This document shows, one piece after another, positions 1 through 64,000 of a stretch of DNA of 64,000 nt. Numbering within the stretch: the stretch's first letter is position 1; the number at the start of each line of letters is the position of its first letter. A program made the position numbers and the translations under genes. The notes under the pieces were generated by a model. The model searched no databases, was not told the DNA's origin, and saw only the letters and a list, made by a program, of their open reading frames with translations. Source of the DNA: Eledone cirrhosa (lineage: Eukaryota); NCBI GenBank assembly GCA_964016885.1, contig OZ024744.1, forward strand, positions 53,816,001 to 53,880,000. The letters are read 5' to 3'.

Positions 1-531
1 AGACTGGCAACCCCACCAAGGTTTCTTGGTGAGGAGGGTGACTTTGGACATCCTGCAGGACTAAAAACAAAACCTGTCAAAGGGCAATGGAGCTCTTAAG
101 AGAAAATGGCCATCCAAAATCACTGGGAGAGATGACCCATTAGCCTTTGGGAAGGCAGAATTCTAGGAGAAGAAAAACTCTGATATAACAACTGCAACTC
201 TGATGGTATCCAATGACGTTGACTTGTTCTTCTATTTGGTAAATATCATTTTGGTTAAGAGAGTGGGACTGGCTTTGTGCAGTGCTTTTGCTCACTATAA
301 AAGCTTCACAACACAGGCATTGCTTTATATCTGGAGATCTCTCTGCACTTGTCGTCACATGGTACCATGGGCCCAGCACTATGTGTCAATAATTGTCACA
401 AGTGTAGTGTTTGTACCAGAGTTTTCAAGTCGCTGGCTGGACTAAAAAGTCACATTCGTTCAGCACATCGGTAGGGGTTCTCCTACATGGATATAAAGTA
501 GTGGGCGTACTCGAAAACGAGTTGGCAGCCA

Positions 532-532
<1 letters not shown>
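1..532 (+). mobile_element. Non-autonomous RTE-clade derivative (5'UTR-like part joined to ORF C-terminus and 3'UTR); left end cut by window
   Basis: 397-474 reads HKCSVCTRVFKSLAGLKSHIRSAHR*, a C2H2 finger typical of RTE ORF ends. The short 3'UTR ends CTCGAAAACGAGTTGGCAGCCACC then (TA)n. Both halves are homologous to 57770-58072. Confidence 0.6.

Positions 533-610
<78 letters not shown>
532..610. repeat. (TA)n microsatellite
   Basis: Perfect TA run. Confidence 0.98.
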
Positions 611-2728
<2,118 letters not shown>

Positions 2729-2731
<3 letters not shown>

Positions 2732-3667
2732 AAAGAATTAATATATCTTGTAACATATATATACACAGATGCATACTTATGCTAGCAAATATATAGGTTT
2801 TGTCTTAGTAACTTTGTGGTTCAATGCATGCTGTCTTCTTAACAAACCACTCTTCACTGATTGACCGCGATGTCACGTGACTGATTCTTTTGAATTTGCC
2901 ACCGACGCAGTAGGCAGTGATTTTTTCAATGGCTTGGAATTTAGTCCACGCTTTGCTTTTCTCCATCCACTGAATTATTTTTGTATAAGTTCCCTGTGTC
3001 CACGTATTGCCTGGAAACTTACCTGAGAATAGACTTCCCGGATGACGAAAGGCTTCTCCGTACGTTTCTTCGGAAACTATGTTTATTCCCTTTCAGAAAC
3101 TAATTAGTTGGAGTGAAATTTTAGTAAGTAAGTTAATTTTATAATTTACTTATTTTACGTGTCTCATATTATTGTTCTGCATCCCCATGCATTGAACCAC
3201 AAAGTTACTAAGACAAAACCTATATATTTGCTAGCATAAGTGTATATATATGTTACAAGATATATGAATTCTTTATAATTATCTCCAAATTATTTTGTCG
3301 AGGAAAAATTGGCCAAAACTGCTACTATAGTAACGGTCCGGCTGCTGTCTTCTTAACAAACCACTCTTCACTGATTGACCTTGATGTCACGTGACTGATT
3401 CTTTTGAATTTGCCACCGACGCAGTAGGCAGTGATTTTTTCAATGGCTTGGAATTTATCCACGCTTTGCCTTTTTCCATCCACTGAATTATTTTTGTATA
3501 AATTCCCTGTGTCCACGTATTGCCTGGAAACTTACCTGAGAATAGACTTCCCAGATGACGAAAGGCTTCTCCGTACGTTTCTTCGGAAACTATGTTTATT
3601 CCCTTTCAGAAAATAATTAGTTGGAGTGAAATTTTAGTAAGTTAATTTTATAATTTTCTTATTTACG

Positions 3668-3677
<10 letters not shown>
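2729..3677 (+). mobile_element. Non-autonomous Penelope-type element: direct pLTR-like repeats plus 5' inversion
   Basis: Direct repeat 2829-3169 / 3343-3677; 2729-2830 is an inverted copy of 3186-3277; flanked by (TA)n; no ORF. Confidence 0.65.
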
Positions 3678-3724
<47 letters not shown>

Positions 3725-3737
3725 CATATATATATAT

Positions 3738-4299
3738 ACATATGGTAAGGTTTTGCGTATGCTTGTGTATGAACGTATCTGTTTGCGTGTATGTATTTAT
3801 TTGTTCCTATTACTTCTGTATTGTATTTATTTACTTTGTTCTTAACTCTGTAGCGGAGATTCATTCGGTCTCCTAGTTAGATTTTTAGTCTACGACTTCT
3901 GCTATACCATTTACGTGGTTTTGTCTTTGCACGCTATTGTTCTCCACGCTCCACATATGACTTATTATCTTCGTTTTTTCGTTCATTGCCAGAGAACGTC
4001 TCTATGCACCACTTAGAGAACATTAGTCTACGACCTCTTTTATACCATAAACGTGGTTCTGTCCTTGCACGTAATTGTTTTTCACCGCTCCTATTAATGA
4101 CGTATTATTCGTTTTTTCCCGTTCTTTGCCAGCGAACGTCACCATGAACCAAAGTATCGTCTTCCTGTCTTCCTCCGGTTGCAACGTTTTTTGAAATATC
4201 CAGTTCTGCGTTTACAGATTGACTTTGTTAGTTTCAGAAGATCCCGTTAAGGGTGAATGCAGCGATTCTTTGCTTAAACTTTAATCTGTTATTTTAATA

Positions 4300-4302
<3 letters not shown>
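3738..4302 (+). mobile_element. Non-coding TA-associated repeat (pLTR-like), copy 1 of 3
   Basis: Homologous to 46805-47376 and, inverted, to 45787-46251. Has an internal ~138-bp duplication (GTCTACGAC at 3888 and 4026) and a hammerhead-like fold at 4214-4289. Confidence 0.75.
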
Positions 4303-4500
<198 letters not shown>

Positions 4501-4508
4501 ACTTATAT

Positions 4509-4750
4509 TTAAGTAACAGCCGTACTAAGAGTGGGAAATGAAATTTCGTTTCATTTTTTCCGTTTATATATATATCCAAAATTAAGATAAATCAAAGTGA
4601 ATTTAATCTAAATCAAAATTATGGGTGTCATGCAAGAAAGGCATGCGCCATATCACCCGACTTCTTCCTTGTTAAAAATACAAGTATCGGCCTCCGTGGT
4701 TTACCATTCGATTAATTGGTGAAATATATTTCTTTAATGGTGTTACTTAA
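4509..4750. mobile_element. Possible MITE with short TIRs
   Basis: Ends TTAAGTAACA(gcc)...(gg)TGTTACTTAA: 10-bp perfect inverted ends including TTAA, imperfectly extendable. Confidence 0.4.
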
Positions 4751-4780
4751 CTCGACATAATAATTGACATAATAATGATA

Positions 4781-4834
4781 ATTGTTTCTACTTTGGGCTC
4801 AAGGCCGGCAATTATCCCAGTGCATAGGTGGTAC

Positions 4835-4835
<1 letters not shown>
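4781..4835 (-). mobile_element. 3' fragment of tRNA/Nin-domain SINE
   Basis: ATTGTTTCTACTTTGGGCTCAAGGCC..CCAGTGCAT..GGTACT matches 53281-53335 and 56774-56826. Confidence 0.7.

Positions 4836-4926
<91 letters not shown>
4836..4926. repeat. (AAT)n, left edge of retrotransposon colony
   Basis: About 30 AAT units. Confidence 0.98.
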
Positions 4927-6430
4927 GAGAGCTTGATCAAGAACAAACTTACAAATATCTAGGTGTTTGTGAAGGAGACGGAATCAAGCACTCGACAATG
5001 AGGGAAAGGATAAGGAAGGAATGTTACCGCAGAGTAAGAGCAATCTTAAGAACGGAATTGAATGCAAGGAATAGGATCGATGCCATAAACACGCTTGCCA
5101 TACCAGTAGTAACCTACAGTTACAATGTCATCAACTGGTCAAGCACAGAGATCCGTAGGCTCGATACAAAAATCCGAAAATTCTTAACCATGCACAGAAT
5201 GCATCACCCTAAGGCAGACATAGATAGAATATATCTCCCTAGGAAAGAAGGAGGACGTGGGTTAATCCAGTTAGACATTGCGTTGAAAACTGCAACAATT
5301 GGATTATCCACATATCTAAGGGAATCACATGATTGGATGATCAAACTCGTTTTGAAACACGAAAGCACCAAAAGATCATATTCCATTACAAAAGATGCAC
5401 AAAGATACAGTAATGGACTACAAATTTCAGAAGTCCCATTTACTGCTGAAATGGAAAACACAGAAAAAGCAAAGCAGGTAAAAGTAACTGCAAAGAAAGA
5501 ACTGCTACAGAAACTGGCTAAGAAATGGCAAGAAAAGCCTCTGTATGGAAAATACCCAGAGCGAGCTAACAATCCTGATGTTGACAAAACTTTAACCCAT
5601 CAGTGGTTGGCATCCTCTGGACTGAAATCGGAGACTGAAGGACTGATTATATCCGCACAAGATCAGTGTCTGCCAACAAAAAATTACCAAGCCAACATAA
5701 TAAAAAATGGGTGCAGCCCATTATGCCGTGTATGTAAAAAACAACCAGAGACCATTGACCATATAATTTCAATGTGCAGTCCTATAGCTCCAACCGAATA
5801 CCTAAACAGGCATGACAGAGCTGCACAATACATACATTGGATAATGTGCAAGCATTTTGACCTGCCCCATCAAAAGAATTGGTGGGAGCATCAACCACCT
5901 CCCATACTTGAAAAAGATCACATCTCAATCTTGTGGAACTTTAGCATCCAAACAGACCGAAAAATAGATGCAAATAGACCTGATATAATATTGAAGGACT
6001 TTCAAAGGAGGGTATGCCTGCTAATTGATATGTCTGTTCCAATAGACAAGAATGTATCTATAAAAACATTTGAAAAATTGAGCAAGTATAAGGACCTGGA
6101 GATAGAAATTGGAAAAATGTGGAAATTGAGAACTAAAACAATACCAGTGGTTGTAGGCGCTCTGGGAATGATACCTAAGAGGTCTAACGACTACTTATCG
6201 CAAATCCCAGGAAACCCGCGTATAGGAGAAATACAAAAGATAGTACTAATGGGAACTGCCCATATACTAAGGAAGATTCTGTCAATATAAGTACATCACA
6301 AGTCTAAACATTAAGGATGCATGTGTGAATATGTGTGTTCTTTCTTGAACATGGCGGACCTTGTTGTCTCTTGAGGTCACTGGTTGTGACTTGGTGATAA
6401 CTCGTATAAACATAAAGCAAGATAAATGCA

Positions 6431-6431
<1 letters not shown>
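4927..6431 (+). mobile_element. R4/Dong-clade RLE non-LTR retrotransposon, family A, 5'-truncated
   Basis: Open frame to stop at 6290: YKYLG, GGRGL, SAQDQ, CCHC CRVC..HIISMC, RHD, NRPDII..IDMSVP..KLSKYKDL (PD-D/ExK nuclease). 3'UTR is followed by (AAT)n. Confidence 0.92.
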
Positions 6432-6468
<37 letters not shown>

Positions 6469-6470
<2 letters not shown>

Positions 6471-6813
6471 TGGATGTGGCCTGCCCGTTCGACACGAGAG
6501 TGCAAGAGAAGGAGAGGGAGAAAATTAACCGATACCAGGACCTAAAGTGGGAGGTAAAAAGGATTTGGAACTGCCATGAAGTCAAAGTGATCCCGATTGT
6601 CATAGGCGCACTGGGGACTATCTCCAAAAGTTTCCAGGGATGGTTAAAGAAAATCGGCCCCTTCACGCTTTTTGGAACGCTTCAAAAGGCATGCTTGCTT
6701 GGAACAGCAAGAACCCTCCGATACGTCCTGAATATCTGAGGCTGTAGGTAGTGGCTTGATATTCAATCCAACGGACTTTCCAGTTAAACAACATCAATGA
6801 CTGAGATTCAAGG
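6469..6813 (+). mobile_element. R4/Dong family B, 345-bp 3' fragment
   Basis: Near-identical to 26860-27204; ends GATTCAAGG + AATAAC(AAC)n(AAT)n. Confidence 0.93.
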
Positions 6814-6828
6814 AATAACAACAACAAC

Positions 6829-6866
<38 letters not shown>

Positions 6867-7117
6867 TTTCATTTATTGGCCACAAGGGCCGACATATAGG
6901 GGACAACACAATAGACAGGGACAGTGGGGGTTTACATAGAGATCGAGTAAGTATAAATAACAAAAAAACAAAATAACAATAAAAATACAACAATGAAAGT
7001 TCCCCAATAAGAGGGATCACCACCCAGGGTTGACTCAAGCACCCCACCAGTCCTGAGCCACCCGACGCTCCTAGGGCACCCGGGAAGGGCACCCCTCTCC
7101 TTCTCGAATTCACCAGC

Positions 7118-10100
7118 CTACAGGCGCATGATCAGAGTAGGCCCACTCACGCGGGCCATTCTCGCCATATTCACCCACCTTTCAGTAAATGTACTGGGGG
7201 ACAGCACTTCTCTCTCCACCCTCACCTTCCTTTCCAAGTGAAACTTGAAGAAGTTGATGAGGGATTGGCCGAAGAGAAAAGTGTCTGTCTTCAGTCCTTT
7301 CAACCTGGTCCACCATGCAACCTCTTTCGCTACTGCCACCAGGCAGAGGAAAATTGCCTGCCCTTCCTGACTAAAAGAAGGCGGCGGGTCAATCTTCACT
7401 ATGGACTCGGACGATAGCCGGATCCGTTCTACACGCGACAATAGCTGTTCGACATAACCCCACAAGTCAGCAATGCACGGACACTGGACGAGTGCGTGCA
7501 GAACGGTTTCGTCGCTCTGCGCGCATCTCGGGCAGGTTCGTCTGACAGCACTTCCGTGCCTGTAGAGTTTATCCCGAACCGGCAGCGCCCCCCGGTAGCA
7601 CTGCCAAGCGAGGGATTTCTGGAAGTTATCCATCGTCCCCGGCTCGAAAGTCCTCCGGAACATACTGGTCAGTTCTACTTCGTTGACGCCTAGAACCTCT
7701 CCTAGTACGTCATCGTACTTGCCCTCCACTAATCCTCTATAGAAATCTTGAGTGGAAGTTCCACTGACCGCATTGCCCACCTTGCAGAGTGCAGTGAGCG
7801 CCTGGCAACATTCCAGATGCCAGTCGCCCAGTCTCGGTCTCTTCTTGACCCAGGACTGCAGCTCAGTCAAAGAGATGAGCTGCGGAAAGGCCCGTCTAAC
7901 AAACGGCGACCACACCTGTTCACCGTTTAGGCAAAATATCTGGAGATGTCGCAGCCTCAGCGCATGTCTGCGCATCATTAGCCACGGCATGCCCAGCCCT
8001 CCACGAAGAGGGTGCTGGCAGCAGATGGACCGCCTCACCAACGGGACCCGTCCCCTCCACAAAAATTTGAAAAGGAGCCGTTCCAAATTGGCGAGGCGTG
8101 GACGGGGGCAAGGCACGACGGTCAGGCGGTAGTAGATGACGGACGCGATGTACGCGTTCGCCACCTCCGCCCGCCCTTTCAGTGATAGCTTTCTCTCAGC
8201 CCATTTCTGGGTGAGGTTGGCTATCCTGCTCGTCACCTCGTCCCAATTCTTATCCACCTGGAGGTCTGGTCCGAACCAAACCCCGAGCAACTTTACCGGT
8301 CCGTCTGTCCAGCGCCCAACGACGCTGTTGGACGGCATGGACTTGCCTCTCCAGGTGCCGAGCTGCAAGCCCACCGACTTTTCCGGGTTAAGTTTTGCTC
8401 CCGTCAACCTTTCATATTCCTCCAAATGGGTGCGGATCACCTCGATTTCCGAGGTGTCCGACACCATCACGGTGATGTCGTCCGCATAAGCGGACGCAGC
8501 CTTTCTGCGTCCCGGTTCGAGCGGGATGCCCTGCAACAACTCCAGCTTCCGCAGTAGAGGCTCAAGAGTCAATACGTACAGAAGTGAGGAGAGAGGGCAC
8601 CCTTGACGGACCGATCGAGAGATCTGAAACGGTTCCGAGAGGTGGCCATTAACTTTGACCACCGAGCAGATGCCGCTGTACATTGCAGCGATCCAGCTTC
8701 TGAAGACGGGGCCGAAGCCAGCCGCCTCGAGGACAGCCTCCAAGTACCGATGGTCGACCCTATCGAATGCTTTCGATTGATCTAAATTGATCAGAGCCCC
8801 ACCGAAGCCAGGTTTGCACCCAACCCTCTCTATGATGTATCGCATGAGGTGGAGGTTGTCGTGTATGGACCTGGTCGGGATTGCGCAAGTTTGCGCCTCC
8901 CCAACCAAATCTTTGACGACAAGCGCCAACCTTTTCGCTAACACCTTGGCCAAAATCTTAAACTCTGTGTTGAGCAGGGTTATGGGCCTGAAATTATCTA
9001 GTGTGTCCCTCTTGTTCTCGTCTTTCCTTATCAGCGTCACTACGCCACGGCTCACAGAACTGGGAATGCTCCCGTTCTGCTGCCAGTTGCAGTAGAGCGC
9101 TTCGAGGAGATCGGAGAACAAGTCTGGCATATTTACGTAAAGCTCGTAGGGCAGACCATCCAAACCGGGTGACTTGCGACTCGAGCAGCCGACAAGGGCG
9201 TCCTGAATTTCGACTGATGTTATCGGCTCTTCGCAGCGCTCAGCGTCGGCCGTCGAGAGGCGTGGCAAGCCGTCGAGGTAGGGACTGAAGTCCGCCGCCG
9301 TCTCCGACTCACCCATCCTCCCGAACAATCGAGCAAAGTGCTGGCGAAAGGCCTCACACATCTGCTTGGAATCGCTCAGTTCGTGTCCATCTCGATCCGT
9401 CAAAGACCGAATTGTGGTTTTATTTCCACGCTGCGTCTCTGCAAAGCGAGCCCATCGGGCAGCTTTGGTTCCCTCGTTCCTCAGAGCACGCGCCTTAGCT
9501 CTGACAATGCAACCTTCGTGTTTCGCATTGAAGAAATGGTCTAGTGCCATTCTCGCCGCTAGCACGTCTGTTGCAATGCCACTACAAATAGCCTCGTCTA
9601 ACTTAGCTATCAGCCCCTCCTCCTTTCTATTTTTCTCTATTGCTACTTCTTTGCTAAATCCTATCGAGGTTGCTCTAATCTCTCTTTTGAGTGCCCCCCA
9701 CCACCTGTTGTTGACAACCCCCCCCTGTCAACTTTTGCTTAACTAAGTTGTTGACCCGGTCCCTGTAAGCTTTACGTGCCGGAAACGACATGTTTAGCTT
9801 CCAGTAGCTAGGTCCTAACCTACGTGTCTTATCTAGGTCGACCATACAGATCACAAGCTTGTGATCTGAATAGGCAACCGTTTTAAAATGTGGACATCCT
9901 ACACTATTTCTATCTCTTTTCCTAATGAAAATCCTATCTATGTACGATCTAGATGACCCTATGCGATTGGTCCAGGTCCATACCGGTGCATTAGGGAAAT
10001 CTAGTCGGTACCTGTCAGACAGTTGAAACTGGCTGATCAGGTACTTGAGGCTTTTGCACCCCCCGCTCCTATCAGATACTCCCACACAATCCCAGCGTGC

Positions 10101-10538
10101 TTCTAAGATGCCATTCCAATCCCCTATTAACAGTAAAGGGCGAGACGTAAGCAGAAAGTTTTCCAGGCGCCTAAAGAAGTCCGGCCGACCGGCCCCAGTA
10201 GGGGCGTAGACGGCCACCAGTCTAAAGGCACCACCTTCGCTATTGCTCACGTCCAGGACCACCAACTTTCCGTCAGGATCCCGGAAGATTGACCTTACCT
10301 CGAGATCCAGACATTTCCTAAACAGCACAGCCACTCCACCTCCCATTCCCGGCCGACTAACAGATGCAAAGATCTGATAATCGTCGAAAATCGGCGCCAG
10401 TGCGCGTGTGTCGGAAATTCTGGTCTCGCTGATGGCAATTACATCCATTCCTAGTGACCTGAGGTCGTTGAGCAAGTGACCTTGCTTCCAGGGCGACCCC
10501 AGGCCACGAACATTTAAACTTCCTACTCTTATGGCCAT
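7118..10538 (-). pseudogene. Tx1-1 ORF2 (APE endonuclease + RT + CCHC), one frameshift
   Basis: GSLNVRG, YAP, GDWN, YSDH; PGLDG, RPITLLN, DQSKAFD, QGCPLS, YADD; CPRC..HALVQC. Single +1 shift in the C8 run at 9718-9725, no stops otherwise. Confidence 0.92.
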
Positions 10539-10567
10539 GCTGGCAGGATGAATGGGAGAGGAAAGAT

Positions 10568-12476
10568 TTACTTACCTTCCGGGGTCTTGTGAAGGTCGGG
10601 TGGTTCGACCTCCATGGTTTGTGGGGTTTCTTTTGGGAACCCCTTTAATAGTCTTGACGTGGGTTTTACGTTCGGGGTTCCCACATCCCGAGGAAAGCTC
10701 TTTCGAATTTCTTTGTATGAAGCGAGCGACATTCGCATCAGAAGCAAATTATCTGGTACGCGAAATGTGCTCGCTTCAAATGTTTCCCCGTCTTTTTCGA
10801 TGTTTGTGCTTCGTGCTACATGGGCCATCAATTCCTTGTTGGCCCTTCTGGCAAGCACGAAGTTTTTAATGTTTTGTTGCTCGGGTTTTATTTGTTCGTG
10901 TGATTGTGGTGGTGATAGCTTTGTTAGTGTTGTTTCTATTGTGTCTGCGTTTGTTTTGGGTGGGGTGTCTGTAGTTTCTGATGTTTGTGTGTCTATTGGT
11001 TCTTGTGTCTGTCTAGCTTGTTTGCGTTTGGGGGATTTTGGTGGTTGTGTTGGTGATGCTGCGGGGAAAATGTTTGTGTGGGTGGTGTGTGTATTTTCTT
11101 TTGTGGGGGTGTTTGTGCTTTGTGGATTTCTTTTTTTTTTGTGTTTTGTTTTTTGTATTTTGGGGGACTTTGGTTTTCCCTCATCTTCACTGCTGGAGGA
11201 TGAGGGGTCTGTGGCTGTGAGCGTGTTTGTGTCTGAGTGAGTGTTTATGTTCTTGTTCGTGTGTGTATTTTGGGGGGGGGGGAATGGGAGAGCTTTCCTC
11301 GTTTCCCCCCTGGGTGTGCAATTTTGGTGGTTCCATTGTTGACGGTGTTGCTGGTGGTCCTTGTCCCGGCGTCGCCAGCAGTGGAATCTTTCGACCCCTT
11401 GCGCTTTTCGGCAGTTGAGGGCAGAAGGCTCGCAAGTGTGTCGTTTCCCCACAAAGGAAACAATGCGGCGTTTTGCCCTCAGTCATTATATGCAACACCC
11501 TCCCGTTTTGGAGGCGGATGTGGTCCGGGATTGCTTTTACGTTTTCGGGTCTGATTTGGAGCAGTATCTCCAGATCAACCCCGGACCAGTCGTCCCTGGC
11601 AGTTCTCGTTGCCTCTACCGGGACTGTATCCGTTCCTTCCACGATTACGCAACCCAGGAGCCACCACATATCAAGTCCTGGTGGAATCCTGGGAATGCGC
11701 ACACGTGCTATTCGTTTTCCCATGTGGGAGGGGTACATTATGACCTTGCTGGTTTTGCAAGGGGTCATTGAATGCTTCACAGCGAGGGCTTCAGACTTGA
11801 ACAGCACCGAAACGGTGCCGTATTGCCTGCCCCTCTCTATGAAGTCTGTGTCCTCTCTGATGTATTTCAGTGCGGCTTCTATATCAGCTTGCGCGATTAT
11901 CGCTGCCCTCTTTGTCTCTACTGAGATGCATCTGAAATGCACCGTTCTTTTTTCCACTGCCTCAATGGCTTCTGCCGGGACAGTTAAGTTTGCCCAGGTC
12001 TGCTCTTGATTTATGATTTTCCAGGCCTGGGCCAACTTTTCCTCTCTGTTGGTTAAGTCGATGCTGTAGCATGGTCTCCTTTTAGCCGCTGCCACAGCAG
12101 CGAAGGTGTTCTTGTTGGTGTTGTCACTGTTGTTGTTATTGTTGGTGTTGCTGCTGCTATTGTTGTTGTTGTTCTCCCCTGTGTCGTGGTTACCCTCTGT
12201 GCTGTTGGCCTTGTTGGTGCTGTTGCTGTCGCTACTATTACTCTCTGTGCTGTTCGTTTTGTTGGTGCTCTCGCTATTACCACCTTCTGCGCTGTTCGGC
12301 TTGTTGGTGTTGGTGTTGTCGCTGTTACCACCTTCCGCGCCGCTCGGCCCGTTGGTGCTGGCACTGTCGCTGCTCACATTCGTGCTGGTGGCGCTCCTCG
12401 CCTCACCTCTCCTCTCAACGCTCAAGTCGCCGTTGCACGACAGCAGACCCGCCTCTAGGGGGCGTGGCTCCGCCAT
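10568..12476 (-). pseudogene. Tx1-1 ORF1 (gag-like zinc knuckle), one frameshift
   Basis: CFLCGETTHLRAFC; Ser/Asn-rich N-terminus; frame switch in the G12 run at 11271-11282; homologous to ORF1 at 19373-21466. Confidence 0.88.
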
Positions 12477-12713
12477 GTTTTTTTGAGAAAAAAATTATTA
12501 TTTTTTCCAAAATAAAGTTCAAATATTTGGGCCAAAAGGCCCAAATATTATGAGTTATTCCTTCACAGGATACAAATGAATGTCTTATAATGCTTCAGCG
12601 GTACAAAAAATAAACAATTCTCTACAATTAATCCTCAAAAAATTGCTTACTCACGGAGCTTCAAAAAACGTACATCCACTTTCGTCAATAATAATAATAA
12701 TAATAATAATAAT

Positions 12714-14671
12714 CTCCTCCACATAAACAACTTGTTACCGGACGAACAGAAAGGATGCCGAAAGAAATCCCGTGGTACAAAGGACCAGTTACTTATTGAT
12801 AAGATGGTAATGAGGAATTGCAGAAGGAGACACACTGGTCTTGCCATAGGATGGATAGACAAAAAAAAAGGCATTCGACATGGTACCTCATTCTTGGATA
12901 ACCGAATGCCTAGAGATCTTCAGGGTGGCAGATAACATCAGACAGTTGTTGGGCAAAAGTATGAAGTATGGGAAACAGAGTTAACATCTGGTGGAGAATC
13001 CTTGGGAAGCGTGAAGATCAAGAGAGGTATCTTCCAGGGAGATAGTTTGTCCCGTCTGTTGTTTCTCCTTGCCCTGATCCCCCTGACCATTGTACTGCGA
13101 AAAGTGAGAGCAGCATACAAGTTGTGAAAGGGAGAGCTTACCGTCAATCACCTCCTCTTCATGGACGATCTTAAGCTCTTCGGGAAGAGTGAGAAGGATT
13201 TGGATGTGCTTGTTGACACTGTCCGTATTATCAGCAATGATATATGTATGCAATTTGGTATTAGTAAGTGTGGAGTGCTAGTGAGGAAGAGGGCTAAATT
13301 GAGCAGAAGCAACGGAATCCAGGTACCAACAGGTGAGATGATAAAGGAAATTGACACTGAAGAATGATACAAATATTTAGGTGTTCTGGAGGCTGATGAC
13401 ATCAAGAACAAAAAAATGAAGGAATTGATAAGATCTGAATATATTCGGAGAGTAAGGAGCGTATTAAAGTCACATCTGAACAGTAGGAATGCCATAAGTG
13501 CAGTAAATTCCCGAGCTGTGTCTATTATTAGGTACAGTGCGGGAATTCTGAGATGGAATGTTGCTGAACAAAAAGAAATGGATAGGAAGACTAGGAAGCT
13601 ATTGACTATCTACAACATGTTCCACAAAAGGAGTAATGTCGATAGACTCTACTTAAGGAGATCTGAAGGTGGAAGAGGTCTTATCAGAAATAGAGGACTG
13701 TGTTGAGATGGAGAAAAACAGCCTACACAAATACGTGACTGATAGTAGGGAGCCAATGCTCAGAATTGTACTGAAGGAGAGGACAATGGACCAGGGGATG
13801 TCCAAGGAGGAAATAACAACAAGGAGAAAGAGCAACCTTCATGAAAAATCCCTTCATAGTGCCTTCTTTGAGAAAACAGAATTTAGAGATCCACAGACTT
13901 GGAACTGGTTGAAAAGAGGAGACCTTAAAAATGCTACAGAAGGAATGCTAATGGCTGCGCAAGAGCAGGCCCTCAAAACGAAGTGTCAGAAACACCATAT
14001 TTACAAGGAGGAGGCTAGCCCACTGTGTAGGATCTATGGAGAGAGAGGGGAGACTGTGGCTCACATTGTATCCGAATGTAAACACCTAGCCCAGATGGGC
14101 TATAAGGGCTGGAGACATGATGTGATGGACAGGGTGATCCACTGGCACCTATGCAAAGTAAGCAAATTACCATATTCTGAGTAGTGGTATGAGCATAAGC
14201 CAGAGTCGGTGATGGAAAACGATTAGGTGAAGGTGCTGTGGGATTTAGGATACAGACGGACAAGAACCTGGAACAAAATAGACCTGACCTAGTGGTTTGG
14301 GACAAGGAAAAAAGATCGTCCCTGATTGTGGATGTGGCCTGCTCATTCGACACGAAAGTGCAAGAGAAGGAGAGGGAGAAAATTAACCGATACCAGGACA
14401 TGAAGTGGGAGGTAAAAAGGATTTGGAACTGCCCTGAGGTCAAAGTGGTCCCGATTGTCATAGGCGCACTAGGTACTATCTCAAAGAGTTTCCAAGGATG
14501 GTTAAAGAAAATTGGTCCCGCCCCGCTTTTTGGAACACTTCAAAGGGCATGCTTGCTGGGAACAGCAAGAACCATCCGATACGTCCTGAATATCTGAGGT
14601 TGGAGGTAGTGGCTTGATATTAATTTCAACAAACTCTCCATTTAACTAACATAAATGACTGAGACTCAAAG
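12714..14671 (+). mobile_element. R4/Dong family B diverged copy, 5'-truncated, decayed
   Basis: EQKGCR, GIFQGD, MDDLKL, AQEQAL, NRPDLVV with several stops and frameshifts; AAT/AAC flanks. Confidence 0.92.
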
Positions 14672-14703
14672 AACAACAATAATAATAATAATAATAATAA
14701 TAA

Positions 14704-15576
14704 GCAAAAAATGATGAACAATTGCAAGAGCTATTATCCACTGTGAAGCAGTTCAGTGATGACATTAAAATGGAGTTTGGACTAGATAAATGCGCCAAAG
14801 CAACGTCCACCAGAGAAAAGTTGCTGAGAAGTTCAGACATTAATCTTGATCGGGGGAATGTGATAACAGAACTTGATCAAGAGGAAACTTACAAATATCT
14901 AGGTGTTTGTGAAGGAGACGGAATGAAGCACTCAACAATGAGGGAAAGGATAAGGAAGCAATGTTACCGCAAGGTAAGAGCAATATTAAGAACGGAATTG
15001 AATGCAAGGAATAGAATCGATGCCATAAACACGCTTGCCATACCAGTAGTAACCTACAGTTACATTGTCATCAACTGGTCAAGCACAGAGATCCGTAGCC
15101 TCGATACAAAAATTAGAAAATTCTTAACCATGCACAGAATGCATCACCATAAGGCAGATAAAGATAGAATATATCTGCCTTGGAAAGAAGGAGGACGTGG
15201 ATTAATCCAGTTAGATATTGCGTTGAAAACTGCAACAATTGGATTATCTACATATCTAAGGGAATCACATGATTGGATGATCAAACTCGTTTTGAAACAC
15301 GAAAGCATCAAAAGACCATATTCCATTACAAAAGATGCACAAAGATACAGTAATGGACTACAAATTTCAGAAGTCCTATTTACTGCTGAAATGGAAAACA
15401 GAAAAAGCAAAGCAGGTAAAAGTAACTGCAAAGAAAGAACTGCTACAGAAACTGGCTAAGAAATGGCAAGAAAAGCCTCTGTATGGAAAATACTCTGAAA
15501 GAGCTAATAATTCTGATGAGGTCACTGGTTGTAACTTGGTGATAACTCGTATGAACATAAAGCAAGATAAATGCAA
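14704..15576 (+). mobile_element. R4/Dong family A copy, 5'-truncated with internal deletion
   Basis: Matches 4927-5580, then jumps at ~15518 to the 3'UTR equivalent of 6374-6431. Confidence 0.92.
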
Positions 15577-15577
15577 C

Positions 15578-15578
<1 letters not shown>

Positions 15579-15655
<77 letters not shown>
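15579..15655. repeat. (AAT)n spacer
   Basis: About 25 units between tail-to-tail elements. Confidence 0.98.
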
Positions 15656-15657
<2 letters not shown>

Positions 15658-15917
15658 TTTCTTTATTAACCACAAGGGTTTACATAAAGTAGACATTAAG
15701 GACAGTGCAGGACAATGCAGGACGGTACAAATGGGCATTTCTGCGTGTAAAAAAACAAAAACAGAGGATGTAACAAAAATAACAATGAAAATAACAATGA
15801 AAAATTCCCCAATAGGGGGGAGACTTCGGAGGGACATTTGTGGAGAAAGCCCAGTAAAAGGCCACAATGACCCTGACCACCAAGGCAAGTGCCCTCTCCC
15901 AGTTTTCCACCTTTAGT

Positions 15918-18900
15918 TTACAGATATATACTCAGAGTCGGCCCATTCACTCGGGCCATTCTTGCTTCTCTCACCCATCTTTCAACAAAATGCTGGGAAG
16001 AGAGCACTTCCTTCTCTACTCTGATTTTCCTTTTCAAATGAAATTTGAAAAAGTCAATCAGAGCATCACCGAAGAGGTAAGTGCTCGTCTTCAGCCCTTT
16101 CAAACGTGTCCACCATACTATCTCTTTCGCCATGGCCACCAGACAGATAAAAACTGCCTGCCCTTCCCGGCTAAAGGAGGAGGGCGGGGCAATCCTCACG
16201 ATAGACTCAGATGATAGCTGGATCCGTCCTAAACGCGACAGCAGGTGTTCGACATAAACCCACAAGTCAGCAATTTTCGGACACTGGACGAGTGCGTGCA
16301 GGACGGTTTCGTCGCCCTGCGCGCATCTCGGACATGCCCGGCTGACGGCACCTCCATGCCTGTAGAGTTTATCCCGAACTGGAAAGGCTCCTCGGTAGCA
16401 CTGCCAGGCCAGAGATTTCTGGAAGTTGTCCATAGGCCCTGGCCCGAAAGTTCTTCCGAAGAGATTGGCTAGTTGATTTTCGTCGACGCCTAGAGTTTCC
16501 CCAAGTACGTCGTCGCTCTTCCCCTCCACTAATCCTCTATAGAACGCCGAGGTGGAGTTTCCACCGATCACATTGCCCGATTGGTCGAGGGCTGTGAGCG
16601 CCTGAAGACATTCCAGTCTCCAGGCGCTCCCTCTCGGTCTTCGCTTGACCCAGGACTGCAGCTCCGTCAAGGAAACGAGCTGGGGAAAAACGCGTCTAGC
16701 AAACGGCGACCACACCTGATCACCGTCGAGGAAGAGGTGGAGATGTCGTAGCCTGAGCGCGTGCCTGCGCATCATCAGCCACGGCATGCCCAGCCCTCCA
16801 CGTAGCGGGTGTTGACAACAGATGGACCGCCTGACCATCGGAGCACGTCCCTTCCACAAAAAGCGAAAGAGCAAACGCTCCAGCGCAGTCAGGCGAGGCT
16901 TAGGACAAGGTACGACGGTTAGGCGGTAGCAGATGACAGACGCGATGTACGCGTTAGCCACCTCCGCTCGACCTTTCAGGGATAGCTTCCTCTCCGCCCA
17001 TTTCTGGGTGAGAGAAGCCACCCTGCTCGTCACCTCGTCCCAGTTTTTGTCCGTCTGGAGGTCCGGACCGAACCAGACCCCTAGCAATTTAACCGGTCCG
17101 TCCGTCCAGCGCCCGACGACGCTGTTGGAGCGCATGGACCTGCCTCTCCAGGTGCCGAGCTGCAGGCTCACTGACTTTTCCTGGTTGATCATTGCTCCTG
17201 TCACCGCTTCGTATTCTCTTAGTGTAGTGCCGATCGCCTCGATGTGTTTGGCGTTCGACACCACTACGGTGACATCGTCCGCATATGCTGACACGGATCT
17301 TCCGCATCCTAGTTCGCGCGGGACTCCCCTCAACGTCTCCAGTTTGTGCAGTAATGGCTCGAGAGTCAATACGTACAAGAGGGACGAGAGGGGACATCCT
17401 TGGCGGACCGAGCGCATGATGTTGAACGGTTCCGACAGGTGACCGTTCACTCTCACCACAGAGCAGATGTCGCTGTGCATGGCAGCGATCCAGCCTCTGA
17501 AGACGGGCCCAAAGCCAGCCGCCCTCAGGACTGCCGCTAGGTAACGATGGTCGACCCTATCGAAAGCTTTCGACTGATCTAAATTGATCAAGGACCCACC
17601 CGTGCCAGGTTCCCTAGCTACCCTCTCTACGATGTATCGCATGAGGTGGAGGTTGTCGTGGATGGATCTGTCGGGAATGGCGCATGTCTGCGCCTCTCCC
17701 ACCAGACAACCGACGACAAGCGCCAACCTCTTTGCTAGCACCTTGGCCAAAATCTTAAACTCTGTGTTTAGCAGAGTTATGGGCCGGAAATTGTCTATGT
17801 TATCCCCCTTGTTCGGATCCTTTCTCAGCAGTGCCACCGCTCCTCGGCTCACAGAACTGGGAATTCTCCCGTTCTGTTGCCAGTTGCAGTAGACGTCCGC
17901 CAAGAGGCCTCCGAACAAGTCTGGCATCTGTACGTAAAGTTCATAGGGCAGACCATCCAAACCAGGCGATTTACCCCTTGTGCAGCCAGTCATTGCCTCT
18001 CTTACTTCAGCGGCTGTTATCGGCTTTTCGCAACACTTCGCCTCAGTGGCCGAGAGCCGCGGCAGTCCGTCGAGGTAGACACTAAAGTCCATCCCTCTAC
18101 CCGGCCCACCGCTGCCCCCGAACAGCTGAGCGAAGTGTCGCTGAAAAGCTTCACACATTTGCCCGGGATCGAGTAGCATGCGCCCGTCGTGGTCCACCAA
18201 AGACCGGATCGTGGCTTTGTTGCCACGACGCGCCTCCGCCACTCGGGCCCATTGAACGGCTTTCGTCCCCTCGTGTCTGAGAGCACGCACCCTTGCTCTG
18301 ACAACGCAGCCTTCGTGCTTTGCATTGAAGAATTGGTCAAGGGCCAATTTCGCCGCAAGCACGTCGGTCGCAATGCCTTTGCTAAGCGCCTCGTCTAATT
18401 TTCTAACTAGTTCTTCCTCTGCTCTATTTTTCTCTATTGCTAAAGCCTTACTAAATCTAATCGATTCTATTCTAATCGCTCTTTTCAGAGCAAACCACCA
18501 CTTGTTGTTGACGATGGCCCCCGTCAACGCCCGCTTAACTAGTTCGCTAATCCGGTCTCTGTAGGCCTTGCGCGCTGGTAAGGACGCGTTTAGCTTCCAG
18601 TAGCCGGGTCCTCGTCTATGAAGCCTATCTAAGTCAAGCACACAGATCACGAATTTGTGGTCCGTGTAGCTGACTATCTTGAATTGTGGACAGCCTATGC
18701 TAGACCTATCTATTTCCCTACAAAATACTCTATCTAGATATGATCTGGATGACCCTATGCGGTTTGTCCAAGTCCACATTGGCACATTCGGGAAATCCAA
18801 TCGGTACCTGTCAGACAGTTCAAAAAGCCTGAGCAGGTTGGTGAGGCTCTTGCACCCTCCACCCCTATCCGCTAATCCCACACAGTCCCAGCGTGCATCT

Positions 18901-19337
18901 AAGATCCCGTTCCAGTCGCCCACTAACAATAAAGAGCGGGACGTTCCAAGAAAGGTCTCCAGACGCCGGAAGAAATCAGGCCGCCCTGCTCCTGTCGGGG
19001 CATAGACGGCCACTAGCCTGAAAGCTTGCCCGTCTCCGCTGGTCACGTCCAGCACCACCAGCTTACCCTCTGGGTCCAGGAAGATGGCCCGTATGGCGAG
19101 ATCCAAACCTCTCCGAAAAAGCACAGCAACTCCTCCACCCGATCCAGGACGGCTGGGAGATGCGTACACATCGTAGCCGCCGAAGATCGGTGCGAAGGCC
19201 CGTGCTTCGGAGATTCTGGTCTCGCTGATGGCCACTACATCTATGTTTAGTGACCTGAGGTCGTTGAGCAGGTGACCCTGCTTCCATGACGACCCCAAGC
19301 CACGCGCATTTATGCTGCCTATTCTGAGTGAGGTCAT
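15918..19337 (-). CDS. Tx1-2 ORF2, 1139 aa APE-RT-CCHC
   Basis: GSINARG, ISETR, YAP, GDWN, YTDH; PGLDG, DQSKAFD, QGCPLS, YADD; CPRC..HALVQC; no stops. Confidence 0.96.
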   Translation of the reverse strand: MTSLRIGSINARGLGSSWKQGHLLNDLRSLNIDVVAISETRISEARAFAPIFGGYDVYASPSRPGSGGGVAVLFRRGLDLAIRAIFLDPEGKLVVLDVTSGDGQAFRLVAVYAPTGAGRPDFFRRLETFLGTSRSLLLVGDWNGILDARWDCVGLADRGGGCKSLTNLLRLFELSDRYRLDFPNVPMWTWTNRIGSSRSYLDRVFCREIDRSSIGCPQFKIVSYTDHKFVICVLDLDRLHRRGPGYWKLNASLPARKAYRDRISELVKRALTGAIVNNKWWFALKRAIRIESIRFSKALAIEKNRAEEELVRKLDEALSKGIATDVLAAKLALDQFFNAKHEGCVVRARVRALRHEGTKAVQWARVAEARRGNKATIRSLVDHDGRMLLDPGQMCEAFQRHFAQLFGGSGGPGRGMDFSVYLDGLPRLSATEAKCCEKPITAAEVREAMTGCTRGKSPGLDGLPYELYVQMPDLFGGLLADVYCNWQQNGRIPSSVSRGAVALLRKDPNKGDNIDNFRPITLLNTEFKILAKVLAKRLALVVGCLVGEAQTCAIPDRSIHDNLHLMRYIVERVAREPGTGGSLINLDQSKAFDRVDHRYLAAVLRAAGFGPVFRGWIAAMHSDICSVVRVNGHLSEPFNIMRSVRQGCPLSSLLYVLTLEPLLHKLETLRGVPRELGCGRSVSAYADDVTVVVSNAKHIEAIGTTLREYEAVTGAMINQEKSVSLQLGTWRGRSMRSNSVVGRWTDGPVKLLGVWFGPDLQTDKNWDEVTSRVASLTQKWAERKLSLKGRAEVANAYIASVICYRLTVVPCPKPRLTALERLLFRFLWKGRAPMVRRSICCQHPLRGGLGMPWLMMRRHALRLRHLHLFLDGDQVWSPFARRVFPQLVSLTELQSWVKRRPRGSAWRLECLQALTALDQSGNVIGGNSTSAFYRGLVEGKSDDVLGETLGVDENQLANLFGRTFGPGPMDNFQKSLAWQCYRGAFPVRDKLYRHGGAVSRACPRCAQGDETVLHALVQCPKIADLWVYVEHLLSRLGRIQLSSESIVRIAPPSSFSREGQAVFICLVAMAKEIVWWTRLKGLKTSTYLFGDALIDFFKFHLKRKIRVEKEVLSSQHFVERWVREARMARVNGPTLSIYL

Positions 19338-19372
19338 GTTTAAAATAGAGTGGAAAAGATGGGAAAGACCAC

Positions 19373-21466
19373 TTACCGTACTTTTGGTAGAGGAGGGATG
19401 GTTTTTACATCCCTTTTCACTTGATCGTCTGGTGAAGGGACCGTTGAATCGTCCCTTCGGCTGGTCGTCGGCTCTTCTAAGAGAATGTCTGAGTATACTC
19501 TTCGATTGATGGTTCCTCCTAGGTCCCTGAAATCACCAACTGCGTTGGGGAATTTCGTTTTAATGTTTGTGTATTGTTTCTGTGCTATTTTTAGCAGTCT
19601 TATGTTAGTTGGCGTTTTGATTGGTGCTGGTATTATGTAGTCCTGTTGTGAAATGTCTGTGTGTTCAATTATGTAAGTCATTAGTTTCTTGTTGTGTGTG
19701 TTTATTGCCGTGCATTTGTTTTTCTGGGGGTGGGGTGTGGTTCTGCTATTTTCTTGTCGTTGTTGCTGGGTGTGTGTGTTTTGTTGTTGTGTTTGCGATG
19801 TTGGTGCTTGTGGTGGTGGTGTTGAAGGTGTTGTTGGCGGTGGGGTTGTCGCCGGTGGTGATGGTGGTGCTGGTGTGGGTGGTGATGGTGTTGGTGGTGT
19901 TGCTGCTGTGGGTCTCTTTGCAGTAGACTTTACCCTTTTCTCATTTCTTTCCTCCCTTTTCAAAGGCGACGATGCGCTGCTTCTGCGTTTGTGCCTTCTT
20001 GCGACCTTTTGCCATCCCTCTCCCACCTCACACTCCATGTCTGATTCTGTAAGGTCGGGGAGGGGTACCAGCTCCACTCTTTCACTTGTTGTTGTTGGTG
20101 ATGTTTGCACTGGAGTCTCTGTTGCAGCTGCATTTGGTATTGCTGTTGTTGTTGTTAATATTTCCACTGCTGCTGCTGTCTTTGATTTCCGTGGAGTGGG
20201 TATGGGTGCCACGGACCTATCGTTCCTGGTTGCCGCTTGTCCTGTTGCTGGTAGCCGTGGAGCCGGATTCGGAAGGAGGGGGGTTTTCTCCTTTCTCAGG
20301 GTCTTCTCGTTGCAGAAGGCCCTGAGGTGAGTCTTCGATCCACAGCGAAAGCATTTCGGGCGTTTGCCCTCAACACTTATGGGCAGTTGAGTGCCGTTAT
20401 CGAAGTCTATCACATCCGGGATAGCTTCGATGCACTCCTGGTTGGTTTGGATTAGCATCTCAATGGAGGAGCCGACCCAATCTTCTCTTACTTTTTTCTG
20501 TACTTGCAGTACAGTTGTTTTGTCCTCGATTCCGACGAGGACAGACGCGGCCAGCCAAGAAGGGGTCATTCCGGGGGGGACGTGGGTCAGTTTGACCCTC
20601 ACAATTTTTTGCCCGCAGTAGGAGGGCACCAACACCATTTCCTCGCTCCTTAGGGTCACTACTGATTGGGCCTTTGCCTCCTGGGGTGTGGCAAAAAGTA
20701 CGTCTACGGTGGCGTATTTTTTGCCTCGGGTGATGTGCGTTTTCCTCTGCCACACAGACCCCAAGGCTTTTTGTATTTGGGCCTCTGTGGCTCTTTCCAC
20801 CCTACGGGATTTTGTACTTACTGTACGGTACGTGACCGTACAGTGCTCTTGGGTTTCGAAAAAATTTTTCGCTGCCTTGCAGATTGCTCGGTGTCCGTTC
20901 TTTGTCACCATCTTCTTCGCTTCCTCTAATTCCTCATTTGTTATGAGGATTGTTTCCAAGTTTTTCGCAATACCTGCAAATGAGATTGGTTTTTCTCTGC
21001 TGTTGTTGTTGTCGTCAGAGCTGCTGGTACTTTTGTTGCTGCAGGTACTACGACTACTGCCTCCGCCGCTGTTGCTGTGGTTGTTGTTGGTGTTGCTGCT
21101 GCTAATGCTGTTGTTGTTTATGCTGCTGGTGATGCTGTTGGGGCTGCTACTGTTGTTTTCATTGTCACTGTTGCTGTTGTTATTACGGCTGCTACTGCTA
21201 TTATTCCTGACGTCAGACGAATGAACTGGGTTTTCGTATTTCCCGCACACCTGTTTCGTCGCTGTCGTCGTCGTCGTGGAGAAACCTTGCACGCTTTGCA
21301 CGAGACTTTTCTTTTCTTTCGTCGCTTGCGAAAGAGAAGGGAGGGAGAGAGACACATTTAAAGAAGGGAGGGAGAGAGACAATATTCTCTCTGCTGTAGT
21401 GATGATTGAGGAAGAAGAAGACGGAATGAGTGGGAGTGAGGTATGAAATTTCTTTTTCGTAGCCAT
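19373..21466 (-). CDS. Tx1-2 ORF1, 697 aa zinc-knuckle nucleic-acid-binding protein
   Basis: CFRCGSKTHLRAFC; SFAGI and WQKVARR motifs; S/N and P/T low-complexity tracts; lies directly upstream of ORF2. Confidence 0.9.
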   Translation of the reverse strand: MATKKKFHTSLPLIPSSSSSIITTAERILSLSLPSLNVSLSLPSLSQATKEKKSLVQSVQGFSTTTTTATKQVCGKYENPVHSSDVRNNSSSSRNNNSNSDNENNSSSPNSITSSINNNSISSSNTNNNHSNSGGGSSRSTCSNKSTSSSDDNNNSREKPISFAGIAKNLETILITNEELEEAKKMVTKNGHRAICKAAKNFFETQEHCTVTYRTVSTKSRRVERATEAQIQKALGSVWQRKTHITRGKKYATVDVLFATPQEAKAQSVVTLRSEEMVLVPSYCGQKIVRVKLTHVPPGMTPSWLAASVLVGIEDKTTVLQVQKKVREDWVGSSIEMLIQTNQECIEAIPDVIDFDNGTQLPISVEGKRPKCFRCGSKTHLRAFCNEKTLRKEKTPLLPNPAPRLPATGQAATRNDRSVAPIPTPRKSKTAAAVEILTTTTAIPNAAATETPVQTSPTTTSERVELVPLPDLTESDMECEVGEGWQKVARRHKRRSSASSPLKREERNEKRVKSTAKRPTAATPPTPSPPTPAPPSPPATTPPPTTPSTPPPQAPTSQTQQQNTHTQQQRQENSRTTPHPQKNKCTAINTHNKKLMTYIIEHTDISQQDYIIPAPIKTPTNIRLLKIAQKQYTNIKTKFPNAVGDFRDLGGTINRRVYSDILLEEPTTSRRDDSTVPSPDDQVKRDVKTIPPLPKVR

Positions 21467-21705
21467 GTTGTTTTTTGTTTAAAATGAATATTGGGTACAA
21501 AACCCCAATAACTGGTTATTTAACCCCGAAGGGCCAAATAACGGACAGAAAGACCCCTCTCACGAGGAGGAGGGTGTCTTTATCAACAATTTGGTTCAAG
21601 TTTTAAACAATTTACAATTGTTTTAACGGTTAAAAATTACTATACCTTACAGAGCCGAGCCTCCGTCAACCATGGCATTCAATAATAATAATAATAATAA
21701 TAATA

Positions 21706-22027
21706 ACACGAGAGTGCAAGAGAAGGAGAGGGAGAAAATTAACCGATACCAGGACCTAAAGTGGGAGGTGAAAAGGATTTGGAACTGCCATGAAGTCAAA
21801 GTGATCCTGATTGTCATAGGCGCACTGGGGACTATCTCCAAAAGTTTCCAGGGATGGTTAAAGAAAATCGGCCCCTTCACGCTTTTTGGAACGCTTCAAA
21901 AGGCATGCTTGCTTGGAACAGCAAGAACCCTCCGATACGTCCTGAATATCTGAGGCTGCAGGTAGTGGCTTGATATTCAATCCAACGGACTTTCCAGTTA
22001 ACCAACATCAATGACTGAGATTCAAGG
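21706..22027 (+). mobile_element. R4/Dong family B, 3' fragment
   Basis: Near-identical to 26883-27204; AAT flanks. Confidence 0.93.
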
Positions 22028-22054
22028 AATAACAACAATAATAATAATAATAAT

Positions 22055-22637
22055 GATTTCTTTATTAACCACAAGGGTTTACATAAAGTAGACATTAAGC
22101 ACAGTGCAGGACAATGCAGGACGGTACAAATGGGCATTTCTGCGTGTAAAAAACAAAAACAGAGGATGTAACAAAAAATAACAATGAAAAATTCCCCAAT
22201 AGGAGGGAGACTTCGGAGGGACATTTGTGGAGAAAGCCCAGTAAAAAGCCACAATGACCCTGACCACCAAGGCAAGTGCCCTCTCCCAGTTTTCCACCTT
22301 TAATTTACAGATATATACTCAGAGTAGGCCCATTCACTCGGGCCATTCTTGCTTCTCTCACCCATCTTTCAACAAAATGCTGGGAAGAGAGCACTTCCCT
22401 CTCTACTCTGATTTTCCTTTTCAAATGAAATTTGAAAAAGTCAATCAGAGCATCACCGAAGAGGTAAGTGCTCGTCTTCAGCCCTTTCAAACGTGTCCAC
22501 CATACTATCTCTTTCGCCATGGCCACCAGACAGATAAAAACTGCCTGCCCTTCCCGGCTAAAGGAGGAGGGCGGGGCAATCCTCACGATGGACTCAGATG
22601 ATAGCCGGATCCGTCCTAAACACGACAGCAGGTGTTC

Positions 22638-22639
<2 letters not shown>
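22055..22639 (-). mobile_element. Tx1-2 3' fragment (5'-truncated independent insertion)
   Basis: Near-identical to 15656-16252; AAT repeats on both sides. Confidence 0.94.
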
Positions 22640-22688
<49 letters not shown>

Positions 22689-25600
22689 GGGAAGAAGGCG
22701 CACGAGGTGACGGAGGTCATGAAATCGCTCCCGTAAGTTTTGAATTTTTAACATATTTAAATCATTTGTGAAATAACAACTCTTAGTACAAATGCTACGT
22801 AAAGCACCCGGCTTGAGCCCCAAAAATTCGGACCCAAAATATATTGTTATAAGGCTCAAATATCCAAATATTCAACTTTGTATTGTACACTGTATATCCA
22901 AAAAAGAAAATGGCTATAAATGGAAGAAGAACCCCCCCCCCTCCTCTCCTCTGGCTACACTATATAGGACAGCCAAATTCACCAACACCAGAAACTAGAT
23001 ACACCACCCACCCCATCATCTGTGTACACTAAACACAACAGCCAGATAACGGCATTTTCACCCTCACCGCCACCGCTCACTACGGCCATCATTACCACCA
23101 CTATCCCATCACCGCCGCCACCACCCCTTGACTCCTTCACTACTGCCACCGCTACAGCACCATCACTACAGTAATACGGTCACATCACCGCCACCACTGC
23201 CTCGGTATCGACATCACCACCACCACTGTCTCAGTATCGCTACCGCCGCCAGTCTCCCACTCCTCCCTGCTGGCTGCTACTTCCACATTATAGAATTCCT
23301 ACTACTAACAAAGAGGAAGACATCAAAATATATAGATAGACTCAAAAGAAAAAAGAAAAAACAAACAACAAAACCAAAGCAGCACAGCAACAACAGCAAA
23401 AACGAGAAAAACAAACAGAGAAAAACAAAAACAAAAAAAGAAACCCCAAAAACGTAAAGAAAATAAGAATGAAGAGAGAAGCAGGCGGACGGACAGAGAA
23501 GAGGGGGGAAAAAGTAAAACTTAAAAAACAAAAACTAAGTCAGACATTCGAACACTACATTACAATGAAACTTATGCTTATTCATTTTTGGGGCCCTTTC
23601 TGCCTGTGTGTTTGTTTGTTTATGTGTGTTCGTATACAGCGTGGTGATAATGCCACACAAGGGCCAAGTGGGATGGCGGATCCACAGATGGATATGTAAC
23701 CATACATTCGCCAATCCTCGATAAGAGTGTTTAAATATCGAACATAAACAGTTCGAATAATGGTGAAATGGAGACTAGAATGTCATGTGACAGACTCTCA
23801 CCCAACAGGTGCCCCCTGGCTCAGCAGCAGGAACCTGACTGTCAACCAAATACTGCTGATGTTGGAGGAAGAAGAAGAAGGAAAGGGGCCAGAACCAACT
23901 GGACGAAAGAATTGAATAGAAATGTTATGCAATGCTAACTGAAAAGTAACCCCAAGGAGAGGGGCTACAGAAGACGGATGCATAACATCTGGAACGAGAT
24001 TGGTTTATTTAAATTAGATGAACAAAAATTGGAGTGGATAAGCGAGCTGGAGCTGGAGGAACTGAGCAGAGAGAATGGCTTGGAGATGGCGGGTGTAGTA
24101 TGCCAGACAAGCGAGCCAGTGGGAAATGAAGGTGAAGAGGTCCTGAGAACGGAGGAACCACCCGAAGCAGACAATGATCTGAATACTGAGATAAATAATA
24201 CCTGGAACAGAGATACGGCCACTGAGAAGATGAATGCTGACGGGCTAGGACAAGATTCGGTTGACATCCTAAATTTAGTGGTAGATGAATTGAACAATGA
24301 TAGTGGGAGACCTATGAACCTAAGATTTGTAGACAGGAAAAAGTTAAAAGAAACAACAGCTAAGGTAAACAAAGTCATCCCATACCTTGAGGCGAGGAGC
24401 CTTCACCAGTGCAACAATATCCTCAAAGCAACAGCAAATACGGTGAGGAAACTACTTGGTATAAAAGCGAGAGGAAACAACAGACAAGAAAGAGCAGAGC
24501 CGTGGTGGAAGAAGCGACTGAGTGGGCAAATCGGGGAAATGAGGAATGACATAGGAAAGCTTGAGTCACTACTGAATGGGACACTAAAAAACATAGGCAC
24601 TAAAAATAGACTGGAAATAAAATACAAAACTAGGAGTAAAAAGCTAAATATTATCATAGAGGAATTGAAGCAACGCATTGTAGCAAAGAGTGCAAAAATC
24701 AGGCGATACGAGAACAGAGTCAGTCAGTATAAACAGAACCGCATGTTCGACAACAACCAGAAGATGCTGTTTGGACAGCTTGAGGGGAAAGAAAGAGGCA
24801 ACGACTTGATCTCTGGGGCGGAACAAACTAAAACATTCTGGAGAGGAATATGGGAGCAGGATGTTAGACACAATGCCCAGGCAGGGTGGATTGAGACAGT
24901 ACAGAGGGAGATCGGTGAGCAGGCACAACAACAAACTGATTTGAGTATCACAGTTGAAACTCTTAAGGGGCAAGCCAAAAAACTAACCAACTGGAAATCA
25001 CCAGGCCCAGATGGTGTGCAGGGGTATTGGATTAAACATTTAACATCCCTCCACCCGAAGCTGACGGCCATGTTCAATGACTGCTTGGTGTCGGGTGAGG
25101 TGCCAGAGTGGTTGACAAAAGGTACCACAGTTCTGATAATGAAAGACCGAATCAAGGGTAATGATGTTACCAACTATAGACCTATCACATGTCTGTCCGT
25201 AATGTGGAAACTGTTGACGAGCATTGTGTCTGAGGAAATCTACCATCACCTCCACACAAACAACTTGTTACCGGACGAACAGAAAGGATGCCGAAAGAAG
25301 TCACGTGGTACAAAGGACCAGTTACTTATTGATAAGATGGTAATGGGGAATTGCAGGAGGAGACACACTGATCTTGCCATGGGATGGATAAACTACAGAA
25401 AGGCATTTGACATGGTGCCTCATTCCTGGATCACCAAAAGCCTGGAGATCTTCAGGGTGGCAGATAACATCAGACAGTTGCTAGGCAGGAGTATGGGGTC
25501 CTGGGAGACAGAGTTGACATCAACTGGAGTATCCTTGGGAAGCGTGAAGATCAAGAGAGGTATCTTCCAGGGAGATAGCCTGTCCCCTCTGTTGTTTGTC

Positions 25601-27204
25601 CTTGCCCTGATGCCCTTGACCATTATGCTGCGAAAAGTGAGAGCAGGATACAAGTTGGGAAGGGGAGAGCTTACCATCAATCACCTCCTCTTCATGGACG
25701 ATCTTAAGCTCTTCGGGAAAAGTGAGAAGGAGTTGGATGTGCTTGTTGACACTGTCCGTATTTTCAGCAGTGATATATGTATGCAGTTTGGTATTGGTAA
25801 ATGTGGAGTCATTGTGATGAAGAGGGGTAGGTTGAGCAGAAGTAACGGGATCCAGATACCAACAGGTGAGATGATAAAGGAAATTGACTCTGAGGAAGGA
25901 TACAAGTATTTGGGCGTTCTGGAGGCTGATGGCATAAAGAACAAAAAAATGAAGGAATTGTTAACAACTGAATACATTCGGAGAGTAAGGAGCGTACTGA
26001 AGTCACATCTGAACAGCAGAAATGCCATAAGCGCAGTAAATTCCCGAGCTGTGTCTATTATTAGGTACAGTGCGGGAATTCTGAGATGGAATGTTGCTGA
26101 ACAAAAAGAAATGGATAGGAAGACTAGGAAGCTATTGACTATCTACAACATGTTCCACAAGAGGAGTGATGTCGATAGACTCTACCTAAGGAGATCTGAG
26201 GGTGGAAGAGGTCTTATCAGCATAGAGGACTGTGTTCAGATGGAGAAAAACAACCTATACAAATACGTGACCTATAGTAAGGAGCCAATGCTCAGAACTG
26301 TACTGAAGGAGGGGACAGTAGGCCAGGGGATGTCCAAGGAGGAAATAACATCAAGGAGGAAAAGCAGCCTTAAGGGAAAATCCCTTCATAGTACCTTCTT
26401 TGAGAAAACTGAATTTAGAGATCCACAGACATGGAACTGGTTGAGAAGAGGAGACCTCAAAAAGGCTACAGAAGGAATGCTAATGGCTGCGCAGGAGCAG
26501 GCCCTCAAAACGAAGTGGTTGAAGCACCATATCTACAAGGAGAAGGCCAGCCCACTGTGCAGGATCTGTGGAGAGAGAGAGGAGACTGTGGCTCACATTG
26601 TGTCCGAGTGTAAACACCTAGCCCAGACCCACTATAAGGGCTGGAGACACGATGTGATGGGCAGGGTGATCCACTGGCACCTGTGCAAAGTAAACAATCT
26701 ACCACATTCTGAGAAATGGTATGAGCATAGGCCAGAGGCGGTGATGGAGAACAATCAGGTGAAGGTGCTGTGGGATTTTAGGATACAGACGGACAAAAAA
26801 CTGGAACACAATAGACCTGACCTGGTGGTTGTGGACAAAGAAAAAAGATCGTGCCTGATTGTGGATGTGGCCTGCCCGTTCGACACGAGAGTGCAAGAGA
26901 AGGAGAGGGAGAAAATTAACCGATACCAGGACCTAAAGTGGGAGGTGAAAAGGATTTGGAACTGCCATGAAGTCAAAGTGATCCCGATTGTCATAGGCGC
27001 ACTGGGGACTATCTCCAAAAGTTTCCAGGGATGGTTAAAGAAAATCGGCCCCTTCACGCTTTTTGGAACGCTTCAAAAGGCATGCTTGCTTGGAACAGCA
27101 AGAACCCCCCGATACGTCCTGAATATCTGAGGCTGCAGGTAGTGGCTTGATATTCAATCCAACGGACTTTCCAGTTAACCAACATCAATGACTGAGATTC
27201 AAGG
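22689..27204 (+). mobile_element. Full-length R4/Dong family B element with ~1-kb 5' leader
   Basis: Starts at the AAT boundary with the same 5' terminus as 32779; single long ORF; 3'UTR + AAC/AAT tail. Confidence 0.93.
23735..27130 (+). pseudogene. Family B RT-RLE polyprotein (1050 aa open from 23978; N-terminus has ATG>ATA and one stop)
   Basis: In-frame upstream WTKELNRNVMQC*LKSNPKERGYRRRMH (TAA 23936-8); PGPDG, YRPITCL, KAFD, GIFQGDSLS, FMDD, CRIC..HIVSEC, RHD, NRPD..VDVACP..KINRY. The sister copy has ATG at 34262. Confidence 0.9.
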
Positions 27205-27233
27205 AATAACAACAATAATAATAATAATAATAA

Positions 27234-29609
27234 TAAAACATTCTGGAGAGGAATATGGGAGCAGGATGTTAGACATAATGTCCAGGCAGGGTGGATTGAG
27301 ACAGTACAGAGGGAGATCGGTGAGCAGGCACACCAACAAACTGATTTGAGTATCACAGTTGAAACTCTTAAGGGGCAGGCCAAAAAACTAACCAACTGGA
27401 AATCACCAGGCCCAGATGGTGTGCAGGGGCATTGGATTAAAAATTTAACATCCCTCCACCCGAAGCTGACGGCCATGTTCAATGACTGCTTGGTGTCGGG
27501 TGAGGTGCCAGAGTGGTTGACAAAAGGTACCACAGTTCTGATAATGAAAGACCGAATCAAGGGTAATGATGCTACCAACTATAGACCTATCACATGTCTG
27601 TCCGTAATGTGGAAACTGTTGACGAGCATTGTGTCTGAGGAAATCTACCATCACCTCCACACAAACAACTTGTTACCGGACGAACAGAAAGGATGCCGAA
27701 AGAAGTCACGTGGTACAAAGGACCAGTTACTTATTGATAAGATGGTAATGGGGAATTGCAGGAGGAGACACACTGATCTTGCCATGGGATGGATAGACTA
27801 CAGAAAGGCATTTGACATGGTGCCTCATTCTTGGATCACCAAAAGCCTGGAGATCTTCAGGGTGGCAGATAACATCAGACAGTTGCTGGGCAGGAGTATG
27901 GGGTACTGGGAGACAGAGTTGACATCAACTGGAGTATCCTTGGGAAGCGTGAAGATCAAGAGAGGTATCTTCCAGGGAGATAGCCTGTCCCCTCTTTTGT
28001 TTGTCCTTGCCCTGATGCCCTTGACCATTATGCTGCGAAAAGTGAGAGCAAGATACAAGTTGGGAAAGGGAGAGCTTACCATCAATCACCTCCTCTTCAT
28101 GGACGATCTTAAGCTCTTCGGGAAAAGTGAGAAGGAGTTGGATGTGCTTGTTGACACTGTCCGTATTTTCAGCAGTGATATATGTATGCAGTTTGGTATT
28201 AGTAAGTGTGGAGTCATTGTGATGAGGAGGGGTAGGTTGAGCAGAAGTAACGGGATCCAGATACCAACAGGTGAGATGATAAAGGAAATTGACTCTGAGG
28301 AAGGATAAAAGTATTTGGGCGTTCTGGAGGCTGATGGCATAAAGAACAAAAAAATGAAGGAATTGTTAAGAACTGAATACATTCGGAGAGTAAGGAGCGT
28401 ATTGAAGTCACATCTGAACAGCAGAAATGCCATAAGCGCAGTAAATTCCCGAGCTGTGTCTATTATTAGGTACAGTGCGGGAATTCTGAGATGGAATGTT
28501 GCTGAACAAAAAGAAATGGATAGGAAGACTAGGAAGCAATTGACTATCTACAACATGTTCCACAAGAGGAGTGATGTCGATAGACTCTACCTAAGGAGAT
28601 CTGAGGGTGGAAGAGGTCTTATCAGCATAGAGGACTGTGTTCAGATGGAGAAAAACATCCTATACAAATACGTGACCTATAGTAAGGAGCCAATGCTCAG
28701 AACTGTACTGAAGGAGGGGACAGTAGGCCAGGGGATGTCCAAGGAGGAAATAACATCAAGGAGGAAGAGCAGCCTTAATGGAAAATCCCTTCATAGTACC
28801 TTCGTTGAAAAAACTGAATTTAGAGATCCACAGACATGGAACAGGTTGAGAAGAGGAGACCTCAAAAAGGCTACAGAAGGAATGTTAATGGCTGCGCAGG
28901 AGCAGGCCCTCAAAACGAAGTGGTTGAAGCACCATATTTACAAGGAGGAGGCTAGCCCACTGTGCAGGATCTGTGGAGAGAGAGAGGAGACTGTGGCTCA
29001 CATCGTGTCCGAGTGTAAACACATAGCCCAGAACCACTATAAGGGCTGGAGACACGATGTGATGGGCAGGGTGATCCACTGGCAACTGTGCAAAGTAAAC
29101 AATTTACCACATTCTGAGAAATGGTATGAGCATAGGCCAGAGGCGGTGATGGAGAACAATCAGGTGAAGGTGCTGTGGGATTTTAGGATACAGACGGACA
29201 AAAAACTGGAACACAATAGACCTGACCTGGTGGTTGTGGACAAAGAAAAAAGATCGTGTCTGATTGTGGATATGGCCTGCCCTTTCGACACGAGAGTGCA
29301 AGAGAAGGAGAGGGAGAAAATTAACCGATACTAGGACCTAAAATGGGAGGTGAAAAGGATTTGGAACTGCCATGAAGTCAAAGTGATCCCGATTGTCATA
29401 GGCGCACTGGGGACTATCTCCAAAAGTTTCCAGGGATGGTTAAAGAAAATCGGCCCCTTCACGCTTTTTGGAACGCTTCAAAAGGCATGCTTGCTGGGAA
29501 CAGCAAGAACCCTCCGATACGTCCTGAATATCTGAGGCTGCAGGTAGTGGCTTGATATTCATTCCAACGGACTTTCCAGTTAACCAACATCAATGACTGA
29601 GATTCAAGG
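27234..29609 (+). mobile_element. R4/Dong family B, 5'-truncated, two premature stops
   Basis: Near-identical to 24829-27204; stops at 28306-28308 and 29332-29334. Confidence 0.94.
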
Positions 29610-29635
29610 AATAATAACAATAATAATAATAATAA

Positions 29636-32600
29636 GGAGGAGGAACCACCCGAAGCAGACAATGATCTGAATACTGAGATAAATAATACCTGGAACAGAG
29701 ATACGGCCACTGAGGAGATGAATGCTGATGGGCTAGGACAAGATTTGGTTGACATCCTAAATTTAGTGGTAGATGAATTGAACAATGATAGGGGGAGACC
29801 TATGAACCTAAGATTTGTAGACAGGAAAAAGTTAAAAGAAACAACAGCTAAGGTAAACAAAGTCATTCCATACCTTGAGGCGAGGAGCCTTCACCAGTGC
29901 AACAATATCCTCAAAGCAACAGCAAATACGGTGAGGAAACTACTTGGTATAAAAGCGAGAGGAAACAACAGACAAGAAAGAGCAGAGCCTTGGTGGAAGA
30001 AACGACTGAGTGGTCAAATCAGGGAAATGAGAAATGACATTGGAAAGCTTTAGTCCCTACTGAATGGGACACTAAAAAACATAGGCACTAAAAATAGACT
30101 GGAAATAAAGTGCAAAACTAGGAGGAAAAAGCTAAATATTATCATAGAGGAACTGAAGCAACGCATTGTAGCAAAGAGTGCAAAAATCAGGCGATACGAG
30201 AACAGAGTCAGTCAGTATAAACAGAACCGCATGTTCGACAACAACCAGAAGATGCTGTTTGGATAGCTTGAGGGGAAAGAAAGAGGCAACGACTGAGGCG
30301 GAACAAACTAAAACATTCTGGAGAGGAATATGGGAGCAGGATGTTAGACATAAAGACCAGGCAGTGTGGATTGGGACAGTACAGAAGGAGGTCGGTGAAC
30401 AGGCACACCAACAAACTGATTTGAGTATCACAGTTGAAACTCTTAAGGGGGAAGGCCAAAAAACTAACCAACTGGAAATCACCAGGCCCAGATGGTGTGC
30501 AGGGGTATTGGATTAAAAATATAACATCCCTCCACCCGAAACTGACAACCATGTTCAATGACTGCTTGAAGTCAGGTGAGGTAACAGAGTGGTTGACAAA
30601 AGGTACCACAGTTCTGATAATGAAAGACCGAATCAAGGGTAATGATGTTACCAACTATAGACCTATCACATGTCTGTCCGTAATGTGGAAACTGTTGACG
30701 AGCATTGTGTCTGAGGAAATCTACCATCACCTCCACACAAACAACTTGTTACCGGACGAACAGAAAGGATGCCGAAAGAAATCCCGTGGTACAAAGGACC
30801 AGTTACTTATTGATAAGATGGTAATGAGGAATTGCAGGAGGAGACACACTGGTCTTGCCATAGGATGGATAGACAAAAAAAAAGGCATTTGACATGGTGC
30901 CTCATTCTTGGATCACCAAAAGCCTGGAGATCTTCAGGGTGGCGGATAACATCAGACAGTTGTTGGGCAAAAGTATGAGGTCCTGGGAAACAGAGTTGAC
31001 ATCAGCTGGAGAATCCTTGGGAAGCGTGAAGAACAAGAGAGGTATCTTCCGGGGAGATAGCCTGTCCCCTCTGCTGTTTGTCTTTGCCCTGATGCTCCTG
31101 ACCAGTGTACTGCGAAAGGTGAGAGCAGGATACAAGTTGGGAAAGGGAGGGCTTACCATCAATCCCCTCCTCTTCATGGACGATCTTAAGCTCTTCGGGA
31201 AGAGTGAGAAGGAGTTGGATGTGCTTGTTGACACTGTTCTTATTTTCAGCAGTGATATATGTATGCAGTTTGGTATTAGTAAGTGTGGAGTCATTGTGAT
31301 GAGGAGGGGTAGGTTGAGCAGAAATAACGGAATCCAGATACCAACAGGTGAGATGATAAAGGAAATTGACTCTGAGGAAGGATACAAGTATTTGGGCGTT
31401 CTGGAGGCTGATGGCATAAAGAACAAAAAAATGAAGGAATTGTTAAGAACTGAATACATTCGGAGAGTAAGGAGCGTATTGAAGTCACATCTGAACAGCA
31501 GAAATGCCATAAGCGCAGTAAATTCCCGAGCTGTGTCTATTATTAGGTACAGTGCGGGAATTCTGAGATGGAATGTTGCTGAACAAAAAGAAATGGATAG
31601 GAAGACTAGGAAGCAATTGACTATCTACAACATGTTCCACAAGAGGAGTGATGTCGATAGACTCTACTTAAGGAGATCTGAGGGTGGAAGAGGTATTATC
31701 AGCATAGAGGAGCGTGTTCAGATGGAGAAAAACAACCTACACAAATACGTGACTGATAGTAAGGAGCCAATGCTCAGAACTGTACTGAAGGAGGGGATAA
31801 TAGGCCAGGGGATGTCCAAGGAGGAAATAACATCAAGGAGAAAGAGCAGCCTTCAGGAAAAATCCCTTCATAGTACCTTCTTTGAGAAAACTGAATTTAG
31901 AGATCCACAGACATGGAACTGGTTGAGAAGAGGAGACCTTAAAAAGGCTACAGAAGGAATGTTAATGGCTGCGCAGGAGCAGGCCCTCAAAACGAAGTGG
32001 TTGAAACACGATATTTACAAGGAGGAGGCTAGCCCACTGTGCAGGTTCTGTGGAGAGAGAGGGAAGACTGTGGCTCACATTGTATCCGAGTGTAAACCAC
32101 TAGCCCAGACCCACTATAAGGGCTGGAGACATGATGTGATGGGCTGGGTGATCCACTGGCACCTGTGCAAAGTAAACAATTTACCACATTCTGAGAAATG
32201 GTATGAGCATAAGCCAGAGGCGGTGATAGAGAACGATCAGGTGAAGGTGCTGTGGGATTTTAGTATTCAGACGGACAAGAAACTGGAATACAATAGACCT
32301 GACCTGGTGGTTGTGAACAAAGAAAAAAGATCGTGTCTGATTGTGGATGTGGCCTGCCCATTCGACACGATAGTGCAAGAGAAGGAGAGGGAGAAAATTA
32401 ACCGATACCAGGACTTAAAGTGGGAGGTAAAAAGGATTTAGAACTGCCATGAAGTCAAAGTGATCCCGATTGTCATAGGCGCACTGGGGACTATCTCAAA
32501 AAGTTTCCAGGGATGGTTAAAGAAAATCGGCCCCTTCACGCTTTTTGGAACGCTTCATAAGGCATGCTTGCTGGGAACAGCAAGAACCCTCCGATACGTC

Positions 32601-32686
32601 CTGAATATCTGAGGCTGCAGGTAGTGGCTTGATATTCATTCCAACGGACTTTCCAGTTAACTAACATCAATGACTGAGACTCAAGG
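29636..32686 (+). mobile_element. R4/Dong family B, 5'-truncated, frameshifted, mosaic
   Basis: Homologous to 24150-27204 with stops and frameshifts; AAT/AAC flanks. Confidence 0.94.
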
Positions 32687-32704
32687 AATAACAACAACAA
32701 CAAC

Positions 32705-32778
<74 letters not shown>
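32687..32778. repeat. (AAC)n(AAT)n spacer
   Basis: Direct reading. Confidence 0.97.
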
Positions 32779-32779
<1 letters not shown>

Positions 32780-34580
32780 GGAAGAAGACGCACATGGTGG
32801 ATAGAAGGTCGTGAAATCGCTCCCGTAAGTTTTGATTTTTAACATATTTAAATCAATTGTGAAATAACAATTCTTAGTACAAATGATACATAAAGCATCC
32901 GTTTAAGTCTCAGAAAAATTCGGATCCATAATATATTGTTATATCGCTCAAATATTCAATTTTGTATTATACATTTTATATTCAAAAAAGAAAATGGTTA
33001 TATATGGAAGAAAACCCCCTCTGTCTACACTATATAGAACAGCCAAACAACAGCAATTTCACCAACACCAGAAACTAGATACACCACCTACGCCATCACC
33101 CCTCTGTGTACACTAAATACAACAGCCAATTTCGCCACCACCACCACCAATCTCAGCATAATAATAATAATTACTATTATTATTGTCTCAAGTTTTAACA
33201 AAATGTTTAATTCCAATATTAAGGAAAATATGTCAACGCGACTAACCCCATAGATTCACCGATCAAACAAAAATACAGTCTATTCAACAAAAGTCAGTAA
33301 CGACAACGTCATCACTACAGTCACCGCCGCGGCCGCCCATCCATCATTACTACCAATATCCCATCACCGCCGCCGCCACTCCTTCATTGCTACCACCGCT
33401 ATCCCCCCTTACCTTCTGTTAACTTACGAAAGGGGAAGGTGGCGGTATCACTAGACAATATTAATAAACAAGATTAATATTTAATTTTGGATCAGGAATG
33501 TTAGAGTCGAAAAGGAGAAAAATGACAAAATGACTAAATAACTAAATATAATTTCACCACCAACACCACCACCACTACCACGATGAAAACTCTGGTCAAG
33601 TCGACTCAACCGCTATTTCTACTCCAAATTCAACACCATCACTACAGTACTACGATCACATCACCACCACCACTACCTCATTATCGCTACCGCCGCTATT
33701 CTTTCCCACCACCTCCTGCTAGTTGCTGCTAGCACAGCACCGCCACCACCACCACCACCACCACCACTGCCTCATTATCACTACCGCCGCTAGTTGCTGC
33801 TAGCACAGCACCGCCACCACCACCACCACCACTGCCTCATTATCACTACCGCCGCTATTCTCTCCCGCTACCCCCTACTACATCGTAGTGCCCCCACTAA
33901 ATGAGGAAGGCATCAAAATATATAAATAGACTGAATTGATCACCCGGTCAAAATAAAAAAAACAAAAATAAAAATCAAAGCAGCACAGCAACAACGAAAA
34001 ACGTAAAGAAAAGAAAAACGAAGAGGAAAACAAACAGACGGACAGAGAAGGGAAGGGAAAAACTAAGTCAGACATTCAAATATTACATTACAATGAAACT
34101 TATGCTTATTCAATTTTCGGCGGATTTTTTTGCCTGTTTGTTTGTTTGTTTATTTATGTTCGTCTACAGCGTGATAATGCTACACAAAAATCACCGGGCG
34201 TGACGAAATCACCGGTGGTTATGTAACCATACATTTGCCAATCCTCGATAAGAGTGTTTAAATGTCGAAACCAAACAGTTCAAATAACGGTGAAATGGAG
34301 ACTAGAATGTCATGTGACAGACTCTCACCCAACAGGTGCTCCCTGGCTCAGCAGCAGGGACCTTGCTGTCAACCAAATACTGCTGGTGTCGGACGAAGAA
34401 GAAGAAGGAAAGGGACCAGAACCAACTGAACGAAAGAATTGAATAGAACTGTTATGCAATGTTACCCAAGGAGAAAGGCTATAGGAAACGATGCATAACA
34501 TCTGGAACGAGATTGGTCTATTTAAATTAGATGAACAAAAATTGGCCGGGCAGGCTCGGGTAATAAGAACTAAAGGATCG
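32779..34580 (+). mobile_element. R4/Dong family B 5' portion (leader + ORF start), 3' part lost
   Basis: Homologous to 22689-24030, with expanded CAC-rich middle; ends after DEQKLAGQARVIRTKG. Confidence 0.88.
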
Positions 34581-36559
34581 CCCTTATAACATAATTTTCT
34601 TCATTAAAATAACGGACCACATGTGTAAATAAAGAAACTGAATATCAGCCGCACCACTATTCAGAATTTTAAATCAAAACAAAAAGAAAAACGATATATG
34701 TAAGTAACAAACTCTATTGATTATATTACACCTACATGTATTATAAACACAACGAAAAATGTACACAAAACAAACATGCAGATATACAGACGTTCGCTCT
34801 TTGAACTTAAAGAAAAAACTATTTGAAGAAGAGAAACAGTCGTTAGATCGGACGACACACGTTGCTTATTTCGAGGAGTAAGTTTTGTTTAATTTGGTAT
34901 TCCCTAACACGAAAACTCGACAAATTATTTCACCACTTATCTCTACAAATAATCTGACACTAGTTGTGAGAAATGCATAAATATTTTTATATATTTACCC
35001 ATTACAATCGCTGTTTACATATTATTATTTTACTGTTTATTTCGGGGGATAAGTACTGTTTAATCAAAAATGCGCCTAATTATTATGCAATCATCTCTGT
35101 GGCTGAAGATGTGAAAGGTGCATATATATTTTTTAATATTTCCCCAATGCAATTTTCTTTTTTAGACATTTTGGTCGATTGTGGCTAAATTTCAAATTTT
35201 GAAAGGAAAATGGACAGTTGAAAGATCACTTCTCTCTCCCACCACCACATTCACAACCACTTCCTCACACATTCACACCAGTAAATCCCCAATCTATTTT
35301 TAGACTACTGTCACTGACTGCTACCTACCTCCCTTCTCAGTGTCTAATGTGTGGGTATATATATATATATGTGTGTATATACATTCGTGTGTATAAGTAT
35401 GCACGTGTGAATGTATATTTATGTATGTGTATGGAGCCCACATAAAGGACAAAACATAGGGGAAGAAAAAAAAAGAATACTAGCACACCATTTACACCTC
35501 AAACTCAAAATAGACAGAAAATGACATCGGAGAAGCAACTCCTATAAGCTACAATGTCACCCTACCCACTACCGCTCCCAGCACCCCCAACCCCAGCAGT
35601 AATCTCCCTGCCACCACCACCAACACCACTCACACCACAAGAACAGTTGAGAAAATTCTCGTACACCTCTTACAGCTGCAACCATAACAATATCACCTCA
35701 AACAACAACAGCAATGACCATAACTATACTGTTATAATAGTAATACTGATCTCAGTGCCAGCCAGCAAAGCACTACCAAAAGAGCCGGGCAACTTTCCAT
35801 GTATGTCCAATACCATGCGTAACGCAAGCATGTATTGCGAGATGAACATTAATACACAATAACAATTAACACAAAATAACAAATCGCTTTTCCTATGGTT
35901 AATCAGGAAGCGCGTCCCTCAAGAAGATGCCAACCTGAGATCGAAAAGTCCTCCTCTAGCACAAACTCTTCTCCAATTATGGACTGGATGGTCACTTGAT
36001 CGGGGATTGCCCCAACTCGAGCCCTCCAGATCCACCACCCAAACCACATCAAAAAGAAAAACCTAAAAGGATGAAATGGACCCGAGAAGAGTATAAAGAA
36101 GTAATATATGCATATTACTATGCATTAGGTAAGCCATCACAAGACAGACACACTTTAAACTCCTACAATCTGGAAAACTCGGAATCAAGCTAGCAGACGT
36201 GATATGGATGGAAATAAGTTGGCAAATGTAAGGAGGTATATCTTCAGAAATAATAGACTCACAGACACTGAAATAACTTCGATCAAGTAGGCTATGGAGA
36301 ATGCAATAAATATAAATGATGAAAGAACTGAAGAATCTCCCGGAGATAGTAACCAGTCACGCGTCTTTACTGAAAGACCTCCATCTGACCAAATCACAAA
36401 TAGGTTTGTAGAAATGAGAAGTCTTATTGAACCCGCTGAAAATAGCCAGAAGAGGGTCTTAGAAACAGTAATTGAAAACCAAACATCTGCTGAAGAACAC
36501 AGGGAGACTATGAAGGAATTAAAGCAAAAGATACTGAATGAGCTTGCAGTAGTAAGACA

Positions 36560-39500
36560 TCTTTATATATATAAAAGCGAGGATGTGTGTGTGTCTGTGT
36601 ACAACTTTCACAATTACAAACTGAATTTGACCAAATTTTCTGTGCACGTTCCACAGGTCGATACGATTGTTACATCACAAACATTTTTCAAATCGACCCA
36701 CGTTGAGCAATAAAAAATCGATATCAAAATTATCGGTAGAAAAATTGATGTAAGGGATATAACAAAATGTATTGACAATCCTTATAAAAAAGGGAGATAA
36801 CATACTTTTCAATATAAACATCACATTCATTTGATTGACGAGCGTTTGTTTCTTGTTTATTCTTTGATGCACTTTTAAAGTTATAATAACATTGTTGTTT
36901 TAACTTGTTTCACTATATTAAGTGTTAATTTTCGCGTTAAGGGCTTAATCTCGCAGCAGTCTCGAATTGACGAGATTTTGATGATGGTTTGTTTATTTTT
37001 AGAACAATCGTATGGGACTTTCTATTCAAACCATTGGGACCTATAACCTTTTCATTTTCAAAACTTTCATAAGGAAAGCCATGTTGATACAAAAAATAAT
37101 TTGTTTCACTTTCAAAGTTAACTGTAACGTTTCAATTCATACGCTTTACAACATTTCACCAAATATGCCCCGTAAAAGAAAGTATGCACATATTGGCTAT
37201 CGGTCGAAGAAAACAATGCGTGTAAATGACGCTCCGCCCATAACCGAAAATAGACAATGATTAAATACGGTGAGTACAGTTATTGAAACATCTTTGTCCG
37301 TCGCTGAGCGTCGGTTAGTGCGGCGAACCAATAATGCTGAAGCAACTGCTGCAGCACGAGCTGCAGAGACTACAGAGCAACGTGAAACACGCCTTGCTAT
37401 GGATGCTACAGATACTGCTGCAGCAAGATCTGCAGAGACAGTACAAAAGTATGAAAGACGCCATGCGCGTAATGCTTCAGCTAATGTTGCAGCAAGAGAA
37501 ATTGAGACTGAGCAAGAACGTCAAAGTCGGCATTTGAGAAATGCTTCAGCTACTGCTACGGCACGAGCTGTAGAGACTGTAACAAGTCGAGCTATTCGGC
37601 TGTAGAGTAACGCTGAACGTAGAGCTTTATCGCGGGGTATTTCAAAGGAATCACGCTCACGGTGCAGTTAATTATGACCCTAATGTAAACTATCAAATCC
37701 ATCCTGATATTCAAATATATGCCATGTCAAATACTTGCCAACATTGTAAAGCTAAAAAATGGGGGGAGAATCAACTGGAATGTGCTGCTCCAACGGTAAG
37801 GTTAATTTGCCCACCCTTAGGGAACCACTGCAACCTCTCCAGATGCTTCTAACAGGTAAGCATTCACAATCACGTGATTTTCTGAAGCATATCCGACAGT
37901 ACAACATTGCGTTTCAAATGACCTCTTTCGGTGCAAAACGTCTGAAGGAAGATGGATTTATGCCGACTTTCAAAGTACAGGGCCAGGTGTATCATCTCAT
38001 TGGATCACTGCAACCACTGCCTACTGAAGAGCCACAATTTTTACAGGTTTACTTTATTGTTAACTGTCATCAGCAAGCAGATCGAGGGCAATCGTAGACT
38101 TCAGACACTAAACTGGAACTCTTGATTGACCTCCAAGACATGCTTCCCTCTAACAATAGCTACATTCAAAGCTTCAAGTATGCTTTAGAAGAAGCACATT
38201 CGCCAAATTACGATATCGTCATTTACGTTGATGAGAGACCATCTGGGGAGCATGCGGGCCGCTATAATGCACCTACTTGTGGTGAGGTAGCCATTGTTAT
38301 TAGTGGAGAGCAGCACAGCAAGACAGACATTATTATCAAGCGACGAGACAACAGCCTTAACAGAATAAGTGAAACCCATCGATCTTACGACGCACTCCAG
38401 TATCCGCTATTATTTATTAATGGTGAGGATGGATATCATTTCGGAATTCATCAAATTAATTCCACAAACCAAGATGAGCATACCACGAAAATTGTCACGT
38501 GCATGGATTTTTACGCTTTCCGGTTCATGATCCGCGACATCTGCTTCAACCAGCTGCACCGATCACAATACCTCTTCAATCAATTTGTAGTTGACATGTT
38601 CGCAACAATGGAGTCCGAGAGATTAGGTTTCATTCGATTTAATCAGAAACAACTTCGCTGTGACACTTACATTCACATTCGTGATGGAATGAACAATGAT
38701 GCAGATCCTGATAGTATTGGACTGTTGTGCATCCTGCCTTCATCTTTCTCGGGAAGTCCTCGGTTCTTTTTCGATAAATTTCAAGATGCTTTAACTATTG
38801 TGCGCCTTTTCGATAAACCAGATTTGTTTATTACTTTCACTTCAAACCCAAAATGGGAAGAGATTCAGAAAGAACTCTTTCCAGGTCAAAAGGCCACAGC
38901 CAGGCAGGATCTTATTGCCAGAGTTTTCCATCTTAAGTTAATTAAGCTCATGGAACTTATCAAAAGAGGTGAAATCTTTGGCCCAGTACAATGTGACATG
39001 CTTACAATTGAGTGGCAAAAACGAGGCTTGCCACATGCCCACATTCTGATCTGGTTAAAGACAAAACTTAGATCAGATGAAATTGACAATGTCATTTATG
39101 CTGAGTTTCCGGATCCGTTAATCGACAGGGACCTTTACCAAAAAGTTAAAACACACATGGTGCATGGCCCATGTAGACATGGATTTCACATGTGTTAATG
39201 ACAAGTCTAGGTGCTCAAAGAAATTTCCCCGACAGTTCCTTAAGAACACTCAGACTGGTCATGACGGATACCCACTATATCGCCGGAGAAGACCCGAACA
39301 TGGTGCATTCACAGCAAGGGTTGGCAAACATGAGGTTGACAACAGATGGGTTGTTCCATATAATCCACTCCTTATAAAGATTTTTGATGCACACATAAAC
39401 GTAGAATACTGTAATTCGATTAAATCTATAAAATACATTTGTAAGTACATTAATAAAGGCTCTGATGCTGCTACCTTTGGATTACTTCGGGAAAACAGCC

Positions 39501-41876
39501 GAGATGAAGTGGCCCAGTACCAAACTGGAAGATACATTAACTCTAATGAAGCGTTCTGGCGGATTTTCGGATTTTTTATACATCAACGGCATCCGGCTGT
39601 TCAAAAACTTCAAGAGCACCTGGAGAACGGTCAGAGAGTATATATTACGAATGCATCAGCTGCTCAGTTAGCACAAGAACCAAAGGATTCTACTCTTACC
39701 ACTTTCTTTAAACTATGTCAAGAAGATCCATTTGCTAAAACCTTCCCATATCCACAAGTCCCATCTTACTATACCTGGGACAAAAATACATGGAAGCGAA
39801 GAAAAACAGGACAATGTGTCGAAGGTTATCCGGGCATCAAGTTCAACGAGTGCTTGGGCAGAGTTTATACTGTGCCGCCAAACCAACACGAGTGCTTCTA
39901 TCTTCGCATGCTACTACATGAGGTCAGAGGACCTACCTGCTTTGATGATCCCCGAACGTTAGACGGACAAGTTCTTCCAACATGCACAAAGGCACGTTTG
40001 AGGCGTGGATTGCTGGAAGATGGTTCGCAGTGGGATGCAACGATGGCGGAAGTTACTCTTTCACATTCACCTGCCAGCCTAAGAAATTTATTTGCGGTAC
40101 TTTTGCACTCGTGCAACTTATCTGATCCTCTGTCCTTGTGGATGAAATATAGGAATGAACTAACAGACGACTACAGACACCAAGCACAATTGCTGCTTCC
40201 AGAAATAGAGGTCGGCTTTGTTAATGAATTATACAACAGAGCTCTCATTGATATTGAGGACAAGTTAGCTCTGATTGGAGGAAAGGTTTTACGTTACCAG
40301 AAACTCATCGCACAGACTCAAACAAACTTCCCACAGATATCATACAGGAGACTTCTTATGACATCCATGATCTCTGCCTCTACGTCACAGATAATGAGCC
40401 AAAACTTCTAGCTGATCAGAGACTGGCTTATACCACCATTACTGAATTGGTATTTCAAAGAAGGCATATTTTTCCTCGATGCTCCAGGGGGGGACAGGAA
40501 AAACTTTCGTTACTAAACTTCTTCTTGCAAAGGTTAGACAGAATAAGGACATAGCAATAGCAGTTGCGTCCTCTGGAATCGCAGCAACTTTGCTCCCTGG
40601 TGGAAGGACGGCACATTCAGTTTTTAAATTGCCCCTTGATTTGGCAAAATTGGAAACTCCTACTTGTCATATCACCAAAGACTCTGAAAGGGCTCATCTG
40701 CTGCGAAGGTGTCACCTTATTGTTTGGGATGAGTGCACAATGGCGCACAAAGGTGCTCTTGAGGCACTAGACAGGTCTTTGCAAGACATACGGGATTGCA
40801 GTGATGTTATGGAGGGTGTCACCCTTCTGCTATCAGGACACTTCAGACAGACTCTTCCTATAATACCGAAAGGAACAAGAGCAGATGCGGTAAATGCATG
40901 TCTTAAGTCTTCACCATTGTGGTGACAAGGGACATCATTAAGACTAACTACCAACATGCGTGCAAGGTTGCATGGGGACCCTCTGTCATCAACATTTTCT
41001 GAAGACATTCTTACAATAGGAGATGGTAACCTACCTCCGGATTCAGATGGACACATAGCAATTGATCACATCTGCAATGTAGTTGAAACTGTCGATGATT
41101 TCAAGGCGAGTGTATTCCCGAACTTGCGTGATAACTATACGAATCTTGATTGGCTTTGCGAAAGAGCCATTCTTGCACCCCAAAATATCACGGTTAGCTG
41201 TATTAACGATCAGCTTCTTCAGCTTCTTCCTGGCTGTCCACGGATATATAAATCTATTGATACTGTATGTGATCCACAGGATGCGGTCAATTATCCAGTT
41301 GAATTTCTAAATTCTTTAAATCCTCCTGGTTTACCTCCTAATACATTGGTTCGAAAAGAAAAACAAAGAATATCGTCTATTTTGAAGTGCTTTAGTGTTA
41401 ACAAAAAAACTTATTACAGCTCTGCCTTGACTTCACCTTACTCATTACAAAACATACCAATGAATATGTCATGCAGGATAGTTTGGATTATAAGTTAACA
41501 ATTTAACCATACACAGCAAAGGATGCTCTCAAAGAATATATTTTCCCTTATTCTACTCTCATTGTTTTTTTGTTTGTATACAACTCGGCTTTCATTACTA
41601 CTTTTTGTACTTTAGCAAAACTGCCTGTTTTTTTACAGATTTGCAACGTCTATTGTCTTTAATCATTTGTATAACTACATCTTGTTCAGTGTTTTCCTTC
41701 ATTATCAGCATAGTTTTATGTGTACAAAGATTGCACTAAATATTCGTTTGCATTAATTATTGAAGACTTCTGCTTATTTTGACAGGTTGGGGACAAATAA
41801 TGTTCTTCTTTTACTTCCTAGCTGTATATTCTTAGCATAATTTCAAACCCCGAGCAACGCCGGGTAAATCTGCTAG
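36560..41876 (+). mobile_element. Helitron, both termini present, decayed Rep/Hel
   Basis: 5' TC after host A36559; 3' hairpin CCCGaGCaacGCCGGG then CTAG before host T41877; no TSD. Confidence 0.95.
37164..41355 (+). pseudogene. Helitron Rep/PIF1 helicase, multiple frameshifts, helicase C-terminus deleted
   Basis: CQHCKA..MCCSNGKV, PDLFITFTSNPKW, IEWQKRGLPHAHIL (HUH), KYICKYINKG, GGTGKTF, WDECTM, FRQTLP, PPGLPP. Confidence 0.93.
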
Positions 41877-42239
41877 TTATATTATAAATGAAGGAGAACC
41901 ACTTCAAAAACTCCCAAATACAATGCAAAATAGAAAACAAATAATGATTGGTAATTCTGTGACAAAAGAAATCATAGAACAAGAACCTGATCTTACTGAG
42001 TTAAATGAAATCATTTATGCATCTGCTAGAGTAATTGAAACAAGTTGTCTACCCCCCCCCCCCAAAAAAAAAGTCGAACCTTCGAGGTAAACCAATTTGG
42101 AGGAGTAGAATCGAAAAGGAGATTGACGTAATGAGAGGAGAAATATCTTTATTGAGTGAGTTAACCGCTGGAAATAATATAAGATCCAAGAAAGTAAGAA
42201 CACAGATTGATAATGTGAAACGCTTTACCCCCACTCCCT

Positions 42240-45200
42240 CTCATCTCTACTATCACACTAACTGACTGTATTCCAATCTATTTTTAACTTATTCACATTT
42301 TCTTAAACGAAAATCCCATTACTAAATTCTACCGCGTAGTGAATAGTTGAATTCCACTACTATAGGCTTTCTGATGAAGTGAAATAAATAATTAAGTATT
42401 GCATAAGACTGAACAATATATATTGTAGTCACATATGTTAAAAGAAATAAATTCCTAAGCTCCTTCACGCCGACGTTTATATTTTTCTTGGTGTAATACT
42501 TCCTTATATTGATATACTCCGTGATCTCTTCTGCATCTATATACCATATTTTCTGCTTGGATATGTATGCTATACGATTCAAAGGTTACCGTCGAGTCAA
42601 ACTCTCTGGTAAGTAGTTTTCTTGTTTAAGCATTCATTCCTGATATACATAAACAAAACCTTATCTACCCCACCCCATATATATATAAAGGATAACAAAA
42701 TATCGTTATAGGTAATCCAATTAGAGGTTGTGAATACTTCTTATTATGGATAGCTTTAGCGTACGGCGTTGCTTGACTCAACTAGAGGTTTACTTAGATG
42801 GCGAGTTTATGATTTCACTTGTATTCCTATGTAAGTTTATCTTGGTGTAATAGAATTGAAAAAGTGGAGAATAACATGGTCAACAGTACAAAAAAGGGGA
42901 TTTATTTGCAGTCAAACAATTGTTTCACTTATAAAGTTGTCTAAAAATTGCTGAACACTAAAAGCAGTGCCACTCAATTTTAAATACGATGTTTGCTCTA
43001 TCAGATCGTCGGAAACTGAAAAAAAATATATATGTAACCGGCAAATTTACAAATTCAAATTACTTCATCAATAATACTATTAATAATAAAGATATAGAGA
43101 GAAAAGGAGAAAGAAAGGGAGATAGATACAGTAAAGAAAGAAAGGAAAGGAAGTAGAAAGAAGAAGGAAAAGAGAAAGAAGGAAAAGAGAAAGAAGGAAA
43201 AGAGAAAGAAGAAGAATAAAGAGAAATTATTATAGATAGAAATATAAAGAGAAGATATATAGAAGATGATGGCAGATAGAGGAGATACAAACATAAGTAC
43301 AAATAACGTATGATAGAAAGAAGAATAGAAGGACAAATAAATGAATAAACGGTAATACATGAATAAATGTAAATAAAAATAAAAATAGATATATGAAAAA
43401 TATTTGAAAAAAAATATATGAAAAAATATATAAAAAAATATATAAAAAAATATATAAAAAAATATATAAAAAATTCATAAATAAATAAATAAATAAATTA
43501 TATCTAATGTGATATAAAATGGTATAAAATGTGAAAAATGAAGAATAAAAATAAATACGTAAAAGGAGTAAAAATGTGCGAAGAATATTTAACATATTAA
43601 AATTTTTGAGAATGGTTTTTGAGAATTGTTGAAATGTATGGAGAGATAATATGGTGAATATATGATAATGTTAAATATATTTATGTGTGTATTGGTTATT
43701 TTAATAAATGAATTAATTAGTTTTAAGTTATATTATATGATAAAATAAAATGACAGAGATGAAATAAATTTAGGGAGAGAAATATAAAGATAGAGAGTGA
43801 AAAATAAAGATATATAAAATAAGAATGTAAATATAAGAGGTTTTGATGTTGTTCTTTGATAGATGATGACAATTATAATCATAATCATAATTATAATGGT
43901 GATGATGTTGATAATGTGATATCATAATGGATCCAAGTGGTACAATCTGGGTTATGGAATAGATAAGATGGAATTAAGCTGGTCTAAAGTTCTCAAATTT
44001 AGTCGCCGATTGATGTCGACAAAAAATAGTTTTTTTCAATTTTACTGTTAAGAAGAATTTTGTTGTAGTTTAAAATGTTGAAAAATTCCATATTACAGAG
44101 ACCACAGTGGGACAAACCAATTTGATAGGCCTTTGCTTTTGATAGCTTTGTCCAGCTGATTTTATATTCCATGTTTGCATCTTTGAGTTGTCAGATTTTA
44201 TTGGCGAGAGTCGTTTTCTTTGAGAGATTCCTGTTAGTCATAGAGTGTCTATGGAAGTACCACCTTTTCTTAAACTCCCCAGCTGTTGAACCAATGTAAT
44301 GCCATGCTAAGCTACCTGAATTTATAGTACATAGGTATACTATATTATACTTATTTGCGGGCCACTTGTATTATAAATTCTTTTATAGTTAATTTTATGT
44401 ATGTGCGATTGTATGTTGTTGGCAGTGGAGTATGATAGTTTCATAGTTTTTATATTAAAGATTTTATGATATTTATGAATTTTAGGGAAATGTTTCTCAA
44501 CTAATTTGAAGAAAATGTAAGATAGCTTAGTTTTTATAGAGGAGTTAAATATTGGATTGAACCATAAGTAGTTTCTATTTCTGCATCTTCTTTAGTTATT
44601 AGTGGTCTTTGTATTAATATTCTGTTTCTTTAATTTACCTGCTTGATGCCAATTTTTATGTTTAGTCCTAGGTTTGTTGTTTCTATAGGTGTGGATGGTG
44701 CTATTAATATTAAGCGTGTTGTTATTTTTTGTATCTGGTATGTATTTGAGTTTCTCTTTATGGCCGGCCTTAAGTAAAGCTATGTTGTAGTAGTTAGCGT
44801 ATTCGTTAAAAATGTCTGTTAGAAGATAGGCGCGAGATTCTAAGGGATATAATATGTGCTATAGTGTTAATTATGGATCGAGGATGATTAGAGTTATAAT
44901 CAATGTAAGCTAAATTTTTATTATTTTTATGGAAGGGTTCTATTAGTCCTGAGTTACGGTTGAGCGATACATCTAAGAAGTTAGCTTTTTTAGAGTTGGG
45001 TTCAAAAGTGATGTTAAGGCCTAAATTATTAAATAATTTTCTAATCTTTTTCCTTAATCTTTCTAAGTTTTGATTATTTAAGTTTTTAGCTAAAAGTAGT
45101 GTATCGTCTCAATAGATTCTTCCTTGAAGGTTATCAAATTCCCTATGTAAGAAATGTGCTATATAAATTCCAACAATGTCTGTAATTTGGGCTGAATCAT

Positions 45201-45738
45201 TTGATCCCATAGTTACATCGAAGTTATTCTGCCTATGTTTCGCTCCCCATAACTATTGTCGAATTTAATTATTGTTCTTCTAGCAGCTAGTATTATTTTA
45301 ATTTCATCTCGTGTAAGGTCAGAGTTTTTTTGTGCAAAGGATAGTGCCTTATTTAGGGTAACTGGGGAAATAGAAGAGTAGTAGTCATTTATGTCAAATT
45401 GTATAAAGTCGGAAGATTCTCTATTGTCTAATTTATTAAACCAATCTATTGCTTCATTTGTGTTACTCCAGAGCTTGATTATTAGTTGTTCTTTAATTTA
45501 TGGTATTATTCTATCTAGTATAAATTTGATAATTCTGCCTATATCTGATTTTGAAGTTACATTTATGATCCTTCAGATTAAAAGTGGGTTTACAAGGGGT
45601 TAGAGGTTCTGTTCTCTCGGATATTTTAAGTTTTTTAGTGTTCAGCAATTTTTAGACAACTTTATCAGTGAAACAATTATTAGACTGCAAATAAATCCCC
45701 TATTTTGTAGTGTTGACCATGTTATTCTCCACTTTTTC

Positions 45739-45745
<7 letters not shown>
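42240..45745 (-). mobile_element. Penelope-like element (Naiad-like), decayed; left boundary uncertain
   Basis: Minus: FIQFDINDYYSSI, NFDVTMGSNDSAQIT, GRIY*DD, NFLDVS, SNHP; NIVYLC..YIGSTAGEFKKRW..CGLC..CRH at 43990-44350; AT/CT-rich 3' region. Confidence 0.85.

Positions 45746-45790
<45 letters not shown>
45745..45790. repeat. (TA)n
   Basis: Direct reading. Confidence 0.97.
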
Positions 45791-47596
<1,806 letters not shown>

Positions 47597-48039
47597 CAGC
47601 GAGAATCACCTATCGGTGGGTAGAAAAGGCGAAACGAAACGCAAAAATCAGATATGATACTGGCAAGCGCTCGTTAGTTAAAAAACTAGAGCTAAACAAT
47701 ATGTTAAGAGGCCATACAAAACTGAAATAGTGGTCAAGAAAGCATCAACCACCTAAGCCAAAAAGCAAATCAAGCTAAACAGGTCAAAACAAAATAAAAT
47801 AAATGATAAAGAAAACATATATATATATATGTATTTCGTTTTGGAATTAGTTTTGCAAGATTTCGTGTGTTGAAACAGATATTTTTTATACTCTGAGAGG
47901 GTCGTGCTACCAATAAAAACACACGCACCTGTTGGTTTTCACTTCAATTTATTATAAATTTCCGGTTAGTTGGTTGTTTCGATAACCTGAGAGTTGTTTA
48001 TATATCGTCAAAGCTCTTTCGTAGTTAAACTACAAGAGT

Positions 48040-49765
48040 TAAATTACAAGAGGGGTTTAGGAGTGGCCTTGCCACTGATGTGATTGTGGAGATAATGGCA
48101 CTAGTCCATTTCATTAATGCGAAACAGGAAGACTTCATTGCAGAGTTAAGGCCCTAAAAATGGGGGTACGAAAGCTGTTTGATGAGCCCAAGTGCAGAAT
48201 CGCATCTTGCCAATGTAATCACAGTTCATTCTTTGACGAGGGATGTTTTAGATAACTCCAAACCGCTAACTCTGCTAAACACAGAATTTAAGATTTTGAC
48301 CAAGGTCATAGAAACTCGCTTTTTGTCAAACGTCTTGCAGGGATGTCGTAGACCTGTGCAATCCCGACCATATCTATACACAACAACCGCCACTTCATGT
48401 GATATATCATTGAGTGGGTAGGGCGTAAACCTGGCTTCGGTGGGGTTTTGATCTCTTTGGAACCGTTCCAGATCGTCAGGTATAACCATTCGCTGCGTCA
48501 TGTATTCCTTCTCCTTTTTGTTGGTATTGACTCTCGAGTCTTTACTACAAAAGCTTGATCTTGTACAAGACACTTCGCTCGAACCGGGACGTGGACGGGT
48601 TTCGTCAGCATAATCGTGCGTCCTCACCGTGATGGTGTCGAACACCTCGGAAATCGAGGTGGTAGAAAACTTCTTACGAAATGTTGACGGGTGCAAAAAT
48701 CAAACCGGTGGGTTGTAGCTCGGTATTTGGAGAGGCGAATCCCCTCCGTTCAACAGACGCTGGGTGGATGGATCGGTGATCCTGGACCACATCCCTAAAA
48801 GGATACGAACTGGGACGAGGTAACGAGCAGAGTAGCCACTCTCACCCAGAAAACTCCCGAGAGGAAGCTATCCCTGAATAGTTGAATGGAGGAGGCAAAC
48901 GAGTACATTGTTACCGTCATATATTACCGTTTAACCTTTGCGAATTGCTCCCACTCACGTCTCACCAGCCTAGAGTACCGGCTCTTCAAATTCTTGTAGA
49001 AGCGATAGGTTCCACTGGTGAGGTATTCCATTTGCAACGTACACTTGTTGCGTGGAGAGATGGCATGCCGATTCTACAATAAACTATGGGTGCGCCCTTT
49101 GTCAGACATGTCTTTTCAAAGCTCATCTCATTAATTGAGCTGCAGTTGTGGTTCAAGCAAAGACCGATACTGAGCGTCTGGCATATGGATTGTTGTTATT
49201 TGTGGATTTCACAGATCTCTACTAATCAGGCAATTTGGTCAGTAGAAATGTCATGCTAGTGTCATATAGAGGACCTGTGGTAGACAAGTGTAACTACGTC
49301 CTCGGAGAAATTCTAGGCGTCGACGAGAAAACATTAACCAGTCTGTTGCGGAAATCTTTCGCTTCAGTGACTATTGACAATTTCCAGAAATCCTTAGCTT
49401 CGCTGTGCCCCTTATAGCACTGCCAGTTCGAGATACACTCTAAACACAAGGAACTGCCTCATGCGCTCCACTTTGGCTTCAGTCCTGCTCGCTACAGGAC
49501 TTCCATTCCTGGAATCATCTTCCATCTTTTGTGCCACTCGAAATCTCGTGGGTGCAACATCTTCTCATCTCCGTACCCTTGCTGTAACATTCCGAGTGCA
49601 TTTGAATGAGTTCTTCCCTGTCGTCCCAGAAACTTCAGGTTGTTTCATTGCTCTGTGTCCATTGCTAGACGGGCTAAAATTGAAGAGCAGTTAACAAAAG
49701 CACGTGAAAAAAACATACAATGGTTGCAGAGAGTTGAGATTGCAGGTAGTGCACGCACATGAAAG
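48040..49765 (+). mobile_element. Old, internally deleted Tx1 ORF2 remnant
   Basis: PLTLLNTEFKIL, KPGFGG, VMVSNTSEIEV, NWDEVTSRVA and DNFQKSLA are colinear with Tx1-1/2 ORF2. Confidence 0.85.
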
Positions 49766-50975
49766 GGAATGCGAAAGAAATCGTATAGGTTGACGTAAGC
49801 GAACACTGTCCACAGACAGTACACACCTACCAGAAAGAATACGTAAAAAATGGTTGTACCGAAACAAGTAAACACTGCTCACAAACAGTGCACCCGTATC
49901 AAAGCGACCAGAGAACGAACGGTCGGTGTCAAGGCATGAGAACACTGCACACAGTTAGTGCACGCGTATGACCATGGGGACGAACGGTCGGGGTTGAGGC
50001 ACACGAGCATTGTCCACTGGCAGTGCACACATCGAATAAGGACCATTCCTACCCTTCACTGAGGAAATGCTTATAAAATATTCAACTTGATAAGCAAAAC
50101 AGGCTAGCGAACGGCTCCGTCCACGTTACGGACATTTGTTTACGGACATATATGGTATACTGTATACAATGCACCGAAAGAGCTACATTTTATATCGTCT
50201 GCTCTACAAGATCACTACACACCAACATCAAAGTACACCTAAGCACACACACATCCTTCTTAAAAAAAAAAAAAACAGAATTAAGTGCAAGAACATAAGC
50301 AATGATATAACAGTCACTTTCGAAGCCTTGTATAGGAATATTTGCATCTTAGAATGAAAGAATCTAAAATTAATTGCCAAATTGTAACCCAATATCAACA
50401 ACAAATTAGAATTCAGCTCCCAGCTAACATAGATATACACAGTACAACATTCATTCCATTTCAATAATGATGCTACAATCGCTAAGATCAGAATATAGCT
50501 GAGATCCCAAACCACGTGATCCGTTCACTACTTTCAGTGTTGAGAAGAAAAATCCACCATTTTCAAATTAAAAAAGAAACGACAGCGTTAGAGCTACACA
50601 AATATACAGCTCCGCACTAATTTATTCTATTAACCTATAAATACAGCAAGGTAATATCATTGTTATCATATTTTTAACATTTACCATCCAATTTACATTG
50701 TTGTAGCTTTCAAACAAAACACTATTTGCAATTAATATTACTTTTATTTTGGAGAAAAATAGCTCCAAGATATATCTGCTATGTTTAAAAAAGTATATAT
50801 CAGGTTTAGCCAAATATTTTTTCGGATTTTCACTGATGATATTTGGCAACTTGTATCTCCATGTTATATCATTAATTTGATAAAACATGTGATCCAATCG
50901 TTGCTAGACTGTTTATACTTTATGTTCATATATAACATATATTAATTGTTTATTCTTTATTTGACAGATTAGATA

Positions 50976-51280
50976 ATGAATGGTAAAAGAAATTGCAGTT
51001 AGAGCCTTTTACACTACCTGTGGAAAAAAGGACTGCGTACAAAGCCAGCGGCAAAAGAAATTAATGATATGGAAGGTCCAGGAGCTGCCAATGAAAGTAT
51101 GACACAAATCTGGTTCAAATGTTTCAAGGAAGGTAATGCAAACCTCGAAGACATACCACCGTGAAAGAGACATTCTGTTGTGGAAGAAGAGGCCTTGCTT
51201 GAAATGGTTGAACAACAGCCAAGAACAAGCCATCGCCCATTCTCAGCAGAACGAGGTTCTTGACCGGCCAAATTCCATCG
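50976..51280 (+). mobile_element. mariner transposase N-terminal HTH remnant
   Basis: KKGLRTKPAAKEINDMEGPGAANESMTQIWFKCFKEGNANLEDIP..EEEALLEMVEQQPRTS (Mos1-type HTH pattern); no DDD domain or TIRs seen. Confidence 0.75.
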
Positions 51281-52276
51281 ATATGTAGCAATTTATCTTA
51301 ATCGTCGTTTAGACCCAGCATCGTTTTCAGGTAATCGGCGTTTCAACAACTATATATGCATACATGATGATTGTTTCTTCTTGTCTCAACATCACCTCAA
51401 CCATTCCTTCAAATTCTCACCTACTTATGTGCACGAAGGTGACATTTTAATCCAGCACCTAACGGTAAAATCAAGATCCCACCCCAAGTACTGACAACCC
51501 GCCAGCAAAAGACATATCAGCGTAGGTGAGGGGTAACTGTAAATGCCCCGCTTATGCTACATCTCGCAAGTTGACGGAAATACGGAAGTGGCTGTTTTTC
51601 TCTCGAACAAATTTGCGTGACACCTGAATAACTGTAAGAATGAGCCCATCGTCTACATAGTGCAACAAATTTCGAGTAACCAGCCTGGATTGGCTTGAAA
51701 GATAGTATGACAGATGAGAAGATCGCAAAAGACACATATGTAAATCATGGATTATAGTGAAACACCCTTGTACAACATTAGGGCCACTCTCTAGGTTTCA
51801 GGGATTATTATCTGATGATCACCAATCATGCAAACCACTGGTTTCACTTCAGATTTTCGCCCTTTTAGAATAATGCCGAAACAACTTGGGTTCTTCATAC
51901 CCAGTTATTTTATTCCGTGTCCTGACCTCACCGAAAGGGGTTTCTGAGTTCCTATGCAAAGGTGGCTTGTTATAATTACGATTAAAGTGTCCCTTTTCTC
52001 CCGGTTTTGCAACTAATGTAGCCTTTCTCTTAAACGGACAGACACTCAAAGCTAATGTATTCTGTCTATCCGGAGTAACAGAATGTAAGTCACCAGTACC
52101 TCGCCTTTGCCTTGTTAGTTCCAAATAACTCGGCCACATGAATGTCAGAAGCTGTGTTTCGATTGTCAGAGGTTGTATGTGATACAAGCAGATTAGGGCA
52201 TTTTAGTAAAGAAGATTCTTAAGAGATCGCATATATTCATACATTCATCCATACATACATATATACATACATACAT

Positions 52277-54440
52277 GAGCAAGCTGGTCGAAAGAAATGG
52301 GTGTGTGGCTGCATAGATCACCTACTAACCAATAAAATGATACAGGAAAAAACAGCAAAGAATGGCAGGAACATGACTGAAGTGTGGCTTTTGATAGTGT
52401 ACCTCATTGGTAGATTATTAAGGCTTTACTGTTAGCCAAAGTCCCGCAACCACTAGTAACGCCTGACAAAGAACTGGTATACCAATTTGATCCTTAGGGG
52501 TAAGAAGGAGAAAATTATTGACTGATACAATACACTACCAGAAAGGCATCTTTTATGGTGATAACTTATCAGTGCTGCTCTTCGTCCTCACACTAAACCC
52601 ACTATCATACCTGCTTACAAAGCAAAGTGGTCATAGAAGTGGGTCCAGAAGTATCTCCCATCTTTTCTTTGTTGATGACCTGAAGTTGTATGGGGCAAAT
52701 ATCAATTATGTCAACAAACAATTGGACCTCATTACACAGTTTTCTGCAGACATCAGAATGAAATTTGGTGAGTCCAAATGTGCATATTTGACAGTAAAAC
52801 GTGGAAGGGCTGTGCCCTCTTCTGGAAATCTACAGATGAACGGATTGACAATACAACCTCTACAGTCATATGACAGCTACAGATATCTTGGACAGGATGA
52901 GAATATCAGATATGATGGACCCATAAATAAGGAGACTAAAGAAAATATGGTCATCAGAACTATCAACGTACAACAAATACATTGCCCACAATACTTATGC
53001 TGTGCCAATCCTAACACCAACATTTGGCTTGCCGAACTGGTCATTGCAAGAACTAAGTGAGATGGATGTAAGAACTCACAAGCTTCTCAGTGTTACTGGA
53101 AACTTTAACATCAATGGTGAAGTGGATAGGCTATACTTCTCATGCAATGAAGGTGCCCGGGGTCTAAAATCCATATTAACATCATACAAGACCCGGATAG
53201 TAACACTGAAGTAACATCTTCAACAGAAGAAAAAGGTCAGCAACCATCTTGCCCAGGTCTACGAGCATGAAGGAAATAATTGTTTCTACTTTTTGGCACA
53301 AGGCCAGCAATTACCCAGTGCATTACTGGTACTTTATTTTATCGACCCCGTAAGGATGAAAGGTAAAGTTAACCTCGGCAGGATTTGAACTCAGATCATA
53401 AAAGGGCGTAACTCAATGCTGCAAAGCATAGCGTCCGACCCTCTACCGATAATGCCAATCCACCACGTGAAAGAAATAATATCATTAGGATAACCACTGA
53501 TCTAGAGGAGAGATATGGAATAAGCTCTGATATAGATCTCTCTTCCCGGGACATTGGAAGATCCTATTCAATGTTCGAACAAGATAATAGAAAATGGACC
53601 AGTTTACAGAGAAATTGTGCATGGGTACCTAAGATGAAAAAGACAGACCATAGAGGGGATAAATCATTCAAAATGCCTAGCATGGAGTTCCAACAATTTT
53701 ATGACATCCCACCTTGAAGGATATCTCTATGCAATACAAGAACAAGATATCCCTACCAAATATCTGCTACACAAAAGAGGAGGGCCATGAGTTGACAATA
53801 AATGTAGGCTTTGTAAACAGAGATCGAATATGTAAGCCACATTGTTGCCAACTGTGAAAGAATGTCGTCTCGCTACTACCTTCCTATGAGACGCGATGTG
53901 ATAGCTAGAACCATCTGGAACGCACTTAGGAAAACAAAATTAAAAACAAATGAGGAGGAATATGTTGAGATAGATGGCACTAAAGAATACTGGTGGAGCC
54001 TGAAAATAAAAACTGCACCAAACTAAAGCACAACCGGCCTGATATTGTTGTTTGGGACCACACATAGAAAATATGCTCTGTTGTAGAGATCATCTGCCCA
54101 CATGATGTCAATGTTGTCAGAAATATACAACAGAAGGAAGAGATCTACGGACCATTCATGAGGAGTTTGCAGATCGAGTATCCAAGATACACCTCCATCA
54201 TTATTGGAGCTACAGGTTATATACCAACCCAATTGGACCAAAGTATAACTGAACTTGGATTTGTGGACAAACAGCGCAGCTCCCTAATTAATAGACTACA
54301 AAAGACTGCGATAGCTGGCTCCTTCAAAATTTGCAAAACATTCTTGTGATTCAAAGGATGACGATTTCTTTTCTTTTACAACCTCGCCACCAGGAAGGTG
54401 GCCGGTCAAGAAAGTACTCAAAATTAAGAGAAAGAGAAAC
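52277..54440 (+). mobile_element. R4-like RLE non-LTR element family C, 5'-truncated, decayed, in (CATA)n
   Basis: GIFYGDNLS, HLFFVDDLKLY, YRYLG, AIQEQ, CRLC, HNRPDIVVW..VEIICP; CATA-like runs on both sides. Confidence 0.85.
53281..53465 (-). mobile_element. tRNA-derived Nin-domain SINE (OK-SINE-like), full length
   Basis: A box TGGCATTATCGG, B box GAGTTCAAATCC, core GCCGAGGTTAACTTTACCTTTCATCCTTACGGGGTCGATAAAATAAAGTACCAG; ~15-bp TSD C(A/G)TGAA(G/A)GAAATAAT. Confidence 0.88.
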
Positions 54441-54699
54441 ATATCTTCATACTTCTATACACATACATACGTACATATATATATAATTACATAATAATAG
54501 TTTTATTATACAACTGCAGCTTGATAAAATATATCTTCGCCATTTGGTCACTGGTGCGGTCCATCGATGGTAATGCAGGTCGTGGGTTTGTTTAGCGAGG
54601 TTTAAAAGTGCTGGTTTATAGTGTTTTCTGAGTGTTTTTATTATTGGTTTCTGGAATCTGAGAGACAGTTTACAGGTTAGGTCATTCAAAGGTCTTATT

Positions 54700-54995
54700 T
54701 ACATGCATATATATATACAGACTTATATAGACATACACATACAATCACGTACATACATTATACATATATACATAATACATGCCTACATACTTCCATACAT
54801 ATATACACTCATACATACACATACATTCATATATACATACATATATATACTTACATAAGTGCATGCTTGCATACAAACCTTACCTACCCACATACGCATC
54901 TACACATAACCTTCCTACATATATACACACATACATACGTTCATACATACATACGTATGTTCATACATACATACATACATACATACATACATACA

Positions 54996-55031
<36 letters not shown>

Positions 55032-55062
55032 CACACGCATACATACATATATATATATATCA
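54700..55062. repeat. (CATA)n, degenerate with perfect core at 54962-55024
   Basis: Direct reading. Confidence 0.92.
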
Positions 55063-55378
55063 TAACAAGGAAGAGAGACTCCTAGGATATCTGCTCTGTA
55101 AGAGTAATTTGTGGTGCAGAATGTGGTACAGACCACAAACTCGTACTTGGCAAGATGAAGGTGCAGGCTAAAGGAAAATTGAGGTATGCAAGTGCCAAAA
55201 CGTAAAGATGTGTCCAAACTGCAAAGTTTAGAAATGTGAGATGCTCCTCAAAATACACTTGCCAACGTTGTCTTTGATGGAACTTGGGAAACACAGGTTT
55301 ACAGTATTGGGGCTGATGTACTTGGTCTTAAGAAGACAAAACAGAGAGAATAGTTTGATGATAGTGATGATAGTGATG

Positions 55379-55872
55379 TTCAATGGTGCCCCTTGAGAGA
55401 TGTGGGCCAAAATCTTATCTTATTGTGTCGTATAATCCCTTCAAGTCTTTGCTGTTATAAGCTTTCTACATCTCTGCTGAAATTTCAGACCAATAGTCAT
55501 TCTTTATCTTAAGAAGGTTACATTGCAGTTTTGACTTTGCTTCTTTAAAAACATTCTAAAACGTGGTCCTCACTGGATCCTCTACAAGACACTTCTCATA
55601 TAGCTTGTTCTTCTCTTCAATGAACATACAATGAAGAGAAGAACAAGCTATATGAGAAGTGTCATGTAGAGGATCCAGTGAGGACCACGTTTGAGAATGT
55701 TTTTAAAGAAGCAACGTCAAAACTGCAATGTAACCTTCTTAAGATAAAGAATGACTATTGGTCTGAAATTTCAGCAGAGATGTAGAGAGCTTATAACAGC
55801 AAAGACTTGAAGGGATTATACGACACAATAAGATAAGATTTTGGCCCACATCTCTCAAGGGGCACCATTGAA
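55379..55872. repeat. Long palindrome, 241-bp arms, 12-nt spacer
   Basis: 55379-55619 is the reverse complement of 55632-55872, with 4 mismatches seen by eye. Confidence 0.95.
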
Positions 55873-57770
55873 GTCAAACGGCGGGAACGTCCTCCTCAAA
55901 GATCTAACAAGAATCAAGAGTCGGTGGATAAAGATCTGTTTGACATCCCATCTGTTTTTTTATGAGGAAATTAATGATCGACTGTCGCAAAAGGAGACTA
56001 ACAGAGATAAGGTCTATTATCAAAGATGTTCGTATGCTTTGGATACAGTGCTCCAGGTTTGAATGGAATACTGTTGGGTTGATACACTTTGAAGGAGACA
56101 ATGGGCTAGTCTTATCTCTGTGGCATGTTGAGCCTGTCCAGTAAGACAGGGTAGACGAAACCTTACTGCCGAATCACAAAGGCAATGTCTCCATGTCTGA
56201 ATGTGGTGATTATCGTGGTTTAAGTCTACTTGAATCGGTAGGAAAGGTATTATCCAAGATCTTGCTGAATCATCTGATAAAATGGATCAGCTCTGATGCC
56301 CTCCCTGAGACGCAGTGGGGATACAGAGCTAGGGGAGGTACTATGGATATGATTTTCTCAGCCTGCCATCTTTTGAAGAAGTGTGTTGAGAAGTGAGTGC
56401 CACTCTACCAAGTATTTGTGGAGCTTACCAAAGCATTTGATACTGTTAACCGTAGTGCATTGGAGGTCATATTGGGGAAAATTGGATGCCCTCATGAATT
56501 TGAAAGAATATTTTAAAAACTACATTAAAATATGAAAGCAAAAGTGAACTTCAATTGGACACTTTCAGAGCCAATTTCAGTGAAAACAGTGTCAAGTATG
56601 GTGACATATCTACACCGACACTCTTCTCCATCTACTTCGCCATGCTGCTGACCTATATATTTCAATATTTTGAAATAGGTGTATACTTGCGAATTAGAAT
56701 CGCTGGCAAAGTCTTTAAACTATGACGTTTAACATTTGGCACTCTTGTCATGGAGTTCCTATATGCTGATAATTGTTTCTACTTTTGGCACAAGGCCAGT
56801 AATTACCCAGTGCATTACTGGTACTTTATTTTATCGACCCCGTAAGGATGAAAGGCAAAGTTAACCTCGGCGGGATTTGAACTCAGATATGCTGATAATG
56901 CAATGGAGAGATCTGTGTTCTTACAGTCCTGCTATACGGATGCAAAATGTGGACAACTTTCAAGCATCACATCAGGCAGCTGGACAGATTTCATCAGCAT
57001 TGTATCCGACGCATACTGAACACCAAGTGGTTCTCTTACACACATGATGCTCCTATACACGAAAAAGGGACCAGCACCAGTATTGTGAGGAAGATTATGA
57101 ACCAGATACCATGGGCTGGTCAGGATGGAAGATGTCAGTTTGCCTAAACAGCTATTTTATGGGGAGCTGATCAGAGGGAAAAGGCCACAGAATAAACCAA
57201 ACAAACAGATTAGGGATGTCTTAAAAAACAATCTTAAATTTCTGAAGATTGATATGGAGAACTGGAAGGCACTGGCTGCCGGTCGTACATCACGGAGAAA
57301 GATCAGATGTGATGTCTTTGAGAAAAATCGAGTGGAGTCTGCTGTTTTGAAGCTTTCACTCCGTAAGGGTGACCTAAGTGCCGTGCCTGCAAAAATCCAG
57401 CAGAAATTGAAGTGCAATGAATGTGGCCGATTACTTCTATCAGGACCTGGAATTGTCAGCCATCTGAGTCACAAAAGCCAGTGAGATATCGAGCAACCTG
57501 TGAGATAGTTCTACTGCCACACACTCCACAAAACATTTGCAGTGAGTGTGGCTTAATTTGCAGGTGGACTGATCTGACATAGTAAAATGTATGAAGACAA
57601 ACCCCAGCCAGTATTCTCAGGAGACAGACAGTTCAAGAGTTACATCTTTGAACGTATCTGCAAAACAAAAGTGGGTCTAAAAATATTCTGCGTGTACATG
57701 ACCGTTCCATGTTCAATGAAGGGATGGCAATCTTCTGACAAGCAGTAGCAATTTGTATGTATGTATGTAA
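55632..57770 (+). mobile_element. RTE-clade LINE, 5'-truncated, decayed
   Basis: DYRGLSLL, LPETQWGYR, LTKAFDTV, FLYAD, LLYGCKMW, LPKQLFYGEL, C2H2 fingers; (TATG)n tail. Confidence 0.87.
56774..56886 (-). mobile_element. 5'-truncated Nin-domain SINE
   Basis: Near-identical to 53281-53395; 13-bp TSD ATATGCTGATAAT. Confidence 0.9.
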
Positions 57771-58072
57771 ACCACTGGGAGTGAAGAACCCCTAGCATTT
57801 GTCAGGGCATTCTTCTAGAAGACAACTTAGGAAACTGGGATAACACCGATATAAAACCTGCGGCTCAGTAGCAACCTATCATGTTGATCTTTTCTTCTTT
57901 TCGGGTTATAGCTACTGTCGCTCAGAGAGTGGGATTGGCTCAGTGCCTAATCTTTCCTCACTTTAAAAAATATCTTCACGCACAGACATTGCACGATAGA
58001 ATTAATTAATAATTATTAATAATGGTAAATTGTGTAATGGCCATACTCAATAACGAGGAGGCAGCCATCAAC
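57770..58072 (+). mobile_element. Bipartite non-autonomous RTE derivative
   Basis: CACTGGGAG..GAGAGTGGGATTGGCT..CTCACT..CATTGC and 3' end ACTCAATAACGAGGAGGCAGCCA, homologous to 120-532. Confidence 0.55.
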
Positions 58073-58106
58073 ATCATCATGTATATACGTACGTACGTAC
58101 GTAGTA

Positions 58107-58181
58107 GTATGTATGTATGTATGTATGTATGTATGTATGTATGTATGTATGTATGTATGTATGTATGTATGTATGTATGTA
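58107..58181. repeat. (TATG)n
   Basis: Direct reading. Confidence 0.97.
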
Positions 58182-58399
58182 CTTCTGGTTTTATAATTTC
58201 ACAAAGTTTTACCAATAGAGAGAGAGTCGGTTTCTAACATAGACACAAGACTCTCTCATTGGAATTTACACAACATCAACTAGGTAGATATGTCTGCATG
58301 CATGCATGTGTAGATATGGATGTTATTGTATGTGTGTATGTGTATGTTTTAAGTTGTATGTGTGCATGTGTATATGCTTTGTATCTGTACATGTGTATA

Positions 58400-59636
58400 T
58401 GCAGTTATTAGATCCAACATTTTTGGAATGTTTTACATATTTTTACTGTTCCATTAATGGATTGTACTTGTAATTTCCTAACTAGTTGTGTTCTTTCTGT
58501 TCCTGTGAAGCCTAGCTTCTCAAGATTTGTATTGAGGCAGTTACTAACATATCCCAGTGCCTCAATAATCACAGGCATAAATCTGAAGGTGTAATCAGGG
58601 TGGAGTATCTGCAGATTTCTCATCAGTTCTGCATAAATATTCTCCTTTTCGCTAATCTTTGATATTATATTGGCATCTGCTGGGCAGCTAATTTCCACTA
58701 CTGTGCATGTTTTCTTCTCCCTGTCCCATATCATAATATCTGTTCTTTTATGCCTGCATTTTATTGGGGTTTTTACTGGAACATTCCACCAGTACTCTTT
58801 CATATTATGTACATGGATGACTTCCACATTGTTGTAGCTTTTATGTGTTTATTATCGGTGCTATATTTTTTACGAACTGCATGGTACAGTGTTTTGGCCA
58901 CTACATCATGCCTCATAGGTAGATAGTACCGCGATGACATCTTTGGGCAGCTGCTGATGACATGGGTGATATCCTCGATGTTAGTTTTGCAGAGTCTGCA
59001 CTTATCACATCTAGGTGTTTTGCCTGCATCCCTATCTCTTTGAGAATCAGGTATTTCGTGCTAATCTCCTGTTCTTGGATTGCAAAAGCGTATCCTTCAA
59101 AGTGGGAGCCAATATAGCGGTTGTTGGTCCAAGATAGACTACTTTCCTTATCTATATTACTCTCACTCTGGAGCTTCCTGGCAACATATCCATGCATGAT
59201 TTTTTTGCTGATAGGCATGCAGTTTTTCATCCATGGATTCACTGCGATACTGCTGAGCGACATCCCTGGGTGTGAGTTTTTGATTATCACACAGGGAATA
59301 TCTCTCAAGGAGTTCCTTCCCAACTCTGATGATCTTATCTGTTTCATGCAGATAGACTTGCTCGAGAAGCGGGCTCCTACGCTTCGAGGTTCGTAGATGT
59401 TGTCGGAGAGATATGATGCGACATTCAAATGTTGTCTGGACTGATGTTAGGCCTCTGCCTCCCTGCTTACGTTTCAAGTAAAGGGGGTCTATGTCACTGT
59501 TGATGTGGAAGTTTCCGGTGTTGTTCAGTATTTTTCGAGTTCCAACATCAACTGCTCGGATTTCGTCTATCGTCCAATTGAGTATTCCAAACGTTGGGGT
59601 TAGGACAGGCACAGCAAACACATTGTGAGCCACTGG
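58400..59636 (-). mobile_element. R4-like RLE family C relative, 5'-truncated at (CATA)n
   Basis: FAVPVLTPTFG, GGRGL, FAIQEQEI, CRLC..HVISSC, RHD, HKRTDIMIW..VEISCP. Confidence 0.87.
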
Positions 59637-59724
59637 TATGTATGTATGTATGTATGTATGTATGTATGTATGTATGTATGTATGTATGTATGTATGTATG
59701 TATGTATGTATGTATGTATGTATG
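59637..59724. repeat. (TATG)n
   Basis: Direct reading. Confidence 0.97.
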
Positions 59725-59844
59725 AGTTGGTGTGTGTGTGCATGTATGGATATTAATGAATACGTGGATCTGTATGTTTTGTATTATATGCGTACACGTG
59801 TATATGTTTCTGTATCTATACATGCGTATATACAGTTATTACAT

Positions 59845-60200
59845 GCTGAATTTCTGAAATTTAAAAAAGTGTTACAGTTCCATTAATGGACGGTACTTGC
59901 AATTCCCTAAATAGCCATTCTCTTTATGGTTCTGGGAGGCTCGTCTTCACAAAATGTGTACAGCGGCAGTTAGTAAGATATCCAAGACACTCAATTATCT
60001 AAAGACACAGTTATGTTGGATTATCTGGAGATACCTCATTACTGCAGCATAAATGTACTCTTTTTCGGCAATTCCTTTTTGCGTTATAGTGATATCTTCA
60101 AAGGTTCGGATTACTTCGGCTCCCCACATGATAAATTGATTTACAGAACAAAGAAGGATTGTTCTTTCTATATCTTTCAAGATCATAGCTTTGATTTACG
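59845..60200 (-). mobile_element. Short RLE C-terminal remnant
   Basis: Colinear with 58410-58760 (GTTCCATTAATGGA; IAEKEYIYAAVMRYLQI). Confidence 0.65.
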
Positions 60201-60644
60201 TGGTTGAATGGTTATTGTTTATTATGTTAGAAAAATTGAATTGATTCAATATATGGGCTCAGGTGTTCTTGATAAACAATTGTACTCAGTTACTGAATAC
60301 CATACTGTTTAGATAGTTGCTACAGTTTCATATAAGTAAATATTGAATCTGCCATTGGCTAACAAACTTTTAAACATAAACCTATATTTTCTGTAAACTT
60401 TCAAAGTTTATATATTAATGAAAATATTTTCTGTTGACCGGAGTTCAGTAGAGAAGCATACAACTGAAATATAAGTAAGTTACTTACTATTGTATTTATT
60501 CTTTGATTTTAAGTGTAGTTTTCTGTAATTCTCTTATAAATCATTTGTGATTTAGAGTCGCCAACATCACGTTAGTTTTATTTATGTGACACCACTATGT
60601 TTTTCGGAATTTAATTACTTAAGGCTACAATGATTAAGGGCGAG

Positions 60645-61152
60645 TCAAACACAAAAGAGAGACAGCATTTCATCTTCCACTTCACAACAAAGAGAGACAG
60701 CATCACATATAGAAACTCACATAAAGGGGAGACCCACAACAATACATTTGCCAGCTGACAGAAAAGAGAAACACATGCTAGCCATCAACTACTAACAAAA
60801 CAAAACACATTAACTCATAACATAAAGACACAACATTTCAGCCATCAACTAACTACAAAGAGACAAAGAGAATCACATCAAATCTACGAACTCACAACAA
60901 AGAGAGGTACTGCATCACATATGCCAACCTACATCAAAGTGAGCCATATTATCACATCCACCATTTCAGAACAAAGACAGGCACATCATCTCATTTATTA
61001 AGTCACAACAAAGAGAGGTACCACATCACATCTGTTAACTCACAACAAAGAGTGACACATCACATCCATCAACTCACAATAAAGAGAAGTACCACATCAC
61101 ACCTGCCAAATTACAAACAAGAGAGGTACAACATCCCATCTGCTAACTCACC
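60645..61152. repeat. Degenerate ~35-bp tandem repeat
   Basis: Recurrent AACTCACAACAAAGAGAGGTACCACATCACATC variants. Confidence 0.75.
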
Positions 61153-61429
61153 ACTTATTGCTATAGTAATAATAGAAATAATTAATTTTATAATGATACC
61201 AGTAATTGATATGTCCTCACATATGCTAAAGATATTAATAATAAATTGAAATTGGTGAAGTCTAGAATGAAGCCCAAATAACAATCTCTTACTGTGTCTA
61301 GTGAAAGGTTTTGGTTGAAATGAAACAACAGACTGTAAAAACTATAATGTATTGCTGGAAGTTATAATATAGAAACCTGTAAGTATTGAGTACAACATGT
61401 TACAGTAGCACTGAAGCTGATTCATTACT

Positions 61430-63625
61430 GTGGGAGTACAACAGGTAACACAGTATTACACAATACAACTCACTACAGTGCCAGATAGTACAACAGACAA
61501 CACAGTATTACACAGTACAACTACAGTGTCAGATAGGACAACAGACAACACAGTATTACACAATACAACTCACTACAGTGTCAGATAGTCAACAGACAAC
61601 ACAGTATTACACAGTACAAAAACTATGTCAGATAGTACAACAGACAACACAGTATTACACAGTACAACTACAGTGTCAGATAGTACAACAGACAACACAG
61701 TATTACACAGTACAACTACAATGTCAAATAGTACAACAGACAACACTGTATTACACAGTACAACTACAGTGTCAGATAGTACAACAGACAACACAGTATT
61801 ACACACTACAACTACAGTGTCATATAGTACAACAGACAACACAGTATTACACAGTACAACTACAATGTCAAATAGTACAACAGACAACACTGTATTACAC
61901 AGTACAACTACAGTGTCAGATAGTATAACAGACAACACAGTATTACACAGTACAACTACAGTGTCATATAGTACAACAGACAACACAGTATTACACAGTA
62001 CAACTACAGTGTCAGATAGTACAACAGACAACACAGTATTACACAGTACAAAAACAATGTCAAATAGTACAACAGACAACACTGTATTACACAGTACAAC
62101 TCACTACAGTGTCAGATAGTACAAAAGACAACACAGTATTACACAGTACAACTCACTACAGTGTCAGATAGTACAACAGACAATACAGTATTACACAGTA
62201 CAACTACAGAGTCATAGAGTACAACAGACAACACAGTATTACACAGTACAACTACAGTGTCAGATAGTACAACAGACAACACAGTATTACACAGTACAAC
62301 TACAGTGTCAGATAGTACAACAGACAACACAGTATTACACAGTACAACTCACTACAGTGTCAGATAGTACAACAGACAACACAGTATTACACAGTACAAC
62401 TACAGTGTCAGATAGTACAACAGACAACACAGTACTACACAGTACAACTACAGTGTTAGATATTACAACGCACAATACAGTATTACACAGTATAACTACA
62501 GAGTCAGATAGTCCAACAGACAACACAGTATTACACAGTACAACTACAGTGTCAGATAGTACAACAGACAACACAGTATTACACAGTACAGCTACAGTGT
62601 CATATAGTACAACAGGCAAAACAGTATGACACAGTACAACTACAGTGTCATATAGTACAACAGACAACACAGTATTACACAGTACAACTCACTACAGTGT
62701 CAGATAGTACAAAAGACAACACAGTATTACACAGTATAACTACAGTGCCAGATAGTACAACAGACAACACAGTATTACACAATACAACTCACTACAGTGT
62801 CAGATAGTACAACAGACAACACAGTATTACATAGTACAACTACAGTGTCAGATAGTACAACAGACAACACAGTATTACACAGAACAACTACAGTGTCAGA
62901 TAGTATAACAGACAACACAGTATTACACAGTACAACTACAGTGTCATATAGTACAACAGACAACACAGTATTACACAGTACATCTACAATGTCAGATATT
63001 ACAACAGACAACACTGTATTACACAGTACAATTACAGTGTCAGATAGTACAACAGACAACACAGTATTACACAGTACATCTACAATGTCAGATATTACAA
63101 CAGACAACACTGTATTACATAGTACAACTACAGTGTCATATAGTACAACAGACAACACAGTATTACACAGTACATCTACAATGTCAGATATTACAACAGA
63201 CAACACTGTATTACATAGTACAATTACAGTGTCAGATAGTACAACAGACAACACAGTATTACACAGTACAACTACAACGTCAGATAGTACAACAGACAAC
63301 ACAGTATTACACAGTACAACTACAGTGTCAGATAGTACAAAAGACAACACAGTATTACACAATACAACTCACTACAGTGTCAGATAGTACAACAGACAAC
63401 ACAGTATTACACAGTACATCTACAATGTCAGATATTACAACAGACAACACTGTATTACACAGTACAACTACAATGTCAGATAGTACAACAGACAACACAG
63501 TATTACACAGTACAACTACAGTGCCAGATAGTACAACAGACAACACAGTATTACACAGTACATCTACTGTGTCAGATAGTACAACAGACAACGCAGTATT
63601 AAATAAGCTAACTCACTACAGTGTC
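61430..63625. repeat. 48-bp minisatellite (~45 copies) with 52-bp variants
   Basis: Unit ACTACAGTGTCAGATAGTACAACAGACAACACAGTATTACACAGTACA; variant has an extra ACTC. Confidence 0.97.
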
Positions 63626-64000
63626 ATTGGCAGAATCATTAAAGTAAACAGGTAAATTGCCAGAATCATTATAGTGTGTGTATTGACTTGGTAATTGGTC
63701 TGTCCCTCTTCTCTTTGAGTCCAAACTCTGCCAATATCTTATTTTTCATTCATATATTCCAGTTCGATAAATAACCTACAGGTCCATGGCTTGAGGCTTG
63801 GGTGAATTGGATAATTTTGACTGTAGGTTCTGATTTCAAATACCACCACATGCCATCAGGAAAGTATTGACAACTCTGCTGGGTGTTGCAGTTTTTAGGT
63901 TATATCAGCGATTGGTTTGTTCTGGCGATCTACACTTCTCCTATTAGGTGAGGTTGGCTAAATTAAACTTGGAAGAGAAGAGAATAAATATATAATGTTG

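Follow-up and report, generated by a model that had tools for sequence, protein, structure and literature searches.

Two unrelated LINE clades occupy (AAT)n repeats in opposite orientations across the Eledone cirrhosa genome

The window analysed here, a 64,000-nucleotide stretch of the Eledone cirrhosa genome (assembly GCA_964016885.1, contig OZ024744.1, positions 53,816,001 to 53,880,000), contains 12 LINE segments in series at 4926–34576, separated by 11 perfect (AAT)5–25 runs and preceded by a 12th run of 30 units that forms the left end of the array (4836–4925), with all runs reading AAT on the plus strand. The array opens with a 5′-truncated copy of RLE family A (copy 1, 4926–6430, plus strand; 99.4% identical to positions 3394–4901 of the full-length A copy L218) that retains the end of the ORF with its CCHC and PD..D..K motifs, followed by (AAT)13 (6431–6469) and the 345-bp 3′ end of a family B copy with an AAC/AAT tail (copy 2, 6470–6828, plus; 99.1% to B). 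A tail-to-tail RLE/Tx1 junction of (AAT)12 (6829–6864) leads into a full-length Tx1-like T1 element (copy 3, 6865–12686, minus; Exo_endo_phos, RVT_1 and zf-RVT domains) whose ORF1 and ORF2 are each split over two frames. Beyond a head-to-head junction of (AAT)9 (12687–12713) lie a 5′-truncated copy of subfamily Bv (copy 4, 12714–14677, plus; 93% to Bv), (AAT)8 (14678–14701) and a 5′-truncated family A copy that matches in pieces at 94.7% and 96.6% and is missing ~790 nt internally (copy 5, 14702–15578, plus). The tail-to-tail run (AAT)25 (15579–15655) adjoins a full-length Tx1-like T2 element (copy 6, 15656–21680, minus), in which both ORFs are open, with 701 open codons and a zinc-knuckle-like motif in ORF1 and an APE-RT-zf protein of 1138 aa in ORF2. 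A head-to-head (AAT)8 (21681–21704), a family B 3′ end (copy 7, 21705–22036, plus; 99.7% to B), (AAT)6 (22037–22054), a 5′-truncated T2 (copy 8, 22055–22638, minus; 96.3% to copy 6) and a head-to-head (AAT)16 (22639–22688) then precede a full-length family B element (copy 9, 22689–27213, plus; 98.2% to L205) with a 1.08-kb 5′ UTR and an ORF broken near its N-terminus, leaving 1063 open codons with RT, CCHC and RLE, of which RT and RLE match R2 structures. The right part of the array comprises (AAT)7 (27214–27234), a 5′-truncated B (copy 10, 27235–29618, plus; 98.0%), (AAT)5 (29619–29633), a 5′-truncated B/Bv (copy 11, 29634–32704, plus; 95.6% to Bv), (AAT)24 (32705–32776) and copy 12 (32777–34576, plus; 90–92% to Bv positions up to 1527), a stub without RT that retains the 5′-terminal ~1.8 kb of a Bv copy, its 5′ UTR and ORF start, with the 3′ two thirds missing.

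Each of the 12 bodies is unbroken by any other copy, and the copies were truncated independently: all 12 truncation points differ, and identity to genome reference copies ranges from 90 to 99.7%. Nine are RLE copies on the plus strand (A twice and B seven times, as four B and three Bv, a ~90–95% subfamily of B) and three are APE copies on the minus strand (T1, T2 and the 5′-truncated T2), in agreement with the first-pass annotation, which had listed nine RLE and three APE copies on these strands, each from two families. That annotation had also described 12 serial inserts with AAT at every junction and no nesting, which stands for the 11 intervening runs and the intact bodies, with corrections at both edges. 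No AAT follows copy 12, so the original right flank of the array has been lost, and a 13th insert was overlooked at the left: the 53-bp 3′ end of a ~187-bp tRNA-like SINE (4783–4835, minus; 86% to SINE copy L207), which has the polarity of the Tx1 copies and is flanked by degenerate ATT 3′ and (ATT)30 5′. At the head-to-head junctions the AAT is neither neighbour's tail and must therefore derive from the target.

Genomic copies of RLE families A and B have open ORFs of 1216 and 1130 aa, in each case a single ORF encoding an RT, a CCHC finger and a PD-(D/E)xK endonuclease, with RT and RLE aligning to R2 structures; the two proteins are 36% identical, and a 330-nt 5′ end is conserved at 75% identity. 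R2 and NeSL elements differ from Dong/R4 in having N-terminal zinc fingers, and a motif search over the N-terminal 350 aa of either family found no C2H2/CCHC-like motif. Both families insert in TAA repeats with the repeat in element sense, and their 3′ ends bear inherited AAC/AAT variants, with some 3′ runs longer than the target held. A Dong/R4 label fits this domain order and target and rests on domains rather than a tree, the protein searches and a cluster look-up having returned no match to a reference protein named as Dong, R4 or Tx1. Passages of PMC3812793 and PMC3774820 describe Dong, of the R4 clade, as TAA-specific (Bombyx Dong, DongAg and snail DongBg), and in Octopus vulgaris the Dong-R4 families are both young and abundant (PMC13282606, Table 1). 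A and B resemble Dong in their single ORF with RT, CCHC and RLE and in the TAA repeat upstream in element sense, which recalls the published (TAA)7-Dong junction primer, and differ in sharing their target with an APE clade. A possible further difference concerns the HDV-like self-cleaving ribozyme that passages of PMC3774820 ascribe to the 5′ end of Dong and R4: in A and B none was detected by an Rfam search at E≤1 over 4000–36000, which gave AT-repeat miRNA noise only, or by an HDV-like descriptor unvalidated against a known ribozyme. Utopia, in the portion of PMC4640811 available, has N-terminal zinc fingers, from which A and B also differ.

The ORF2 of T1 and T2 contains APE, RT and zf-RVT domains (Pfam PF03372, PF00078 and PF13966), with APE residues that align to L1 EN and an RT of the L1 group (E 1e-52 to L1 ORF2p vs 1e-22 to R2), and ORF1 of both carries a C-x2-C-x4-H-x4-C zinc knuckle, recognised by eye. 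The named relatives found for them in these searches are all distant, as exemplified by a Ciona pol-like protein at 27%, and the label Tx1, like that of A and B, fits domain order and target on the basis of domains instead of phylogeny. A tail hairpin has covarying arms, GGCC/GGCC in T1 and AACC/GGTT in T2, around a CTTGT loop that is also kept in the SINE, where the CTTGT hairpin does not form in the best fold of the tail. SINE 3′ flanks begin ATTAT (53–56 of 57 copies per position), and only 2 of 57 copies lie in a pure repeat run. As the SINE and the Tx1 LINEs are alike in tail loop, junction and duplication length (a script found no duplication in 21 of 57 SINE copies), the Tx1-like protein likely carries this abundant SINE. 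Crocodilian SINEU with Tx1-Mar, in the part of PMC4494074 available, is a similar case, in which a Tx1 family that selects its target is the likely carrier of a SINE; the present SINE differs in being far less selective than its LINE, needing ATTAT where the LINE occupies runs.

Genome-wide tabulation of flanks and orientation, proposed in the first-pass annotation as a test of its own reading, bears out a shared (AAT)n target. (ATT)4 lies directly upstream of 1,627 of 1,687 T2 5′ ends (96%), against a chance rate of 1.7e-4 (266 of 1.6 million random positions), and (AAT)4 lies within 25 nt upstream of 549 of 599 RLE 5′ ends, a tally of minus-strand matches only, the forward tally (3,255) having been set aside with overlapping starts counted. 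Polarity is opposite by clade and near-strict rather than strict as first claimed, with (ATT)4 upstream of RLE 5′ ends at 3 of 1,141 loci; in an unselected 0.8 Mb, Tx1 ends are ATT-sense in 12/12 cases and RLE ends AAT-sense in 20/21. All 30 best T1 matches, the window copy among them, have 5′ flanks ending in ATTATT. Since an element's own tail cannot lie on its 5′ side, these AAT/ATT flanks reflect targeting. Repeat also remains on both sides of an insertion, as had been proposed: among loci hand-chosen from the best matches, runs of at least 4 units flank both ends of 17/20 full-length Tx1 and 15/15 full-length B copies. Next to T2 3′ ends, TTC repeats were found in 1/30 (L022). Flanks of older Tx1 copies are looser: T1-type 3′ ends have at least 4 perfect ATT units in 17 of the first 30, fewer in 13 and no initial ATT in 4, so this lineage is either less selective or its flanks have decayed. 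T1 and T2 nonetheless exceed the threshold for target preference given in a passage of PMC4494074 (>20% of flanks), with 96% of T2 5′ ends and 17/30 T1-type 3′ ends.

Tx1 target-site duplications are variable, at 12–19 bp in six informative copies and shorter in four. Marker bases are duplicated over 18 bp in L182 and 15 bp in L183 and, with one mismatch each, over 19 bp in L019, 12 bp in L026 and 16 bp in L318; in L054 the duplication is at least 14 bp, and the 3′ side exceeds the 5′ side by 14 ATT units. In the full-length Tx1 copies L185, L191, L195 and L197, each with a marker near the junction, the marker is unduplicated and the duplication at most 6–12 bp. No duplication was visible in any RLE copy, by a search that is uninformative within pure runs, and two RLE copies (L041 and L215) have AAG runs 5′ and pure AAT 3′.

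We consider it probable that two RLE and two APE families use (AAT)n as their insertion target throughout the genome, each clade in its own orientation, likely through TPRT from opposite strands, and that the repeat left on both sides likely lets arrays grow. Priming of the two clades from opposite strands is what TPRT would predict. The RLE protein would nick the ATT strand and prime on RNA with terminal AAC/AAU repeats, and the APE protein would nick the AAT strand after a T, prime on an RNA end composed of the CUUGU hairpin, AAUAAA and AUU repeats, and make a second-strand cut after ATT at a variable distance of 6–19 bp. The APE core site may be as short as ATTAT, with pairing of RNA tail and primer helping to confine LINE copies to longer runs.

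Convergence of two nucleases on one triplet had been the original explanation. In its stronger form, both endonucleases read several AAT triplets, RNA tails have no role and the SINE is carried by another LINE. Such targeting fits the 96% of T2 copies whose two Tx1 junctions are both in exact register, and the endonuclease swaps between TRAS1 and SART1 that transfer specificity (in a passage of PMC7265360). The target is indeed common to both clades, but targeting by the nuclease alone is unproven because the likely partner SINE, which matches Tx1 in tail loop, junction and length of duplication, needs just ATTAT; T1 copies L318 and L026 moreover sit at non-repeat ATT-like sites, and the same part of PMC7265360 reports that tail–target annealing raises the accuracy of SART1 and R1. 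The extra repeat units 3′ of some copies, such as L054, indicate that RNA-tail pairing may contribute. We therefore regard purely nuclease-based targeting as a possible but less favoured account.

Under the preferred reading of TPRT into a regenerated target, each insertion would add to the targets available at its locus because the run is split and partly duplicated, giving rich-get-richer growth. Of the sampled runs of at least 5 units, 23/46 already adjoin a LINE (0.8 Mb sample), a modest enrichment of adjoining LINEs (96/171 vs 33/92 sides, which are not independent). In a rough model built on 46 runs and 20 ends, the expected number of sites with at least 12 insertions is 4e-6 without target regeneration and about 4 with it, suggesting that regeneration would be needed for an array of 12; together with the duplications, this supports the earlier proposal that the array feeds itself. 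Tandem duplication, or unequal crossing-over between copies, is very unlikely to have been the main mode of growth here, as the 12 window copies differ in truncation point and by 0.3–10%, and the distinct breakpoints refute duplication as the origin of this array. It does hold for some other arrays: an A–T2 unit is repeated with an identical truncation point at C1:55.43–55.45 Mb, adjacent T1 copies on C10 show 1 difference in 1,500 nt vs a median of 10, and a B stub is repeated at L209. Identical truncation points in neighbours (L333/L334, L209) thus indicate that duplication also builds some arrays elsewhere, where unequal crossing-over may add units in a manner not visible in the window.

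An assembly artefact, with unrelated repeat copies wrongly linked through their AAT runs, is highly improbable. No listed contig of the sequencing runs spans the tested stretch, in a mapping that skipped repeats, but the AAT runs of 15–90 bp are far below read length, one register is obeyed at thousands of junctions, duplicated marker bases bracket 6-kb copies, and one short-read contig, which may come from the source sample, carries AATAATAAT between a T2 segment and a B segment; mis-joins could alter the order in the window locus and not create a genome-wide rule. The idea that the repeats are the elements' own tails, stacked through insertion into open AT-rich spots and persistence where they do no harm, without genuine targeting, would accommodate the inherited AAC/AAT variants and the 3′ runs beyond target content of RLE copies but is largely refuted, and equally improbable, given repeat 5′ flanks in 92–96% of copies, truncated ones included, AAT belonging to no tail at the junctions starting at 12687, 21681 and 22639, and a polarity fixed relative to the run.

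Each of these habits has precedent; the pairing of APE and RLE clades on one AAT repeat in opposite orientations was not found in the literature searched. Passages of PMC4494074 describe Tx1 families in microsatellites, Kibi in (TC)n, Koshi in (TTC)n and crocodilian families in (TTCC)n/(TTTC)n; T1 and T2 are likewise two-ORF APE elements of the L1/Tx1 group inserting in a microsatellite, but target (ATT)n, which is the Dong target read on the opposite strand, rather than (TC)n or (TTC)n, and do so in a mollusc host. In Bombyx telomeres, TRAS and SART occupy one simple repeat in opposite orientations and mixed arrays (in the available part of PMC7265360), as do the two LINE kinds in the window; those elements are both R1-clade APE and telomere-confined, whereas here the enzymes are unrelated, one partner being RLE, and AAT sites are dispersed over the sampled chromosomes. 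Keno, an APE element of the Tx1 clade, and the RLE element Utopia occupy a single U2 snRNA site (in a passage of PMC4640811) and are a parallel case of APE and RLE elements reaching one target, but share the same orientation because the 3′ flank is the same, and their gene target is disrupted rather than multiplied by insertion.

Because every ingredient has precedent, known biology is not overturned. The system does provide a natural high-copy test of LINE target choice, with two unrelated nucleases on one 3-bp repeat, and the sister Tx1 families on other repeats, (ATCT)-like repeats following them in the genome, together with a likely passenger SINE of looser site, make the contributions of nuclease and RNA tail separable. 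A broader scenario, which we offer as tentative, is that four LINEs and one SINE made one trinucleotide repeat a self-multiplying niche that takes up ~5% of the genome (7% when the SINE is counted). One Tx1 lineage may have left ATCT-type repeats for the opposite strand of an ancient Dong target, with each clade's insertions making targets for the other; its protein might take long runs for its own RNA and any ATTAT for the SINE, so that stringency would be set by the cargo RNA and not the nuclease. Self-multiplying insertion could also explain LINE hotspots and AAT abundance in octopus-type genomes. The 30-kb window array is not singular, many colonies of such LINEs being present in the genome, and the LINE families make up about 5% of the 0.8 Mb sample and adjoin half of its longer AAT runs.

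We described the window array by triplet-run scan, self-alignment and ORF listing, and assigned its copies to families by mapping onto natural full-length copies from the genome. Twelve LINE segments lie at 4926–34576. Between them are eleven perfect AAT runs of 5–25 units, and an AAT run of 30 units precedes them at the left end of the array. All nine RLE segments are on the + strand, two of them from family A and the other seven from family B or subfamily Bv; the three segments of APE families T1 and T2 are all on the − strand, and none of the segments (0/12) interrupts another, in agreement with the serial, un-nested arrangement of nine RLE and three APE copies reported in the first-pass annotation. 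Its count of twelve AAT-separated insertions holds for the eleven intervening runs, but copy 12, the rightmost segment, retains just 1.8 kb from the 5′ end of a Bv element and has no AAT next to its 3′ side, and a thirteenth insert, a 53-bp SINE end at 4783–4835 (−), had been overlooked. Truncation points differ among all 12 segments and identity to genome reference copies spans 90–99.7%, indicating separate insertions of differing ages. Short-read contigs fail to span the array junctions, and the insert order at this locus (C28:53816001–53880000 of a 3.0-Gb genome) is taken from the assembly only; the genome-wide rule is independent of that order.

Among the matches from database searches with the element proteins, none was named Dong, R4 or Tx1, and the clade names therefore rest on architecture and target. 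Families A and B each have a single ORF (1216 and 1130 aa where intact in the genome; 36% protein identity). In both it encodes RT and a CCHC finger together with a nuclease motif, RHD/PD..D..K, alignable to R2 structures; a motif search found no N-terminal finger in either family. T1 and T2, closest to L1 among solved structures, encode a zinc-knuckle-like motif in ORF1 and APE, RT and zf-RVT in ORF2 (73–76% ORF2 identity between them). Both ORFs are open in the window T2 copy; the T1 copy and copy 9, a full-length B, are broken. Despite their protein divergence, A and B have a common 330-nt 5′ end, 75% identical (22689–23040 and 32779–33125; L218:1787–2130 elsewhere in the genome), with a donor-like motif, GTAAGT, near +45; this end may represent a promoter, a ribozyme or a module swap. 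Some RLE copies, including family A, contain a 45-bp fragment from the 3′ end of the SINE within their 5′ UTR (about 2590–2640 in L218; also L038, L093, L118 and L220).

We took flanking repeat at the 5′ end as evidence of target, because tail sequence could account for a 3′ flank but not for a 5′ one. Genome-wide counting of exact patterns placed 1,627 of 1,687 T2 5′ ends directly after (ATT)4, against a chance frequency of 1.7e-4, and identified 1,141 RLE 5′ ends; on the minus strand, to which the (AAT)4 count was confined and where matches were counted once, 549/599 had (AAT)4 within 25 nt. Flanks and orientation, the genome-wide check proposed in the first-pass annotation, are thus far from random, and the pattern is real, beyond chance and a habit of the whole genome, the window locus not being unique. 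Among 80 evenly spaced 10-kb stretches (0.8 Mb, unselected), ends adjoining runs of at least 5 units were ATT-sense for Tx1 in 12/12 cases and AAT-sense for RLE in 20/21. Opposite orientation accordingly holds, but not strictly, as (ATT)4 occurs at RLE 5′ ends at three loci among all 1,141. T1-type 3′ ends also argue against full strictness, with at least 4 perfect units in 17 and an ATT start in 26 of the first 30 of 3,159. Among the 30 best matches for each family, T1 and T2 5′ flanks all end ATTATT, in one register, and a few extra bases are common at B 5′ junctions. AAG repeats separate the AAT run from RLE 5′ ends at L057, L081, L161, L215 and L041; they may reflect slippage on the GAAGAAG with which the element starts.

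Repeat is left on both sides of insertions, as had been claimed: among 35 full-length copies hand-picked from the best matches, partly for imperfect flanks, at least 4 units lay on both sides in 17/20 Tx1 and 15/15 B copies. Marker bases are duplicated in full-length Tx1 copies (18 bp in L182, 15 bp in L183) and in truncated copies (19 bp in L019, 12 bp in L026, 16 bp in L318); in truncated L054 the duplication is at least 14 bp and the 3′ side exceeds the 5′ side by 14 units. A nearby marker is not duplicated in full-length L185, L191, L195 and L197, which limits their duplication to 6–12 bp. No duplication was readable in the RLE copies examined. RLE 3′ ends carry inherited AAC/AAT variants, a sequence feature suggesting that part of the run there is RNA-templated.

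In the 0.8-Mb sample, coverage at ≥80% identity is 2.1% for RLE, 3.2% for Tx1 and 1.7% for the SINE, and 23/46 runs adjoin one of these LINEs. Another LINE lies beyond the run at 96/171 searched ends versus 33/92 sample sides, the sides not being independent. Scaled from the 46 runs and 20 LINE 3′ ends, a growth model puts the number of insertions per founding site at about 0.8. Twelve insertions at one site would be expected 4e-6 times at a fixed rate, versus about 4 times with every new run serving as a target. The model favors the proposal that the array feeds itself, setting fixed rate and regeneration six orders apart, but is crude. Some other arrays grow by duplication too, which is not seen in the window: an array unit on C1 is repeated with an identical truncation point, and array neighbors on C10 show one difference in 1,500 nt. 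Full-length Tx1 arrays occur at C1:55.43–55.46 Mb (L332–L335), C10:44.68–44.71 Mb (L336–L338) and L209; tandem duplication is indicated there by units that recur with the same truncation points.

Tx1 tails consist of a hairpin (loop CTTGT, covarying arms), AATAAA, GAAATC and then the repeat. The 187-bp SINE has A- and B-box-like motifs and ends GGC-CTTGT-GCC and GAAACA; the hairpin is absent from its best fold. SINE polarity inside arrays at targeted loci is that of Tx1 at 24/25 ends. We infer that T1/T2 carry the SINE. If so, the nuclease would recognize a short site, with the LINE restricted by pairing between RNA and primer or by another cis factor. The suggestion that two nucleases converged on the triplet stands insofar as both clades share one (AAT)n target, but in a random sample ATTAT lies 3′ of the SINE in 53–56 of 57 copies per position and only 2/57 copies sit in a pure run; SINE duplications there reach 21 bp. 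Two dispersed SINE copies in the window, at 53281–53464 and 56774–56888 (−), have duplications starting ATTAT and no AAT run around them. Related Tx1 families at 70–77% identity have ATCT-type repeats after their 3′ ends, suggesting a move by the Tx1 side onto a target that Dong already occupied in insects and a snail. At L293:3700–4250, L293:5200–5600 and L241:2850–3350, older Tx1 sister families share the tail layout described above and have ATCT/TATC-type repeats after it. Priming from opposite strands by the two clades would follow from the TPRT mechanism.

Each ingredient is already known. The accessible parts of published work cover Dong insertion at TAA together with Kibi and Koshi (PMC3812793), Tx1 target preferences (PMC4494074), the Dong ribozyme and junction (PMC3774820), opposite orientation of TRAS/SART and tail annealing (PMC7265360), and Keno and Utopia (PMC4640811), with further literature in PMC8967140, PMC9115989 and PMC8869645; the accessible text of PMC13282606 lists Dong-R4 and L1-Tx1 as young families and does not mention targets. 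The literature searched, mostly without subscription papers, contained neither an ATT-specific Tx1 nor an RLE and an APE element paired on the opposite strands of a single microsatellite; further Tx1 targets may be listed in the PMC4494074 supplements. What appears new is the combination, along with ATT as the target of a Tx1-like element.

Elsewhere in the window, broken Helitron-like Rep/helicase frames lie at 38098–41498 (+; Helitron_like_N, E 1.7e-51), and an old Tx1-like relic, 65–75% identical to T1 and with no AAT flank, at 48037–49457 (+). A 48-bp minisatellite of about 44 copies at 61435–63601 has open frames on both strands. A related non-coding repeat with 142-bp subunits, possibly a MITE, adjoins (TA)n at 3735–4455, 45744–46251 and 46803–47546, in both orientations.

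Follow-up and report, generated by a model that had tools for sequence, protein, structure and literature searches.

The three Tx1 insertions in the stretch of Eledone cirrhosa DNA analyzed here (64,000 nucleotides; hereafter the window) are best read as having been targeted to (ATT)n, at one array of Dong/R4-like elements. The element under study, B, is an ORF-intact non-LTR retrotransposon (LINE) of the Tx1/L1 group, which occupies 15656-21680 on the minus strand (6025 bp), is full length and keeps both of its ORFs open. In more general terms, we hold it likely, with a probability of about 0.75, that octopod families of a coleoid Tx1-type lineage use target-primed reverse transcription to integrate into (ATT)n/(AAT)n microsatellites, where the element's sense strand is the one that reads ATT.

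The complete 5′UTR, the 697-aa ORF1 and the 1139-aa ORF2 with catalytic motifs that a preliminary description had claimed for B were all confirmed, and the two ORFs are separated by a spacer of 35 nt:

21681..21706, plus strand: (AAT)n tract of 26 bp, 5′ flank of B
21467..21680, minus strand: 5′UTR, 214 nt, with GAA at its start, adjoining (ATT)8; marked secondary structure (z -4.15)
21515..21542, minus strand: 5′UTR hairpin with a 12-bp stem and a 4-nt loop, its end ~48 nt upstream of the ORF1 ATG
19373..21466, minus strand: ORF1, 697 aa
20312-20353, minus strand: the one CX2CX4HX4C knuckle of ORF1, residues 372-385 (motif)
15918..19337, minus strand: ORF2, 1139 aa, with APE endonuclease, RT and C-terminal CCHC
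ORF2 residues 1-~236, minus strand: APE endonuclease (Pfam, motifs and structure model)
18732..18773, minus strand: beta-hairpin loop T189-D202 of the endonuclease (EN), TWTNRIGSSRSYLD
17274-17285, minus strand: RT motif YADD, ORF2 residues 685-688 (motif)
16281-16334, minus strand: C-terminal CCHC of ORF2, CX2CX8HX4C, residues 1002-1019 (motif)
15656..15917, minus strand: 3′UTR, 262 nt, with a stem-loop, AATAAA and GAAATC in that order at its end and no poly(A)
15668-15680, minus strand: short 3′ stem-loop, loop CUUGU, whose stem covaries with that of element A
15662-15667, minus strand: AATAAA in the 3′UTR
15579..15655, plus strand: (AAT)n tract of 77 bp, 3′ flank of B, which doubles as the tail of a Dong-like family-2 copy

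The 5′UTR hairpin recurs at a nearly equal offset in element A, with three double-sided and two one-sided changes between these two sequences, a degree of covariation that was matched by 63 of 500 shuffles. A sigma-70 scan, irrelevant to a eukaryote, found the 5′UTR hairpins again and nothing else of use. Rfam over positions 4500-35000 returned three matches, at chance level and far under the gathering scores, and a home-made descriptor of HDV-like ribozymes, which had no positive control, gave no match in the 5′ ends of A, B and two Dong elements.

Pfam recognizes Exo_endo_phos, RVT_1 and zf-RVT in ORF2, and the endonuclease residues N10, E39, Y112, D141/N143, D202 and D226/H227 are all present. 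The structure model of the EN domain (pLDDT 90) has its best match in L1-EN (Z 28.4, rmsd 2.4 over 228 residues), and its hairpin loop is equal in length to that of human L1 and two residues below that of the Tx1-type graft. The stretch W188-Y200 is identical between A and B, although the whole EN is only 73% identical. In other octopod-group proteins the loop sequences differ (four rows compared), so that the target need not be common to the clade. ORF1 has a low-complexity N-terminus, an RRM-like core (about residues 200-365) and a Pro/Thr-rich tail; its model (pLDDT 60) matches RRM domains with a middling best Z of 7.8, and its Atlas matches, at 0.90-0.94, are to CCHC and ZCCHC3-RBD clusters. 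Pfam gave no match for ORF1, and a homologue search with residues 160-400 gave none among 1195 candidates of 383-1220 aa. Judging from the model, ORF1 is a separate upstream RRM and CCHC protein with a putative RNA-binding role. The dN/dS ratios between A and B, 0.17 for EN and 0.22 for the remainder of ORF2, indicate that purifying selection acted between the two families; the corresponding ratios for C versus B (0.48; 5 changes) and for the saturated ORF1 core were uninformative.

Three further pieces of Tx1 sequence, with their flanks, bear on the question of the target:

6865..12686, minus strand: element A, second full-length Tx1 family, 76% nt identity to B
12522-12549, minus strand: 5′UTR hairpin of A, counterpart of that of B
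6829-6864 and 12687-12713, plus strand: (AAT)n flanks of A
22055..22638, minus strand: element C, 584-bp 5′-truncated copy of B's family
22037-22054 and 22639-22688, plus strand: (AAT)n flanks of C
48037-49458, plus strand: decayed relic of this Tx1 lineage (65-78% nt), an internal piece that has lost its two ends, no ATT tract adjoining

The preliminary description had counted three Tx1 copies, at 6865, 15656 and 22055. Of these, B and C are of one family, but A is of another: its 76% nucleotide identity and a dS of 0.7-1.0 rule out an origin as a copy of B's family. Both ORFs of A are broken once each, in homopolymer runs (ORF1 at 11272-11282, ORF2 at 9718-9725). The near-identity of the truncated copy likewise stands, with 575 of 584 positions matching (9 mismatches and 12 gap columns), but it ends at 22638 and not, as previously given, at 22639. 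The flanks of C differ from those of B, which rules out an origin of C by segmental duplication of the end of B.

All six junctions of these three insertions, from two families, adjoin (ATT)n in one common register. GAAATC|ATTATT occurs exactly three times, at 6865, 15656 and 22055, with only (ATT)n beyond each, just as had been proposed along with the absence of poly(A). In a search with this 12-mer allowing one mismatch, 8 of 100 shuffles also reached three matches, which makes the count weak alone; all three real matches are exact. At the other end, B reads ATT|GAA and A reads ATT|GAC, in agreement with the claim that full-length copies begin ATT|GA, and C reads ATT|CGA with short microhomology. 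Absence of 5′ ATT from most copies, which the preliminary description had named as counting against its reading, is not what we see at this locus: (ATT)8-16 lies on the 5′ side of all three copies. (ATT)16 also precedes the truncated C, so the element's own 5′ end does not include the ATT. By Kojima's working rule, a target preference is recognized when the same flank is found in >20% of copies; here, all three copies with preserved ends have (ATT)n at either end, all of them from one locus. For flanks at other loci, two pattern scans of a bacterial and archaeal genome collection for host-contaminated contigs gave 9 and 563 matches, with no relative confirmed among them. Two kinds of junction evidence were set aside, as target-site duplications are unmeasurable within a perfect repeat, and the 3′ junction as a marker of nick position is hidden if the RNA pairs with the primer.

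The three insertions lie antisense among nine plus-strand elements:

4836..34575, plus strand: host array, ~30 kb, nine Dong/R4-like elements of two families with (AAT)n tracts between them
about 4927, 6470, 12714, 14704, 21707, 22689, 27237, 29636 and 32779, plus strand: starts of the Dong/R4-like elements, with RT and restriction-like endonuclease

These neighbors show RVT_1 (Pfam), CCHC in translation, RHD and PD...D...K motifs and (AAT)n at both ends, and by domain layout and target they would class as Dong/R4-like. It is conceivable, if rather unlikely, that the real target is the Dong element itself, be it through its 3′ tail or through the chromatin or transcriptional setting that the array provides, and that the (ATT)n flanks are secondary. 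Each of the three insertions does follow immediately on a Dong 3′ end, in antisense to Dong, none of the three short (12-14 bp) tracts outside the Dong spacer run carries Tx1, and transposon-targeting Tx1 families are among those described in PMC4494074. However, the adjoining Dong ends come from two families with different 3′ sequences that have the repeat alone in common, the distance to the Dong end varies (36, 75-77 and 18 nt), and the tracts outside are few as well as short. Moreover, of the 220 possible orders of nine Dong and three Tx1 elements, 120, or about half, have no two Tx1 side by side. Because all three insertions sit in one Dong array in which every tract is a Dong spacer, a Dong-linked preference is not separable here from a preference for (ATT)n.

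Once the Tx1 elements are left out, 504 of the 15512 bp of the array (3.2%) are (AAT)n tract, and the chance of three insertions all falling there is 3.4e-5 for the array or 1.2e-6 for the whole window, as a rough figure from one locus. That the remaining 96.8% took none of the three argues against the view that the element, like L1, prefers AT-rich TpA steps only loosely, in which case the (ATT)n tail would be self-made by RT slippage and the clustering would reflect survival in a gene-free array. A self-made tail would also leave the (ATT)8-16 on the 5′ side unexplained, and we consider this explanation quite improbable, even though in its EN the loop is of L1 length and the fold most resembles that of L1-EN. 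It could further draw on the summed tracts at the Tx1 insertions, 21-33 units as against 5-24 for most Dong-Dong spacers, an excess that tail synthesis could cause, and on the relic outside the array, which has no ATT; with its ends lost, the relic is uninformative on the target.

Independence of the three insertions is indicated by their different 5′ ends, neighbors (Dong family 1, 2 and 1) and tract lengths. Repeat tracts are weak points of assemblies, the two breaks in A fall in homopolymer runs typical of long-read errors, and the identity of B to C is 98.5%; one could invoke wrongly joined AAT runs, gene conversion or a local duplication. Yet identity between A and B is just 76%, C is truncated at a point not shared with B, where there is microhomology, and stands among neighbors unlike those of B, and the Dong copies differ mutually by 0.6-11% and have distinct 5′ ends, all of which makes non-independent insertions or an artefactual array very improbable.

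The likely mechanism of targeting to (ATT)n is the following. Transcription would be driven by the 5′UTR. AATAAA lies 6-7 nt ahead of every Tx1 3′ end (copies A, B and C), and with AAUAAA so close to the end, cleavage and polyadenylation would fall in the downstream repeat, yielding an RNA that ends in ...GAAAUC(AUU)n(A)m. ORF2p would bind the 3′ stem-loop and its APE domain would nick the (AAT)n strand, whereupon the freed 3′ end could pair with the AUU run of the RNA and prime cDNA there; this would account for the lack of copied poly(A) and for the constant register. The (ATT)n strand would then be opened at a TpA step and joined after TT, with microhomology helping in truncated copies. Integration aided by a co-transcribed target has a precedent in PMC4494074. 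Since repeats are left on both sides of each insertion, Tx1 and Dong, in opposite orientations within one repeat, would keep renewing each other's target and so give rise to mixed arrays.

As for activity, B had been put forward as a candidate active element, and its open ORFs and catalytic residues bear this out in part, but "active" was an overstatement. Of 247 columns that are otherwise invariant, B has a private residue at 11 (about 10 once an artefact of the start alignment is discounted), whereas copy A has one at 2 of 239 and P0003 at 2 of 199; five of the eight polarized B/C differences belong to B, which is ~0.9% diverged from its source. On these counts B looks aged and appears to have begun picking up neutral mutations, and as a candidate for present activity it is not the best choice. 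Its family was mobile within the last few million years. The intactness of B is not itself surprising, as young near-full-length octopus Tx1 families have already been catalogued: Bonar et al. 2026 (PMC13282606) list 80 L1-Tx1 consensus families for O. vulgaris, of which 13 have been active recently, with 421 near-full-length insertions. These consensus families probably include that of B or one closely related to it. The main text of that study gives no target specificity for these families, and "target" and "microsatellite" have no match in its supplement.

The closest named protein to that of B is from Argonauta (68%). The tree has a starred clade of six rows with Argonauta, its sister is a clade with cuttlefish (Acanthosepion) proteins, and the Xenopus Tx1 clade stands apart; these trees are midpoint-rooted, with weak deep support, and contain no L1 outgroup and no sequence labeled Kibi or Koshi. 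The protein searches returned nothing labeled Kibi, Koshi, Keno, Mutsu or Dewa. B scores 316 bits (29% identity) to Xenopus Tx1 versus 181 bits to human L1 ORF2p (one program run on different databases), and L1 is outranked by many Tx1-like proteins in the match list of B. By these comparisons B probably belongs to a coleoid (cephalopod) Tx1-type lineage far from Xenopus Tx1. Our literature search, mainly of the open literature with Repbase Reports outside its scope, found no description of an ATT-specific Tx1, although the target list in Fig. 3 and the supplements of PMC4494074 may hold one; an (ATT)n target thus appears not to have been described previously for the Tx1 group.

If the same holds genome-wide, an A/T-only microsatellite would join the known Tx1 targets, Tx1-type microsatellite targeting would extend to molluscs, and there to a lineage separate from that of vertebrates, and two unrelated endonucleases, APE and restriction-like, would have converged on one repeat from opposite strands, which would help explain retrotransposon hotspots in octopus genomes. 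The system would also let the shares of the EN hairpin loop and of RNA-DNA pairing in specificity be weighed, because B's loop equals in length that of the weakly specific human L1. Its promise as a site-specific integration tool is modest, since (ATT)n is a multicopy target and the element's activity is putative. More speculatively, and we regard this as doubtful in its entirety, an old cephalopod-restricted Tx1/L1 lineage may have gained microsatellite targeting independently of fish Kibi and Koshi, through an EN loop of L1 length combined with pairing of AUU read-through to the nicked (AAT)n strand; it may have converged with Dong on one repeat from the opposite strand, with both building self-renewing antiparallel arrays that shape octopus genomes, and its sister families with widely differing hairpin loops may offer a natural panel of further target specificities.

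Several known systems can be set beside B. Dong (R4 clade), for which PMC7998251 mentions (TAA)n targets in insects, molluscs and cnidarians, shares with B the microsatellite and, here, the array, but has an unrelated restriction-like endonuclease, a single ORF and the opposite orientation in the repeat. Xenopus Tx1 (YTX2, P0096) has the same APE-RT layout, but its EN hairpin loop exceeds that of B by 2 residues and it falls in a distant clade; according to PMC4494074 it targets the Tx1D transposon, as crocodilian Tx1-Mar targets Mariner-N4. The microsatellite-targeting families named in the same source, Kibi with (TC)n and Koshi with (TTC)n in teleosts and the crocodilian (TTCC)n and (TTTC)n families, are likewise two-ORF, APE-type LINEs of the Tx1 group with a fixed orientation, whereas B's flanks are pure A/T (ATT)n, not (TC)n or (TTC)n, and its host is a mollusc. 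B's ORF2 (1139 aa) is also shorter than the ~1300 aa of the named Xenopus and fish Tx1-like matches, and B lies in a cephalopod clade, apart from the one that holds Xenopus Tx1 and fish sequences. With human LINE-1, finally, B shares the EN fold, the hairpin-loop length, the TpA-step junction and an AAUAAA near the 3′ end. In L1, it is the poly(A) tail that serves for priming on T-rich DNA, and the L1 ORF1 differs from that of B; B, in contrast, copies no poly(A), and its presumed priming strand is (AAT)n.

Element B, the full-length, ORF-intact Tx1/L1-group LINE under study, is complete as the preliminary description held, with its 5'UTR, both ORFs and catalytic motifs. Its parts are as follows, together with the 5'UTR hairpins:

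21680 to 15656, minus strand: element B (5'UTR of 214 nt, ORF1, 35-nt spacer, ORF2, 3'UTR of 262 nt)
21466-19373, minus strand: ORF1 of B, 697 aa
19337-15918, minus strand: ORF2 of B, 1139 aa
21515-21542, minus strand: 5'UTR hairpin of B
12522-12549, minus strand: 5'UTR hairpin of A (second full-length Tx1-type family, 6865-12686), at nearly equal distance before the ORF1 start

ORF2 of B exceeds the Pfam cut-offs for Exo_endo_phos, RVT_1 and zf-RVT, and carries the APE residues N10, E39, Y112, D141, N143, D202, D226 and H227, the reverse transcriptase (RT) motif YADD and a C-terminal CCHC. The best match to a model of its endonuclease (EN; 19-row alignment, pLDDT 90) is human L1-EN (Z 28.4, rmsd 2.4, 228 residues). 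The EN hairpin loop steers target choice, as echoed by PDB titles among the structure matches. Between B and L1 this loop aligns gap-free, and its length falls two residues short of the Tx1-type graft of PDB 2v0r. A and B have identical loops; four other octopod-group proteins have different ones, and the sister clade of the RT trees departs from it widely. ORF1 found no match in Pfam or in a sequence homologue search; it has a single CCHC knuckle, a core predicted to be RRM-like (model pLDDT 60; best Z 7.8, a middling value), and CCHC and ZCCHC3-RBD clusters as its Atlas neighbours (0.90-0.94).

Of the 15 (AAT)n/(ATT)n tracts in the window that reach 12 bp, twelve fall between 4836 and 32778, where they serve as spacers between nine arrayed plus-strand elements. 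These elements carry RT, CCHC, RHD and PD...D...K motifs and are, by these motifs, Dong/R4-like. Three Tx1 insertions, namely A, B and C (a 5'-truncated copy of B's family at 22055-22638), lie antisense to the Dongs inside three of these spacers. Across the whole array of ~30 kb, from 4836 to 34575, every join runs through (AAT)n. The Dongs belong to two families, ~36% identical in amino acids over their common part; family-1 copies differ by 0.6-11%, and the last Dong (32779-34575) consists of the 5' part only. The longest Dong-like copy (22689-23977) opens with a 5' leader of ~1 kb that includes low-complexity segments; its ORF apparently starts around 23740 and, compared with the copy at 34290-34545, is broken around 23950. 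In the portions consulted, PMC7998251 gives (TAA)n as the Dong target in most insects, molluscs and cnidarians, and PMC10294476 places R4-Dong, among molluscs, almost only in cephalopods.

At the 3' ends of A, B and C, GAAATC meets ATT in 3/3 cases and an A-run is absent; at the 5' ends, ATT is followed by GAA in B, GAC in A (12686) and CGA in C (22638). Thus the absence of poly(A), the single phase of the three 3' junctions and the ATT-GA start of both full-length copies, all noted earlier, are borne out on the sequence. The truncated copy, described earlier as near-identical to B, does match it at 575/584 positions, but with 12 further gap columns and with its end at 22638. A is 76% identical to B in nucleotides and, by sequence, is a different family, with one break in each ORF, both within homopolymer runs. 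The three insertions look independent, since they come from two families, each have a 5' end of their own and adjoin Dongs of two families, and the distinct ends make it very improbable that they reflect an artefact or a single shared event. The tracts occupy 504 of the 15512 non-Tx1 bases of the array, which puts three chance matches at ~3e-5, a rough figure from one locus.

Since C, despite its truncation, also has (ATT)16 at its 5' side, the repeat appears to be a target, more than just a tail of the element itself. A loose AT preference combined with self-made tails fails on these 5' flanks, and we consider it quite unlikely. Somewhat less remote, and still unlikely on the evidence of this one array, is that Tx1 targets Dong tails rather than the repeat; the adjoining Dong ends, however, differ both in sequence and in distance to Tx1. 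We therefore favor (ATT)n targeting by B's lineage as probable, somewhat more so than the whole model of targeting plus mechanism, to which we assign a probability of roughly 0.75. The earlier proposal of a candidate active ATT-specific integrator is partly supported: the specificity is probable, with 3/3 insertions in spacers, and present activity of B is doubtful.

Mechanistically, in target-primed reverse transcription the strand that primes must run from (AAT)n into the 3' end of the element, and poly(A) cleavage usually occurs 10-30 nt downstream of AAUAAA. A small stem-loop (loop CUUGU, two double-sided changes) is common to the 3' ends and is followed by AAUAAA 6-7 nt before the end. 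Cleavage at that distance would fall inside the flanking repeat, so the RNA should carry AUU units able to anneal to the (AAT)n strand once it is nicked; such pairing would explain why 3/3 copies lack poly(A) and keep one register, and would hide the nick site at the 3' junction. All 5' junctions follow TT, a TpA step, to which C adds short microhomology. Dong would enter in the opposite orientation, and since every insertion would leave repeats at both sides, the array would renew its own targets. We infer all these steps, from priming through AUU pairing to array renewal; in other elements a co-transcribed target aids integration, according to the part of PMC4494074 consulted.

None of the 200 shuffles folds as well as the 5'UTRs of B and A (z -4.15 and -4.34), which have in common a perfect 12-bp hairpin shortly upstream of ORF1 that carries 3 double-sided changes. 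This covariation, seen in two sequences, is not significant (63/500 shuffles reach it), although slid controls pair only 21-58%; the hairpin is a candidate for a role in translation or as a promoter. The 5'UTRs otherwise barely align, and a second, weaker hairpin follows. An Rfam scan and an HDV-like descriptor search, the latter run without a positive control, found no ribozyme.

The comparison of A with B gives dN/dS values of 0.17 (EN, 270 codons) and 0.22 (867 codons) at dS 0.7-1.0, so that both families have long been under selection. At columns on which five or more relatives are unanimous, B differs privately in 11/247, one being an alignment artefact at the start; the other ten (positions 9, 54, 279, 582, 621, 664, 736, 985, 1064 and 1109) are each one base from the common residue. 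The counts are 2/239 for A and 2/199 for protein P0003 (Fisher p 0.0045, B against both, artefact included), but 12-46 in the more distant sister-clade rows, so that the count also rises with family distance. Nine mismatches separate B and C; A polarises eight of them, five as B's own and three as C's. Five in 584 bases, or 0.9%, corresponds to ~2-3 My at 0.0036 per My (the rate used in PMC13282606), an estimate from few events that sequencing error would inflate. Recent activity, earlier read from the truncated copy, thus holds insofar as B's family is young; B itself, given its private changes and own divergence, is ORF-intact rather than pristine. A, with both breaks in homopolymer runs, may be the younger, better-preserved element if these are assembly errors. 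For O. vulgaris, the consulted part of PMC13282606 reports 80 L1-Tx1 families, of which 13 have been active recently and have 421 near-full-length insertions; it counts 1129 insertions of this kind for Dong-R4 and mentions no target.

Elsewhere in the window, a decayed internal Tx1 fragment (48037-49458, plus strand), with internal deletions, both ends lost and no ATT beside it, shows older activity of B's Tx1 lineage. Older RT fragments akin to the Dong-like elements occur beyond the array on both strands (52387-54346, 58510-59630). Broken Helitron Rep/helicase ORFs lie at 38140-41498 (Pfam Helitron_like_N, E 1.5e-51), and at 61435-63601 a 48-bp minisatellite (44.5 copies, 90% matches) contains an open frame rich in Ser/Thr. 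A 494-bp near-perfect palindrome (55379-55872, 97% self reverse-complement) is possibly a MITE or an assembly fold-back. An inverted repeat pair (45787-46251 and 46914-47376, 96%) contains 141-142-bp tandem units and has another copy at 3735-4455.

Among named proteins, B comes closest to those of Argonauta hians (68% and 59%), Octopus bimaculoides (58%, short) and Acanthosepion pharaonis (46%, 38%), which makes an octopod the most likely host; its ORF2 scores 316 bits against Xenopus Tx1 and 181 against human L1 ORF2p. Close relatives P0268-P0273 (68-83%) lie on small contigs of 1.4-3.9 kb, and one goes by a bacterial genome-bin name; they are probably host DNA carried into those assemblies. 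One RT tree (FastTree, 164 rows) was built from 267 matches: the 235 with at least 400 residues of the RT region were thinned at 60% identity, sparing named rows. The other (IQ-TREE quick, LG+G4) used 50 hand-picked rows. In both, A, B, Argonauta and close hits form a starred clade, whose starred sister clade holds ~1150-aa proteins, including cuttlefish ones, and both clades lie far from the Xenopus Tx1/fish clade. Tx1 membership of B is therefore likely but not settled, as the deep branches are weak and both trees lack an L1 outgroup and rows labelled Kibi, Koshi, Keno or Mutsu. The topology suggests an independent origin of microsatellite targeting in B's lineage.

Literature searches, like the portions consulted of PMC4640811, PMC3747384, PMC5753468, PMC8967140 and PMC3774820, named no ATT-specific Tx1; Repbase, Dfam, Kojima & Fujiwara 2004 and Fig. 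3 or the supplements of PMC4494074 may contain one, and we lean towards regarding this specificity as undescribed. The part of PMC4494074 consulted lists as microsatellite-specific Tx1 elements Kibi for (TC)n, Koshi for (TTC)n and crocodilian elements for (TTCC)n/(TTTC)n, besides Tx1 elements that target transposons. B would work like Kibi and Koshi in targeting a microsatellite, but its target is (ATT)n in place of their (TC)n and (TTC)n, so that by target it is neither of them and is best filed as a Tx1 target variant in a cephalopod lineage.
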